Shown: positions 1-56,473 of the stretch, one piece after another | How positions within the stretch are numbered: the first letter of the stretch is position 1 | Layout of the letters: the number at the start of each line of letters is the position of its first letter | NCBI GenBank assembly: GCA_964631805.1 | Contig: CAZWAE010000002.1 | Location: 2,528 to 59,000 of the forward strand | Direction: 5' to 3' | From: an uncultured Desulfobacteraceae bacterium | GTDB taxonomy: Bacteria; Desulfobacterota; Desulfobacteria; Desulfobacterales; CAZWAE01 | DNA length: 56,473 nucleotides | Notes under the pieces: model-generated | Databases searched by the model: none | What the model was told of the DNA's origin: nothing | The model's input: only the letters and a program-made list of their open reading frames with translations | Made by a program: the position numbers and the translations under genes

Positions 1-653
1 CGGCTGTCGACTGGCGAAGGAACATGCGCTGCATGCCGGTATACCTCCACAAGATAATCCCTCATCTGATTGGTGTTTTCAATGCTACGAACAAGCCGGT
101 CCTCGTTAATTGACCTGCCGGTATGGTGAGACACAAATGCCACGAGATCTCTAATCTGGTCGGCAAGGTACTGGATCCCCTGATCCGTCTCTGCCTGGGG
201 AATATTCAGAACGAAGAGGTCCTTTTCAAAATGCCGGGCGAGATTTTCCATGACGGCCACGCCTCCGGAACAGGGGCTGGTGGTGGCAACCAGAAAATCG
301 GGAACCGGCATGAGGCCTTTTCTGGCAGCACCCAGAACCGACCGGTGATAACCGCAGGTATCCCTTGTAAATCCGGCACCTTCTGCTTCCTCCATGAAAG
401 CGCCCTCCAGCCCGGTGGCCGCCAGCATGGCCCCGACAAACTCCACGAAACAGGAGGTGACGCCCATGGCGCTCAACAGATCGAACGGCGCGGTGACACC
501 GCACCAAGCGACGGTATGTTCGCCGTCATACAGCCTTTTCCCAAGCTTTGCGACCTCCAGTGTATAACGCTTTCGGGGGCTTGCACTGCCTGGATCATCG
601 GCTATTTTTGCCTCGATACCTGAGATCAGATCTTCAAAATATTGTTTCATCAT
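1..653 (-). CDS. 2-hydroxyacyl-CoA dehydratase / benzoyl-CoA reductase family subunit (BcrB/BadE/HgdA-like), N-terminal part; gene runs off the left edge
   Basis: Absent from the ORF track because no stop lies in the window. Hand translation of the minus strand from ATG 653/650 reads MMKQYFEDLISGIEAKIADDPGS..VAWCGVTAPFDLLSAMGV..TRDTCGYHRSVLGAA..FLVATTSPCSGG.. and stays open to base 1. It starts 5 nt after the stop of the upstream paralogue. Confidence 0.6.
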   Translation of the reverse strand, partial: MMKQYFEDLISGIEAKIADDPGSASPRKRYTLEVAKLGKRLYDGEHTVAWCGVTAPFDLLSAMGVTSCFVEFVGAMLAATGLEGAFMEEAEGAGFTRDTCGYHRSVLGAARKGLMPVPDFLVATTSPCSGGVAVMENLARHFEKDLFVLNIPQAETDQGIQYLADQIRDLVAFVSHHTGRSINEDRLVRSIENTNQMRDYLVEVYRHAAHVPSPVDS

Positions 654-657
654 ATCG

Positions 658-1716
658 TCACCTCAACATCTCCACAAACGCCTCGATACGGGTTCGCTGC
701 TGTTCAATGGATCGGAGCGTACAGTCACCCTCCAACAGCAGGAGTGGAAACCCTGCCCTTTTCATGGCCTCTCTGATAATGGGCATCCGGGCCAGATAGG
801 GATCACAAAATTTCATGGTGTGCCCGATAATGCCTTTGGCTTCGCATTGTTCAGCACGTTCCAGTATCTCTTCGGCGATTTTTCCGGGGTTTTGGGGGAT
901 AAAAGTCCTGGCGCACGGCGGCCGTTTCAGGATGTTTGCAGCAAGGCCTGTCCAAATATCCTCATCGTCTGAAAGCTCTAACGTAGAGAATTGTCTTGAT
1001 CCCGTGCAAAAATCGTCATCGACTATTTTTGTCCCGCACGATTCGAAAAGGGAAAAGGCTTGAGGATCGGGCAGCACGTTGCCAAACAGATAGACCGGAG
1101 TGCCGTCATCCTCCCTTCCGCTGGCTTTAGGCTTTTCCAGGATATGGTCCAGAACAGGCAACATCTCTTCAACGGACCGGGTGGCCGCTTGGTTATAAAT
1201 CTCCTGCAGCCGCGCCCTCCCACCGGCAAGTTCTCCCTTTTTCATCCGAGAGGCGACCCTTTCCACTTTCTCAACCAATCGGTTGTACCGCAAAACGGAC
1301 CGGCGGATGGCCATGGGTCCATCCTGCGATCCGAACCGATCCCGGAGGGAGGTCGCGAGTCGTGAGATCTCACCGGCAAAAAATCGAACGGCATTATCAT
1401 CTGAAGTGGATGGAAGATCGAGAAAACAAACGGCATCATCCGGCCTAACCCGTTGCCACGCGTCGGATAGCCGCCGCATGGCGTCACAGCTGTTGACAAA
1501 TACCATACCCGCCAGATCGGGCAAGTCCCCCGCCCGGGCACGATCGAGCACCCTTTTCACGTGGGGACAGAGATTGTCGTGGAGCAGTTGCCCAGCCTGA
1601 TCCGGAGCTTCCCCTACCGGCAGTACACGGTAGGGTGAACAACCGGCAGCATTAATCAAGGGAAGCGGTGTATACGCACAGGTAAAACCGATGGTTGGGG
1701 TTGAATTCCGATCCAT
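658..1716 (-). CDS. 2-hydroxyacyl-CoA dehydratase / benzoyl-CoA reductase family subunit (BcrC/BadD/HgdB-like)
   Basis: 352-aa ORF. The N-terminus IGFTCAYTPLPLINAAGCSPYRV and the overall layout are typical of this family. Its ATG overlaps the marR stop (TAATG on the minus strand). Confidence 0.7.
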   Translation of the reverse strand: MDRNSTPTIGFTCAYTPLPLINAAGCSPYRVLPVGEAPDQAGQLLHDNLCPHVKRVLDRARAGDLPDLAGMVFVNSCDAMRRLSDAWQRVRPDDAVCFLDLPSTSDDNAVRFFAGEISRLATSLRDRFGSQDGPMAIRRSVLRYNRLVEKVERVASRMKKGELAGGRARLQEIYNQAATRSVEEMLPVLDHILEKPKASGREDDGTPVYLFGNVLPDPQAFSLFESCGTKIVDDDFCTGSRQFSTLELSDDEDIWTGLAANILKRPPCARTFIPQNPGKIAEEILERAEQCEAKGIIGHTMKFCDPYLARMPIIREAMKRAGFPLLLLEGDCTLRSIEQQRTRIEAFVEMLR

Positions 1717-2165
1717 TATCCGTTTCCTTCCTGAATGTTGGTCAATACCTTACGGAGTAAATTCATGGTACGGGAAAGGTCCTCTTCGGAGATCCCGGAA
1801 AACACTCCTCCCAAAACGCGTTCCACGGCATCATGAACGGGTTTTTCCAATTCGTGGCCTTTTTCGGTCAGTTGGATCAGAAGAGCCCTCCGGTCACTTG
1901 GATCCGATTTGCGGATAATCAACTCATCCCTTTCCATACGGTCCAGCAGACCGGTCATGGTGGAGGGTTCCAGACCGGCCCTTCGGGATAGCTCCACCAC
2001 CTTCAGTCCATCTTCATACCAGAGACCGAGAAGAACCCCCAGATATGCGGGCTTAACCTGTCCCACACCAGCTTCGGCAAGACCCCGTTTCAGGGCGGAA
2101 GCGGCCTGCAGGGTCACACGGGAGATCAGGTAGTAAGGGCAGTCGGTAGGATGTTTGAGCACCAT
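1716..2165 (-). CDS. MarR family transcriptional regulator
   Basis: 149 aa with a winged-helix core: LKVVELSRRAGLEPSTMTGLLDRMERDELIIRKSDPSDRRALLIQLTEKG. Confidence 0.85.
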   Translation of the reverse strand: MVLKHPTDCPYYLISRVTLQAASALKRGLAEAGVGQVKPAYLGVLLGLWYEDGLKVVELSRRAGLEPSTMTGLLDRMERDELIIRKSDPSDRRALLIQLTEKGHELEKPVHDAVERVLGGVFSGISEEDLSRTMNLLRKVLTNIQEGNG

Positions 2166-2190
2166 GGGTTCTCCGATTTTTAGGATGGAT

Positions 2191-2218
2191 ACAAATATTA
2201 CGGATACGTAATATTTGT
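2191..2218. promoter_or_regulatory. Perfect 12-bp-arm palindrome, candidate MarR operator
   Basis: ACAAATATTACG-gata-CGTAATATTTGT lies 26-53 nt upstream of the marR start codon. Confidence 0.5.
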
Positions 2219-2305
2219 CAAACGAAATCGGAAATCAATACCTCTACGAAGAGGGGACCGGGAGAGCGATTCGTATGGTTCCGTTTCGAAAACGGTATCA
2301 AAAGG

Positions 2306-3496
2306 TCATGGCGATTCTGCCACGGATGGAGCCCTTGCCTGGAGATCAGGGAAGAAAAGTATCAACCCGACAGTGATAAGCGGGATGAAAGCGACGCCGA
2401 TTAGCACGGTCTGAATCGAATAGATATCTGCCAACTTACCCACCACCGGAGAAACCACACCTCCCAGCCCATAGGCAAAACCCATCATCAGGCTGGCCAC
2501 CATGGCGCGCCCTTTGGGCGCCAGTTCCTGGGCCATCACTACCCCCAGCGGCAGTGTCGCAAGAGTGAAAAAACCGGCCAGGGCGGCCCCGGGATATACC
2601 CAGGCCCCGGGAAGATAGAGCAGCAGGATCAAACTCGGCGTCATCAATCCGTGGGTAACGAAAAAAATCGCCTTAAATCCGATCCGGTCGGAAAGGTATC
2701 CCCCCAAAAGTCCGCTGAAGGTGCCGGCCAGAACAAAAAGGGAAAACATGGCACCTGCAGAAATCAAGGAGTATCCCCGTTCAACGTACAATACCGGCAT
2801 AAAGGTGATAAAAGACTGCCCTACGACGGCCCGAAGCACCATGACCAGCCAAATAAGCAGGATCGGTTTCACCGCATGCCCAAGTGTTTCCCGCAACGAT
2901 CCCCAAAAGCCGGTGGCCCGCAACCCTTCGCTAACGGGATCGGGAATGACATAATACAGATAAACGGTTAAGGCCAGTCCGAAAAGCATGGTCGCGGTAA
3001 CGGCCTCAAGGCTGAAGAAAGCCGCATACCAGGTAATGAATATCGGACCTGCGGCAAACGCCAGGGTTCCGCCGGTATTGAAAATCGACATGGACATCCC
3101 GGCATTTCTACCGGCATAAAGGGGCACCATCCCGGTGACGGAAGGATGAAACATGGAGGATCCGACAGAACCGATGGAAACGAAAACCAGGAGCATCCAA
3201 AAGGAGGTGGCAATACCGGACAGCGGTATGAAAACAATGGTCAGCAGAAGCCCCGCCATGATAAATCCACGGGATTGATACCGATCGGCAAGGTATCCGA
3301 CGGATGGCTGCACAATGAATGCCAGAAAGCGGCTCAACCCGGCGATAAAACCCACCTGTGCCATGGACAGGCTGAGTTTGTCGACAAACAGAGGAAAAAG
3401 AGGGCTGATGAATGAACTGTAAAAATCGCCGGTGAAATGGACAAGGGTCAGGGCGAAAATGATGCGGACATTGGTCGAACCGGATTTCAAAGTCAT
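2306..3496 (-). CDS. MFS transporter
   Basis: Multi-TM hydrophobic protein. I chose the internal ATG at 3496 (MTLKSGSTNVRIIFALTLVHFTGDFYSS..) because the 130-aa upstream extension in the track is non-hydrophobic and overlaps the divergent gene. Confidence 0.8.
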   Translation of the reverse strand: MTLKSGSTNVRIIFALTLVHFTGDFYSSFISPLFPLFVDKLSLSMAQVGFIAGLSRFLAFIVQPSVGYLADRYQSRGFIMAGLLLTIVFIPLSGIATSFWMLLVFVSIGSVGSSMFHPSVTGMVPLYAGRNAGMSMSIFNTGGTLAFAAGPIFITWYAAFFSLEAVTATMLFGLALTVYLYYVIPDPVSEGLRATGFWGSLRETLGHAVKPILLIWLVMVLRAVVGQSFITFMPVLYVERGYSLISAGAMFSLFVLAGTFSGLLGGYLSDRIGFKAIFFVTHGLMTPSLILLLYLPGAWVYPGAALAGFFTLATLPLGVVMAQELAPKGRAMVASLMMGFAYGLGGVVSPVVGKLADIYSIQTVLIGVAFIPLITVGLILFFPDLQARAPSVAESP

Positions 3497-3746
3497 CCCC
3501 CCCCACAATTTAGAAACAGATCGTTTGCTTTGAGCCGTACGAATGGGAAACGGGACTATAGTGATCAAAACCGACTCCGTCAACCCGCAAAATATCGGAA
3601 GAAAACCCCCTTGACGTCTCAAAACGCAAGGTGTAACTTCCGTTTGCAAATTTATGATGAGCGTTCGAGCCGTCGGCCGAAAGGACCAGGGTGACGGATA
3701 CTCTCTTTTTAGGTCAATTCCCTTTGTTCGTATAGGTTTAATAGCT

Positions 3747-4916
3747 ATGTCGATATGTGATGGAACCGATCCCCGGCCGCTGTTGATGCTGGTGGCAGGA
3801 GCAAACGGCGCAGTAGCAACGACCTTGGCTGTTGCGACGGCAGCCTTGAAGCAAGCGCGGGAAACCGTATTGGACAGCCTGACCACAGGCAGTAAATTTC
3901 CCTATCTATCTGCACCTGAAAATATACAGATGGCGGGCTGGGATATCAATACCAGAAGCCTTTCGGAGCAGATGACGGTTCATAGAGTCGTACCGGACTC
4001 GATATCCCGCCCTTATGCCGGGGCACTGGATCAGATGGTGATTAAATCCCCGCCGGATGGAAGCCTGTCCCTTGAGGTGCAGATTCAACGCCTGATGGCG
4101 GATATCGAAGAATTTCGCAAACCCGCCCCCTCGGCCATGCCTGTTTTTATCAACCTGTTGCCTGCATGTGATACGACTCATATGATGGGCTGCGAAGATT
4201 TCGATGCCCTCAGCAAGGCAGTGGTACCCGGTGTTTTCCCGGATCTTGCCTATGTTCTGGCGGCCATTCGCTCCGGGATCCCGGTGATCAACTTTACGCC
4301 GAATGCGGTGGAGATCCCGATCATTTGCAAAGAGGCCATCGAATACGGCGTCCCTATGGCCGGCAGAGACGGCAAGACAGGTCAGACCTATTTTAAAGTG
4401 GCACTGGCATCCGCACTTAAAGCCCGAAACCTTTATGTGGACGGATGGTACAGCCTGAACATTCTGGGAAACGCGGACGGCCGGAACCTGATGGACCCGG
4501 ACCGGGCGGCCGGAAAAGTCACCAACAAAACCCGGCTCCTGGATGAAATCCTGGGTTATCCGGTGGGTGAGCAGTACGGTGAGTCTGCTCACAAGGTTCA
4601 TATCGACTATTATCCCCCCCGGGGCGATGCCAAAGAGGCGTGGGATGTCATCGATATCAAAGGTCTTTTCGGTCTCCCCATGAGTATACGGATGGATCTT
4701 CAGGGCCGGGACTCCATCTTGGCGGCCCCCATGATTCTGGACCTGTCCAGATGGATCACGACGCTTCATATGGCCGGTTACGCGGGGCCGATTCCGGAAC
4801 TCGGTTTTTTCTTTAAAAAACCGGTAGGTAAAAATCCGCCCCTGTCCTTTCAGGAACAAACGGCGTCCCTGGTGGAATTGGAAAGGGTCTGCAATCAAAA
4901 AATAACGGTTAATTAG
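3747..4916 (+). CDS. Inositol-3-phosphate synthase family protein (short bacterial/archaeal type)
   Basis: N-terminal Rossmann-like LLMLVAGANGAVATT, plus NFTPN and GRDGKTGQTYFKVALASALKARNLYVDGWYSLNILGNADGRNL. Start set at ATG 3747 (MSICDG..); the track start at 3654 overlaps the promoter region. Confidence 0.7.
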   Translation: MSICDGTDPRPLLMLVAGANGAVATTLAVATAALKQARETVLDSLTTGSKFPYLSAPENIQMAGWDINTRSLSEQMTVHRVVPDSISRPYAGALDQMVIKSPPDGSLSLEVQIQRLMADIEEFRKPAPSAMPVFINLLPACDTTHMMGCEDFDALSKAVVPGVFPDLAYVLAAIRSGIPVINFTPNAVEIPIICKEAIEYGVPMAGRDGKTGQTYFKVALASALKARNLYVDGWYSLNILGNADGRNLMDPDRAAGKVTNKTRLLDEILGYPVGEQYGESAHKVHIDYYPPRGDAKEAWDVIDIKGLFGLPMSIRMDLQGRDSILAAPMILDLSRWITTLHMAGYAGPIPELGFFFKKPVGKNPPLSFQEQTASLVELERVCNQKITVN

Positions 4917-4932
4917 TGACAAAGAGGACCTG

Positions 4933-5793
4933 ATGGTTTTCGGATACAGCACCAACGCATTTGTTAAGTTCTCAGTATTTGAAGCAATTGAAAAAATCTC
5001 CGCACTGGGATTTTCGGGGGTTGAGATCATGTGCGACCGCCCCCATGTATACCCGCCGGACTTCAACCCGGAAAAGTTGGCCGATCTGAAAACCGCCCTT
5101 GAAAAGAACCGGCTAAAGCCCACCAACCTGAACAGCTTCACTCTTTTCGCCGTTGGAGATACCTACCTGCCATCGTGGATCGAGCCGGAGGCCGAACGAC
5201 GGGAAATTCGCGTCCGTCATACCCTGGATTGTCTGAAAATTGCCGATACCCTGGGCTGCCGGAACATCTCCATACCGCCGGGCGGCCCCTTGCCCCCGAA
5301 CCTATCTCGAAAAGAGGCATTCTCTCTTTTTTATAGCGGTCTGGAGGAGGTGATCCCTACTGCGGAAGCGTTGGGGGTCAAGATACTGGTTGAACCGGAA
5401 CCGGATCTGCTCATGGAAAAGACCGATGAAATCAAACCCTTCATTCAGGACATAAAATCGTCTGCTGTGGGGATCAATTTCGACATTGGACACTTTTTTT
5501 GTGCAGGAGAGGATCCGTCGGCTGCATTCGAGGACCTGTTTGAATGGATCGGGCACGTTCATATCGAAGATATTGCGGCAAACCGTCAGCACAATCATTT
5601 GATTGCAGGTCTTGGCGCCATCGGGTTCGAAACGGTTTTCAGCACCATGCATCGGCTTTCGTACGCTTATGATATCAGCCTGGAACTCTACCCATATGTG
5701 GACACACCGGAGCAGGCCGGGCGTGAAAGCAGAGACCACCTCTTGCCATTGATGAGGGCGGCCGGGCTGAATCCAAAAAAAATAATCCGATAA
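4933..5793 (+). CDS. Sugar phosphate isomerase/epimerase (xylose-isomerase-like TIM barrel)
   Basis: 286 aa. Family-like motifs GFSGVEI, ILVEPEP and INFDIGHFF..HVHIED. Lies 16 nt downstream of the preceding gene. Confidence 0.75.
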   Translation: MVFGYSTNAFVKFSVFEAIEKISALGFSGVEIMCDRPHVYPPDFNPEKLADLKTALEKNRLKPTNLNSFTLFAVGDTYLPSWIEPEAERREIRVRHTLDCLKIADTLGCRNISIPPGGPLPPNLSRKEAFSLFYSGLEEVIPTAEALGVKILVEPEPDLLMEKTDEIKPFIQDIKSSAVGINFDIGHFFCAGEDPSAAFEDLFEWIGHVHIEDIAANRQHNHLIAGLGAIGFETVFSTMHRLSYAYDISLELYPYVDTPEQAGRESRDHLLPLMRAAGLNPKKIIR

Positions 5794-5887
5794 TCATTCC
5801 GGCGGGTTAAGTTCATTATCAGCTTCCCGGGAAATCGGGAAATCCAAATTCTGCCGCCGTCCTGCCGCATAAAGGTGGGCTTTTTCT

Positions 5888-5916
5888 TTGACTAATTCCT
5901 GGTTTTATCCTATAGT
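5888..5916 (+). promoter_or_regulatory. Sigma-70-like promoter (TTGACT-17-TATAGT)
   Basis: Near-consensus -35 and -10 hexamers with a 17-nt spacer. It would give a leader of roughly 235 nt before the dodecin ATG at 6158. Confidence 0.4.
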
Positions 5917-6157
5917 TATACAAACAGCCGAACCGTCATTTATATAGCCTGCGGACGGATGATATACGATGAAAACGGCCGTAATTGTTGCCTCTGGAGG
6001 ATTCAATCAATTCCGGGGGCGTCCGGCACCACATCTGAACGATTCAGAAACCTGACCTGTGTATTTTGCTGCCCTCGTCCTGACCTCTACGCCGAACCAT
6101 CAAAAGCCGGACAGTGAACCGTTAGCTTTGATAACCACCTAGCGAAGGGAGGACACC

Positions 6158-6364
6158 ATGGCAGACAGCGTTTACAAAATCATCGAACTCGTGGGAACCA
6201 GCAATTCATCATGGGATAACGCAGCGGCAAATGCAGTGGCCAAAGCCGGCAACACGCTCCGGGATCTGAGGGTTGCAGAGGTCACAAAATTGGATGTCAC
6301 CGTTGAAAACGGCATGATAAAAGAGTATCGGGCCAGAATGACACTATCATTTAAATATGAATGA
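6158..6364 (+). CDS. Dodecin family flavin-binding protein
   Basis: 68 aa. YKIIELVGTSNSSWDNAAANAVAKAGNTLRDLRVAEV..TLSFKYE matches the dodecin fold signature. GGGAGG RBS lies upstream. Confidence 0.8.
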   Translation: MADSVYKIIELVGTSNSSWDNAAANAVAKAGNTLRDLRVAEVTKLDVTVENGMIKEYRARMTLSFKYE

Positions 6365-6397
6365 TCCTGATCCGGGATAAACCATTAACCGGAATGC

Positions 6398-6431
6398 AAT
6401 GAGGCGGGGCTCGAAACGACCCCGCCTCATT
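6398..6431 (+). terminator. Strong GC hairpin after the dodecin gene (no U-tract)
   Basis: AATGAGGCGGGGcTCG-aaa-CGAcCCCGCCTCATT. It abuts the RBS of the next gene. Confidence 0.4.
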
Positions 6432-6441
6432 CATTAGAGGA

Positions 6442-7566
6442 ATGAAACGATTTTTAATCATAGGAATCCTGTTGATTCTGATCCCGCTTTCGAGCTATGG
6501 CGACACCATTGTTCTGAAAACCGGGGAACGAATCGATACCCAGGGGACCTGGGAAGAAAACGGTGCCATCAGGTACTTCAAAGATGGCAACATCGCTCCC
6601 GGTATCCCCAAATCCAGTGTGGTGCGAATCATTCCGGAACAGGGGGACAAGATGTCCCGGAAGGTGCCGGAATCAGGAAACAACCTCGCAAAACGCCTCG
6701 AAAAATCGGAAAGGCCGAGGAATCCCATTGAACGGATGGTCAATGCAACGGTCACCATCCGGTCCGCTGCCGGCAGCGGTTCCGGTTTTTTCATTACCCG
6801 GAGCGGCCATATTATCACCAATCGCCATGTCATCAAAGGGGATGACAAAAAACTGAAATCATATGAAAAAAAGCTACGGCGCGCAGAGAAACGCTTAAAG
6901 GAATTCGGCCGATGGATAGAAACAGAGAAAAACAGAATCAAAAAGATGGAGCAACAGATTAAAACAGATCAACGATATGACACACCACATAATTTGACGG
7001 TATTGGCAAATGAAAAAAAGCAATATCACACCAGACTGTCTGAGTATAAGGAACAGAGCAAACGGTTAAGTGAAAAAAGCAGCCAACACCGACGATTGAA
7101 AACCAAACTCCTGCTGCAAAATAAGATCCGCGTCATCCTTGCCGATCAGACCGAACATTATGCGTTCATCGAAAGCGTCAGTACCGATCGAGACCTGGCC
7201 CTTCTGAAACTGCCGGACACCAAAACGCCAGCCATTGTGCCGGGGAATGTCCGCAAGGTGGCCAAGGGCGAAACCCTTTATGCCATCGGGAACCCCCTGG
7301 ATTTCAGCCACTCGGTTTCAGCCGGTGTTCTATCCGGGCATCAAAGGGGAATGATCATGACCAGCGCACCCATCAATGCCGGCAACAGCGGCGGCCCACT
7401 GGTGACAAAAGAGGGAAAAGTGGTCGGTATCAATACGATGAAGCTGGTGGGCAAAGGTGTGGAAGGGATCGGTTTCGCCATCCCGATTCAGGCCGCCATC
7501 CGGGAATTCGAGGATATTCTTCGCCCTCACCTGACGGTTCAACCCGCAGAAAAGCCCCAGAATTGA
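6442..7566 (+). CDS. Secreted trypsin-like serine protease (S1C/DegP-like, no PDZ) with a coiled-coil insertion
   Basis: Signal peptide MKRFLIIGILLILIPLSS. Protease motifs GSGFFITRSGHIITNRHV, DLALLKL and NAGNSGGPLV. A Lys/Glu-rich insertion of about 100 aa separates the His and Asp regions. Confidence 0.8.
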   Translation: MKRFLIIGILLILIPLSSYGDTIVLKTGERIDTQGTWEENGAIRYFKDGNIAPGIPKSSVVRIIPEQGDKMSRKVPESGNNLAKRLEKSERPRNPIERMVNATVTIRSAAGSGSGFFITRSGHIITNRHVIKGDDKKLKSYEKKLRRAEKRLKEFGRWIETEKNRIKKMEQQIKTDQRYDTPHNLTVLANEKKQYHTRLSEYKEQSKRLSEKSSQHRRLKTKLLLQNKIRVILADQTEHYAFIESVSTDRDLALLKLPDTKTPAIVPGNVRKVAKGETLYAIGNPLDFSHSVSAGVLSGHQRGMIMTSAPINAGNSGGPLVTKEGKVVGINTMKLVGKGVEGIGFAIPIQAAIREFEDILRPHLTVQPAEKPQN

Positions 7567-7623
7567 CCCCCCTCTGACCCCACGCTTTTTCAGCCATTCA
7601 TCACATTGCCAATCGATGACTCA

Positions 7624-8451
7624 TCAGGATCCGTTTCCGGCCAAAGCCCGGGACAGATTTTGATGAATTTCACCCAGATCGTTGGTGTTGCCCATATGGG
7701 ACTTGACCCACTCCAGGGTCTGTCCGTAGTGTTGCACCAAAGCGTCAAGGGCTTTTCCCAGGACAGCGTGGCGGGAAGTCTCCGTTGCCCAGAACTTCTG
7801 AGGCCGTCTGGGGTCGTAAAATGGCACTCCCGACAGCTTTTTAATATCGATGCCCGGGGAGACCGGTTTTTCGACAGCCGGCTGCTTTAGCGTCGGCTGA
7901 TTTTCGGGTAAGGGTTGTTTATCCGCCAGGTTCCGGTGAATGATGGATAGGATATTGCTCCCCCCCATGCGAGCCTTTATCCATTCCGGGGTCTGCTGGT
8001 ACTGCTGGGAAAAGGCATTGAGGGCCGCTTTCAGGGAGTCATGCCGAGAGGTCTCCGACACCCAATATTTCTTAGGTCTTCTGGGATCGTAAAAAAGGGG
8101 GCCACCACTTCTATCCATCTCCAGTACAGCGGGTTGCGGAGCCGGCGCCGTCTGTAGGGGCGGGGCTTTTGGGCCGATACCGGTCCGGGGCTGTTCTTTC
8201 CCCTCTTCTGCCTCTATGATGTCGGGAATTTCGTCGACACCAGAGATAACCCGCTCGACATCCGCTTTCGGGTACTCGACGACCGTGCCGTAAAATTCGC
8301 ACCGGATCTTCCCATCATCCTCCCAGGCCTTGTCCCGGCACACCGTAACCGAACCATCAAGAAAGTAGATGATATCCGCTACGGCAGGAGCCATCAGCGC
8401 CATCTGCAGAAGAATGCAGAATAACAGTGATCTCCTTGCCACCCGAAGCAT
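7624..8451 (-). CDS. Secreted protein with two ~70-aa tandem repeats, function unknown
   Basis: Signal-like MLRVARRSLLFCILLQMALMAPAVA (start ATG 8451). The repeats are FYDPRRPKKYWVSETSRHDSLKAALNAFSQQYQQTPEWIKARMG and FYDPRRPQKFWATETSRHAVLGKALDALVQHYGQTLEWVKSHMG. Confidence 0.6.
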   Translation of the reverse strand: MLRVARRSLLFCILLQMALMAPAVADIIYFLDGSVTVCRDKAWEDDGKIRCEFYGTVVEYPKADVERVISGVDEIPDIIEAEEGKEQPRTGIGPKAPPLQTAPAPQPAVLEMDRSGGPLFYDPRRPKKYWVSETSRHDSLKAALNAFSQQYQQTPEWIKARMGGSNILSIIHRNLADKQPLPENQPTLKQPAVEKPVSPGIDIKKLSGVPFYDPRRPQKFWATETSRHAVLGKALDALVQHYGQTLEWVKSHMGNTNDLGEIHQNLSRALAGNGS

Positions 8452-8496
8452 ATCAGCTATCTGAATTAATCCCCACAAAACGATCTGCACCTTCGA

Positions 8497-10458
8497 TTAG
8501 AACGCGTTTAACTTCTCCAGATCCTCTTTTGCAAATTCCAGCTCAACGCGACGATTTGCTTTTCTCCCCTCGGGTGTCTCGTTGGTGGCGATGGGATTTT
8601 CAGGACCCAAACCGTAGGTTTCGATATTCATGGGATTCCCGCCTTTCCCCACCAGATAGCTTTTGATGGTGGTGGCCCTGAATTCCGAAACCCTTTTGTT
8701 GTAGCCGACGGCACCACGGGCGTCTGTATACCCCTTTATTTTCAAAATAACCCCGGGGTAACGGACGATAAATGCTGCGATTTGGTCAAGGGTGCCGAAG
8801 GCGCTGCCCGGGATATCATTGGAATCCCTTCCAAAAGGGATGATGATCTTATTGCCGGACGCCGCCATTATTTTCCTCAGAACCGAAAAATCTGGCTGAC
8901 GTTCACTTTCCTCGGATGCGGCCAACTCATTTTTCCCCTCACGACGGGTTTTGGGAGGGGATGAAGCCGGCAAGGCGGCCTGCTGCGACATCATCAGCTC
9001 TTTTACCCCCCCAAGATGCCCCTTGGGGCTGCTGTCCGGAAACTGTGGTTTTTTCGTTTTACCGGACACAGAGCGGGTATCCGCCAACGGGTCACGTTTA
9101 TTAAAATCGGTTTGCGGGGATGATTTTCCACCGGTCAGCTCTGCTTTAAGGGTTTGTCCCTCTTGCTGCAGGGATTTTTTATATTTCTGGGAAGTCATAT
9201 CCTGTAGCTGAAATTGGGATACCTCTTTGGGTTTGTAGCTCTTTAAAAAATATCCCACCGCGACGATCAGGGCCACGGTAACTGCCACGTAGCCGATTCT
9301 GACCCATAACGGCCGGGGCTCAACCGGTTTGATGATTTTCTTTTGGGGAGCTGCCAGCGGCTCTGCCGTTTTGTCGGTTTTACGTCTCCGGTTGGAAGGT
9401 TCCGGCGGCTTCACCGCTTTGTCTGTTTTACGTCTCCGGTTGGGAGGTTCCGGCGGCATCACCGCCTTATCTGTTTTGCGTCTTCGAAGGGGATGGTCCG
9501 ATGGCCAGGCATCTGTTTTGTTCACCTCGCCCTTATCCGGCGGGGGTTCAATCCGGTTTTGCTCTCCGATGGTCCCGCGTCTGATACCCTCGGCGATCTC
9601 ACTCCGGATGCTATCAAGGGTTTCCCGAAGTCTTTCCTCATCGTTAATTTTCTGGGCCGGAATTTTGAGTTCCTCAGCACACTCCTTTATAATTCTGGCG
9701 TCAATGGCCTTCTTGCCGATGGCGTAACCGGTTAAAAGGGAATGGTCGCACATCACGTTGATCAGCCGGGGAACACCGCCTGAAAAACTATAAATCTCAC
9801 TCAGGGCACTCGATTTGAAAATCTTCTTCCGGGTTCCCGCTATTTTCAAACGATGGCGGATATATTCACCGGTCTCGGTTTCCGTCAGGGGTTCGATATT
9901 GTACCGAACGGTAATCCGTTGGGCCACGGCCTTGTTTCTTTCTTCAACCAGTGTACCGTGAAATTCGTTTTGTCCGACAAAAAAGATATTGATCAGTTTT
10001 TTGTTGTGCAGTTCGATGTTGGAGAGAAGCCGGATCTCCTCGAGGAGATGGTGGCTCAGTCGTTGGGCCTCATCGACAATCAACACGACCGTTTGATTGT
10101 TATCGTGGGACCGATACAAAAAATCCCTCAGTTCCAGGAGGAAATCGCCCTTTCTCTCGAACTTTTTCTTCATATTGAAACCATCGGAGAGAAAGTTGAA
10201 AAAATCGATGCTTTCCAGGTCCGGATCGGGAATCGTGGCGATAATTGCTTCCACATCCACCATACCGGCGAGCCGGTTGATCAAGACGGTTTTACCGGTT
10301 CCCACCTCGCCGGTCAGCAAGAGAAACCCCTTGTTTTCCAGAATGCCGTATTTCAGGGTCGACAACGCTTCCTGGTGTTTTTCACCCAACCACAGGAATT
10401 TTGGATCGGTGGTGATCTGAAAGGGTTTATCTTTGAGATTGTAGTGCGATAGGTACAT
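8497..10458 (-). CDS. ExeA/GspA/MshM-like AAA+ ATPase fused to a TM segment and a C-terminal OmpA-like peptidoglycan-binding domain
   Basis: N-terminus YNLKDKPFQITTDPKFLW..LLTGEVGTGKT (Walker A) and VLIVDEAQ. TM segment WVRIGYVAVTVALIVAVGYF. C-terminus IKGYTDARGAVGYNKRVSEFRATTIKSYLV..ANRRVELEF. Confidence 0.8.
   Translation of the reverse strand: MYLSHYNLKDKPFQITTDPKFLWLGEKHQEALSTLKYGILENKGFLLLTGEVGTGKTVLINRLAGMVDVEAIIATIPDPDLESIDFFNFLSDGFNMKKKFERKGDFLLELRDFLYRSHDNNQTVVLIVDEAQRLSHHLLEEIRLLSNIELHNKKLINIFFVGQNEFHGTLVEERNKAVAQRITVRYNIEPLTETETGEYIRHRLKIAGTRKKIFKSSALSEIYSFSGGVPRLINVMCDHSLLTGYAIGKKAIDARIIKECAEELKIPAQKINDEERLRETLDSIRSEIAEGIRRGTIGEQNRIEPPPDKGEVNKTDAWPSDHPLRRRKTDKAVMPPEPPNRRRKTDKAVKPPEPSNRRRKTDKTAEPLAAPQKKIIKPVEPRPLWVRIGYVAVTVALIVAVGYFLKSYKPKEVSQFQLQDMTSQKYKKSLQQEGQTLKAELTGGKSSPQTDFNKRDPLADTRSVSGKTKKPQFPDSSPKGHLGGVKELMMSQQAALPASSPPKTRREGKNELAASEESERQPDFSVLRKIMAASGNKIIIPFGRDSNDIPGSAFGTLDQIAAFIVRYPGVILKIKGYTDARGAVGYNKRVSEFRATTIKSYLVGKGGNPMNIETYGLGPENPIATNETPEGRKANRRVELEFAKEDLEKLNAF
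9367..9490. repeat. 48-bp tandem repeat, about 2.6 copies, inside the ExeA-OmpA CDS
   Basis: Units ..tgtc(g/t)gttttacgtctccggttgg(a/g)aggttccggcgg.. encode RRRKTDKAVMPPEPPN / RRRKTDKAVKPPEPSN / RRRKTDKTAEP on the minus strand. Confidence 0.8.
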
Positions 10459-10494
10459 AGATGATGACTACTCGATTAGAAGCCGTATTATGCC

Positions 10495-11142
10495 TTACTC
10501 TTCCCGGTTCTGAAAAACAATGCCACGGCTGTAGTACAGGTAGAGAATAATCCACAGAATGACGAACAGGGCAATATAGGACATGCGTTGCCGGACCAGG
10601 CTGTCTCTTTTTTTGTTGATCACATTCACCGTATTCTTCAGCTCGCGTTTGACGATTTCCAACTCCTCAAGCAGATTATCCACCGCCGAGATTTCGGTAT
10701 ACTTGAGCAGCAATTTCATTTTGTTTTCAAAATCCCTCACGTTATACGTGTCGAACAGGATCTTATGCTTTTCCGCCATAAATGAAATCTCATGAATCTC
10801 TTTGGCCAGTTCAACACAATAGAACTTCCGGTAGGGCTCCATCTCCGGAACCTCTCCAAGCTGTTTCACCCGTTTATCGATTTCGGTATCGAGCTCTGTG
10901 GAAATATCCGATGATAATATCTCGAGTTTGGTGATGGTCTCGTTGTTTTTTATCAGATCCTGGCCGGAAAGAGAGGAAATGAAAAAAACAGCGATTCCGG
11001 AAGTGATACAACTCGCGATGATTTTGACCAAAACGATGATATCTCTTTTTACAATGTACATAGAGCCGTTGTCCTTGTTCCATTCCCGGGGCCGGGCCCC
11101 GATAGGTTTTGAGAGAGAGGTGCTTTCGACCGTCTTTTTCAA
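10495..11142 (-). CDS. Membrane protein with two TM segments flanking a coiled-coil domain, function unknown
   Basis: 215-aa ORF, first gene of the minus-strand operon with the ExeA-OmpA gene. TM segments IIASCITSGIAVFFISS and YIALFVILWIILYLYY. The start could instead be ATG 11061. Confidence 0.55.
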   Translation of the reverse strand: MKKTVESTSLSKPIGARPREWNKDNGSMYIVKRDIIVLVKIIASCITSGIAVFFISSLSGQDLIKNNETITKLEILSSDISTELDTEIDKRVKQLGEVPEMEPYRKFYCVELAKEIHEISFMAEKHKILFDTYNVRDFENKMKLLLKYTEISAVDNLLEELEIVKRELKNTVNVINKKRDSLVRQRMSYIALFVILWIILYLYYSRGIVFQNREE

Positions 11143-11508
11143 CTCACCCGGATAGATGCCCCGGCTGCCATTGCCGGAACCATCTCCAACATGTAATAGT
11201 ACATATAAATATTTTATATTACAACATAAAAAGATTCCTACCCGAAATTCAGGGGATTGTCAATATAGGCCGCCGCCCCCATGCCTTTAAATTCTCCCCT
11301 GAAAGGGGCCGGTCCTGCCCGGTCTCCGGCAATAAAAACGTCTCCCTCGCCCTTTGCATCATAATGCGATGGAAACCGATGGCATCGTCGTTCATATATA
11401 TCTTAAATAATGTATATTAGTGTGGTAACATAGTCATGCTTTCCCATGGATTCAACATAGATTTTTATTTCAAATTGCAAAACCGTGTAGTATACGCAAT
11501 GATCAACC

Positions 11509-11943
11509 ATGGACAAAAGCATCGCATATCTTTCCCCCCAGGAGGTCACGGACCGGCTATTTGACCGGGTTCGACGAATGACCCTTGAAGAAAAACGCCA
11601 GCTTCTCGAAACGCTTGAAAGCGGACAACCGGGGAAAAAGGAGCGGCTGCACATGAGAACCCTTTGTTGCGCCAATGTACACTTTTCATTCAGAGAAAAC
11701 AGGTACACCGGATCGATTCAGGACATCAGCCGGAGCGGTTTGTTCATTGAAACAGAAGATTCCTTCGCCGTCGGGCAACAGATAACGTTATCGCTCCCAT
11801 CCGATGACAGTGACGCACCTTCAACGCTGATGGGAAAAGTAGTGAGAACCGATGTCCGTGGGATCGGTATCAAAATCAATCCGGAAGACTACAACTCCTT
11901 CGGTAAATTTGGGAATACGGTAAGGGATGGATTGAAAGGTTGA
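11509..11943 (+). CDS. PilZ domain protein (c-di-GMP binding motifs present)
   Basis: RxxxR (RLHMR) followed about 22 aa later by DxSxxG (DISRSG), then LFIETEDSFAVGQQITL. Confidence 0.8.
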   Translation: MDKSIAYLSPQEVTDRLFDRVRRMTLEEKRQLLETLESGQPGKKERLHMRTLCCANVHFSFRENRYTGSIQDISRSGLFIETEDSFAVGQQITLSLPSDDSDAPSTLMGKVVRTDVRGIGIKINPEDYNSFGKFGNTVRDGLKG

Positions 11944-12001
11944 GCCTATAAGGGCGACCGATGGTTCACAGTTGTCAATTTCCCCTGACCGCGGGCGATC
12001 A

Positions 12002-12745
12002 TCAATCAGCGTGCAGAGCCGGTCCGGTTTTAACCGAGACCCTCGTGATCTGCCGAATCAATCCCTTTTTTTCCTTTTCAGATAAAAACCGCCACTCGCC
12101 CGGCTTCAAGCTCCCGATACAGATATTGGACACACGGATCCGTTTTAACTCGGTCACCTTATGGCCGACCTTCCGCACCATCCGCCGAATCTGCCTGTTT
12201 TTCCCCTCTTTCAACACAATTTTAAACTTCCTGGATGAAACCCGCTCCACCTTTGCCGGTCGTGTGGTACCTCCCATCAGGGGAAGCCCGGAGGCCATTT
12301 TCTTGAGGGAACCGGTGGAAATGGGCTTGGCAACAGAAACAATGTAGCTCTTTTCATGGTCAAATGAGGGATGGGACAATTGGTGATGAAGCCTGCCGTC
12401 ATTGGTCAGTAGCAACAATCCCGTAGAATCCTTATCAAGTCTGCCCACAGGGTAAACCCGCACCGGAATATCGATCAGTTCCATAACCGTCCGTTCTCCC
12501 GGATGGTCGCAGCTGGTGACGATTCCCCTCGGCTTGTTCATTGCGATGTACGTAGGCGCCGTAAGCAGCTTTACGACCTTTCCGTCTATTTCCACAATAT
12601 CGCTGTCCGGATCAACCCGGACTCCCAGTTCGGTGACGACGGATCGATTAACCCGAACCCGGCCCGAGAGAATTCTTTTTTCCCCCTGCCGACGGGAACA
12701 AACGCCCGCGTGAGACAAAAATTTCTGTAAACGCATCTCCGTCAT
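12002..12745 (-). CDS. Pseudouridine synthase, RsuA/RluB/RluF family (S4 domain plus catalytic domain)
   Basis: RLQKFLSHAGVCSRRQGEKRILSGRVRVN (S4 domain) and the catalytic GRLDKDSTGLLLLTNDG. Confidence 0.85.
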   Translation of the reverse strand: MTEMRLQKFLSHAGVCSRRQGEKRILSGRVRVNRSVVTELGVRVDPDSDIVEIDGKVVKLLTAPTYIAMNKPRGIVTSCDHPGERTVMELIDIPVRVYPVGRLDKDSTGLLLLTNDGRLHHQLSHPSFDHEKSYIVSVAKPISTGSLKKMASGLPLMGGTTRPAKVERVSSRKFKIVLKEGKNRQIRRMVRKVGHKVTELKRIRVSNICIGSLKPGEWRFLSEKEKKGLIRQITRVSVKTGPALHAD

Positions 12746-12831
12746 GGTTGTTTGCTATATTTGAAAGGATATTATGGAGGTTCGGACGTATATTCCCCGG
12801 GAAGTACAGTCACTCCGGATCACTCTCTTTT

Positions 12832-13290
12832 CTATTCCGGAACTTTTATGGCAATATCGATGACCAGTTGGCCGGCATCTGTATCACAAGGAATTGTGAT
12901 GATAGGAATCCCTGAAGGATAGGTCACTTTGTGTTTGCCGATGACGACGCTGGGGACAGAAATGGAATTGTTTCCGGAGGGGAAATCGGTCTTTGCATTT
13001 CCGGCAATCATATTGGCAACCTCTCCAATGGCATCCGTGCAATCCTCATCGATCTCCTGCATCTCTTCCCCAAGAAGCGATGACGCCAGTTCAAGCGCAA
13101 TATCCTTTGAAAGGTTCACCACAACACAACCCGTGACGTCGCCGGATAGTCCGATAATGCTGCTGACGTCAAACGAAGGCTCCGTATCCTTTTTTACGGC
13201 GGGTGTACCCAGTGAAAACGGGATGTCGATCATGGTCTCAAACACGTTTTTAACCGCTACCAGGAATGGGTTGATATAATTTACATCCAT
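12832..13290 (-). CDS. cheX: CheX/CheC-like chemotaxis phosphatase
   Basis: 152 aa. NPFLVAVKNVFETM.., GLSGDVTGCVVVNLS and DAIGEVANMIAGNAK. Confidence 0.75.
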   Translation of the reverse strand: MDVNYINPFLVAVKNVFETMIDIPFSLGTPAVKKDTEPSFDVSSIIGLSGDVTGCVVVNLSKDIALELASSLLGEEMQEIDEDCTDAIGEVANMIAGNAKTDFPSGNNSISVPSVVIGKHKVTYPSGIPIITIPCDTDAGQLVIDIAIKVPE

Positions 13291-13603
13291 ATCTCCTCCT
13301 GCTTTCTAGTACTGAATGGATAACACCTTAAAAATCAATTCCATCCGGGGAGTCTTCCCTCCAACGCCGGGGGTACCAATTATGATGATACATGTGAAAA
13401 ACAGATGATAATGAATCGGCTGTCCAACATGCAAGCAATATTTTCCCGGATTGAAAATACGGCGCGCCCTCCAGACTAACGCACTCAGGACGACCATCTC
13501 TTTCTGAACGACAAGATCAACCTTGTTTTCTGCGGCACCCGGGAGATCTTATGAGACTTGTTAATTCAGGCCGACAGGATGTTTTGCCTTTCAGGTTAAA
13601 CAA

Positions 13604-13619
13604 GTGCGGAGATCCGCAC
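13604..13619. terminator. Short hairpin downstream of argJ, possible terminator
   Basis: GTGCGGA-ga-TCCGCAC flanked by T-rich sequence on both strands. Confidence 0.3.
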
Positions 13620-13697
13620 AGAACTTTTCTTTATATTGTATCGGCACAACTTTGTTAAGCTTTAGCGCTATTTAAAGGTAAGCCCCATCCGATTGGA

Positions 13698-14882
13698 TCA
13701 AGACCGGTAATCCGCATTTATTCTGACATATTCAACTGAAAAGTCACAGGTAAGGGAACTTGCCGTGCCATGGCCCAGGTTCAGGTCCAGAGTGACCGAA
13801 AACGCATCCTTTTTCAGCACCTGGCTGGCTTTGGCTTCTGCTTTATCCCCACACCCCATCCCCTCTTTAACCATCTGAACGTCATCAAAAAAAAGATCGA
13901 TACGGTCGGGTTCTACGGGAACACCGGATCTGCCGGCGGCCCCGAGAATCCTTCCCCAGTTGGCATCTTCACCGAAAAATGCGGTTTTGACCAGATTGGA
14001 ATTGGCCACTGTATCAGCGACATCCCGGGCTTCCACGTCGGAAGGCGCCCCCTTTACCAGAATATCCACCACCTTTGTCACGCCCTCGCCATCCTTTACC
14101 AACTGCCGGGCCAGGTCCATCAGCATCTCATCAAGAATTTCCTGAAAGATTTTCCTTCCCGGTCCATCATTGATTGAGATACCCGAAACGCCATTGGCGA
14201 GGAGCAAAACCGTGTCGTTAGTGCTCATATCACCGTCAATGGTGATCCGGTTGAAGGAGCGCTCAACGGCGGAAGAGAGAATTGGGTTCAATGTCCCGGC
14301 ATCGGACTGGACATCGGTACAGACGAAGCACAGCATGGTCGCCATATCCGGTCGAATCATACCGGCACCTTTGGCGGTGGCGAGCAAGGTAAATGTTTTT
14401 CCGTGGATCGATCCTTTTCGTACCACCAGTTTGGGGACGCGATCGGTGGTCATGATAGCACGGGCAAAAGCTGGAAATCCCTCCGGTTCAATAGCTCCGG
14501 CAAGCTCCGGTATGGCCTGCTCAATTTTTCTCATGGGCATGGTTTGACCGATCACACCGGTTGAAGATACCAGAACATGCGTGTCCGGTATGCCGAGAGC
14601 AGTGGCCGTCTTTTGGGTCATTACCGCCGCATCCTTCTCCCCTTGCGCACCCGTACAACAATTGGCATTGCCGCTGTTCACGATGACCGCCTGGGCAACT
14701 CCGGAACCTATTCTCTGCCGGTCCAGAACAACGGGAGCAGCCTGTACCCTGTTCCGGGTAAACAGGCCGGCCACATTCGCCGGCTTCTCGGAATAGATCA
14801 GGCCGAGGTCTTTCTCTCTTTTTTTCTTGATACCGGCAGAGAGTCCACCGGCCATGAATCCCGGGCAGGTTATGTTCTCCAT
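13698..14882 (-). CDS. argJ: Bifunctional glutamate N-acetyltransferase / amino-acid acetyltransferase
   Basis: 394 aa with ArgJ signatures: AAGLSAGIKK, NSGNANCCTG, autoprocessing region ATMLCFVCTD and the YVRINADYRS C-terminus. Confidence 0.9.
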   Translation of the reverse strand: MENITCPGFMAGGLSAGIKKKREKDLGLIYSEKPANVAGLFTRNRVQAAPVVLDRQRIGSGVAQAVIVNSGNANCCTGAQGEKDAAVMTQKTATALGIPDTHVLVSSTGVIGQTMPMRKIEQAIPELAGAIEPEGFPAFARAIMTTDRVPKLVVRKGSIHGKTFTLLATAKGAGMIRPDMATMLCFVCTDVQSDAGTLNPILSSAVERSFNRITIDGDMSTNDTVLLLANGVSGISINDGPGRKIFQEILDEMLMDLARQLVKDGEGVTKVVDILVKGAPSDVEARDVADTVANSNLVKTAFFGEDANWGRILGAAGRSGVPVEPDRIDLFFDDVQMVKEGMGCGDKAEAKASQVLKKDAFSVTLDLNLGHGTASSLTCDFSVEYVRINADYRS

Positions 14883-14973
14883 CCCTCATCTCCTTCTTTG
14901 CTCATATCACGTTTCAATTCCATTTGACAGAACCCGTAAATATTGTCAATGTACATCCTCAGAAGAGGGTAAT

Positions 14974-15168
14974 ATGGGGACAATAAAAGAGATTACGGCC
15001 GCCCATTGTGTTGAATGCGGGGAACAACTGGTGATCAAACGCTCCTGACGCAAAGTAGTGTTGAGCTGCAGGTCATGCGGCCGCGAATACCGATTTGAAC
15101 AATTCACAAACGTGATGGACGATGCCATGGAAGAAAAGGTGGCCGACATGAGGTGCGATCGGTTTTAA
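14974..15168 (+). CDS. Candidate small dual-CXXC selenoprotein (in-frame UGA at 15046-15048)
   Basis: MGTIKEITAAHCVECGEQLVIKRS-[TGA]-RKVVLSCRSCGREYRFEQFTNVMDDAMEEKVADMRCDRF. GAGGG RBS. A hairpin with a GGUCA loop lies after the TGA. The TAA stop overlaps the ATG of the next gene (TAATG). The track shows only the 24-aa stub. Confidence 0.45.
15065..15081 (+). other. SECIS-like hairpin
   Basis: GCUGCA-GGUCA-UGCGGC: 6 bp stem starting 20 nt from the U of UGA. The core UGCAGGUC resembles the E. coli fdhF SECIS apical region as I remember it. Confidence 0.45.
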
Positions 15169-16085
15169 TGATACTCAACAGCCTTTTTCCGGTATTCGGT
15201 CTGATTGTCCTCGGCGGGATTTTAAAACGATTCAACCTCACCAACGACAGTTTCCTGAAAACCTCTGACCGCCTCGTTTATTTCATTTTTTTTCCGGCCA
15301 TGCTGTTCTGGAAAATTGGCGGAAGGCCCTCGGATGTGAGCATCCCATGGGATTTCTGTACGGCGGTGCTCATCGCTGTTGCCATTATTTATCTGTTGAG
15401 CTGTCTTTGCATAAAAGTATTTCGCATCACCGATTTTGAAGCCGGCAGTTTTTCCCAGAGCTGCTACCGGTTCAACACCTACATCGGGATTGCCATCATC
15501 TTCAGTTCACTGGGGGAATCCGGCGTCGTTCAATTCGGCATATTGATCGGATTTATCATTCCCGTCATCAATGTCATGGCGGTGTCGACCCTCATCTGGT
15601 TCTCCGGTGAACGGGTGACATTTCCTGAGCGATTCCGCATTACCTTGACCGCACTCGTCTCAAACCCTCTCATCATCGCTTGTATCGCCGGAATTTTGTA
15701 TGCCAGGTTTGTCCAGACATTCCCGGAATTTATCGACAATACCCTTCACCTCATATCCATGGCCACACTGCCCCTTGCCCTGCTGTCCATCGGCGGCGCC
15801 TTGACGTTCAAAAGCCTTCGGCAGTGTTTGAAAGCATCTCTGGTGTCATCGGTTCTCAAATTGGCCGTGCTGCCGGTTTTGGGATGGGCGATACTTACGG
15901 CTTTTGGCATTGGAGGAATTCACATGCAAGTGGGCATGGTTTTTTTCAGTCTCCCCGCTTCCACAGCCATCTATGTGCTCTCTTCTCAACTGAAAAGCGA
16001 TACGAACCTGGCATCTGCCTCCATCGTTCTTTCCACGGTTATCTCTTTCTTTTCACTATCTGTTGCGATGCTGCTCTTTTTTTAG
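15168..16085 (+). CDS. AEC (auxin efflux carrier) family transporter
   Basis: About 10 TM segments; N-terminus MILNSLFPVFGLIVLGGILKRF is typical of the family. Alternative GTG start at 15153. Confidence 0.8.
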   Translation: MILNSLFPVFGLIVLGGILKRFNLTNDSFLKTSDRLVYFIFFPAMLFWKIGGRPSDVSIPWDFCTAVLIAVAIIYLLSCLCIKVFRITDFEAGSFSQSCYRFNTYIGIAIIFSSLGESGVVQFGILIGFIIPVINVMAVSTLIWFSGERVTFPERFRITLTALVSNPLIIACIAGILYARFVQTFPEFIDNTLHLISMATLPLALLSIGGALTFKSLRQCLKASLVSSVLKLAVLPVLGWAILTAFGIGGIHMQVGMVFFSLPASTAIYVLSSQLKSDTNLASASIVLSTVISFFSLSVAMLLFF

Positions 16086-16093
16086 GATCGTAA

Positions 16094-16831
16094 ATGGGCA
16101 ATTTCAAACTCACCATCGAATATGACGGCACCGCCTACCACGGATGGCAGCGGCAAAAAAATGTCCGCACCATCCAGCAGGAGATCGAAACGGCACTGGC
16201 AACCATGGTAAAAACGCCTGTCGCCCTCATTGGATCCGGGCGGACAGATGCAGGCGTCCATGCCTACGGGCAGGTGGCCAATTTCCACTGCGAAACAAAG
16301 ATTCCTGAAACCGCCTTCCGTGATGGATTAAACAGTCTGTTGCCGAAAGATATCACCGTCCACGAATGCTGCCGGGTGCATCCCGAGTTTCACGCCCGGT
16401 ACGACGTGGTCAGCAAGCAATACCGTTACCGCATCTTGAACCGGCAAACCCCGTCCGCCATATCCCGCCATAATGAATGGCACATTCGCAAACAGATCGA
16501 CAGGGAAGCGATGCACAAAGCTGCCCGGCACCTTGTCGGAACGCATGATTTCAGATCCTTTGAAGGTGCGGGAAGCCCGAGATCGAACACGGTCAGAACC
16601 ATTATGTCCACCAATTTTGTCGACAAGCAGCAAGGCCGGCTTGACTTTTGGATCGAAGGAAACGGTTTTTTAAGATTCATGGTGAGAAATATCGTCAGCA
16701 CACTGGTGGATGTCGGTCTGGGAAAAAACACACCCTACGATTTTTTAACAATCCTTCAGGCAAAGGACCGCTCCCGGGCAGGCGCCACCGCTCCCCCCCA
16801 TGGACTTTTTTTGATGTCCGTCAAGTACTAA
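16094..16831 (+). CDS. truA: tRNA pseudouridine(38-40) synthase
   Basis: KLTIEYDGTAYHGWQRQ and GSGRTDAGVHAYGQVANF (catalytic Asp); 245 aa. Confidence 0.9.
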   Translation: MGNFKLTIEYDGTAYHGWQRQKNVRTIQQEIETALATMVKTPVALIGSGRTDAGVHAYGQVANFHCETKIPETAFRDGLNSLLPKDITVHECCRVHPEFHARYDVVSKQYRYRILNRQTPSAISRHNEWHIRKQIDREAMHKAARHLVGTHDFRSFEGAGSPRSNTVRTIMSTNFVDKQQGRLDFWIEGNGFLRFMVRNIVSTLVDVGLGKNTPYDFLTILQAKDRSRAGATAPPHGLFLMSVKY

Positions 16832-16832
16832 G

Positions 16833-16978
16833 GACTCGCGCAAAAACAGGTTCACATTTTTGGCGCCCATCCATCCCGTCTGGCGGCGTTGCGAAAACTC
16901 GAAATATCCCGATATACCTTACGTTTTCGCGCCTTGCCAGCCGGGCGCCTGAACACCTAATTCTGCGAGCTTATTTTT
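16833..16978 (+). other. Long imperfect inverted repeat (~138 nt) plus T-run: structured RNA, unusually large terminator, or MITE/REP-like element
   Basis: Nested complementary segments: CTCGC/GCGAG, GTTCA/TGAAC, GGCGCCC/GGGCGCC, CTGGC/GCCAG, GGC/GCC and GCGAAAAC/GTTTTCGC around a 26-nt loop, followed by TTATTTTT. Confidence 0.5.
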
Positions 16979-17113
16979 GAGCGAACCCTAAATTATTAGC
17001 TAAAGAATTTCATCCAACGGCCGATAATCAGATAGAAGCTGAAATAAAGTAAAAGAATCCTGTATAAAAATGGGCATGACAGGACACCACCCCACTGATT
17101 CGGATCTGAAAGC

Positions 17114-27700: not shown

Positions 27701-29247
27701 TTACCTGCTCCGAGGACTCCCAGCAGCGAATGAAGGAACTCATCAAGGAGCACAACCTGAACCGGGTGGTGGTGGCGGCCTGTTCGCCCAAGACCCACGA
27801 GGGGATCTTCATGGACACCCTTGAGGCCACCGGGTTGAACAAATACCTGTTCGAAATGGCCAACATCCGGAACCAGAACTCCTGGGTCCACGCGGATGAC
27901 CCCGAAACCGCTACGAAAAAGGCGAAAGACCTTGTCCGTATGGCGATAGCCCGTTCCCTGACCCTCAACCCACTTCAGGAAAAAGAGATTCCGGTCAACC
28001 AGCGGGGCCTTGTCATCGGGGGCGGCGTGGCCGGTATGAATGCGGCACTGGGTCTTGCGGAACAGGGGTTTGAAACGGTCATCGTGGAAAAAGAGGAAAG
28101 CCTTGGCGGCAATGCCAACCGCCTGAAATTCACCATAGAGGGTTCCGATGTACAAGCCTACCTGAAAGAGCTGGTGGAAAAGGTCTCGGCCCATCCGGGT
28201 ATCCAGGTCCTGACCCAGTCGCTCATCGTCGGGTTCTCGGGATTCAAGGGCAACTTTACCACGGAGGTGCTGGTGGGCCCGGGCATGTATGAAAGAAAGA
28301 TCGACCATGGGGTGGTCATTCTCGCCACCGGGGCCAACGAGTACCAGCCGAAGGAATACCTCTACGGCGAAAGTGACGCTGTTGTAACCCAGATCGAACT
28401 GACCGACATCATCGAGGATAAGGGTGCCGATCACCTCAACCAGGTGGTCATGATCCAGTGTATCGGTTCCCGGAACGAGGAAAATGTCAACTGTTCACGG
28501 ATCTGCTGCCAGAATGCGATTAAAAACGCCATCCACATCAAGAAGAAAAATGCTGATACGGATGTGTTTATCCTCTACCGGGATATCCGCACCTATGGCC
28601 TCCTTGAAGAGTACTACAAGGAAGCCAGGGATCTGGGGGTGATGTTCTTCCGCTACGATCCGGATAATCCGCCGGTTTCTGAAAAGGCCGGAGAAAAGGT
28701 GGCGGTCACCTTCGAGGACCATGTCTTAAAGCGCCGCTTGAAGGTCAATGCGGACCTGCTGGTGCTCAGCGCCGGACTGGTGGCCGAAGACACCGAAGAG
28801 CTTGCATCCATCGTCAAACTGGCACGGAACGCTGAAGGGCACTTCATGGAAGCACATGTTAAATTGCGGCCGGTCGATATGGCCACCGAAGGCATTTTTG
28901 TCTGCGGAACCGCCCACAGCCCGAAATTGATCAACGAGTCCATTGCCCAGGCCTATGCGGCGGCCTCGCGGGCGTCCACCTTCCTGGCCCAGGACCGCCT
29001 GACACTCTCTGCAGTAACGGCAACAGTGAAGTCCGAAATGTGTGCATCCTGCCTTGTCTGTGTCAGATCCTGTCCTTACAGTGTGCCGCGTATCAATGCC
29101 GATGGGGTCAGTGAAATTGATGAAGCGTTGTGCCAGGGCTGCGGTGTGTGCACCGCCGAATGCCCGGCCAAAGCCATAGAGCTGAACTGGTATGAAGATG
29201 ATCAACTGGAAAGCAAGATCGAATCTTTGCTTGAGGGGGTACTATGA
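24766..29247 (+). CDS. hdrL: Large HdrA-like flavoprotein (HdrL type: HdrA module with inserted GltD/NfnB-like NAD(P)H module, second HdrA-like module, C-terminal 2x[4Fe-4S]); in-frame UGA at 24991-24993 read as Sec
   Basis: Track ORFs 24766-24993 and 25030-29247 are in the same frame (offset 264). The junction reads [11 protein letters not shown]-[TGA][12 protein letters not shown], which as I recall matches the HdrA ..FPTNDCSxC.. motif. Also [31 protein letters not shown] and [14 protein letters not shown]. Confidence 0.8.
25009..25026 (+). other. SECIS-like hairpin
   Basis: CUGGUC-GAGGUC-GGCCGG: 6 bp stem (or 7 bp with an AGGU loop), starting 19 nt from the U of UGA 24991. Confidence 0.5.
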
Positions 29248-29678
29248 GTAAGGCGTTCAATCCGATTATACTGTCCTTTTGCTGCAACTACTGAGGGTAC
29301 ACCGCCGCGGACCTGGCAGGTTCGATGCGTCTGGAATACCCGGCCAGCATTAAAATCATCCGTGTCCCCTGTACGGGAAAGGTGGATGTCCAGCACATCC
29401 TCCGTTCCTTCGAGAAAGGGGCGGATGGGGTTTATGTGGTGGGTTGTATGGAAGGGGATTGCCACTTTAACAGCGGCAATTTAAGAGCAAAGAAACGTGT
29501 GGAGCAGGCCGCCAAGATCCTTGATACCGTCGGAATCGGGGGGGATCGGGTCAGGATGTACAACCTTTCCTCCAGCGAGGGACCGCTATTTGCACAGTAT
29601 GCAAGGGAGATGGAAGAATTAATACAAAATTTGGGACCGAGCCCTCTGAAGCTGGCTAAAAAAAAAAGGGCGGCGTAG
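29244..29678 (+). CDS. mvhD: Methyl-viologen-reducing hydrogenase delta subunit-like protein (MvhD); in-frame UGA at 29292-29294 read as Sec
   Basis: The ATG overlaps the hdrL stop (ATGA). Reads [16 protein letters not shown]-[TGA]-GYTAADLAGSMRLEYP.., where I recall MvhD proteins having CCNWCSY. The rest (IIRVPCTGKVD..YVVGCMEGDCHF) is canonical. The track starts only at 29325, same frame. Confidence 0.8.
29308..29324 (+). other. SECIS-like hairpin
   Basis: CGGACC-UGGCA-GGUUCG: 6 bp stem including one G-U pair, starting 17 nt from the U of UGA 29292. Confidence 0.4.
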
Positions 29679-29760
29679 GTCTCTAACGGATATGTGGATT
29701 TTAACGGAACCGGGCCATTTGGAACATGACCATTTAAACTAAAAAAAGGGGTCTCATCTT

Positions 29761-30429
29761 ATGATTGTTGCCGACAAAAAGCCAATCGAGGAAATAATTG
29801 AGGAAATCAAAGAGTATGAGAATATCCTGATCCTGGGTTGCAACGAGTGTGTAACGGTATGTGAGGCAGGGGGAAAAAAGGAAGTGGGCATTCTGGCTTC
29901 GGCGTTGAGAATGTATTTTCTCAACCAGGGCCAGGAGGTCAAAATTGATGAACGCACCTTGGAACGCCAGTGCGACCACGAGTATCTCGAGGAGATCCGG
30001 GATGTCATCGACAAGTATGATGCCGTTGTCTCGCTTGCTTGCGGCGTCGGGGTTCAGTTCACCGCAGAAAAATACATGGAAAAACCCATTCTGCCAGGGG
30101 TCAACACCACTTTCCTGGGGGCAACGGAGGAACGCGGTCTCTGGACGGAAAGGTGCCAGGCCTGCGGGCAATGCATCCTTGCCAGGACCGGCGGCATCTG
30201 TCCGGTATCCCGCTGTGCCAAACGTGTTCTCAACGGTCCTTGTGGGGGGTCTACCGGTGGCAAATGTGAGATCACCAAGGGGGTGGACTGCGCCTGGCAG
30301 ATCATCATAGACCGACTCGATGCGCTGGACAAAATGGACACGTATGAGGAACTCAGCCCCATAAAAGACTGGTCCACTGACAGGGCCGGGGGACCCAGAA
30401 CCGTAACAAGGGAGGATGTGCAGCAATGA
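29761..30429 (+). CDS. metV: MetV-type protein (methylene-THF reductase C-terminal zinc-ribbon-like domain)
   Basis: CQACGQCILARTGGICPVSRCAKRVLNGPCGGSTGGKCE. It overlaps the metF start by 4 nt (ATGA). Confidence 0.75.
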   Translation: MIVADKKPIEEIIEEIKEYENILILGCNECVTVCEAGGKKEVGILASALRMYFLNQGQEVKIDERTLERQCDHEYLEEIRDVIDKYDAVVSLACGVGVQFTAEKYMEKPILPGVNTTFLGATEERGLWTERCQACGQCILARTGGICPVSRCAKRVLNGPCGGSTGGKCEITKGVDCAWQIIIDRLDALDKMDTYEELSPIKDWSTDRAGGPRTVTREDVQQ

Positions 30430-31358
30430 AAGTAAAGACACCGAGCAAACTGGAAAAGGTTCTTGCCGCAGGACATCTTGCCGTTACGTCCGAGTGCGGC
30501 CCGCCGAGGGGCAGCGACCCCGAAGCGGTCATCAAGAAAGCGGAACTGATCAAAGACCATGTGGATGCGGTTAATATCACCGACAACCAGACGTCGGTGA
30601 CCCGCATGTGCAGCCTGGCGGCCTGCATCCGGCTCAAACTCATGGGTCTGGAGCCGGTCCTCCAGATGGTGACCCGGGACCGGAACCGCATCGCCCTGCA
30701 GAGCGATATTCTGGGCGCCGCCTCCTTTGACATCCGCAATATCCTCTGCCTCTCCGGAGACCACCAGAGTTTCGGGGATTGCGCGCAGGGACAGAACGTT
30801 CATGATCTCGATTCCATGCAGCTGCTTCAGACGGTCCGGCACATGCGGGATGAAGGGAAGTTTCTGGGAGGCGATGAGATCAAACGGCCGCCCGAGATGT
30901 TTGTCGGCGCCGCCGCCAACCCCTTTGCGGATCCTTTTGAGATCAGGGTGCCCCGGCTGGCCAAAAAGATAAAAGCCGGTGCCGAATTTATCCAGACCCA
31001 ATGCATCTACAATCTGGACAAGTTCGAGGAGTGGATGCGCCGGGTGAAGGAAAGAGGGTTGCATGAAAAAGTCCATATCCTCGCCGGTATGACACCCATG
31101 AAATCAGCAGGGATGGCCAAGTATATGAAAAACCGGGTGCCGGGAATGGATGTCCCGGACGAAGTGGTAAAACGGTTGTCCGACACCCCGAAGGAGAAGC
31201 AGGCCGAAGAGGGGGTCAATATTTGCGTCGAAGCGATCCAGCGGCTGAAAGAGGTCGAAGGGGTCGCCGGGTTTCACGTGATGGCCATCGAATGGGAGGA
31301 AATGGTCCCGGAGATCGTCGAAAGAACCGGTCTGTACCCCAGACCCGAGATGGACTGA
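30426..31358 (+). CDS. metF: Methylenetetrahydrofolate reductase (MetF paralogue 2)
   Basis: 310 aa. [41 protein letters not shown] and FIQTQ. Confidence 0.85.
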   Translation: MKVKTPSKLEKVLAAGHLAVTSECGPPRGSDPEAVIKKAELIKDHVDAVNITDNQTSVTRMCSLAACIRLKLMGLEPVLQMVTRDRNRIALQSDILGAASFDIRNILCLSGDHQSFGDCAQGQNVHDLDSMQLLQTVRHMRDEGKFLGGDEIKRPPEMFVGAAANPFADPFEIRVPRLAKKIKAGAEFIQTQCIYNLDKFEEWMRRVKERGLHEKVHILAGMTPMKSAGMAKYMKNRVPGMDVPDEVVKRLSDTPKEKQAEEGVNICVEAIQRLKEVEGVAGFHVMAIEWEEMVPEIVERTGLYPRPEMD

Positions 31359-31403
31359 TTCCAACGGATAAAAGGTAGCTGAACCCAACCAAAGGAGGAC
31401 ATC

Positions 31404-31793
31404 ATGAATGACAAAAAGAGAATTCTTGTTGTCGATGACGAACCGGATTTCTGTTCCATCGTGCAGGGGCAGCTTGAAAAAGAGGGATATGACGTAGAAC
31501 TGGCGTATAACGGTGTGGAGGGACTGGAGAAAATCCATGCAAATCCGCCGGATGTTATCGTACTCGATGTGATGATGCCTGAAAAGGATGGTTACGAGGT
31601 CTGCAAAGAACTGAAGAGTGATGAAAAAACAGCGGACATCCCGGTCATTCTGCTGACCGCTGTTGCATCTCACGTGACGTCGACGCGATACTCTCATGCA
31701 GACGGCATGAGTACCGAAGCCGATGATTATATAGCAAAACCGGCCTCTGCAGAAGAGATTTGCCAGAGCATCAAGTCACTTCTTGGGGAATAA
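31404..31793 (+). CDS. Single-domain CheY-like response regulator
   Basis: ILVVDDEPDF, VIVLDVMMPEKDG, ILLTA and YIAKP; all canonical receiver residues are present. Confidence 0.85.
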   Translation: MNDKKRILVVDDEPDFCSIVQGQLEKEGYDVELAYNGVEGLEKIHANPPDVIVLDVMMPEKDGYEVCKELKSDEKTADIPVILLTAVASHVTSTRYSHADGMSTEADDYIAKPASAEEICQSIKSLLGE

Positions 31794-31811
31794 GAAGACG
31801 AGGAGTAAAAC

Positions 31812-33131
31812 ATGTCATCAGAACCAATAGTACTGAAACCCAAAACAGAAAGTACATTCAAAGAGCAGGTGGCGGATCTGCTTCCGGACGGAGGCAACCT
31901 GAACCTGTGCCTGACGTGCGGCCTCTGCTCATCCGGTTGCCCGGCCACCGGTCTTGAAAACATGGACCCGAGGAAATATCTCAGGATGGCTTCCCTGGGG
32001 ATGGATGAAGAGGTTCTCACCTCCAAATGGGCCTGGATGTGTACCATGTGCATGCGATGCATCCATGCCTGCCCCATGAAAATCAATATACCCCAGCTGG
32101 TCTTCAATGTACGGAGCAGATGGCCCAAAGAGGACCAGCCCAAGGGGATCAGGAGTTCCTGCGAGATGGCGGGCAGAAACGACACCTGCAGTGCAATGGG
32201 AGCTTCCGAAGAGGATTTCAAATTTGTGGTGGAAGATGTCCTGGAGGAATATCAGGAATCGCAGCCAGAGTTCAAGGATATGCAGGCACCCATCAACAAA
32301 GAGGGATCGGAGTTCTTTCTCAACCAGAACTCCAGGGAACCGGTCACTGAGCCCGACGAGATGGTGCCGTTGTGGAAAATCCTGCATACTGTCGGTGCGG
32401 ACTGGACCTACGGGTCAAAGGGATGGGCTGCGGAGAACTACTGCCTTTTTGTCGCCGATAATGAAAAGTGGAAAGAAAACGTCAGCATCAAGGCCAAGGC
32501 GGTGGATGACCTCGGCTGCAAGGTCTGGCTCAACACCGAGTGAGGGCACGAATTCTTCTCAGTCCGGGTCGGACTGGATAAATTCAAGATCGAGCATAAG
32601 TTCGAGGTTAAAAGCATCATAGAATACTACGCCAAGTGGATCCGGGAGGGAAAGCTCAAGGTTAATTCGGACTGGAACAAGGATATCAAGGCAACCTTTA
32701 CCGTTCAGGATCCCTGCCAGCTGGTTCGAAAAAGCCTGGGAGACCCCATCGCGGAGGATCTTCGGTATGTGGTGAGATCGGTGGTAGGAGAGGAAAATTT
32801 CATCGACATGACCCCCAACCGTTCCAACAACTATTGCTGCGGCGGCGGGGGCGGTTTTCTTCAGTCCGGATTTCCGGAAGCCAGAAGATACTACGGCAGG
32901 ATGAAATTTGAACAGATCGACCGCACCGGCGCCGATTACTGCATCACCCCGTGTCACAACTGCCACGCACAGATCCATGACATAGGAGAGCATTATGAGG
33001 GGAAATACCACTCCCTTCATATCTGGACCTTGATCTGTCTCTCCATGGGGATTCTCGGTCCAAACGAACGGGAATACCTGGGGCCTGAACTTAAAGAGGT
33101 TCTTCCTTTTCACCCCGAATCGGCCATGTAG
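31812..33131 (+). CDS. HdrC/HdrB-fusion (HdrD-like) Fe-S oxidoreductase with CCG domains; in-frame UGA at 32541-32543 read as Sec
   Basis: Track ORFs 31812-32543 and 32769-33131 are in the same frame (offset 957) with no other stop between them. HdrC part: CLTCGLCSSGCP and CTMCMRCIHACP. Junction: VWLNTE-[TGA]-GHEFF. As I recall, HdrD-type proteins have ECGH at this position. Second CCG domain: DPCQL..YCCGGGGG..TPCHNCH. Confidence 0.75.
32560..32576 (+). other. SECIS-like hairpin
   Basis: CAGUCC(G)-GGU-(C)GGACUG: perfect 6-7 bp stem starting 20 nt from the U of UGA 32541. Confidence 0.55.
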
Positions 33132-33147
33132 TAAAAGTAGCGAAAAA

Positions 33148-33180
33148 GCCCGGTACCGCACCCGGTGCCGGGCTTTTCTC
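33148..33180 (+). terminator. Rho-independent terminator of the met/hdr operon
   Basis: GCCCGGUACC-gcac-CCGGUGCCGGGC followed by UUUUCUC, 17 nt after the stop codon. Confidence 0.7.
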
Positions 33181-33234
33181 ACGAAACGGGTTTCCTCATC
33201 CGCTCCAGCGGCAAAGGACCGCTTCTTTCATAAA

Positions 33235-34050
33235 ATGAAGATTTTCTGCATCTTGAGCGATGAAAGGGCTTACCGGTCCAAATCCCCCGAAATATTCACC
33301 AATGTATTAAAAGATGTGGGGATCAATGGTACCTACGTCCCTTTCAAGGTTGCTCCGGATCAGATCGGTCAGGCGCTGAAAAGCCTCAGTGTGTTGAATA
33401 TCGCCGGTGCCAATGTCACCGTGCCTTATAAAGAAGCTGTCATTCCCTTCCTGGATGTTCTATCCGAAGGGGCCAACATCATCGGCGCCGTCAACACCAT
33501 CGTACGCAACGGCGAAGAACTTAAGGGATATAACACCAATGCCATCGGCATAATGGATGCCCTGACCGAAGCCAAATTCGATCCCGAGGGTAAAACCGCT
33601 CTTGTGTTCGGCACCGGTGGCGCCGCCCGGGCCACCACTTTTATTTTAAACTGGCTCCGCACCGGAACCATTTACGTTGTTGGAAGAGATGAAAACAAAA
33701 CAAAGGGTATCATTAATCAATTTGGCGGAAAAAAACTATTAATGCAGGATATGAAAAACAGGGTTCCACCTGTGGATATTGTCGTGAACGCCACCTCAGT
33801 ATCAAGCGCCGACGAGTCCGCTGATTTGGCAGCGCTGGTGGAAGGCATCAAGTTGCCCCGTTGTGAATTGGTCCTGGATCTCAACTACGGGCGGACGGAC
33901 AACTTCTGGGAAACCCTGGCTCGGCGAAACGGGGTGGCTTTCATGGACGGACTCCCGCCGCTTGCCTACCAGGCCAGACGAACCCTGGCGCTCTGGACCG
34001 GCCTGCAGATCCCGCCGGAAGCGTTTCTAAACGCGATGGAAAAGAGATAG
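33235..34050 (+). CDS. aroE: Shikimate dehydrogenase
   Basis: SKSPEIFTNVLKDVGINGTYVPF, GANVTVPYKE, GAVNTIV, GYNTNAIG and VFGTGGAARA. Confidence 0.85.
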   Translation: MKIFCILSDERAYRSKSPEIFTNVLKDVGINGTYVPFKVAPDQIGQALKSLSVLNIAGANVTVPYKEAVIPFLDVLSEGANIIGAVNTIVRNGEELKGYNTNAIGIMDALTEAKFDPEGKTALVFGTGGAARATTFILNWLRTGTIYVVGRDENKTKGIINQFGGKKLLMQDMKNRVPPVDIVVNATSVSSADESADLAALVEGIKLPRCELVLDLNYGRTDNFWETLARRNGVAFMDGLPPLAYQARRTLALWTGLQIPPEAFLNAMEKR

Positions 34051-34087
34051 GGCAGAAGAGAGATCATCGCCCGGATTGAATATTTGC

Positions 34088-35608
34088 TCAATGGGGTACA
34101 ACAGGGATTAAAACCGTAAAGGTCGTTCCCTCTCCAGGCATGCTGTCGACCTCGATCAACCCCCCCATGGAATCCACGAGGCCTTTAACGATCGGCAGGC
34201 CGAGACCTGTGCCTGTTATGTATCGTGTTCTGTCATTTTTCACCCGGTAAAACCTTTCAAATATCTTTTCCAGATATTTGGCTTCAATCCCGAAACCGTT
34301 ATCCGCAACCCTTACACGCATGTTAATCCCGGCAAGGTCCAACGACACGGTAATTTCTCCGCTCTCCTGGGTATAATTGATGGCATTGGCGATGAGGTTT
34401 CCGAAAACGCTCTCCAAGGCCAAAGGGTCGGCTGTTAAGGTCTGCAATTTCTCCCCGGGAAGGTTCAGCACCAGTGACTGCTTTTTTTTGTCCGCCCGTG
34501 TCTTTAGAAATTCAACGATATTGATAAGGAGCTGATCGATTTCAACCGGTTTAGGATCTTTGCAGATCAATCCCTCTTCAATCCGGGATAGGTCGAGGAG
34601 GTCTCCGATAACTGAAATAAGCCCCCTGGTTTTCTCCTGGGCCCGGGTCAGGATATACTGATCATTCTCCGGCATCTCTCCCATGAGATCCCGAAGCACC
34701 AGGGCCAGCTGCTCGTGGATTGTTGACAACGGTGACCGCAACTCGTGGGAGACCTTGGCGACAAATTCGTTTTTCAGCTGGTCCAGCATCCTCATGCCGG
34801 TGATATCCATCACGTTGACAACGGCCCCGAGGCATTCGTTTTTTTCGCCGAGAACCGGCTGTCCCTTTGCCAGAAGATATTTTTCATCGGCAATCGAAAA
34901 TTCGTAATCGGCAATGTCGTCAAAATCGATATGCCGTCCCTTCGAAATTTCCAAAATCAGATCGCAGAGGCCATGATCGGGGATATACGCCTCGATACCG
35001 CGGCCGGTTTCGACCTCTCTGGAGAGATTCAAAAGCTGGCGGAAGGCCGGATTTACCAAGACCACCTGTCCGTTGGAATTGGTGACGATGACCCCGTTGG
35101 GCAAGGATGAGAGGATGGTGTGAATCCGGCTTTTCTCCGTATCCAGATCCATCATAGTTCTTCGTTTATCCTCCTCAAGCCTTTTGGCTTCCCTTTCAAG
35201 GGAAATTTTTTCTGCAGCTCGGTTCACGGTGATTCGAAGCTGATCCGGCTCAAACGGTTTGGGAATAAAATCATAGGCCCCGAGTTTCATCGCCTCAATG
35301 GCGGTCTCAACGGTGGCAAACCCCGTGATGACGATAACGAGGATGGACCGGTCCTGCTCGCGTATTTTCTCGAGGACCTCAAACCCATCGATGCCCGGCA
35401 TTTTCAAATCCAGCAGCACAATGGCGATATCTTCCCGGTCGATGATCTCAAGCCCCTCATCCCCCCGTGACGCGGTCCAAAGGTTGAAACCGATCCGGGA
35501 CAGAATCCTTTCCGACCCTTCCCTGATATCCCTTTCGTCGTCAACGACAAGTATGCTGATAGTGTCAAGGCTACTGTTCACACTCTCTCCCTCCGCTTCT
35601 CGCATCAT
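34088..35608 (-). CDS. Response-regulator receiver - PAS - histidine kinase hybrid
   Basis: ILVVDDERD..VLLDLKMPGIDG..KP, then a PAS region, H-box VSHELRSPLS and HATPase motifs (DNGFGI, GTGLGL). Confidence 0.85.
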   Translation of the reverse strand: MMREAEGESVNSSLDTISILVVDDERDIREGSERILSRIGFNLWTASRGDEGLEIIDREDIAIVLLDLKMPGIDGFEVLEKIREQDRSILVIVITGFATVETAIEAMKLGAYDFIPKPFEPDQLRITVNRAAEKISLEREAKRLEEDKRRTMMDLDTEKSRIHTILSSLPNGVIVTNSNGQVVLVNPAFRQLLNLSREVETGRGIEAYIPDHGLCDLILEISKGRHIDFDDIADYEFSIADEKYLLAKGQPVLGEKNECLGAVVNVMDITGMRMLDQLKNEFVAKVSHELRSPLSTIHEQLALVLRDLMGEMPENDQYILTRAQEKTRGLISVIGDLLDLSRIEEGLICKDPKPVEIDQLLINIVEFLKTRADKKKQSLVLNLPGEKLQTLTADPLALESVFGNLIANAINYTQESGEITVSLDLAGINMRVRVADNGFGIEAKYLEKIFERFYRVKNDRTRYITGTGLGLPIVKGLVDSMGGLIEVDSMPGEGTTFTVLIPVVPH

Positions 35609-37058
35609 TTGTTGGCAACTCGATTTTGAAGGTCACGCCCCCTGTAATGCCGTTTTCCAGCCAGACCTTCCCGCCGTGATTTTCCACAATGCTGTAGACC
35701 AGGCTCAATCCCAGTCCGGTGCCCTCCCCCTCCTGTTTGGTGGTAAAAAAAGGTTCAAAAATACGGCCGATAATTTCTTCCGGAATTCCGGGTCCGGAAT
35801 CGGATATTTCGATCCGGACCCCCCGATCGCCCGGCAGCATCCGGGTGACCAGCTTCAGGGTTCCCTCTCCGTTCATGGCCTGGACCGCATTTAAAATAAT
35901 GTTCATGAATACGTGGTTGATCTGCTGGATATCCACTTCCACCGTCCGAAGCGAGTCGGACAACGCCTTTTCGACGATGATGTTGTGAAAAAGCGTTTGG
36001 TTTTCGAGCAGAAATAGTGTTCGGGACAGAGCCTTGTTGAGATCATGAGGTTGCCGGAGATGGCGGGTCTGGCGGGAAAACTCCAACAACTCCTTGACCG
36101 TATCCCGGCATCTTTCCGCATCATTCAAAATCCGATTCAGATCTTCCACTGCTCCTTCTTCCAGTTTGTACTCCTCCAAAATCAGCTTGGTGAACAGGGT
36201 AATCCCCCCCAGCGGATTGTTGAGCTGGTGGGCAACTCCGGCAGCCAGTTTCCCCAAAGACGCCATTTTTTCCGATTGATACAGCTGAAGCTGCGTTCGT
36301 TCCAGGTCTCTTTCCATTTCGAGTTTTTCACGCATGTCGTGAAAAAAACCGATGGTCGCCGCTTCCACGCCTTTCTCGTAAAGGATCGCCGCATTCAAGC
36401 TAATGGGAATGATATCGCCCGCCCGATCAAATACGTCCACCCGGTAATCGGTCAGTTTACCCTTTCCGCCGTGACCCTCCCCGCGCAGTTCCCGCATCAC
36501 TTCGTAAGCACCATCCTCTGGATAGATATCCATGATGTTGAGATCGTCCAATGCTTGCGGGATAGTGAACCCGAAGACATTTGAGGCGGCTTCGTTGAAT
36601 ATGATCACCTTGCCGGTTTTATCCGCGGCAATCACGCAATCCACCGCGCTGTTGATGAGATTCCGCAATATGGCATTGCTGCGAAGCAGTTTTTGCTCCA
36701 GCTCGCTAGTCGTGGGGAGATCGAAGTCCATGCTGACATAGGATTCCACCTTGTCGCCGGCATATATGGGATAGGCGTAGTAGCACGGCATCCGGACCAG
36801 GTCCAGGGAATCCTCGGGCTTGGGTCGCAAAACGGGCACACCGGTCTCTATCACCTCCTGAACCGCACAATTTTCACACGGGGACAGGCGGCGGTGGAGC
36901 ACCTCGAAACAGCGGTTCCCGACCAGGTCGCTGTTTCTGATCCCCGAAAACGGGGCGCTCGATGCCAGGATTTCAAACTCCGGGCTGACCACGATAAATC
37001 GCTTGCCAAAGCAGTCAATGGCCTTGAATAGGTGTTCCTTCTCGGCATCCGTTCGCAT
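35571..37058 (-). CDS. Sensor histidine kinase with an N-terminal Cys-containing PAS-like domain, a PAS domain, HisKA and HATPase
   Basis: GNRCFEVLHRRLSPCENCAVQEV..RMPCYY, H-box AAGVAHQLNNPLGG, then DSGPGI and GTGLGL. It overlaps the downstream kinase gene by 38 nt. Confidence 0.85.
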   Translation of the reverse strand: MRTDAEKEHLFKAIDCFGKRFIVVSPEFEILASSAPFSGIRNSDLVGNRCFEVLHRRLSPCENCAVQEVIETGVPVLRPKPEDSLDLVRMPCYYAYPIYAGDKVESYVSMDFDLPTTSELEQKLLRSNAILRNLINSAVDCVIAADKTGKVIIFNEAASNVFGFTIPQALDDLNIMDIYPEDGAYEVMRELRGEGHGGKGKLTDYRVDVFDRAGDIIPISLNAAILYEKGVEAATIGFFHDMREKLEMERDLERTQLQLYQSEKMASLGKLAAGVAHQLNNPLGGITLFTKLILEEYKLEEGAVEDLNRILNDAERCRDTVKELLEFSRQTRHLRQPHDLNKALSRTLFLLENQTLFHNIIVEKALSDSLRTVEVDIQQINHVFMNIILNAVQAMNGEGTLKLVTRMLPGDRGVRIEISDSGPGIPEEIIGRIFEPFFTTKQEGEGTGLGLSLVYSIVENHGGKVWLENGITGGVTFKIELPTNDARSGGRECEQ

Positions 37059-37383
37059 CGTTCATCCTTATGGAAACCGGGTTAACCGGACAGATGGTTC
37101 ATTTCAACCGATGTCATATACCACAATTTGGCACAGTTGTCATAACAAAACCACCGGCTTGACCAATTCATTACTGCAAGTGGACATGGGGGTGAACGGT
37201 CAGGATTGATTTTTTTCTTTTCCACTATTCGCTGATATGTTTTAATGCCTTTACACACCACCATCAGCAACATCTGGATATCGCCTTTGATTGTGGTTTT
37301 TTTCTAATGATTTTAATATAATATTGCCTCTCTAAGGCTTCTTTGATATTGTACGGGAAAATCTGGCCGTTTGGGTCATAAAA

Positions 37384-38112
37384 TTGGTTACGGTTACACG
37401 GGCATTCAGGAAAATCAAAGGTTGGGTTTTGACGAAACTGCCGACATACCCGGGAAGAGCGGTTGTAACGATTGGTGATTTACAGAAAGCGATCGTTGCC
37501 GGGGAAAACGAAACTGCCGTGGGAATTGCCCGTGCACTTACCAGCAGAGGTGTAAAGTCCAAAGAGATTATTGTCAATGGCGTAACCAAAGCCATGGAAT
37601 TTCTGGACAAGAAATGTACCATAAAAAATTTCTGCCTGTTAGAACTGATGCTGGCAGGGAGAGCTGCGATGGATATTATCGATTATCTCTCTGACGAATG
37701 GGAAACGAAAAACGATTCTCAATTCGAGATCGACCCTGAGTCGAAAAAGAGAATCATATTGGGAACCATTAAAGGAGATATACATGAGATTGGGAAAAAT
37801 ATCTTTTCAATGTTGATGAGATCTTATGGATATGAGGTTTTCGACCAGGGAAAGGATGTGGATCCCGATACGTTTGTCTCTGCTGCCATTGACCATCAAG
37901 CTGATTATATAGGCATATCGAGTCTGATTACCACAACCATTCCACGGGTGAAACAGGTCAGAAAGATCGCAGTGGGCAAAGGGTTGGGTACCGTGAAGGT
38001 TATTGCCGGAGGGGCCGCGCTCAGTCAGTCTACCGCAGAATTTCTCAATGTGGACTATGTGGCAGTTACCGTCTTTGACGGCCTTCACTATATAGATGCA
38101 TCTGAATCATGA
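37384..38112 (+). CDS. Corrinoid (cobalamin-binding) protein, MtaC/MtbC-like
   Basis: B12-binding cap helix region (DLQKAIVAGENETAVGIARAL) plus a Rossmann domain with DxHxxG (GDIHEIG) and GISSL. No in-frame ATG is available upstream of the cap, so the start (TTG 37384 or a later TTG) is uncertain. Confidence 0.75.
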   Translation: MVTVTRAFRKIKGWVLTKLPTYPGRAVVTIGDLQKAIVAGENETAVGIARALTSRGVKSKEIIVNGVTKAMEFLDKKCTIKNFCLLELMLAGRAAMDIIDYLSDEWETKNDSQFEIDPESKKRIILGTIKGDIHEIGKNIFSMLMRSYGYEVFDQGKDVDPDTFVSAAIDHQADYIGISSLITTTIPRVKQVRKIAVGKGLGTVKVIAGGAALSQSTAEFLNVDYVAVTVFDGLHYIDASES

Positions 38113-39116
38113 AATCTATCGATCGTATAGCAGCAGCCGTCCGTTTTGAAAAAACAGACCGGATGCCTGTATTTTCGCACATGTACGGGATAACCGCCAG
38201 GATAAACCATATCCCTTTGAAAGACTACCTGAACAGTGGAGAATTGCTGGCTATTTGTCAGTTAGAGACATGGAGGCGATTTGGCTATGATGGTGTAACC
38301 GCATTTGCAGACAACTCCCTTGAGGCCGAGGCCCTAGGATCAAAGTTAGCTTACAACAACGATGTGTACCCGCACATTGACCAATATTGTCTGAATGATA
38401 TTCATGATTGGAAAACGCTTTCGATACCGGATCCCGAAAAAGATGGTAGGATGCCTGTCATTGTAGAAGCATGCCGGCGACTTAGGGATCAAGCAGGTGA
38501 TGAGACGGCGGTTGTCGGGACCGTTCAGGGACCTATGACGTTGGCCGGTCAACTTCTGGGAATAGAAAAACTTATCTATTGTATCGTTGATCATCCCGAT
38601 GAATTTCGCAATCTGTTGAATTTCACAACCCGGGTCATGGTTAACTTCGGCAAGTCTCTATTAAGGGCAGGAGCCCATGTCGTACATGTTTTCGACCCCT
38701 CCTCTTCCTGTTCCGTCATAAACAGGGCTGTTTTCAAGGAATACGTACTCCCGAATTTACAACGGGCCTTCACGGAATATAAAAATGCCGGAGATCCCAT
38801 ATGCTGGCTGAATATCACCGGTCAGACAGAACCTACTCTGGATCTTTTTGCTGAAACGGGGGCGGATCTGTTCAATATCGATTATCTTGTTCCCATTTCC
38901 GTCGCGATGGAAAAATTGCCTCACCACTGCATCAACGGAAATATCAAGCCATTCAGTTTTATTTCCTGTGATAAGAAGTCAATCGAAAGAAAAGCAAAGG
39001 ATGTTATAGCGGAGACCCGGCAAAGGGGGGGCTTCATCCTGAGTCCAGGCTGCGAGATACCATTGGCGTCCAAAGTCGGCAATATCGAGGCTTTTATTAA
39101 AACGGCTCACAGCTGA
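38109..39116 (+). CDS. Uroporphyrinogen-decarboxylase family methyltransferase (MtaA/MtbA-like MT2)
   Basis: RIAAAVRFEKTDRMPVF and the overall URO-D family layout; ATGA overlap with the corrinoid gene. Confidence 0.75.
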   Translation: MKSIDRIAAAVRFEKTDRMPVFSHMYGITARINHIPLKDYLNSGELLAICQLETWRRFGYDGVTAFADNSLEAEALGSKLAYNNDVYPHIDQYCLNDIHDWKTLSIPDPEKDGRMPVIVEACRRLRDQAGDETAVVGTVQGPMTLAGQLLGIEKLIYCIVDHPDEFRNLLNFTTRVMVNFGKSLLRAGAHVVHVFDPSSSCSVINRAVFKEYVLPNLQRAFTEYKNAGDPICWLNITGQTEPTLDLFAETGADLFNIDYLVPISVAMEKLPHHCINGNIKPFSFISCDKKSIERKAKDVIAETRQRGGFILSPGCEIPLASKVGNIEAFIKTAHS

Positions 39117-39199
39117 TCGAAGATAAAACCGGTTTTGCAATTTAGACGATGAAATGAAACCTGCGGGAAGAATAGGTCCAACTCAAAGGGGGAGGATCA

Positions 39200-40546
39200 A
39201 TGGTAATGTTGAATGACCAGAATTCTGAATCTCATCGCCAGGATAAATTTGAAGCCCTGTCCGCCCTGATCAATATCGGAACCGCCATCGGCTTCATGCC
39301 CATGGATTTGAAAGCCTCCTTGCAGTTTTTCGTAGAAGAAACGAGGAAGTTATTTAATGCTTATGGCTGTGCAATTTTATCGTTGAATGGTAGGATGAAT
39401 TTTGACCTGGTTTATTCAGGACCATCGGATATGGGGAAAAAACTATGCAAGTCTTGTAATATCAAGGAATGTATCGTTATCAGGGACGAGTTACCTTTTA
39501 TTATCAAGGATACAAAGAGGAAAGACAGAAGATGCAGAGGATTTGAGTCTGACAGAAAAGTAAAATCCTATGCATGCCTGCCTATTTTAACGAGGAAAAA
39601 ACTGGTGGGCATCCTGACAATTTGCAGTTTAGGAAAGCATGCTTTCCCCCAGGACTATCTGGAGATAATGCTGTCGGTTGCCACCATGGCAGCTTCCATT
39701 ATTCAGCGGGCACAACTGTTCCATAATTTGGAGGCGGAAAAGAGACGATTAGAAAGGGCCAATGAGGAGATTAACAAATTAAACATCGATTTAGAAACGA
39801 AGATCGATGATTTGAAAGAGGCTCAAAACCAGATTATTCAAACAGAGAAATTGGCTGTGGCCGGAAGACTTGCAGCAGGGGTTGCCCATGAGGTGAACAA
39901 TCCCATCGGGATTATCATCAACAGGATAGAGTGCCTCCAGTCAGAGGCTAAAGAAAAAAACGTCTCGGATGAACTGATAAAGGACTTATGCACAATAGGG
40001 AAGTATGCCCACAAGATTTCCAAAATCGTGGAAGATCTCTCCATTGTCTCCAGAACCACCTATTCCGAGTCCAAATTTTCCAGACTCGATATCAATGAAT
40101 TCCTGGCAGATGTTTTTTTTCTTGTGGAGCAGAAAATAAAGGGAAAACGGCTGAAGTTCATAAAAAACCTATCTTCCGAAAATCTCTTTATCATGGGAGA
40201 TTCGGAACGGCTCGAACAGGTTTTCGTCAACGTGGTGGAAAACGCTATTCACGCCGTTCAAGGCAGCGGGGCGATAACGGTGGCCACGAGAGAGGACAGG
40301 AAAGGTATCCGGGCCGAGATTTCCGATTCCGGGACGGGCATCCTGAAGGAGCACCTCGATAAAATATACGATCCGTTCTTTACTACCAAAGAGGTGGGAA
40401 AAGGAACCGGTTTGGGCCTGCCCATCAGCCAGGCCATCATTGCGGAGCACAATGCCTCCATCGATGTGAAGAGCCGGGTCAACAGGGGCACCACTTTCAC
40501 AATCACCTTTCCAAAGGCGCCAAAGCTGAATACTGAAATGCCATGA
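39200..40546 (+). CDS. GAF-domain sensor histidine kinase
   Basis: N-terminal GAF-like region with the Cys cluster CKSCNIKEC..RRC..YAC. Coiled coil, H-box AAGVAHEVNNPIG, then DSGTGI and GTGLGL. Confidence 0.85.
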   Translation: MVMLNDQNSESHRQDKFEALSALINIGTAIGFMPMDLKASLQFFVEETRKLFNAYGCAILSLNGRMNFDLVYSGPSDMGKKLCKSCNIKECIVIRDELPFIIKDTKRKDRRCRGFESDRKVKSYACLPILTRKKLVGILTICSLGKHAFPQDYLEIMLSVATMAASIIQRAQLFHNLEAEKRRLERANEEINKLNIDLETKIDDLKEAQNQIIQTEKLAVAGRLAAGVAHEVNNPIGIIINRIECLQSEAKEKNVSDELIKDLCTIGKYAHKISKIVEDLSIVSRTTYSESKFSRLDINEFLADVFFLVEQKIKGKRLKFIKNLSSENLFIMGDSERLEQVFVNVVENAIHAVQGSGAITVATREDRKGIRAEISDSGTGILKEHLDKIYDPFFTTKEVGKGTGLGLPISQAIIAEHNASIDVKSRVNRGTTFTITFPKAPKLNTEMP

Positions 40547-41937
40547 CGACCTATAGAGAAAAAATATTGATCATCGACGATGAAGCGGAGATGTTGGACA
40601 ATTGCCGTCGTATACTTAAACGATCGGGCTACGACTGCATGCTGTTGCAGCAAAGCGAGGATTTCTCCCGGGTTTTTAAGGAGGAGCCTGCGGACCTTAT
40701 ACTGACGGACCTGCGGATGCCCAAAAAGGATGGCATGAACGTGCTAAAGGAGGCAAAAGCAATAGACCCGGATGTGGTTGTGCTCCTGTTTACGGCCTAT
40801 GGCACCATCCAATCCGCTTTAGAAGCATGCAAACTGGGGGCTTTCGATTACATCCAAAAACCCTTTTCAGCGGAACAGTTGCGAATCGCGGTTAACAGGG
40901 GAATCAAACAGAAAAGACTTTCAGACGAGAACAAATACCTCCGCTCTCAACTCAAGGAGGAATTCGGGTTCAGCAGAATCATCGGGAAAAGTGCGCCGCT
41001 CAATGAGGTCTTGAAACTCATAAAAAAAGTGTCCAAAACAGAGGCGAATATTTTAGTCCTGGGGGATAGCGGGACGGGCAAGGAGCTGGTCGCCAGGAGC
41101 ATTCATGCAAACAGTGACCGCTCTCATCGGCCTTTTGTACCGGTAGACTGCGCGTCACTGCCCGAAAACTTGCTTGAAAGCGAACTTTTCGGCCATGAAA
41201 AAGGGACCTTCACCGATGCCCACGTAACCCGTCCCGGGATATTCGAATACGCCAACGGCGGGACCCTGTTTTTGGACGAAATAGGGGAACTGAGTATAAC
41301 CCTGCAGTCCAAACTGCTCCGGGTGTTGCAGGAACGACAGGTCAGGCGTGTGGGCGGAAGAAGGCTTCTAAATGTCGATGTGCGGATCATTACGGCAACG
41401 AATCAGAACCTGGGAAGGGCCACTGAGGAGGGTAGATTCCGGGAAGACCTTTTTTATCGTATAAATGTCATTACCATCCCCTTGCCCCCCCTGAAAGAGA
41501 GAAGGGAGGATATCCCTCTTCTTGCGAATCATTACCAGAGACATTTCAGCAAGGGCAGCAAAAATGAGGTAAAAGGAATCTCCAAAGAGGCCATGAAGCT
41601 TATGGAAAGGTATGATTGGCCGGGCAATGTGCGGGAGCTGCAAAATGTTGTTGAAAGAGCCGTATCCCTGACCGATTCCGAAATTATTGCTCCTGCGGAT
41701 CTTCCCGAATATATACGTAATAACAATGATTTTAATATCTTAAGCTCATTCAGAAAATCAAATTATAAAGATGCCAAAAAAGACTGGATACATTTTTTTG
41801 AAAAAAAATATTTATCCTCCCTTCTGGAACGGTACAATGGAAACATATCAAAGGCTGCCCGGGAAGCCCGGATCAACCGCAAGACCATCCATCGCATGCT
41901 GAAACGGCACAGACTCCCGGGTGGTCCTCCCGGATAG
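40543..41937 (+). CDS. Sigma-54-dependent response regulator (NtrC/AtoC family)
   Basis: ILIIDDEAEM..ILTDLRMPKKDG..KP, then GDSGTGKE, GTFTDA, LFLDEIG, RIITATN and a Fis-type HTH. ATGA overlap with the kinase gene. Confidence 0.9.
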   Translation: MTTYREKILIIDDEAEMLDNCRRILKRSGYDCMLLQQSEDFSRVFKEEPADLILTDLRMPKKDGMNVLKEAKAIDPDVVVLLFTAYGTIQSALEACKLGAFDYIQKPFSAEQLRIAVNRGIKQKRLSDENKYLRSQLKEEFGFSRIIGKSAPLNEVLKLIKKVSKTEANILVLGDSGTGKELVARSIHANSDRSHRPFVPVDCASLPENLLESELFGHEKGTFTDAHVTRPGIFEYANGGTLFLDEIGELSITLQSKLLRVLQERQVRRVGGRRLLNVDVRIITATNQNLGRATEEGRFREDLFYRINVITIPLPPLKERREDIPLLANHYQRHFSKGSKNEVKGISKEAMKLMERYDWPGNVRELQNVVERAVSLTDSEIIAPADLPEYIRNNNDFNILSSFRKSNYKDAKKDWIHFFEKKYLSSLLERYNGNISKAAREARINRKTIHRMLKRHRLPGGPPG

Positions 41938-41943
41938 AAATTG

Positions 41944-42062
41944 TGGCACACATGTCCCATATGGGTCCAACATGTCTCAACCCTGGCCATTAATCACAAA
42001 ATTCCCTTTAGAATCAAGTTGATACTTCATTTATTCCTGACATGCAATCTACATGTGTGCCA
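41944..42062. promoter_or_regulatory. Candidate enhancer (UAS) region for the act/nos sigma-54 promoter
   Basis: Perfect 12-bp inverted repeats TGGCACACATGT (41944-41955) and ACATGTGTGCCA (42051-42062). ACATGT hexamers recur, and a CCCATATGGG palindrome lies between them. The region is 150-265 nt upstream of the -24/-12 element. Confidence 0.4.
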
Positions 42063-42206
42063 GGAACATGGGTCAATGAGGTCTCAGTTCACCCCACCTG
42101 CCTCAACATCAATCTGCTATTCGATCCATGGATATTTCCACTAACAATCTGTTATCATAGTATTTTGCTTTATTTTCCCTATTTGAAAGCGGCTCATTCT
42201 GATCGA

Positions 42207-42222
42207 CGGCACAGGAATTGCT
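42207..42222 (+). promoter_or_regulatory. Sigma-54 (-24/-12) promoter
   Basis: cGGCACaggaaTTGCT has correct GG-N10-GC spacing and lies about 105 nt upstream of the first gene of the act operon. Confidence 0.6.
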
Positions 42223-42324
42223 TTGATTTTTGCTGAGTGTTGAGGAAAAAGGCCAATCCTCAAACCGCTATCATTACCCTCGATTCCATTTCAATCTCAC
42301 AATGAAAGAGACGGGAGTCCGGCT

Positions 42325-42705
42325 TTGGTGCCTGATACAAAATCCATACTGCTTGCCATTTCGGATGAGGATCTAAAGGCGCAAGTGTACGAAGTGCTGG
42401 ATGGCATCGAGGCCTGTACATTGACATGTGTGGGAGACAGCGGGGACGTACTCCTCAAAATATTGGATAAAGACATCGACCTGGCCATCATAGATGAAAA
42501 TATCGCCGGCATGGCCGGTTCCAAACTCATCGAAATTATAAAGAAGAGCAGGCCCAGAATTCCCCTGATTACAATATCCTCCGGCAATTCAAAAGAAGAA
42601 TTGGCCCGGGTACTGGAACAGGGGGTTTTCTACTTTATCATCACTCCCATCAACGGTGAAGAATTGAGACAGGCCGTTGAGAGTGCTTTGAAAACCAATC
42701 CATGA
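42325..42705 (+). CDS. Receiver-domain-like protein, atypical (conserved Lys replaced)
   Basis: ILLAISDED, DLAIIDENIAGMAG and LITISS are present, but the KP position reads FIITPING. TTG/GTG start; ATGA overlap with actA. Confidence 0.7.
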   Translation: MVPDTKSILLAISDEDLKAQVYEVLDGIEACTLTCVGDSGDVLLKILDKDIDLAIIDENIAGMAGSKLIEIIKKSRPRIPLITISSGNSKEELARVLEQGVFYFIITPINGEELRQAVESALKTNP

Positions 42706-43427
42706 ATCGTCAAACGGGAGCAAACGCTTTGGATGGAAGACGTTTAAAAAGATCAGAAAAACGGTCAGGGCTGGCGAGGCTTTTTTTTGTGCCGATCCTG
42801 TTATCGGCATTTTTATACTTAATCGTCGGGTTGGCAGGGGGGGCCGACGCGCCCGCCGAATCCGAACCGCCGGCCGAATTCCGCCAACCCATTGAATTCA
42901 GCCACAAGACGCACATCGAAAAGGGCGGGATGTCGTGCGAATTCTGTCATGTCTACGCCCGTCGTTCGATCAACTCCGGCGCTCCCGTCATGGCAACCTG
43001 TTTTGGATGTCACAGCGTGATTGCCGGATCGGATGATGATCCGAAGAAAGCTGCCGAAAAGCAGGATGCGATCAAAAAATTGTTGGAATTCAAACCCAAG
43101 GGAACGCCGGTTCAATGGAAAAAGATCCATGACGTCCCCGATTTTGTCCATTTTTCTCACAAACGCCACATTCAAGTCGGCTTTGACTGTACGGAATGCC
43201 ACGGAGAGATCAACCAGCACGATGTGTTATCCCCGCAAACCATGATCACTGACCTTAGCATGGGGTGGTGTATGAAATGTCATCGGGAAGGCAGGCAGAC
43301 GGTTGGGGGGGAAATTGCAGGTCCGGTTCGGGAAACAAGGGGCGGAACAATTATGGCGCAGGCCGCAAAACAACAACCCGACGGATTTTTGGTGGGATCA
43401 AAAGACTGCTACACATGTCACAAATAA
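42702..43427 (+). CDS. actA: Alternative Complex III pentahaem cytochrome c subunit
   Basis: N-terminal TM anchor and five CxxCH motifs: CEFCH, CFGCH, CTECH, CMKCH and CYTCH. Confidence 0.85.
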   Translation: MNRQTGANALDGRRLKRSEKRSGLARLFFVPILLSAFLYLIVGLAGGADAPAESEPPAEFRQPIEFSHKTHIEKGGMSCEFCHVYARRSINSGAPVMATCFGCHSVIAGSDDDPKKAAEKQDAIKKLLEFKPKGTPVQWKKIHDVPDFVHFSHKRHIQVGFDCTECHGEINQHDVLSPQTMITDLSMGWCMKCHREGRQTVGGEIAGPVRETRGGTIMAQAAKQQPDGFLVGSKDCYTCHK

Positions 43428-43439
43428 TAAGGAACAGGG

Positions 43440-46400
43440 ATGAATAGAAACTTAAGCCGCAGAAATTTCCTGAAGATGTCAGCACTGGGCGGCGCAACGA
43501 TGGTTGCCGCCGGGTGCTCCGATCCCATCGAGAAACTGGTTCCATTGCAGTTGCCACCCTACGACTATGTGTCCGGTGTTTCCATCCATTTTGCCACGAC
43601 CTGCCGGGAATGCTCAGCCGATTGCGGAATCATCGTAAGAACTCGCGAAGGAAGAGCGATCAAAGCCGAAGGAAATCCGCGACACCCCATAAGTGACGGA
43701 CGCATCTGCCTGCAGGGGCAGTCCATTCTCCAGGGACTCTACAGCCCGGCAAGAGCGGCCGGCCCGATGGTTGTGACCGACAAGGAGGCGCGCGGTGTCA
43801 GTTGGAAAGAAGGAAATCAACAACTGGTGGAGAAGCTGAATGTCGCAAAAAATGAAAGGAGCGGCATTCTCTATATCGGCCCGCCCAGAAGCGGCAGCTA
43901 TCCGGAGATGCTGAAAAAATGGCTTGACGGTATGGGAGGCGGAACGTCTCTTGAACTTGATATGACACCGGCAAACAGTTTAAAGCACGCCAACCGCATT
44001 GTATTTGGTAAGGAGGAGATCCCCCACTTTGCACTTGAAAAAGCCGACCTTCTCATCAATTTCGGGGCCGATTTTCTGGAAAGCTGGCTGAACCCGGTTC
44101 AGATGACCAAAAGCTATACCAGTATGCACCGTTACCAAGATGGGAAAAAAGGCCGGTATGTTCATATTGCGCCCCACCTGTCGCTGACCGGCACCAATGC
44201 CGATGAATGGATCTCCTGCCCGGTGGGCCATGAAACTTCCATCGCCCTGGCGCTCAGCCGCATCCTGCTCAAACAGGCAGAACATCTCTCCATCGACGAG
44301 AAACAGCGCCTCACGGAACTCCTCAGCGATTTCCCGGAAGACAAAATTGCAAAAGAGAGCGGTCTTGAATCCCGTGCACTTTCGAAACTGGCCGATGCAT
44401 TTGGGCAAAAAGGACGGAGCCTGGCGATCGCCGGAGGAAACTGCAGTGCCGGACCTGAAGCCACCCGGTTGCAGGTCGCTGTTAATATCCTCAATTATGT
44501 GGCCGGTAATATTGGGAAGACCGTTGTTTTCGGCGCGGATTACCGCATGGGCGGCAGCAGCATGACCGATCTGGATGCGGCGATCAAAGGAATGAAGGAG
44601 GGACGCTATCAACTGGTGATGATCGAAAACGTCAACCCGGTTTTTACTCTTCCCGAAAATTCAGGTTTCAAAGAGGCGTTGAAGACGGTCCCGTTTGTGG
44701 TCTCATTGTCCACGGAAAACGATGAAACCTCCGAACTCGCCGATCTGCACCTGCCGACGGCTCATTTCTTAGAGAGCTGGGGGGACGCCCTCCCGAGAAA
44801 TGGTGTTTTTGCTCTGCAGCAGCCGGTCATGGCAACCGTGCCGGGCTTCAATGCCAGGGAGGTCGGCGGATTGATGCTCGAATTGGCCCGGCTGGTTGAA
44901 ATCGAGGGTGTTGAAGCCCCTAATTACCGGGATTATATCAAAGCTTCCTGGAAAATCCTGCATCAAAAATTAGACACCTCTCTGCCGTTTGATAAATTCT
45001 GGAAAAAATCCCTGCAAAATGGCGGACATTATGAAGACTTCAAACCGTCAACCGCCGTTCTCAGCCGTGACATCTTTGCGCTAAAGTTCCCCCCTCCTCC
45101 GGAAAAAACCATCGGTCTCAGCCTGCTGGCCGTCAACTCCAATCTGCACAATGCCAATGCCAGGGGAGGCAACAGGACATGGCTCATGGAAATACCCCAT
45201 CCGGTAACCCAGGTGGTGTGGGACTCCTGGCTTGAACTCCACCCCGATACCGCCGTCAAACTGGGGATAAGACACGGCGATCTTGTCGAAATCACAACCT
45301 CTTACGGAAAAGCGGAGGCGGCCGCATGGGTGTTTTACGGTATCGATAAAAATACCGTGGCCATGCCGGCAGGATTGGGTCGAAAGGTGCCGTTTCCCAA
45401 TTACAAATCCAGCCACGGCCAAAGCAAATTGATACCGGTCCTGGAATCGGAATTGAAAGTGGAAGAAAAAATGGTGGGAATCAACGTCATGGACCTTCTG
45501 TCCTGGCGCAGAGACAGCCTTTCGGGCGATTTTGTTTTTGCAGGGGAAAGGGTGAGAATCAAACCTACCGGTAAAAAGGCTTATCTCGTAACCATGGACG
45601 GGCAGTACCGTAAAGATATTGAGACCCCAAAAGCTGAAGACAAGACGGGGTTTGGAGATCGCAGTCAGAAAGGGAGAGGGTTTGTCCAGGTAATGTCTGT
45701 CGGCGGGAGCGAACAGCCGTATAAGGAACACGCCCCGGCGCACCATGCCCGGAAGCGTTTTTATACACTGAATCGTGATGACAAGAGGAGTTTCTATGAC
45801 CCCATGGCGGAAAACGTCCAAAACGCGGTAAAAAAAGCGGGTAAAAAAACACCGGTTTATCACGATCCCTACAAATGGGAAATGATCATCGATCTGGATC
45901 GCTGCACCGGCTGTTCCGCCTGTGTGGCGGCTTGTTATGCCGAAAACAACATCCCGTTGGTTGGAAAGGACCGCTCGAATGTGGGGCGGGAGATGAGCTG
46001 GCTTCGGCTCGAACGATATTTTGAAAAAAACAAACAGACCGGGCGTCTGGAGACCTATTATTCACCCCAGATGTGCCAGCAATGCGACAACGCCGGCTGC
46101 GAGCCGGTCTGCCCCGTGTTCGCCACCTACCAGACCCCCGATGGCCTGAACGCCATGATCTATAATCGTTGTGTGGGAACCCGATATTGCTCAAACAATT
46201 GCGTTTTTAAGATGAGACGTTTCAACTGGAGGGATTACCAGTTTCCAAAGCCGCTGCAGATGCAGCTCAATCCGGCCGTGTCGGTCCGCTCCAGGGGCGT
46301 GATGGAAAAATGTACCTTCTGTCAACATCGGATCCGGGAGATCAAAGACCGGGCCAAAGACCAAGGGCGCGAAGTAAGGGATGGTGAAATCCAGACAGCC

Positions 46401-46577
46401 TGCCAACAGGCCTGTCCAGCCGATGCAATCACTTTTGGGAATATCAAGGATCAAAACAGCAATGTAAAACAGATGAAGGGAAAAAGCCGGCGCAAATACA
46501 CCCAACTGCCCGAGTTGAATTTCAAGCCTGCGATCACCTATCTGAAAAAAGTGAACCTCAATAACCGAAAAGTCTAG
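43440..46577 (+). CDS. actB: Alternative Complex III subunit B (molybdopterin-oxidoreductase-like domain plus 4Fe-4S ferredoxin domain)
   Basis: Tat signal SRRNFLKMSALGGATMVAAG and a 1045-aa fusion. The C-terminal part carries CTGCSACVAAC, CQQCDNAGCEPVCP, CVGTRYCSNNC, CTFCQHR and CQQACP. Confidence 0.9.
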   Translation: MNRNLSRRNFLKMSALGGATMVAAGCSDPIEKLVPLQLPPYDYVSGVSIHFATTCRECSADCGIIVRTREGRAIKAEGNPRHPISDGRICLQGQSILQGLYSPARAAGPMVVTDKEARGVSWKEGNQQLVEKLNVAKNERSGILYIGPPRSGSYPEMLKKWLDGMGGGTSLELDMTPANSLKHANRIVFGKEEIPHFALEKADLLINFGADFLESWLNPVQMTKSYTSMHRYQDGKKGRYVHIAPHLSLTGTNADEWISCPVGHETSIALALSRILLKQAEHLSIDEKQRLTELLSDFPEDKIAKESGLESRALSKLADAFGQKGRSLAIAGGNCSAGPEATRLQVAVNILNYVAGNIGKTVVFGADYRMGGSSMTDLDAAIKGMKEGRYQLVMIENVNPVFTLPENSGFKEALKTVPFVVSLSTENDETSELADLHLPTAHFLESWGDALPRNGVFALQQPVMATVPGFNAREVGGLMLELARLVEIEGVEAPNYRDYIKASWKILHQKLDTSLPFDKFWKKSLQNGGHYEDFKPSTAVLSRDIFALKFPPPPEKTIGLSLLAVNSNLHNANARGGNRTWLMEIPHPVTQVVWDSWLELHPDTAVKLGIRHGDLVEITTSYGKAEAAAWVFYGIDKNTVAMPAGLGRKVPFPNYKSSHGQSKLIPVLESELKVEEKMVGINVMDLLSWRRDSLSGDFVFAGERVRIKPTGKKAYLVTMDGQYRKDIETPKAEDKTGFGDRSQKGRGFVQVMSVGGSEQPYKEHAPAHHARKRFYTLNRDDKRSFYDPMAENVQNAVKKAGKKTPVYHDPYKWEMIIDLDRCTGCSACVAACYAENNIPLVGKDRSNVGREMSWLRLERYFEKNKQTGRLETYYSPQMCQQCDNAGCEPVCPVFATYQTPDGLNAMIYNRCVGTRYCSNNCVFKMRRFNWRDYQFPKPLQMQLNPAVSVRSRGVMEKCTFCQHRIREIKDRAKDQGREVRDGEIQTACQQACPADAITFGNIKDQNSNVKQMKGKSRRKYTQLPELNFKPAITYLKKVNLNNRKV

Positions 46578-46585
46578 GAGGCGAC

Positions 46586-47905
46586 TTGAACCAGCTCACG
46601 TATGCAAACATCAATGACAACGTCGTCAGCTCCATGGAGCCGCCCGGGAAATCCTGGATGGTGAGTATGGTCCTGTTTGTCGGAGCCCTCAGTATGGGCG
46701 CCTTCGCCTGGGCCGTACAGCTCAGGCACGGCCTGGAATGGAGCGGTGTGAACCATCCCATCGCCTGGGGGGTTTATATCACCAATTTCGTTTTCTGGAT
46801 CGGAATCGGTCATGCAGGCACACTGATCTCAGCGGTGCTTTATCTGGTAAGAGCGCCCTTCCGTAATTCCATATATCGGGCGTCCGAAGCCATGACGGTT
46901 TTTGCGGTGATGACCGCCGGTTTGTTTCCCATCATCCATCTGGGCCGCACCTGGTTTTTTTACTGGATGCTGCCCTACCCCAACCAGCGCGAGCTGTGGA
47001 TAAATTTTAAATCCCCCCTGCTCTGGGATGTTTTCGCCATCTCGACCTATGTTTCCGTCTCCATGGCTTTTTTTGTACTGGGACTGATTCCCGATTTGGC
47101 GGCCGTGCGGGATGAATCCAAGGGTGTGAAACGCCTGCTTTACGGCATTCCGGCTTTCCTTTTCAGGGGAACCAATCACCAGTGGCTTCACTACATGCGG
47201 GGGTATCTGCTCTTTGCCGCCATCGCGACCCCGCTGGTTTTCTCCGTGCACTCCATCGTATCCTGGGATTTCGCCATGTCCAGTCTGCCAGGCTGGCATT
47301 CAACCATCTTTGCCCCCTATTTTGTGGCCGGGGCCATCTTTTCAGGCTGCGGGATGGTGTTGACGATAATGATTCCATTGCGTGTGGCCTTTCCCGGTTT
47401 TAAAGAGATTATCAAGGTTAAGGATCTGGAAGGCATGGCCAAGATGATCATCTTCACCAGTTTGATTGTCACCTATGCTTACGCCGTCGAATTTTTCATC
47501 GCCTACTACAGCGGTGCGAAATATGAAAGAGCGCTCTTCTGGTTTCGCCCCTTCGGAGAGATGAACCCCTATTTCTGGCTGATGGTGGCCTGCAACTGCA
47601 TTGTACCGCTGACGCTTTTTTTTAAAAAAATCCGAACCAATATCCCCGCCCTGTTCGTTATCTCGCTACTGGTAAACGTCGGCATGTGGCTGGAAAGATT
47701 CGTCATTGTCGGCACCTCCCTGGCCCATGGATATGCTCCGTTTTCCTGGGGGAGCTACCAGTTCGAATGGGTGGAGATCTGGCTCACCGTCGCGAGTTTC
47801 GGCTGGTTTTTCATGTGGTTTTTTATCTTTGTGAAAATCATGCCCTCCATCGCTATTGCTGAAATGAAAGAGAAACTGACACCCCCATTCAGGAAGAAAA
47901 AATGA
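46586..47905 (+). CDS. actC: Alternative Complex III NrfD/PsrC-like quinol-interacting membrane subunit
   Basis: 439-aa polytopic membrane protein. TTG start with a TAGGAGG RBS; position and size fit ActC. Confidence 0.85.
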   Translation: MNQLTYANINDNVVSSMEPPGKSWMVSMVLFVGALSMGAFAWAVQLRHGLEWSGVNHPIAWGVYITNFVFWIGIGHAGTLISAVLYLVRAPFRNSIYRASEAMTVFAVMTAGLFPIIHLGRTWFFYWMLPYPNQRELWINFKSPLLWDVFAISTYVSVSMAFFVLGLIPDLAAVRDESKGVKRLLYGIPAFLFRGTNHQWLHYMRGYLLFAAIATPLVFSVHSIVSWDFAMSSLPGWHSTIFAPYFVAGAIFSGCGMVLTIMIPLRVAFPGFKEIIKVKDLEGMAKMIIFTSLIVTYAYAVEFFIAYYSGAKYERALFWFRPFGEMNPYFWLMVACNCIVPLTLFFKKIRTNIPALFVISLLVNVGMWLERFVIVGTSLAHGYAPFSWGSYQFEWVEIWLTVASFGWFFMWFFIFVKIMPSIAIAEMKEKLTPPFRKKK

Positions 47906-48432
47906 GGAAGAAATTTTTAGGCGCCTGGGCAACCTTCGAGTATCTGGATGACACCTGTGACGCCATTAAAGAATTGAAAACCGAAGGATTCGATCAGATC
48001 ACCACCCACACGCCGTGTCCAAGACACGAAATCGATCATGCCCTGGGGAATCCGCAGAGCAGGGTGCCTTTCGCCACGCTTGCAGGCGCCTTTCTCGGGT
48101 TTGGTACGGCCGTTCTGATGATGACAAAAATGGCCCTCGACTGGATTCTTCCGGTTTCAGGGAAACCCGTTGTGTCCATACCCATAATGGGGCCCATCGC
48201 CTTTGAACTATCCGTTCTTGTGTCCATCTATTTTACCATCGGAGGTATGTTTCTGTTGATCCTGTGGGACACATGGAAGCATCCGGTTCCCAAAAGCCGC
48301 AGATACAAAGAGTACGACAGATTTATGCGCGACCGCTTTGGTATCGTGGTGGCCGGCGAAAACGACGACCTTGAAAAGCTGGAAAAAATTTTAAAAAAGC
48401 ACCAGGCGGAGGAGGTCAACCTTGAGAGTTAG
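47902..48432 (+). CDS. actD: Alternative Complex III subunit D (DUF3341-like)
   Basis: 176 aa with a soluble N-terminal domain (LGAWATFEYLDDTCDAIKELK) and two TM segments. ATGA overlap with actC. Confidence 0.75.
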   Translation: MRKKFLGAWATFEYLDDTCDAIKELKTEGFDQITTHTPCPRHEIDHALGNPQSRVPFATLAGAFLGFGTAVLMMTKMALDWILPVSGKPVVSIPIMGPIAFELSVLVSIYFTIGGMFLLILWDTWKHPVPKSRRYKEYDRFMRDRFGIVVAGENDDLEKLEKILKKHQAEEVNLES

Positions 48433-48979
48433 AACCCTTTTGTTTGCCGGTATTTTATTGTCCGTCCTATTGGTTTCGGCCAATCTCATGGCCAGATCGT
48501 CCGTGCTCACCGTGATGACGGACATGTTTAACCAGGTCAGCATCAAACCGCAGGAAAAGGGGAGTATGAATGCGTTTGTCGTCGGTGCCGTCACCTTTGA
48601 CGGCAGCGAGATCGAAGACCCGAACGATCGGTTCAGCCGGATCATAAAGGATGTTGTCTCCAAGACCGCCACAATCAACCCCAATAAACCGGATGCGCCG
48701 TCTCTTACCGACGGGAAACGGAAATTCAACACTTTTTGCGCGGTGTGTCACGGATCCAGCCGGGAGATCAATGCAGAGGGTTTCGCCAAGACCAAGGTCA
48801 ATGAACTGGGTATGATTGCGCCGGCCGTTATCACGCTGACGCCCCATTTCAGTGACGGCTATATTTATCATAAGGCCAAGTACGGGGGACCGGTGATGCC
48901 TGCGCTTGGATATGCCGTGGCCGCAGACGAGAGATGGAATATTGTCAACTACATTCGTGAACTGGAGAAGCAGGAATGA
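48422..48979 (+). CDS. actE: Alternative Complex III monohaem cytochrome c subunit
   Basis: Signal/anchor sequence, a single CAVCHG motif and a later Met-containing GGPVMPALG. Confidence 0.8.
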   Translation: MRVRTLLFAGILLSVLLVSANLMARSSVLTVMTDMFNQVSIKPQEKGSMNAFVVGAVTFDGSEIEDPNDRFSRIIKDVVSKTATINPNKPDAPSLTDGKRKFNTFCAVCHGSSREINAEGFAKTKVNELGMIAPAVITLTPHFSDGYIYHKAKYGGPVMPALGYAVAADERWNIVNYIRELEKQE

Positions 48980-50280
48980 GCAGGGACAGCGAAATAAAAA
49001 TCCTTCTGGATGAAACCCGTTTTACCCTCAGCGGCGGGCTGCAAAAGCTTCTGCTGTGTTTTGTCGGAATCGGCGTTATCGGCTTTGGTGCCGGACTCAT
49101 CGGCAGCAGCTCATATCTGGCCTGGCAGGCGCTGCTTGTCAACACCATGTTTTTCGGCGGCATCGCCCTGGGCGGTCTGGGTTTTTCCCTGATATTCACC
49201 ATCACCAATGCAAAATGGGGAAGGCCGATCAAGCGTCTCACAGAGGCGTTTGGGGCATTTGTGCCCATCGGTGCGGCTCTCCTCTGCCTGCTTTTTTTCG
49301 GCGCCGACCATTTCTTTGAATGGATGGATCATGACAAAGTGATGCATGCCAAGGCAGGGTGGTTGAATTTTCCATTTTTTATCATCCGGAATGTGGTTTT
49401 CCTGGGACTGTTTGTTGCCGGCGGCAGCTACTATCTGAAAACCGTGATCAGACCGGATATCGGATTGGCCGGGAAGGTCAGCGGCTTCGGTAATCCTTTT
49501 GCCGACCGGTTCGTTGGCAATTACGGTGCCCAAAAGGAGGAGGAGGCCGTAGCGGAAAAAAGGGCGAAAACGCTTGCACCGCTGTTGGCACTGCTTTTTT
49601 TCCTCCTCAGCACTCTTTTGGCATTCGACTGGATGATGTCCATCGATCAGGAGTGGTTCAGCACCATGTTCGGTGTGCAATATGCCATTTCAAACCTGAT
49701 CGGCGCAGCAGCCGTCCTTTTGATCGTTGCCGGAATTGCCCGGAACCATTTTGGTTTGGCCGAGTATATCACCATCGACCGCTATCACGATCTGGCCAAG
49801 CTGACGTTTGCCTTCTGCGCCCTGTGGACCTATCTGGTTTTTTCTCAGGTTCTGGTCATCTGGTACAGCAACATTCCCGAGGAGACCCCTTACCTGATCC
49901 TCAGGATGCAGTCCGTGGAATGGGGCTGGATGTTCTGGTTTATCTTGGTCCTCATGTTTATCATTCCCTTTTTCGGGTTGATGAGCCGGACCGCGTGCAA
50001 TTCCATCTGGTTTTCGAGGCTGGTTGCCGTGGATGTCCTGGTCGGGACCTGGCTGGAAAAATATTTCCTGATTGTACCTTCCATCCAGGAGAACAATGCA
50101 AGTGCGGGTTTAATTGATGCAAGCGGCGGGCTTCCGGGTTTTTCCCCGAACTTTTATGATCTATCGATTACCCTTGGCGTATCGGGTGTTTTTTTGTTGA
50201 GCTATTTCTGGTTTCTGCAACGGGTGCCGGCGGTCCCGATTTCGGATCCTCTTTTTTTCAGAAAATCGACCGACCATTAG
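48976..50280 (+). CDS. actF: Alternative Complex III second NrfD-like membrane subunit
   Basis: 434-aa polytopic membrane protein; ATGA overlap with actE. Confidence 0.8.
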   Translation: MSRDSEIKILLDETRFTLSGGLQKLLLCFVGIGVIGFGAGLIGSSSYLAWQALLVNTMFFGGIALGGLGFSLIFTITNAKWGRPIKRLTEAFGAFVPIGAALLCLLFFGADHFFEWMDHDKVMHAKAGWLNFPFFIIRNVVFLGLFVAGGSYYLKTVIRPDIGLAGKVSGFGNPFADRFVGNYGAQKEEEAVAEKRAKTLAPLLALLFFLLSTLLAFDWMMSIDQEWFSTMFGVQYAISNLIGAAAVLLIVAGIARNHFGLAEYITIDRYHDLAKLTFAFCALWTYLVFSQVLVIWYSNIPEETPYLILRMQSVEWGWMFWFILVLMFIIPFFGLMSRTACNSIWFSRLVAVDVLVGTWLEKYFLIVPSIQENNASAGLIDASGGLPGFSPNFYDLSITLGVSGVFLLSYFWFLQRVPAVPISDPLFFRKSTDH

Positions 50281-50303
50281 TGTGGAACGGGTAAGGAGGC
50301 AAT

Positions 50304-50486
50304 ATGGATCTATTAAACATCATTTTCCCCCAGGGGTTTCAACTATTCACTTTGATCGCCTGGACGGTCTGCGGCCTGCTTTTCGGACTTCAGTCGTTTT
50401 TCGGGATAGCGTTGACATTTTCTCTGTTGGGTCACCTGGTCCAGTTTGTTTTTAAAAAAACGTCGCTGCACGTTGATCGTACATAG
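50304..50486 (+). CDS. Small hydrophobic protein (two predicted TM segments), possibly an ActG-like accessory subunit
   Basis: 60 aa. FTLIAWTVCGLLFGL and FFGIALTFSLLGHLVQFVF. AAGGAGG RBS, 23 nt after actF. Confidence 0.4.
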   Translation: MDLLNIIFPQGFQLFTLIAWTVCGLLFGLQSFFGIALTFSLLGHLVQFVFKKTSLHVDRT

Positions 50487-50564
50487 ATTCGGGATTTTCG
50501 GGTTCAAAAATGGCCGAAATTCATGTGGGATGTTTTTAGGCCGAGCTCATAGTGGTTGCCTGAT

Positions 50565-50580
50565 GGTTTAAAGTTAAACC
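50565..50580. promoter_or_regulatory. Palindrome upstream of nosZ, possible operator
   Basis: GGTTTAA-ag-TTAAACC lies 57-72 nt upstream of the nosZ ATG. Confidence 0.25.
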
Positions 50581-50636
50581 AATGGATAACGGGGGCATCT
50601 TCGTTAATTTTATTACATAGGGAAAAGGAGGATCAG

Positions 50637-52571
50637 ATGGTGAACAAATTGAAAAGTTCGTTTCAGCTTGTTTTAATCGGCATGATCGTTCTGGGATTAT
50701 GTGCAACGGCAGGTGCGCAATCCCTGGAACAGGTCATGAAGGAGAGAGGGCTTTCCCAGACAGATATTCTGGCCGCAGCCAAAACGTACACACCCACCGG
50801 GAAACTGGATGAGTATGTGGTCTTCTCTTCGGGGGGACAATCCGGACAGGTCATTGTTTACGGCGTGCCCTCCATGAGAATTCTGAAATACATAGCCGTT
50901 TTCACACCGGAGCCGTGGCAGGGATATGGCTATGGTGATGTCGACAGTATGGCAATTCTCGACCAGGGCCGCATCCGTGGCCGGAAGATTACCTGGGGCG
51001 ATACCCATCACCCGGCAATATCTGAAACCGCCGGGGAATACGACGGCCAATATCTGTTTATCAATGATAAGGCCAACCCGCGTGTGGCGGTAATCGATCT
51101 CAAGACCTTCAGTACGGTTCAAATCGTGCCCAATCCGATTATGAAGTCGGAACATGGTGCGGCATTTGTAACACCCGATACGGAGTATGTTCTGGAGGCT
51201 TCCCAATATCCCGCACCATTTACCAATGACTATGTGCCGCTGGAAGAGTTCAACGAGAAATACCGCGGCGCCATGTCCTTCTGGAAATTTAACCGGAAAA
51301 AGGGAAAGATCATCACCGAGAACTCATTCTCCGTGGAATTGCCCCCTTACGCCCAGGACCTGTCGGATGCCGGTAAAAAGATCAGTGCCGGGTGGGTCTT
51401 CACCAATTCATTTAATTCGGAACGATATATCGGGGGGTTTGGACCCGGCAACACCAAGTTCAGGGACCGATTGCCAAATGAAGCGGGAATGTCGGCAAAA
51501 GACACCGACTACCTGCACATGATCCATTTGGATACCGCCAAAAAGCTTTTCAAAGAGGGAAAATTCACCAAGATCAACGGGCATGCCGTGATCTCGATGA
51601 AGACCATGGTGGAAAACAATGCCCTGTTCCTGATTCCGGAACCCAAGAGTCCCCATGGCGTGATGATCGATCCTACCGGGCAGTACCTGACGGTTTCCGG
51701 AAAACTGGATACCCATGTATCCGTATATGACTTCAAGAAGATGAAAAAGCTCATCGACAGCAAGACCTATGAAGGCAGGGACCCCTACAACATTCCTATT
51801 CTCAGCATGACAGATTCGCTGCACGGCCAGGTGGAATTAGGCCTGGGACCGCTGCATACCCAGTATGACAAGGAAAAGGGAATCGCCTACACCTCCCTGT
51901 TTGTGGATTCAGCCATCGCCAGGTGGGATTTTTTGAAGCTGAAGCTCATCGAAAAGGTGCCGATCCATTACAATGTGGGGCATCTGGTCTCGGCTGAAGG
52001 CGATACCGTTTCACCCGATGGTAAATACCTGGTAGCATTAAACAAACTGGCCATCGATCGATTTGTGCAGGTCGGTCCGCTGCATCCCCAGAACCATCAA
52101 TTGATCGATATTTCTGCTGGTAAACCGATGCAGGTGCTTTATGATATGCCGCTTCCCTTGGGAGAACCCCATTATGCAGTCATGATAAAGGCTGACAAGC
52201 TGAAAACCCTTAAACGCTTCAAGCAGAAATGGTTCAAAAATCGGGTGAAACCCGGCAGGGAAAGGGTGGTCCGGGACGGCAACAAGGTCTCGATTCATTC
52301 AACCATTATCAGGAGCCATTACAGTCCGGAAGTGATCGAGGTAAAGGTCGGCGATGAGATCACCTGGCACGTGACCAACCTGGAGAGAGCCCAGGATGAG
52401 ACCCACGGGTTTACCATCGACAACTACAACGTGAACGGCAGTCTGGAGCCCGGAGAAACCAATACCTTTAAATTTACGGCGGATAAAGAAGGGGTTTTCC
52501 CGTTCTATTGTACTGAATTTTGTTCCGCCCTGCATTTGGAAATGACGGGATACTTTCTGGTCAAACCGTAA
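50637..52571 (+). CDS. nosZ: Nitrous-oxide reductase, Sec-dependent (clade II / atypical) type
   Basis: Start ATG 50637 with an AAAGGAGG RBS. The signal peptide MVNKLKSSFQLVLIGMIVLGLCATAGAQS has no twin-arginine. The beta-propeller region carries WGDTHHP, and the C-terminal CuA motif is CTEFCSALHLEM. Confidence 0.9.
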   Translation: MVNKLKSSFQLVLIGMIVLGLCATAGAQSLEQVMKERGLSQTDILAAAKTYTPTGKLDEYVVFSSGGQSGQVIVYGVPSMRILKYIAVFTPEPWQGYGYGDVDSMAILDQGRIRGRKITWGDTHHPAISETAGEYDGQYLFINDKANPRVAVIDLKTFSTVQIVPNPIMKSEHGAAFVTPDTEYVLEASQYPAPFTNDYVPLEEFNEKYRGAMSFWKFNRKKGKIITENSFSVELPPYAQDLSDAGKKISAGWVFTNSFNSERYIGGFGPGNTKFRDRLPNEAGMSAKDTDYLHMIHLDTAKKLFKEGKFTKINGHAVISMKTMVENNALFLIPEPKSPHGVMIDPTGQYLTVSGKLDTHVSVYDFKKMKKLIDSKTYEGRDPYNIPILSMTDSLHGQVELGLGPLHTQYDKEKGIAYTSLFVDSAIARWDFLKLKLIEKVPIHYNVGHLVSAEGDTVSPDGKYLVALNKLAIDRFVQVGPLHPQNHQLIDISAGKPMQVLYDMPLPLGEPHYAVMIKADKLKTLKRFKQKWFKNRVKPGRERVVRDGNKVSIHSTIIRSHYSPEVIEVKVGDEITWHVTNLERAQDETHGFTIDNYNVNGSLEPGETNTFKFTADKEGVFPFYCTEFCSALHLEMTGYFLVKP

Positions 52572-52664
52572 ATCTCCAAATCGTTTTTTTCTTTATACGG
52601 AATTTTTCAAACAATTGATATTTCACGATATATTAAATTCAATCGAGAAAAATGGAGATGACTC

Positions 52665-53174
52665 ATGAAAACGAACATGATGAAACGAATCTCTTTGTTT
52701 GTTACACTGATTGCGTTTCTGTGTCTGGCCGGGAACGTATCCGCCGATGAGCATTATCAACAGAAATACAAAACAAAGGTGAAACAGAACAACGACACCA
52801 TCGGCATTATCGCGGGGGTGATAAACTATGTATGCCCCAAACTGGTCCCCGCTTCCACCAATATCTGCAATGCAAAAGACCCGGTGGGATCCGCGGTGGG
52901 GGTGCAGAAGTATATGGAACAGAACTGGGACAAAGAGGAGGACGATATCGAAGATGCCGAAATGCCGGAGCTGTTGAACAAAAAGGCCGCCTTGCAATTC
53001 TGGGATGCGGTGGAACAGTTCAAGGGGCATTTCCCATGGCGCGAAAAAGCAAAAATGGCCTCTGAGAAAGGCGAATGGCAAGATGCTTTCCTCAACGAGG
53101 AGATGGCATGGCAATATCTGGTCAAATGTGCCAGCCGGGGGATTTTTGCCAAGAAAATAGTGGATGGCCAATAA
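52665..53174 (+). CDS. Secreted protein of unknown function
   Basis: Signal peptide MKRISLFVTLIAFLCLAGNVSA, followed by a charged, Trp-rich mature part. I recognise no family motif. Confidence 0.6.
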   Translation: MKTNMMKRISLFVTLIAFLCLAGNVSADEHYQQKYKTKVKQNNDTIGIIAGVINYVCPKLVPASTNICNAKDPVGSAVGVQKYMEQNWDKEEDDIEDAEMPELLNKKAALQFWDAVEQFKGHFPWREKAKMASEKGEWQDAFLNEEMAWQYLVKCASRGIFAKKIVDGQ

Positions 53175-53351
53175 TTAATCGGTTCAAAGGTCCAGGATTC
53201 TGCGGATTGGTTGTTTTCAAAACCGTGAATCCCGGAACAGAGAGCGGCAGATAGGATTGAATCCGCTGGTTGTGATGAATGCGGTCATTTGTTACAATCA
53301 GCGGAAACCCTGCAAAGGCTCTTTTTAAACGGTATTACAACAGGACACATC

Positions 53352-53948
53352 ATGAAAAAATTTCTTGTTTCCGCGGCAGCGCTTTTTCTACTCGGCGGAT
53401 TATTCCAGACGGCCAACGTTTTCGCGGAAGATCCGGCTCTGTTATTCGAAAAACTGACCTGCCATACCTGCCACGGTCCCCAGGGAAAAGGCATGATACG
53501 CACCGAAACAAAGGAACGGTATTATCTGAGAAAAAAGAAAATGTTCCGGCAGATGGTCAAGGAGGGAATTCCTATTGCCACAGTCAAAGAATTAAGGCCC
53601 CTTTACAAGAAAAGGTTCGATGATAAAGGAAAATTTATCGGGGCCATTGAAGCGCTGATAGGAAAAGACCGGACCGAGAAATACAAAGAGATCATTATTA
53701 AAATTGGCGGAAGGATCTATTACCACAAAGGCGATTTGATCCCGGGATTCGAAGATTATCCCAGGCACGCCGGCAACAAACGGATTTACCTGTATCAACA
53801 GATGAAAGACATACTCGAAGGTAGAAGAACAAACGGCAATTCAGAGGCGATGAGAGGCATAAAGCCTTACATCGAGAGCAATAAGATTACAGATGATGAC
53901 TTTATGGACATTGCCGAATACTTATCCAATGTTAAGGTTGAAGAATGA
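53352..53948 (+). CDS. Monohaem c-type cytochrome with a large insertion
   Basis: Signal MKKFLVSAAALFLLGG and haem motif CHTCHG. The distal part YPRHAGNKRIYLYQQMKD..NSEAMRG..IAEYL is c4-like, but is separated from the haem motif by about 85 aa. Confidence 0.75.
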   Translation: MKKFLVSAAALFLLGGLFQTANVFAEDPALLFEKLTCHTCHGPQGKGMIRTETKERYYLRKKKMFRQMVKEGIPIATVKELRPLYKKRFDDKGKFIGAIEALIGKDRTEKYKEIIIKIGGRIYYHKGDLIPGFEDYPRHAGNKRIYLYQQMKDILEGRRTNGNSEAMRGIKPYIESNKITDDDFMDIAEYLSNVKVEE

Positions 53949-54005
53949 TAGAGATTGAATTCGAAACTGTTTCGGATTTAATTATTTAATAAGGAGGTAA
54001 GATAG

Positions 54006-55133
54006 TTGAAAATCAAAATTATTCCAAAATCCTGCAAAAGTCTGATGACAGCGATTTTAACACTCTCTTTGATTGTTCTCTCAATTTATGCCTTCGCGGA
54101 CGAAAAGCCCATGAGTGCCGAGGAGTTGAGAAAGGCCGCAGCCGAAAAAGCCGCCGCGCTGGTCAAGCCTCCCCCCGGGGGCAAGTGGAAAGCCACCGCA
54201 GCAGAGGCGTTGGAAGCGTTGAAGATTGATGGGGATGTGGAAGAGGGTGAAGAAATTTATACGGTTTGTGCGGCCTGCCACCAACCCACCGGCTGGGGCG
54301 ATCCCCTCGGGGTGTTTCCGCAGCTCGCCGGCCAGCACAAAACGGTCCTGATAAAACAGATCTCCGATATCAGGGCCGGAAACCGTGACAACCCCACCAT
54401 GTATCCCTTTGCCATGCAAATCGAAGGCGCACAGGATATCGCTGACGTCTGCTCCTATATTCAAACGTTGAAAATGAATCCCAATCCCCGGGTTGGCCCG
54501 GGCGGGCCGTCCTGGGTTTTATCCAACCTGCGGAAGGAGGTGTGGCCCATATCCCTGGACAAGATCCAGAAAGATGTAGGAAATGATAATTTCAAAAAAC
54601 TGAAAAGCATTGAAGAAAAGGAATATAAAAGCAAAAAGGCCTTCAAAGAAGCGTTAAAAAATACCATCGGTGCCGGGGAACTGGAAAAACATGAGGCCGT
54701 AATCTCTAAAAACGCGGATTGGGAAACCAACTTGGAACTGGGCAAAGGCCTTTATGAGAAAAACTGTGTTAAGTGCCACCAGGATCATGGCCAGGGCAAC
54801 TGGAAAGAAGAGCCTCCGGTTATCGAGGGTCAAAAAGAAGAGGACAAACCGAAGGTGGAAGCGGCATATTTCCCGGTCCTGGCTGGACAGACCTATCTCT
54901 ATTTGGTCCGGCAGTTCAGCTGGATTCAGATCGGAAAGAGGAGAAATGCCAACCCCGATATGGTGAAACAAATCAAAGAGTTTTCTTTTCTCGATATGAA
55001 GAGCGTTGTGGATTATGCCGGTCGCTTTAAAATGCAGGAAGGGGATTGGCAGGACGTCGGCTTTAAAGATGAAGAGGGGTGGGATCTTGGCGAGGAAGAA
55101 GAGGATGATGATATCCCCGCGCATTTGAAATAA
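54006..55133 (+). CDS. Dihaem c-type cytochrome (c4-like domains with a long linker and acidic tail)
   Basis: CAACHQ..FPQLAGQ..NPTMYPF and CVKCHQ..FPVLAGQTYLYLVRQ..NPDM. TTG start and signal/anchor sequence. Confidence 0.8.
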   Translation: MKIKIIPKSCKSLMTAILTLSLIVLSIYAFADEKPMSAEELRKAAAEKAAALVKPPPGGKWKATAAEALEALKIDGDVEEGEEIYTVCAACHQPTGWGDPLGVFPQLAGQHKTVLIKQISDIRAGNRDNPTMYPFAMQIEGAQDIADVCSYIQTLKMNPNPRVGPGGPSWVLSNLRKEVWPISLDKIQKDVGNDNFKKLKSIEEKEYKSKKAFKEALKNTIGAGELEKHEAVISKNADWETNLELGKGLYEKNCVKCHQDHGQGNWKEEPPVIEGQKEEDKPKVEAAYFPVLAGQTYLYLVRQFSWIQIGKRRNANPDMVKQIKEFSFLDMKSVVDYAGRFKMQEGDWQDVGFKDEEGWDLGEEEEDDDIPAHLK

Positions 55134-55161
55134 AAGCAAACTCAAATTAAGAGGGCTATGG

Positions 55162-55986
55162 ATGAAGGGCAGCATAAAAAAGAGAATAATTCTTAGCAAA
55201 ATCCTGGCAGGATTTGCCATAATCTTGCTTTTGGGAACATACACACTGAAGCCGTTGTTTCAATACCGTGATCCGGTGGCCATGGATGAAGAGGACGAAA
55301 TCGAGGAAAACGAGTCCTTTCAACCGTTTGCATTTTTAATACCGGAAGGCACTGATTTTTACGCACCTCAAAGTAAACATTTGAGGCCTCTCATGGGGGA
55401 TAAGATCTGGGAATATCATCCCACCGGTTTTTATGCGTATCTGATCGGATACAAAACCATGCCGATCTGGAGGGTATCGCTGGAAGCGCCCCAGTATCCA
55501 AAAGCCGCTTTTCCCGACGGGATTCCCATATTTTTCAATTTGACCGATTGGAGCGGCAAGGTAAACGAGATGAATACCATCAACCACTACATCGGTATGA
55601 ATCCCATGGAAGCCGGCGCGGTAACGCTACGCAAACTGGTGCCTTTTGTATACCTCTTGTTTTTCATCATGCTATTTGCCTATCTGTTTTACAATGGTCC
55701 CGGCTGGTGGTTGCTCGGGATTGTTCCCGCTTTTCTCCCCTGGTTCTATCTGGCATTCTTCAGTAAGTGGCTGTACTGGTTCGGACACCATCTACACCCC
55801 TGGGGAGCCTTCAAAATAAAACCCTTTATGCCGACGGTATTTGGTGACGGGAAGGTCGCCCAGTTTACGACCCATTCCTACCCCGCTATTGGCTTTTATG
55901 TTCTACTGGGGGTTTTCATCCTGCTGGTATTGTCTGTATTGATCCGTCGAAAAGCGCTAAAGGATAGGGATGCAACCGATTTATGA
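55162..55986 (+). CDS. Integral membrane protein of the nos cluster (possibly NosB-like; assignment tentative)
   Basis: N-terminal TM, a periplasmic segment of about 110 aa (..NEMNTINHYIGMNP..), then 3-4 TM segments. It lies between the cytochromes and nosD. Confidence 0.55.
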   Translation: MKGSIKKRIILSKILAGFAIILLLGTYTLKPLFQYRDPVAMDEEDEIEENESFQPFAFLIPEGTDFYAPQSKHLRPLMGDKIWEYHPTGFYAYLIGYKTMPIWRVSLEAPQYPKAAFPDGIPIFFNLTDWSGKVNEMNTINHYIGMNPMEAGAVTLRKLVPFVYLLFFIMLFAYLFYNGPGWWLLGIVPAFLPWFYLAFFSKWLYWFGHHLHPWGAFKIKPFMPTVFGDGKVAQFTTHSYPAIGFYVLLGVFILLVLSVLIRRKALKDRDATDL

Positions 55987-56124
55987 TCTCTGGGAAAGCC
56001 GGAGGGTTTGATTTCTCTTAATCATTATCGTCTTCGAAATCCGGCGAATTGTCCACCTCCCAAACGATGGGAACCTCTCGGGCATCGTCCCCGGGGGGGC
56101 CCTGATGATTGAGGCGAAAAGGTT

Positions 56125-56473
56125 TTGAAAAATCTTCCAATTCTATTTTTTTTAATCGCCTGCCTTCCTGTTTCCCCGATATGGGCCGGTCTGGAATCTT
56201 CACTCCAGGTGCTGATTGATCAGACACCGGAAGGAGAAAGGGTCCAGCTCGATCCCGGCACTTATACGGGCCCGGTCATCATCGATAAAGCTGTCACACT
56301 GGATGGAAAAGGTCTGGTAACCCTCGATGGCCTGGGAAAAGGATCGGTGCTGGTTCTCAAAGCGGATGGTGTCGTAATTAAAAACCTGACCATCACCAAT
56401 TCGGGCGATAGTCACGATAAGGTGGATGCCGGTATCCTGGTTCGTTCCTCCCGAAATCGGATACTCAACAATA
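56125..56473 (+). CDS. nosD: NosD (periplasmic beta-helix nos maturation protein), N-terminal part; runs off the right edge
   Basis: Absent from the track (no stop in the window). Hand translation from TTG 56125 gives (M)KNLPILFFLIACLPVSPIWAGLESSLQVLIDQTPEGERVQLDPGTYTGPVIIDKAVTLDGKGLVTLDGLGKGSVLVLKADGVVIKNLTITNSGDSHDKVDAGILV.. Confidence 0.75.
   Translation, partial: MKNLPILFFLIACLPVSPIWAGLESSLQVLIDQTPEGERVQLDPGTYTGPVIIDKAVTLDGKGLVTLDGLGKGSVLVLKADGVVIKNLTITNSGDSHDKVDAGILVRSSRNRILNN

Follow-up and report, generated by a model that had tools for sequence, protein, structure and literature searches.

The interval at positions 14974-15168 of the window (the whole 56,473-nt stretch of DNA that was analysed) is a gene whose 64-residue product belongs to the family of dual CXXC motif small selenoproteins, known as OS_HP3 and represented by the model NF041197. 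We consider the gene real but unannotated, and its internal UGA is almost certainly the predicted selenocysteine (Sec) codon. The reading as a whole, namely the family identity, Sec decoding, a zinc-ribbon product and an operon with the downstream AEC transporter gene, is the best explanation of the data and very probably correct. Translation of the forward strand reads MGTIKEITAAHCVECGEQLVIKRS-TGA-RKVVLSCRSCGREYRFEQFTNVMDDAMEEKVADMRCDRF-TAA, which bears out the dual-CXXC 64-codon ORF with an in-frame TGA that had been proposed in the preliminary description; both motifs read CxxCG. In the source metagenome contigs, the gene calls leave this interval empty. The DNA pattern CxxCG-(x)6-R-x-TGH-(x)6-CxxCG was matched once in the window, compared with 0.00 matches in 100 shuffles. 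The ATG at 14974 was favoured over upstream in-frame starts because homologues have short N-termini ahead of the first Cys. The features of the locus and of its surroundings are listed in Table 1.

Table 1. Coordinates of the selenoprotein gene, its elements, the adjoining genes and the other in-frame TGA codons, numbered from the first nucleotide of the window
Feature	Position	Strand	Details and basis
Complete ORF, ATG to TAA	14974-15168	+	64 codons, Sec at codon 25; terminal TAA 15166-15168; translation and NF041197 match
Shine-Dalgarno-like AAGAGGG	14963-14969	+	4-nt spacer to ATG 14974; read from sequence
First zinc knuckle C-V-E-C-G (Cys12, Cys15)	15007-15021	+	Alignments A1 and A4
R-S-U motif (R23-S24-U25)	15040-15048	+	Sec codon TGA 15046-15048; RxU family motif
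SECIS hairpin, 6-bp stem GCUGCA/UGCGGC, loop GGUCA	15065-15081	+	GCUGCA 15065-15070, GGUCA 15071-15075, UGCGGC 15076-15081; folding, conservation, RNAalifold
Second zinc knuckle C-R-S-C-G (Cys32, Cys35)	15067-15081	+	Overlaps hairpin; alignments A1 and A4
C-terminal tail, predicted short strand and two acidic helices, ending ...MDDAMEEKVADMRCDRF	15082-15165	+	Conservation and AF2 model of a homologue
TAATG stop/start overlap with next gene	15166-15170	+	Read from sequence
AEC/Mem_trans (auxin-efflux-carrier) gene, 305 aa	15168-16085	+	TIGR00946 E=7e-17; PF03547 on source contig, where the 305-aa gene call is consistent with a start at 15168
argJ	13698-14882	-	Upstream, divergent
HdrA-type in-frame TGA, HdrA/GltD-fusion (HdrL-type) gene hdrL	24991		Classical HdrA site and hairpin
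In-frame TGA in MvhD/VhuD homologue mvhD	29292		Site SFCCNY-U-GY and hairpin
In-frame TGA in HmcF/TmcB/DsrK-like HdrCB-type protein	32541		Recognised selenoprotein position and hairpin

With C in place of U, the 64-aa product scored 67.2 bits against NF041197.2 (CxxC_Se_CxxC), and replacing U by X gave 59.6 bits; the curated cut-off of the model is 40 bits. Residues 12-64 aligned to profile positions 1-53 of 53, and the spacing of C12-x2-C15 and C32-x2-C35 was identical to that in all homologues (family size about 55-80 aa). All 17 first-round homologues matched the same model, and the window copy was at most 58% identical to the recovered homologues over the 53-residue core. The family name that the preliminary description had tentatively given, 'dual CXXC motif small (seleno)protein', was therefore right. 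That description had also regarded a UGA lying between the two CxxC pairs as unusual. This is not so: the position is the defining signature of the family, since a 2026 review lists OS_HP3/NF041197 in its Table 1 with the motif RxU (PMC13188914) and the window has R-S-U.

The family goes back to Zhang & Gladyshev, who in 2007 predicted hypothetical protein OS_HP3 in the δ1 and δ4 symbionts of Olavius algarvensis and showed its SECIS element (PMC1976440). The 2026 review places it among the computationally predicted selenoprotein families (PMC13188914). The window copy shares with OS_HP3 its size, two CxxC motifs with R-x-U between them, a SECIS directly downstream and the occurrence in sulfate-reducing Deltaproteobacteria (Thermodesulfobacteriota), and we saw no structural difference between the two. 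Because the family was already predicted in 2007 and is covered by a curated NCBI model, the locus is a routine added member and no discovery. One difference concerns Cys homologues, of which none were reported in 2007 (PMC1976440) whereas many are visible here. Among the other searches, a word-indexed protein search with the full window sequence as query gave no match, a single-protein locus search of genome contigs gave two CxxC matches, both spurious (L001 and the Trm112-like L002), and nothing else, and in a Pfam scan of the product all zinc-ribbon matches were sub-threshold. Cross-matches to NF047912 (ECs_2282) and HypA also fell under the cut-off and were taken as generic zinc-ribbon similarity.

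Homologues were collected by scanning species-representative genomes with degenerate DNA patterns of the motif spacing and filtering the matches by translation. The preliminary description had proposed looking for homologues with Cys or TGA at the same column, and both kinds were recovered: at least 52 distinct TGA-containing homologues, in which the spacing CxxC-x9-TGA-x6-CxxC is fixed, and at least 53 Cys-containing genes of the ...DR[ILVM] type. Among the matches listed, the TGA forms were mostly from Desulfobacterales and Syntrophobacterales with some from Desulfovibrionales, and the Cys forms were mainly from Desulfovibrionaceae. Most of the Maridesulfovibrio and Humidesulfovibrio records in the set are MAGs; among cultivable carriers, PMC12013277 names Desulfosarcina widdelii. 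A Cys-only sister clade ending in ...IIYD was found in Desulfobulbales. Both Cys-only clades share with the window protein the arrangement C-x2-C-x7-R-x-C-x6-C-x2-C and an acidic helical tail; they differ from it in having Cys for Sec, a degraded hairpin and mostly Pro after the third Cys (Cys3) in place of Arg or Lys, and the C-terminus of the Desulfobulbales clade is also unlike that of the window protein.

Searches of representatives used one Cys homologue and the C-terminal half of the window protein as queries. A profile search run exhaustively over 1.84 billion cluster representatives gave 166 matches at E<=1e-3. The best 150 of these included 85 full-length sequences with Cys at the Sec column, 6 with Trp at that column and 49 fragments of 31-46 aa that start after it. 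Such fragments are as expected for truncated annotations of Sec forms. Two of the six Trp sequences also translate a terminal TGA as Trp (...NRLW and ...CDRFW), suggesting that Trp at the Sec column reflects a gene caller reading TGA as Trp.

Conservation extended over both halves of the protein. Both Cys residues of the first knuckle were invariant in alignment A1 (17 sequences), and in alignment A4 (74 sequences) the first was invariant and the second at least 90% conserved. The second-knuckle pair was invariant in both alignments, and the Arg at -2 from the Sec column was invariant in A1 and at least 90% conserved in A4. In the tail, D, E and the terminal D-R were kept among homologues. According to the preliminary description, homologues terminating at the corresponding stop and lacking conservation beyond it would speak against a selenoprotein; what we found was that the TGA forms, in at least 52 genomes, stay conserved downstream through ...[CLM]DR[LIF]-stop.

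The fold was approached through an AF2 model of the Cys homologue P0001, which is 33% identical to the window protein, using the 74-sequence alignment. The model (mean pLDDT 84.8) has strands at residues 18-24, 31-36, 41-44 and 51-53 and helices at 54-60 and 63-71. In keeping with a zinc ribbon, its CxxC motifs come after strand 1 and after strand 3, and the turn that joins strands 2 and 3 contains Cys38, the Sec equivalent. The source name of P0001, 'ribosomal protein L37E', is probably a generic zinc-ribbon mislabel. Judging from this model, the product of the window gene would consist of a four-Cys zinc ribbon and, after it, two short acidic helices. Because the invariant R-x-U falls at the β-hairpin turn of the ribbon, Sec is probably exposed there and none of the four metal ligands. 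A Foldseek search of the model against the PDB gave nothing significant (best E=0.34). Its leading matches, none of them significant, were zinc-ribbon modules from primase, the ATCase regulatory chain, an RNA polymerase III subunit and ZifS. Two CxxC knuckles flank a β-hairpin in the generic four-Cys zinc ribbons (RPB9/TFIIS, RNA polymerase III RPC10, the ATCase regulatory chain, ZifS, the HypA zinc site and NF047912); these are without a conserved fifth Cys or Sec at the hairpin turn, however, and none matched the window family significantly in sequence or structure.

This arrangement suggests, as the most likely role of the protein, a small scaffold stabilised by zinc that would carry a redox-active or metal(loid)-binding selenol. 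Only 26 of the 52 listed Sec forms have a Cys near the C-terminus (in the window, C-D-R-F), making an obligatory Sec-Cys redox pair unlikely. A more ambitious reading would make the family a new class, a zinc ribbon with a single exposed selenol that acts as a redox or metal(loid) partner, in which recoding at this locus might gate AEC translation by selenium; we regard this as unlikely. Under it, the selenol would sometimes be paired with the near-C-terminal Cys (C-D-R-L).

As the preliminary description had noted, a TAATG overlap links the gene to the AEC transporter gene, the final A of TAA being the first base of the AEC gene's ATG (15168). Because the stop overlaps the AEC start codon in this way, the two genes probably form one co-transcribed operon in this organism. 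The proposed coupling to AEC, probable at this locus, is only partly conserved: 8 of 55 loci, the window's contig counted, have an AEC homologue downstream. The gene adjoins truA in 19 of the 55 loci (again counting the window's contig), most of which are labelled Desulfobacterales or a genus within that order. A frequent layout is divergent argJ, the gene and truA, with AEC between the gene and truA in 8 of the 19. In the other loci the neighbours, judged by reading cluster representatives, resemble unrelated housekeeping genes. The TAATG coupling to AEC is a lineage-specific arrangement. A scan of 14800-15300 for promoters and terminators found none. Deducing a function from gene context was rejected, as only order-level synteny of argJ, the gene, AEC and truA is present, and outside Desulfobacterales the neighbourhood offered no functional clue among the 55 loci examined.

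These data bear on the possibility that the ORF is a selenium-sensing leader, whose peptide would matter little and whose UGA would have to be decoded as Sec for AEC to be translated. The TAATG overlap is what such a leader would have, and several homologous loci have TGATG or short gaps to an AEC gene. However, in most of the 55 loci the downstream gene is truA or an unrelated gene and not AEC. Furthermore, conservation spans the whole protein, and Cys forms, which require no recoding, are plentiful, indicating that selection acts on the protein itself. A leader function in place of a functional selenoprotein is very unlikely.

The hairpin that follows the UGA (Table 1) lies within the codons for S-C-R-S-C-G. 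The structure given in the preliminary description was correct, but its distance of 20 nt from the UGA was not: the stem starts 16 nt past the A of UGA, or 19 nt past its U. In the published model of bacterial SECIS elements, the apical loop has 3-9 nt with at least one G within loop positions 1-2 (usually G[G/U]), the upper stem has 4-16 bp, the spacing from UGA to the loop is 16-37 nt and the MFE is -7.5 kcal/mol or lower (PMC13188914, Fig. 2). The window hairpin agrees with this model in its 5-nt loop beginning with GG, its 6 bp, its loop start 22 nt after the UGA codon (15049-15070) and its energy of -9.1 kcal/mol for the 21-nt segment. It is the minimum-free-energy fold of both the 21-nt and a 55-nt segment; a different segment, of 71 nt, gave a competing fold. 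Shuffled 21-mers folded equally well in 11 of 200 cases, and the z-score of the 55-nt segment was -0.63. A scan of the whole window with Rfam at gathering thresholds gave no match. The hairpin by itself is unremarkable, and the case rests on comparative evidence.

All 6 pairs were kept in 44 of the 52 listed Sec forms, and RNAalifold independently gave the same hairpin. The loops of the 52 listed homologues start with GGU, AGG, GGG, CGG or AGU; in one of them, L127 (loop GGGUC), the fixed 6-bp stem has a mismatch at its closing pair. The SECIS-like hairpin of the preliminary description thus stands as conserved in TGA forms, and it is degraded in Cys forms: the mean number of pairs was 5.79 in Sec forms versus 3.81 in Cys forms (Mann-Whitney p=8e-15) and the mean energy of the fixed hairpin was -7.1 versus -0.3 kcal/mol (Mann-Whitney p=3e-14), in comparisons of the listed forms that ignore kinship and are not phylogenetically independent, because the two forms occupy separate clades and differ in the residues encoded by the hairpin (R/K versus P after Cys3). 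Covariation was weak in the classical sense, with a score of 0.173 versus 0.148 in shuffles (matched by 14 of 500 shuffles) and a G-C to A-U exchange at the closing pair in two sequences. This is explained by a stem that barely varies, since it is made of the x-Cys-x-x-Cys-Gly codons.

Codon usage in the listed Sec forms makes the constraint from the RNA clearer. Arg codons preceding Cys3 were CGN in 33 of 35 cases (CGC in 28), whereas those following Cys3 were AGG in 25 of 28 (Fisher p=4e-12, before versus after). TGC accounted for 97 of 104 Cys codons in motif 2 versus 75 of 104 in motif 1 (p=8e-5), and third-position variability was 0.26 within the hairpin versus 0.66 in the flanks. As read from these sequences, the hairpin constrains synonymous sites. 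Since the second CxxCG knuckle is encoded by the very codons that form the hairpin, RNA signal and protein motif are under mutual constraint. The window element shares with the bacterial SECIS consensus (bSECISearch; E. coli fdhF archetype) a small loop with early Gs, a 6-bp upper stem and the 22-nt spacing. Unlike the consensus, it has a short stem, lacks an obvious bulged U and a conserved lower stem, lies wholly inside a conserved zinc-knuckle coding motif and hardly varies. The minimal element of E. coli fdhF also reads UGCA-GGUC-UGCA.

If the UGA were an ordinary stop, the locus would encode a 24-aa peptide alone, or two small ORFs with the second starting from GTG 15058, and the open frame downstream would be fortuitous. 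Automatic ORF calling of the frame does end at 15048, databases contain many C-terminal fragments of 31-46 aa whose calls begin at internal starts, and the hairpin alone is statistically unexceptional. We compared the two sides of the TGA by variability, taken as the mean pairwise value per codon position in the 52 listed Sec forms. It was 0.46/0.35/0.66 in the 13 codons before the TGA and 0.48/0.36/0.66 in the 28 codons after the hairpin. The two halves thus evolve as one coding frame, contrary to what a fortuitous downstream frame would give. In addition, the CxxC spacing around the TGA is fixed in at least 52 species, contiguous Cys forms exist, and the 67-bit match to the full profile needs the full-length translation, which neither half provides. 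Termination at 15048 as the normal outcome is extremely unlikely.

Read-through by Sec insertion requires a host that decodes Sec. The window contains three further in-frame TGA codons in selenoprotein genes, in hdrL, mvhD and the hdrCB-like gene (Table 1), for which the preliminary description had reported the same hairpin geometry. This was confirmed: their hairpins have 7-8 bp stems and G-containing loops that start at +23 to +26 from the U of UGA. The presence of these genes with similar hairpins supports the view that the host decodes Sec. ARAGORN found no tRNA, hence no tRNA-Sec, over the 56-kb window, and SelA, SelB and SelD domains were absent from 30 long window ORFs scanned with Pfam and from four more scanned with NCBIfam.

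Full-length protein without selenium would result if the UGA were read by a near-cognate tRNA (Trp, Cys or Arg) or as a sense codon of a variant code. The six Trp-containing representatives among the best 150 of 166 agree with this at face value, and the Sec of the OS_HP3 family is itself a computational prediction (PMC13188914). However, the Trp cases look like an artefact of gene calling, other lineages always have Cys as the aligned residue, the hairpin is a specific feature of TGA forms, and the classical hdrL and mvhD sites of the window use TGA. Moreover, TGA terminates 20 of the 37 long ORFs in the window and is also the terminal stop in 29 of the 52 listed Sec-form genes, indicating that UGA is not reassigned in the host. 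Decoding of the UGA as an amino acid other than Sec is scarcely credible. A decaying pseudogene of the Cys form, which a single nucleotide change from TGC or TGT to TGA could create, is effectively refuted: at least 52 species keep TGA at the same column, and with it the hairpin is conserved and the frame downstream intact.

By analogy with the established bacterial Sec pathway, the ribosome would initiate at ATG 14974 and arrive at the UGA at 15046, where the hairpin 16 nt downstream would recruit SelB with Sec-tRNASec. Selenocysteine would then be inserted without termination, and 39 further codons would be read to the TAA at 15166.

The comparative set shows a recoding signal written into a protein motif, the SECIS stem being made of the CxxCG codons. 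The SECIS fixes codon choice on either side of the third Cys (CGC ahead of it, AGG behind it) and decays where Cys has taken the place of Sec. This tight interleaving of the SECIS with the second knuckle, together with the decay of the SECIS in Cys forms, may be novel. Selenoproteome counts for these bacteria are underestimates, because public sets hold many truncated 31-46-aa copies as well as copies in which the TGA was rendered as Trp.

In the Sec forms L016, L028 and L206, homologous loci of the small dual-CXXC selenoprotein gene in which the TGA is preceded by C-R-R (...C-R-R-U...), the canonical 6-bp stem was reduced to 3-5 bp. When L016 and L028 were folded individually, an alternative, shifted hairpin with a GGUG-type loop was obtained, which in L016 reads CUGUGGCCCUUA-GGUG-UAAGGGCUGCGG. 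This shifted hairpin may represent a variant SECIS within the family. Among the matches listed, the real stop, located approximately 39 codons past the Sec-TGA, was also TGA in 29 of 52 Sec-form genes. Because TGA serves these genes as both Sec codon and stop, one short mRNA would read UGA in both ways.

A Cys-only sister clade was found in Desulfobulbales (loci L222-L339), including Desulforhopalus singaporensis (L233) and Ca. Electrothrix (L258). It shares the spacing C-x2-C-x7-R-x-C-x6-C-x2-C with the small selenoprotein family, but its C-terminus is ...Y(T/S)xIIYD rather than the ...DR[LIF] of the family. The product of the window gene (14974-15168) also gave a nearly full-length match to NF047912, a 60-position model named 'ECs_2282 family putative zinc-binding protein', with a sub-threshold score of 25 bits (cut-off, 37), and the same model was matched by 4 of the 17 first-round homologues. 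The match may reflect distant kinship, or else a resemblance common to zinc ribbons in general.

The following entries in the public protein sets look like annotation artefacts. The TGA was rendered as Trp in six family members (P0048, P0062, P0086, P0102, P0106 and P0146), two of which also run through the terminal TGA. Many other entries were fragments of 31-46 aa, with starts called 3′ of the Sec codon (for example, P0002-P0006), and the Cys homologue P0001 carried the source name 'ribosomal protein L37E'.

Three other genes in the window contain an in-frame TGA followed by a hairpin. That of the HdrL-type gene occupies the classical HdrA site and precedes a hairpin of 7 bp whose AGGU loop begins at +25 (counted from the U of UGA). 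The hdrL stop overlaps the ATG of the MvhD/VhuD homologue (ATGA), whose TGA is likewise followed by a 7-bp hairpin. In the HdrCB-type gene, which appears as two pieces in ORF lists, the 8-bp hairpin after the TGA has its GGU loop at +26. The placing of two MTHFR-family genes on either side of hdrL-mvhD resembles the MetF/HdrA-MvhD arrangement of Wood-Ljungdahl-using sulfate reducers. Elsewhere in the window, the alternative-complex-III-like genes are followed by a gene for a protein with nitrous-oxide-reductase propeller repeats, encoded in the same interval and strand.

Other genes in the window, with in-frame TGA codons where present
Feature	Position	Strand	In-frame TGA	Remarks
MTHFR-family gene 1	23768-24757	+		one side of hdrL-mvhD cluster
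HdrL-type gene	24766-29247	+	24991-24993	HdrA N-terminus fused to GltD-like NAD(P)H module
MvhD/VhuD homologue	29244-29678	+	29292-29294	TGA within CCNY-U-GY
MTHFR-family gene 2	30426-31358	+		other side of hdrL-mvhD cluster
HmcF/TmcB/DsrK-like (HdrCB-type) iron-sulfur protein	31812-33131	+	32541-32543	TGA context ...WLNTE-U-GHEFF...
Multihaem cytochrome, molybdopterin/FeS protein, NrfD-like and ActD genes	within 42702-52571	+		alternative-complex-III-like

Follow-up and report, generated by a model that had tools for sequence, protein, structure and literature searches.

Organization of the locus

The window, a stretch of 56,473 nucleotides from a contig of an uncultured Desulfobacteraceae bacterium, carries at positions 39200–56473 a string of genes that all lie on the plus strand (Table 1). 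They encode a histidine kinase, a sigma-54 activator, a receiver-only response regulator, Alternative Complex III (ACIII), a nitrous oxide reductase (NosZ), two cytochromes c and several smaller proteins, and end with the beginning of nosD. Profile searches, motif counts and inspection of open reading frames recovered every gene of the initial annotation, with the order, strand and short or overlapping junctions given there. Genes overlap by 4 nt at four junctions (kinase/activator, receiver/actA, actC/actD and actE/actF), and the remaining gaps measure 8–177 nt, except for the 387 nt that separate the activator gene from the receiver gene. HdrL-like and MetF/MetV genes, expected of an anaerobe and already annotated on this contig, lie at 25030–31358. 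The closest representative genome is that of the sulfate-reducing Olavius worm symbiont Delta 1, a member of the Sva0081 sulfate-reducer clade (PMC7163020), and the host is a Desulfobacterales bacterium related to the Sva0081/Olavius Delta 1 group.

Table 1. Coordinates and diagnostic properties of the features of the act–nos locus.
Feature	Position	Strand	Basis
Cytoplasmic GAF-HisKA-HATPase sensor histidine kinase	39200..40546	+	Pfam GAF_2, HisKA, HATPase_c
NtrC-type sigma-54 enhancer-binding response regulator (REC-AAA+-HTH_8)	40543..41937	+	Sigma54_activat 235 bits, Response_reg 93 bits, HTH_8
Putative upstream activator-site region	41941..42086		Palindrome-like repeats 41941–41979 and 42068–42086 (repeat search)
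Sigma-54 −24/−12 promoter element, GG-N10-GC, CGGCACAGGAATTGCT	42207..42222	+	Pattern search, 1 mismatch
Receiver-only single-domain response regulator, first gene after the promoter	42325..42705	+	Response_reg 47 bits
ActA, pentahaem cytochrome c subunit	42702..43427	+	5 CxxCH motifs
ActB, Tat-exported fusion of molybdopterin-like and 4Fe-4S parts	43440..46577	+	TAT_signal, Molybdop_Fe4S4, Molydop_binding, Fer4_7
ActC, NrfD-type quinol-interacting membrane subunit	46586..47905	+	NrfD 92 bits
ActD, membrane subunit	47902..48432	+	PF11821 ActD, full length, 139 bits, E 2e-40
ActE, monohaem cytochrome c subunit	48422..48979	+	1 CxxCH, Cytochrome_CBB3; alternative start 48440
ActF, second NrfD-like membrane subunit	48976..50280	+	PDB matches to ACIII subunit F
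60-aa hydrophobic peptide	50304..50486	+	Conserved coding sequence
NosZ, clade II Sec-dependent nitrous oxide reductase	50634..52571	+	TIGR04246 853 bits
169-aa secreted protein, function unassigned	52665..53174	+	Always directly 3' of nosZ in this subclade
19-bp stem-loop	53263..53304	+	Between the 169-aa protein gene and the cytochrome genes
Monohaem cytochrome c with signal peptide, NosC1-like position	53352..53948	+	1 CxxCH, Cytochrom_C
Dihaem cytochrome c with N-terminal anchor or signal, NosC2-like position	54006..55133	+	2 CxxCH, Cytochrom_C 63.5 bits
274-aa membrane protein, positional NosB	55162..55986	+	Homologues adjoin nosD
nosD, 5' end, cut by the window end	56125..56473	+	Full gene on L001

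The continuation of the string is provided by a second contig, L001, which is 99.86% identical to window positions 45162–56473. It carries a full-length nosD (TIGR04247 NosD, 377 bits) and the rest of nosDFYL, whose absence would have spoken against the initial annotation, three further NosL-like genes, a second ABC system and, some 8 kb beyond the end of the window, genes for a NapG-like NosG (162 bits) and a NapH-like NosH. With moderate confidence, positions 39200–56473 are best explained as the first two-thirds of a supercluster for N2O respiration of roughly 27 kb. Judged by sequence, its act and nos parts belong to known families, and the 169-aa and 274-aa proteins have no family match.

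Components of the act and nos modules

On the evidence of profile and structure-database matches, actABCDEF is a canonical ACIII with all six subunits. The best PDB matches of ActA (8k9e_A, 6f0k_A, 6btm_A and 6lod_A), ActB (6f0k_B, E 2e-126, followed by 6lod_B, 8k9e_B and 6btm_B) and ActF (6btm_F, 6lod_F, 8k9e_F and 6f0k_F, E 2e-29 to 2e-21) are all chains of ACIII; a Pfam search with ActF returned no match. For ActC, the gene call on L001 begins at an alternative ATG, 46667. The 60-aa peptide downstream of ActF probably is a small ACIII-associated subunit: its coding sequence is conserved across all six orthologous loci (6/6) and remains beside actF in L169, an assembly in which act and nos are split.

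NosZ scores above the cutoff of 625 for the Sec-dependent family. Its N-terminus, MVNKLKSSFQLVLIGMIVLGLCATAGAQS, is devoid of a twin-arginine motif, and the CuA motif, CTEFCSALHLEM, is present, in line with its annotation as a clade II enzyme; an alignment with solved NosZ structures matches all seven CuZ histidines as well as the CuA ligands, and the copper ligands are, by this alignment, intact. The poorly conserved 147-nt gap 5' of nosZ shows no terminator-like structure (folding z-score −0.39) and neither a sigma-54 nor an FNR box, but an internal promoter could be hidden there.

The 169-aa protein that follows matched nothing in Pfam and NCBIfam; it has 243 homologues and, among the 120 listed, every one named by its source is a hypothetical protein. 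It is predicted to fold into a bundle made up entirely of helices (pLDDT 80), for which the PDB gave no match at E<=0.001. The intergenic region holding the stem-loop has a folding z-score of −4.4, and base changes that compensate one another preserve the stem in L086, L088 and L171; no T-run was found 3' of it. Partial homologues of the monohaem and dihaem cytochromes c occur in 66 and 73, respectively, of 81 nos loci. The 274-aa membrane protein had no match in family-profile and PDB searches, and in 67 of 81 clade II loci a homologue occupies the position immediately before nosD.

Regulatory region

In L170 and L171, too, the activator gene is preceded by this kinase gene. Between the activator and receiver genes, a perfect 12-nt inverted repeat (41944–41955/42051–42062) lies in the upstream region, two palindromic elements of which are conserved in an alignment with L002, L003, L086 and L088. 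The promoter element, 103 nt upstream of the receiver gene, is by itself a non-significant match (1.66 expected per window); it shares an alignment column across four to five orthologous intergenic regions, together with both palindromes. Because promoter and upstream sites are conserved, the sigma-54/NtrC control proposed in the initial annotation is plausible. The sigma-54 contact loop of the activator reads GTFTDA in the window and GAFTGA, GAFTDA or GAFTSA in orthologues; the departure from GAFTGA counts against such regulation. The receiver-only gene is conserved in L002/L170, L003, L086, L088 and L171; the window copy keeps the phospho-acceptor Asp, and its conserved Lys is replaced. One locus, L084, retains act–nos, but its regulatory genes encode a Cache kinase and a GerE-type protein; the act–nos link is therefore independent of the regulator.

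Conservation of the act–nos string

The complete string is present in at least seven lineages (window/L001, L002=L170, which is Olavius Delta 1, L003, L084, L086, L088 and L171), with NosZ 77–89% identical and ActF 61 to 87% identical. The identities drop together by lineage (ActF 81/61/65/77/77% versus NosZ 89/77/81/82/84%), and five further NosZ/ActF match pairs, in each of which the two matches lie on contigs of equal length, suggest that more act–nos contigs exist. The adjacency, which the initial annotation had proposed to survey in clade II, is thus recurrent in this group, but 78 of 80 other clade II nosZ loci lack it, as do some close relatives. L082/L083, L085 and the P0104 contig share the nos backbone, yet genes for ACIII and for Rieske/cytochrome b are both missing from its vicinity; ACIII is therefore not obligatory for this type of NosZ. 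In the sister lineages L087/L119 and L116, ACIII is absent, and genes for a Rieske protein, cytochrome b and a multihaem cytochrome c are located between nosH and nosL, an arrangement that speaks for a complex-III-type module in the service of NosZ. The retention of the string as a unit, along with this replacement, makes a functional tie between ACIII and NosZ plausible.

The copper centres of NosZ are sensitive to sulfide, and in a sulfate reducer an intact cluster might be a non-growth electron sink or a scavenger under N2O/NO stress rather than an energy-conserving respiration or, alternatively, show low expression or no activity in sulfidic habitats. This appears distinctly unlikely, even if the host lineage is described as sulfate reducing (PMC7163020) and one relative has a broken arrangement, with actCDEF lacking actAB on one contig and nos displaced behind a restriction-modification island on another. 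Against it stand the large investment in maturation (nosDFYL, three more NosL-like genes and the second ABC system), the strong purifying conservation of all NosZ ligands and the very many environmental homologues, 77–91% identical, which indicate a maintained and widespread function.

Electron supply to NosZ

The initial annotation cast ACIII as the dedicated quinol module of NosZ, partly on the ground that nosGH were not visible. This holds inside the window only: the window ends shortly into nosD, which makes the absence an artefact, and that argument is not supported, whereas the functional tie stands as plausible. As a whole, the earlier interpretation is partly supported. With nosG and nosH in the same cluster, a complete ACIII-independent quinol route exists, so that NosZ is probably served by ACIII and by this second route rather than by ACIII alone.

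A more radical reading is that NosGH, NosB and NosC form a self-sufficient route from quinol to NosZ, and that ACIII is merely co-induced and mainly delivers electrons elsewhere in the periplasm, for example to a cbb3/aa3 oxidase that defends against oxygen or to the Nap-type nitrate reductase encoded beside nos in relatives. We regard this as unlikely, if still a serious contender. It would fit the conserved small NosL-like partner that accompanies nosG and nosH, the relatives that manage with the same nos backbone and no ACIII, the convergent NapA/NapB/multihaem/FeS/NrfD cluster just past nosH in L098 and L095, and the oxidase genes that adjoin the act–nos genes of Methylacidiphilum IT6 (PMC11102522). 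Yet at least seven lineages have act immediately 5' of nosZ and under a shared promoter, the placement of the Rieske/cytochrome b/c replacement within the nos cluster suggests a role specific to nos, and Wolinella, according to the account of Hein 2017 in PMC11539149, needs both its bc complex and NosGH. Moreover, no oxidase gene was found in the ~56-kb window or in any 20-kb orthologous locus, although other ACIII clients, for example oxygen reductases, may be encoded elsewhere in the host genome.

Qrc is related to ACIII, and the complex could in principle run in reverse, passing electrons from periplasmic cytochromes c to the menaquinone pool and leaving NosZ unfed. ActA, ActB1 and ActB2 do match QrcA, QrcB and QrcC (79, 255 and 218 bits), but far below the equivalog cutoffs (180, 440 and 400). 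QrcABCD, from the same phylum, shares the NrfD-family architecture of multihaem cytochrome, molybdopterin-like, FeS and membrane subunits and reduces menaquinone, but lacks ActD, ActE and ActF, which are specific to ACIII. With ACIII chains as the best structural relatives and a high-potential terminal reductase next door, which fits quinol oxidation, reversal is highly improbable.

We therefore prefer, at somewhat better than even confidence, an ACIII-fed N2O respiration encoded by a sigma-54-controlled act–nos supercluster, with NosGH as second route. The GAF kinase would phosphorylate the NtrC-type activator, which would bind the palindromes about 150–260 nt upstream and open the sigma-54 promoter. 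The resulting transcript would span the receiver-only gene, actABCDEF and the small subunit, nosZ, the cytochrome genes and nosB, and then nosDFYL through nosGH; the stem-loop after nosZ and the 169-aa gene probably gives these two messages a stability unlike that of the accessory genes. ACIII would oxidise menaquinol and send the electrons along the haem wire formed by ActA and ActE to the presumed docking partners, the two c-type cytochromes, which are soluble or anchored. These would in turn reduce CuA in the Sec-exported NosZ, and NosZ would reduce N2O to N2. As ACIII, in the account of PMC7439408, couples quinol oxidation to proton translocation, this path may conserve energy. NosGH, NosB and cytochrome would constitute a second route, either parallel or for activation. 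If the cluster works as its gene content suggests, an abundant group of anaerobes related to marine sulfate reducers may consume the greenhouse gas N2O.

Comparison with known systems

In the summary of Hein et al. 2017 given by PMC11539149, electrons reach NosZ from complex III via cytochrome c, and clade II organisms have a second supply via NosGH/NosB/NosC; the set of Wolinella succinogenes is there listed as nosZ,-B,-D,-G,-C1,-C2,-H,-F,-Y,-L plus a Rieske/cytochrome bc complex (citing Hein, Witt & Simon 2017). The cluster described here shares with it the Sec-type NosZ, NosB, two c-type cytochromes, NosG/NosH and NosDFYL, as well as a complex-III-type quinol:cytochrome c oxidoreductase alongside NosGH, on which NosZ is proposed to depend. 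ACIII would fill the role of the Rieske/cytochrome bc complex, and is encoded directly upstream of nosZ in what we infer to be the same transcription unit. Wolinella NosZ carries a C-terminal haem c domain, whereas the window NosZ has no CxxCH and thus lacks it. Unlike in Wolinella, nosGH is situated at the far end of the L001-type cluster, after the additional NosL-like and ABC genes, and regulation would be by sigma-54/NtrC rather than by Crp/Fnr-type Nss proteins.

The ACIII of Rhodothermus marinus and Flavobacterium johnsoniae (PDB 6f0k, 6btm) has the same six subunits, and its chains are among the best matches of ActA, ActB and ActF. In these organisms, the act operons are clustered, and the complexes supercomplexed, with haem-copper oxygen reductases, whereas here the neighbouring terminal enzyme is NosZ.

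The statement in the initial annotation that ACIII–nos linkage had been noted only genomically was about right, with one published case found, Methylacidiphilum caldifontis IT6, in which the nos cluster is nested within the ACIII genes and N2O respiration has been shown (Awala et al. 2024, PMC11102522). As in the present cluster, a clade II set (nosCZBLDFYC), there apparently acquired from Aquificota, is physically linked to ACIII genes without nosR or nosX (PMC11102522). In IT6, however, the act cluster is split by the nos genes and has genes for aa3 and cbb3 oxidases beside it (PMC11102522). In the present locus, by contrast, actABCDEF is intact and lies ahead of nosZ, no oxidase genes are seen nearby, nosGH is present and the lineage is one of anaerobic sulfate reducers. 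The adjacency of ACIII and nos genes was thus already known from IT6, and the Desulfobacterales case represents a different arrangement.

Gene organization of the act–nos cluster

From position 39200 to the end of the window (56473), ORF calls, Pfam and NCBIfam matches and reading of the translations define an uninterrupted series of plus-strand ORFs, listed in the table. Neighbouring genes overlap by 4 nt at four junctions and are otherwise separated by gaps of 8–177 nt, the exception being a 387-nt regulatory gap behind the activator gene. The gene list of the initial annotation proved correct. Its interpretation, that Alternative Complex III (ACIII, encoded by actABCDEF) is the dedicated quinol:cytochrome c module feeding NosZ in a locus without nosGH, holds only in part. 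No Rfam families were found in 39000–56473 and no tRNAs in the window. Directly 5' of the kinase gene lie genes for a B12-binding protein and a URO-D-family (methyltransferase-type) protein, and a URO-D gene occupies the same position in one syntenic locus (L171; L numbers denote orthologous nos/act loci in other assemblies).

The cluster continues on a near-identical JGI metagenome contig, Ga0118727_1000970 (L001), which matches window positions 45162–56473 with 99.86% identity over 11,312 bases and also encodes the 274-aa membrane protein. On this contig, nosD (TIGR04247, 377 bits) is followed by nosF, nosY, two NosL genes and a 107-aa gene and, further on, by a MacB/FtsX-type permease and ATPase, a 339-aa gene, a third NosL-like gene and a weakly NosL-like 191-aa gene. 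Next to these, outside the window, are genes for a NapG-like ferredoxin (NF007012, 162 bits) and a NapH-like Fer4_5 membrane protein, that is, NosG and NosH. The reported lack of nosGH was thus an artefact of the window end, and the maturation proteins NosD, NosF, NosY and NosL, whose possible absence had been raised as a reason to doubt nosZ, are all encoded on L001, so that nosZ is no orphan. The absence of nosR and nosX was upheld for both the window and L001. The traits of a clade II nos cluster are present, namely nosB between nosZ and nosD, nosDFYL and a NosGH-type (NapGH-like) module. The name NosB is positional, since the profile libraries used contain no curated model of NosB; homologues of the 274-aa protein lie directly 5' of nosD in 67 of 81 loci, and it had no Pfam, NCBIfam or PDB match.

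The nosY–nosG interval of L001 holds three NosL-domain genes and a fourth weak one (191 aa), which is always just 5' of nosG–nosH; the 107-aa and 339-aa genes in it are conserved. Together with the permease and ATPase genes, the interval resembles an additional system for export or copper handling alongside NosFY. In two relatives (L098 and L095), nosH is followed by genes for a small cytochrome c, a Tll0287-like protein and a pentapeptide-repeat protein and then, within a few kb, by a convergent Nap-type cluster, which suggests nitrate reduction beside N2O reduction in these relatives.

Coordinates of the features in the window and in related loci
Feature	Sequence	Position	Strand
Second NtrC-type activator gene	window	22180–23547	-
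Perfect sigma-54 consensus	window	23787–23802	
B12-binding and URO-D-family proteins	window	37384–39116	
GAF-HisKA-HATPase kinase	window	39200–40546	+
REC-AAA+-HTH_8 sigma-54 activator	window	40543–41937	+
Perfect 12-nt inverted repeat	window	41944–41955 / 42051–42062	
Sigma-54-type promoter element	window	42207–42222	
Receiver-only protein	window	42325–42705	+
actABCDEF	window	42702–50280	+
60-aa hydrophobic ORF	window	50304–50486	+
nosZ	window	50634–52571	+
169-aa secreted protein without family match	window	52665–53174	+
19-bp stem-loop	window	53263–53304	
Monohaem cytochrome c	window	53352–53948	+
Dihaem cytochrome c	window	54006–55133	+
274-aa membrane protein, NosB by position	window	55162–55986	+
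nosD (start)	window	56125–56473	+
nosY–nosG interval with NosL-domain genes	L001	14194–19760	
nosG and nosH	L001	19741–20825	
Rieske/cytochrome b/multihaem c genes	L087	20991–21950	
Rieske/cytochrome b/multihaem c genes	L119	8734–11888	
Rieske/cytochrome b/multihaem c genes	L116	2752–3697	
actC-D-E-F and small ORF	L169	5511–9399	
nos genes of the same assembly	L082	602–18348	
Double-Cache HisKA_3 kinase and GerE response regulator	L084	1–1645	
Convergent Nap-type cluster: NapA-like molybdoenzyme, NapB-like and multihaem cytochromes, FeS, NrfD	L098	13898–20075	
Convergent Nap-type cluster: NapA-like molybdoenzyme, NapB-like and multihaem cytochromes, FeS, NrfD	L095	14773–20782	

Identity of ACIII and NosZ

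The act genes encode all six subunits of ACIII. ActA and ActE carry five and one CxxCH motifs, respectively, and are pentahaem and monohaem c-type cytochromes, whereas ActB is a single 1045-aa protein matching TAT_signal, Molybdop_Fe4S4, Molydop_binding and Fer4_7, a molybdopterin-like and 4Fe-4S fusion of the Tat-exported type (E 2e-126 against 6f0k_B in the PDB search). ActC matches NrfD (92 bits) and ActD matches PF11821 over its full length (139 bits, E 2e-40). The best PDB matches of ActA are ACIII subunit A chains; for ActF, the second NrfD-like membrane subunit, subunit F chains rank first and subunit C chains next. The nearest solved structures of ActA, ActB and ActF are ACIII chains from Rhodothermus, Flavobacterium, Roseiflexus and Chloroflexus. 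We rejected identity with Qrc, given Qrc equivalog scores under the cutoff and the presence of ActD, ActE and ActF. A minor alternative, that ACIII runs in a Qrc-like reverse direction, is highly improbable, the Qrc models of sulfate reducers giving only matches below their cutoffs.

NosZ belongs to the Sec-dependent clade II, scoring 853 bits against TIGR04246 (cutoff 625) as compared with 399 bits against the Tat model TIGR04244 and 203 bits against NF052460; its N-terminus, MVNKLKSSFQLVLIGMIVLGLCATAGAQS, is by eye a Sec-type signal peptide without RR. The seven CuZ histidines (motifs DTHHP, EHG, PHG, LHT, GHL and EPH) and the CuA ligands H, C, C, H and M (THGF and CTEFCSALHLEM) are kept, and these motifs are invariant among nine aligned homologues and line up with their counterparts in solved enzymes such as 9f8x_A. 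We rejected the view that the window copy is a pseudogene or relic, as all frames are open and the ligands intact.

The gene for the 169-aa protein is always directly 3' of nosZ in this NosZ subclade, with homologues at 50–58% identity in a Bdellovibrionaceae locus (L085) and more distant metagenomic nos loci (e.g. L122 and L125). The protein has no family match; its AlphaFold model (pLDDT 80) is an all-helical bundle that retrieved generic helical-bundle matches from the PDB, none at E ≤ 0.001. It may represent an undescribed NosZ partner.

Regulation and RNA elements

The regulatory gap contains CGGCACAGGAATTGCT (CGGCAC-N5-TTGCT), which fits the sigma-54 consensus TGGCAC-N5-TTGCW with one mismatch, a match that on its own is not significant. 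The element aligns, however, with equivalents in L002 (the Olavius-associated Delta 1), L003, L086 and L088, that is, in five lineages including that of the window. Two upstream palindromes, TG-GACAT..ATGTC-CA and GGGAC-N6-GTCCC, are also conserved, and the window has a perfect 12-nt inverted repeat. With its -24 GG, its -12 GC and upstream activator sites, the region is a predicted sigma-54 promoter. The activator itself matches Sigma54_activat (235 bits) and HTH_8; its sigma-54 contact loop (residues about 214–226) reads GTFTDA rather than the usual GAFTGA, with the Phe-Thr core kept, and the loops of its orthologues read GAFTGA (L171), GAFTDA and GAFTSA. The receiver-only protein retains its phospho-acceptor Asp. 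At the position of the conserved Lys, the proteins of the window, L171 and L088 have another residue (FIITP), whereas those of L170 (Delta 1) and L086 still have Lys. Judging from these residues, it may be a degenerate receiver.

Between the 60-aa hydrophobic ORF (hereafter the small ORF) and nosZ, we found no sigma-54 or FNR box and no significant structure (z -0.39), and little is conserved there besides the ribosome-binding site. The gap would be consistent with, though is no proof of, read-through. Consensus scans for sigma-70 promoters and terminators gave counts near the shuffled expectation and were set aside. Further downstream, the stretch separating the 169-aa gene from the monohaem cytochrome gene contains a 19-bp stem-loop (regional folding z-score -4.4). 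This structure is conserved in L086, L088 and L171, where compensating base changes preserve the stem, and other relatives have different strong hairpins in its place. The presence of G-U pairs on the sense strand and the lack of a T-run suggest an element for mRNA stability or processing and not a terminator.

Conservation and natural variants of the act–nos linkage

We surveyed NosZ relatives, one genome per species, with 10 kb on either side of nosZ searched with all window proteins. The resulting set comprises at least 80 loci and should be read as a sample rather than a full count; in 55 of 80, the sequence upstream of nosZ extends for 8 kb or more. The adjacency of ACIII and nosZ stressed in the initial annotation was borne out for two of the 80 listed loci, and ACIII was found in none of the other 78. 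The two loci, from the Olavius-associated proteobacterium Delta 1 (NosZ identity 89%) and an uncultured Desulfobacteraceae MAG (77%), share the complete gene order from the activator and receiver genes through actABCDEF, the small ORF, nosZ, the 169-aa gene, both cytochromes c and NosB to nosD. The 78 ACIII-free loci (NosZ identity 61–67%) are mostly from Rhodocyclales, other Proteobacteria and Myxococcota and have in common the cytochromes, NosB, NosD, NosG, NosF and NosY.

Contigs of closer homologues added four syntenic lineages (L084, L086, L088 and L171). Synteny is full in L086 and L088, and the GAF kinase is present in L171 and, as confirmed on L170, in Delta 1. Across the syntenic loci, the Act and Nos proteins diverge in parallel, as predicted for inheritance as one unit. 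Five NosZ/ActF match pairs on contigs of equal size (52314, 49575, 18831, 6486 and 5310) suggest further act–nos contigs.

Other relatives depart from this arrangement. L087 (NosZ identity ~82%), L119 and L116 have no ACIII; instead, genes for a Rieske protein, cytochrome b and a 408-aa multihaem cytochrome c lie within the nos cluster, between nosH and nosL. A complex-III-type module is thus a recurrent part of this nos backbone, in two non-homologous versions. In assembly GCA_030378005.1, actC-D-E-F and the small ORF share one contig from which actA and actB are missing, and the nos genes are on a separate contig, where a type I restriction-modification system and different receiver and kinase genes immediately precede them. 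This is a split version of the locus, probably a decaying one, and it indicates that the small ORF travels with act and not with nos. In L084, act–nos is retained, but the place of the GAF kinase and NtrC-type activator is taken by a HisKA_3 kinase with a double Cache domain and by a response regulator of the GerE (NarL) type, and the receiver-only gene is missing. Finally, L085 (72%) and contig P0104 (70%) carry the nos backbone and nosGH with no complex III nearby, so ACIII is not obligatory for this NosZ type. The main alternative to a role in N2O reduction, in which ACIII is co-located with nos and mainly serves other acceptors, seems unlikely to us.

Electron transfer to NosZ

NosZ is the only known biological N2O sink, and the electron supply of clade II NosZ enzymes is only partly understood. 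Two routes are outlined in PMC11539149, citing Hein et al. 2017 and Hein and Simon 2019: in the first, complex III passes electrons to NosZ by way of cytochrome c, and the second, in clade II organisms, involves NosGH, NosB, NosC2 and NosC1. Both are encoded in the cluster described here, where ACIII occupies the place of complex III. The reading we favour, with moderate confidence, is that menaquinol would be oxidized by ACIII, from which electrons would pass through the monohaem and/or dihaem cytochrome to CuA of NosZ, NosGH and NosB providing a second or an activating route. ACIII is described in PMC7439408 as coupling quinol oxidation to proton translocation; for this reason, we expect that the ACIII route should conserve more energy than the NapGH-type route. 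That N2O is reduced without growth, or that the locus is poorly active, is a minor and improbable alternative to electron supply through ACIII.

One conserved cluster thus holds a complete complex III analogue, both candidate cytochrome shuttles, NosB and NosGH, and relatives have swapped ACIII for Rieske/cytochrome b or lost it, which provides a ready comparative system for the feeding route and energy yield of NosZ.

Host lineage, significance and precedents

The HdrL and MetF genes named in the initial annotation are indeed there, the window encoding an HdrL-like protein and MetF/MetV together with ordinary anaerobe genes. The MTHFR-like/HdrL-like/MetF gene string has a perfect sigma-54 consensus, TGGCACGACTGTTGCT, at its start, and a second NtrC-type activator gene lies divergently just upstream.

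In marine sediments, Sva0081-type Desulfobacterales rank among the most common sulfate reducers, and some of them live as symbionts in gutless worms. Among the matches listed, the nearest representative genome is that of Olavius Delta 1; Delta1a and Delta1b have been described (PMC7163020) as sulfate reducers belonging to Sva0081, a widespread clade without cultured members. From the 80–91% identity of the locus proteins, the window organism would be placed near this clade. The locus indicates a potential for N2O reduction in a sulfate-reducer lineage that is abundant but uncultured, and also in a symbiont of an animal, for which metatranscriptomes and metaproteomes may already exist. It is possible, and we put it forward tentatively, that Sva0081-type Desulfobacterales are energy-conserving N2O respirers, with a proton-translocating ACIII–cytochrome c–NosZ chain under a sigma-54 two-component switch and with ACIII and Rieske/cytochrome b as interchangeable cassettes on one nos backbone. 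If so, they would constitute an overlooked N2O sink at the sulfidic/oxidized interface, and ACIII would gain a physiological partner besides oxygen reductases and auracyanin.

In cold seeps, Desulfobacterota were recently listed among the groups newly recognized as carrying clade II nosZ (PMC11828985). Our literature search returned no description of an act–nos operon in Desulfobacterota, and the sole act–nos adjacency it found is that of Methylacidiphilum caldifontis IT6, in which nos is nested among the ACIII genes, with oxidase genes adjoining, and N2O respiration has been demonstrated for the strain (PMC11102522). All parts of the cluster described here belong to known families, and complex III feeding NosZ is an established idea. 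What is new is the fusion of an intact act operon to the 5' side of a clade II nos cluster, with predicted control by sigma-54, as well as its conservation within a sulfate-reducer lineage, the Rieske/cytochrome b alternative in sister lineages and the retention of nosGH.
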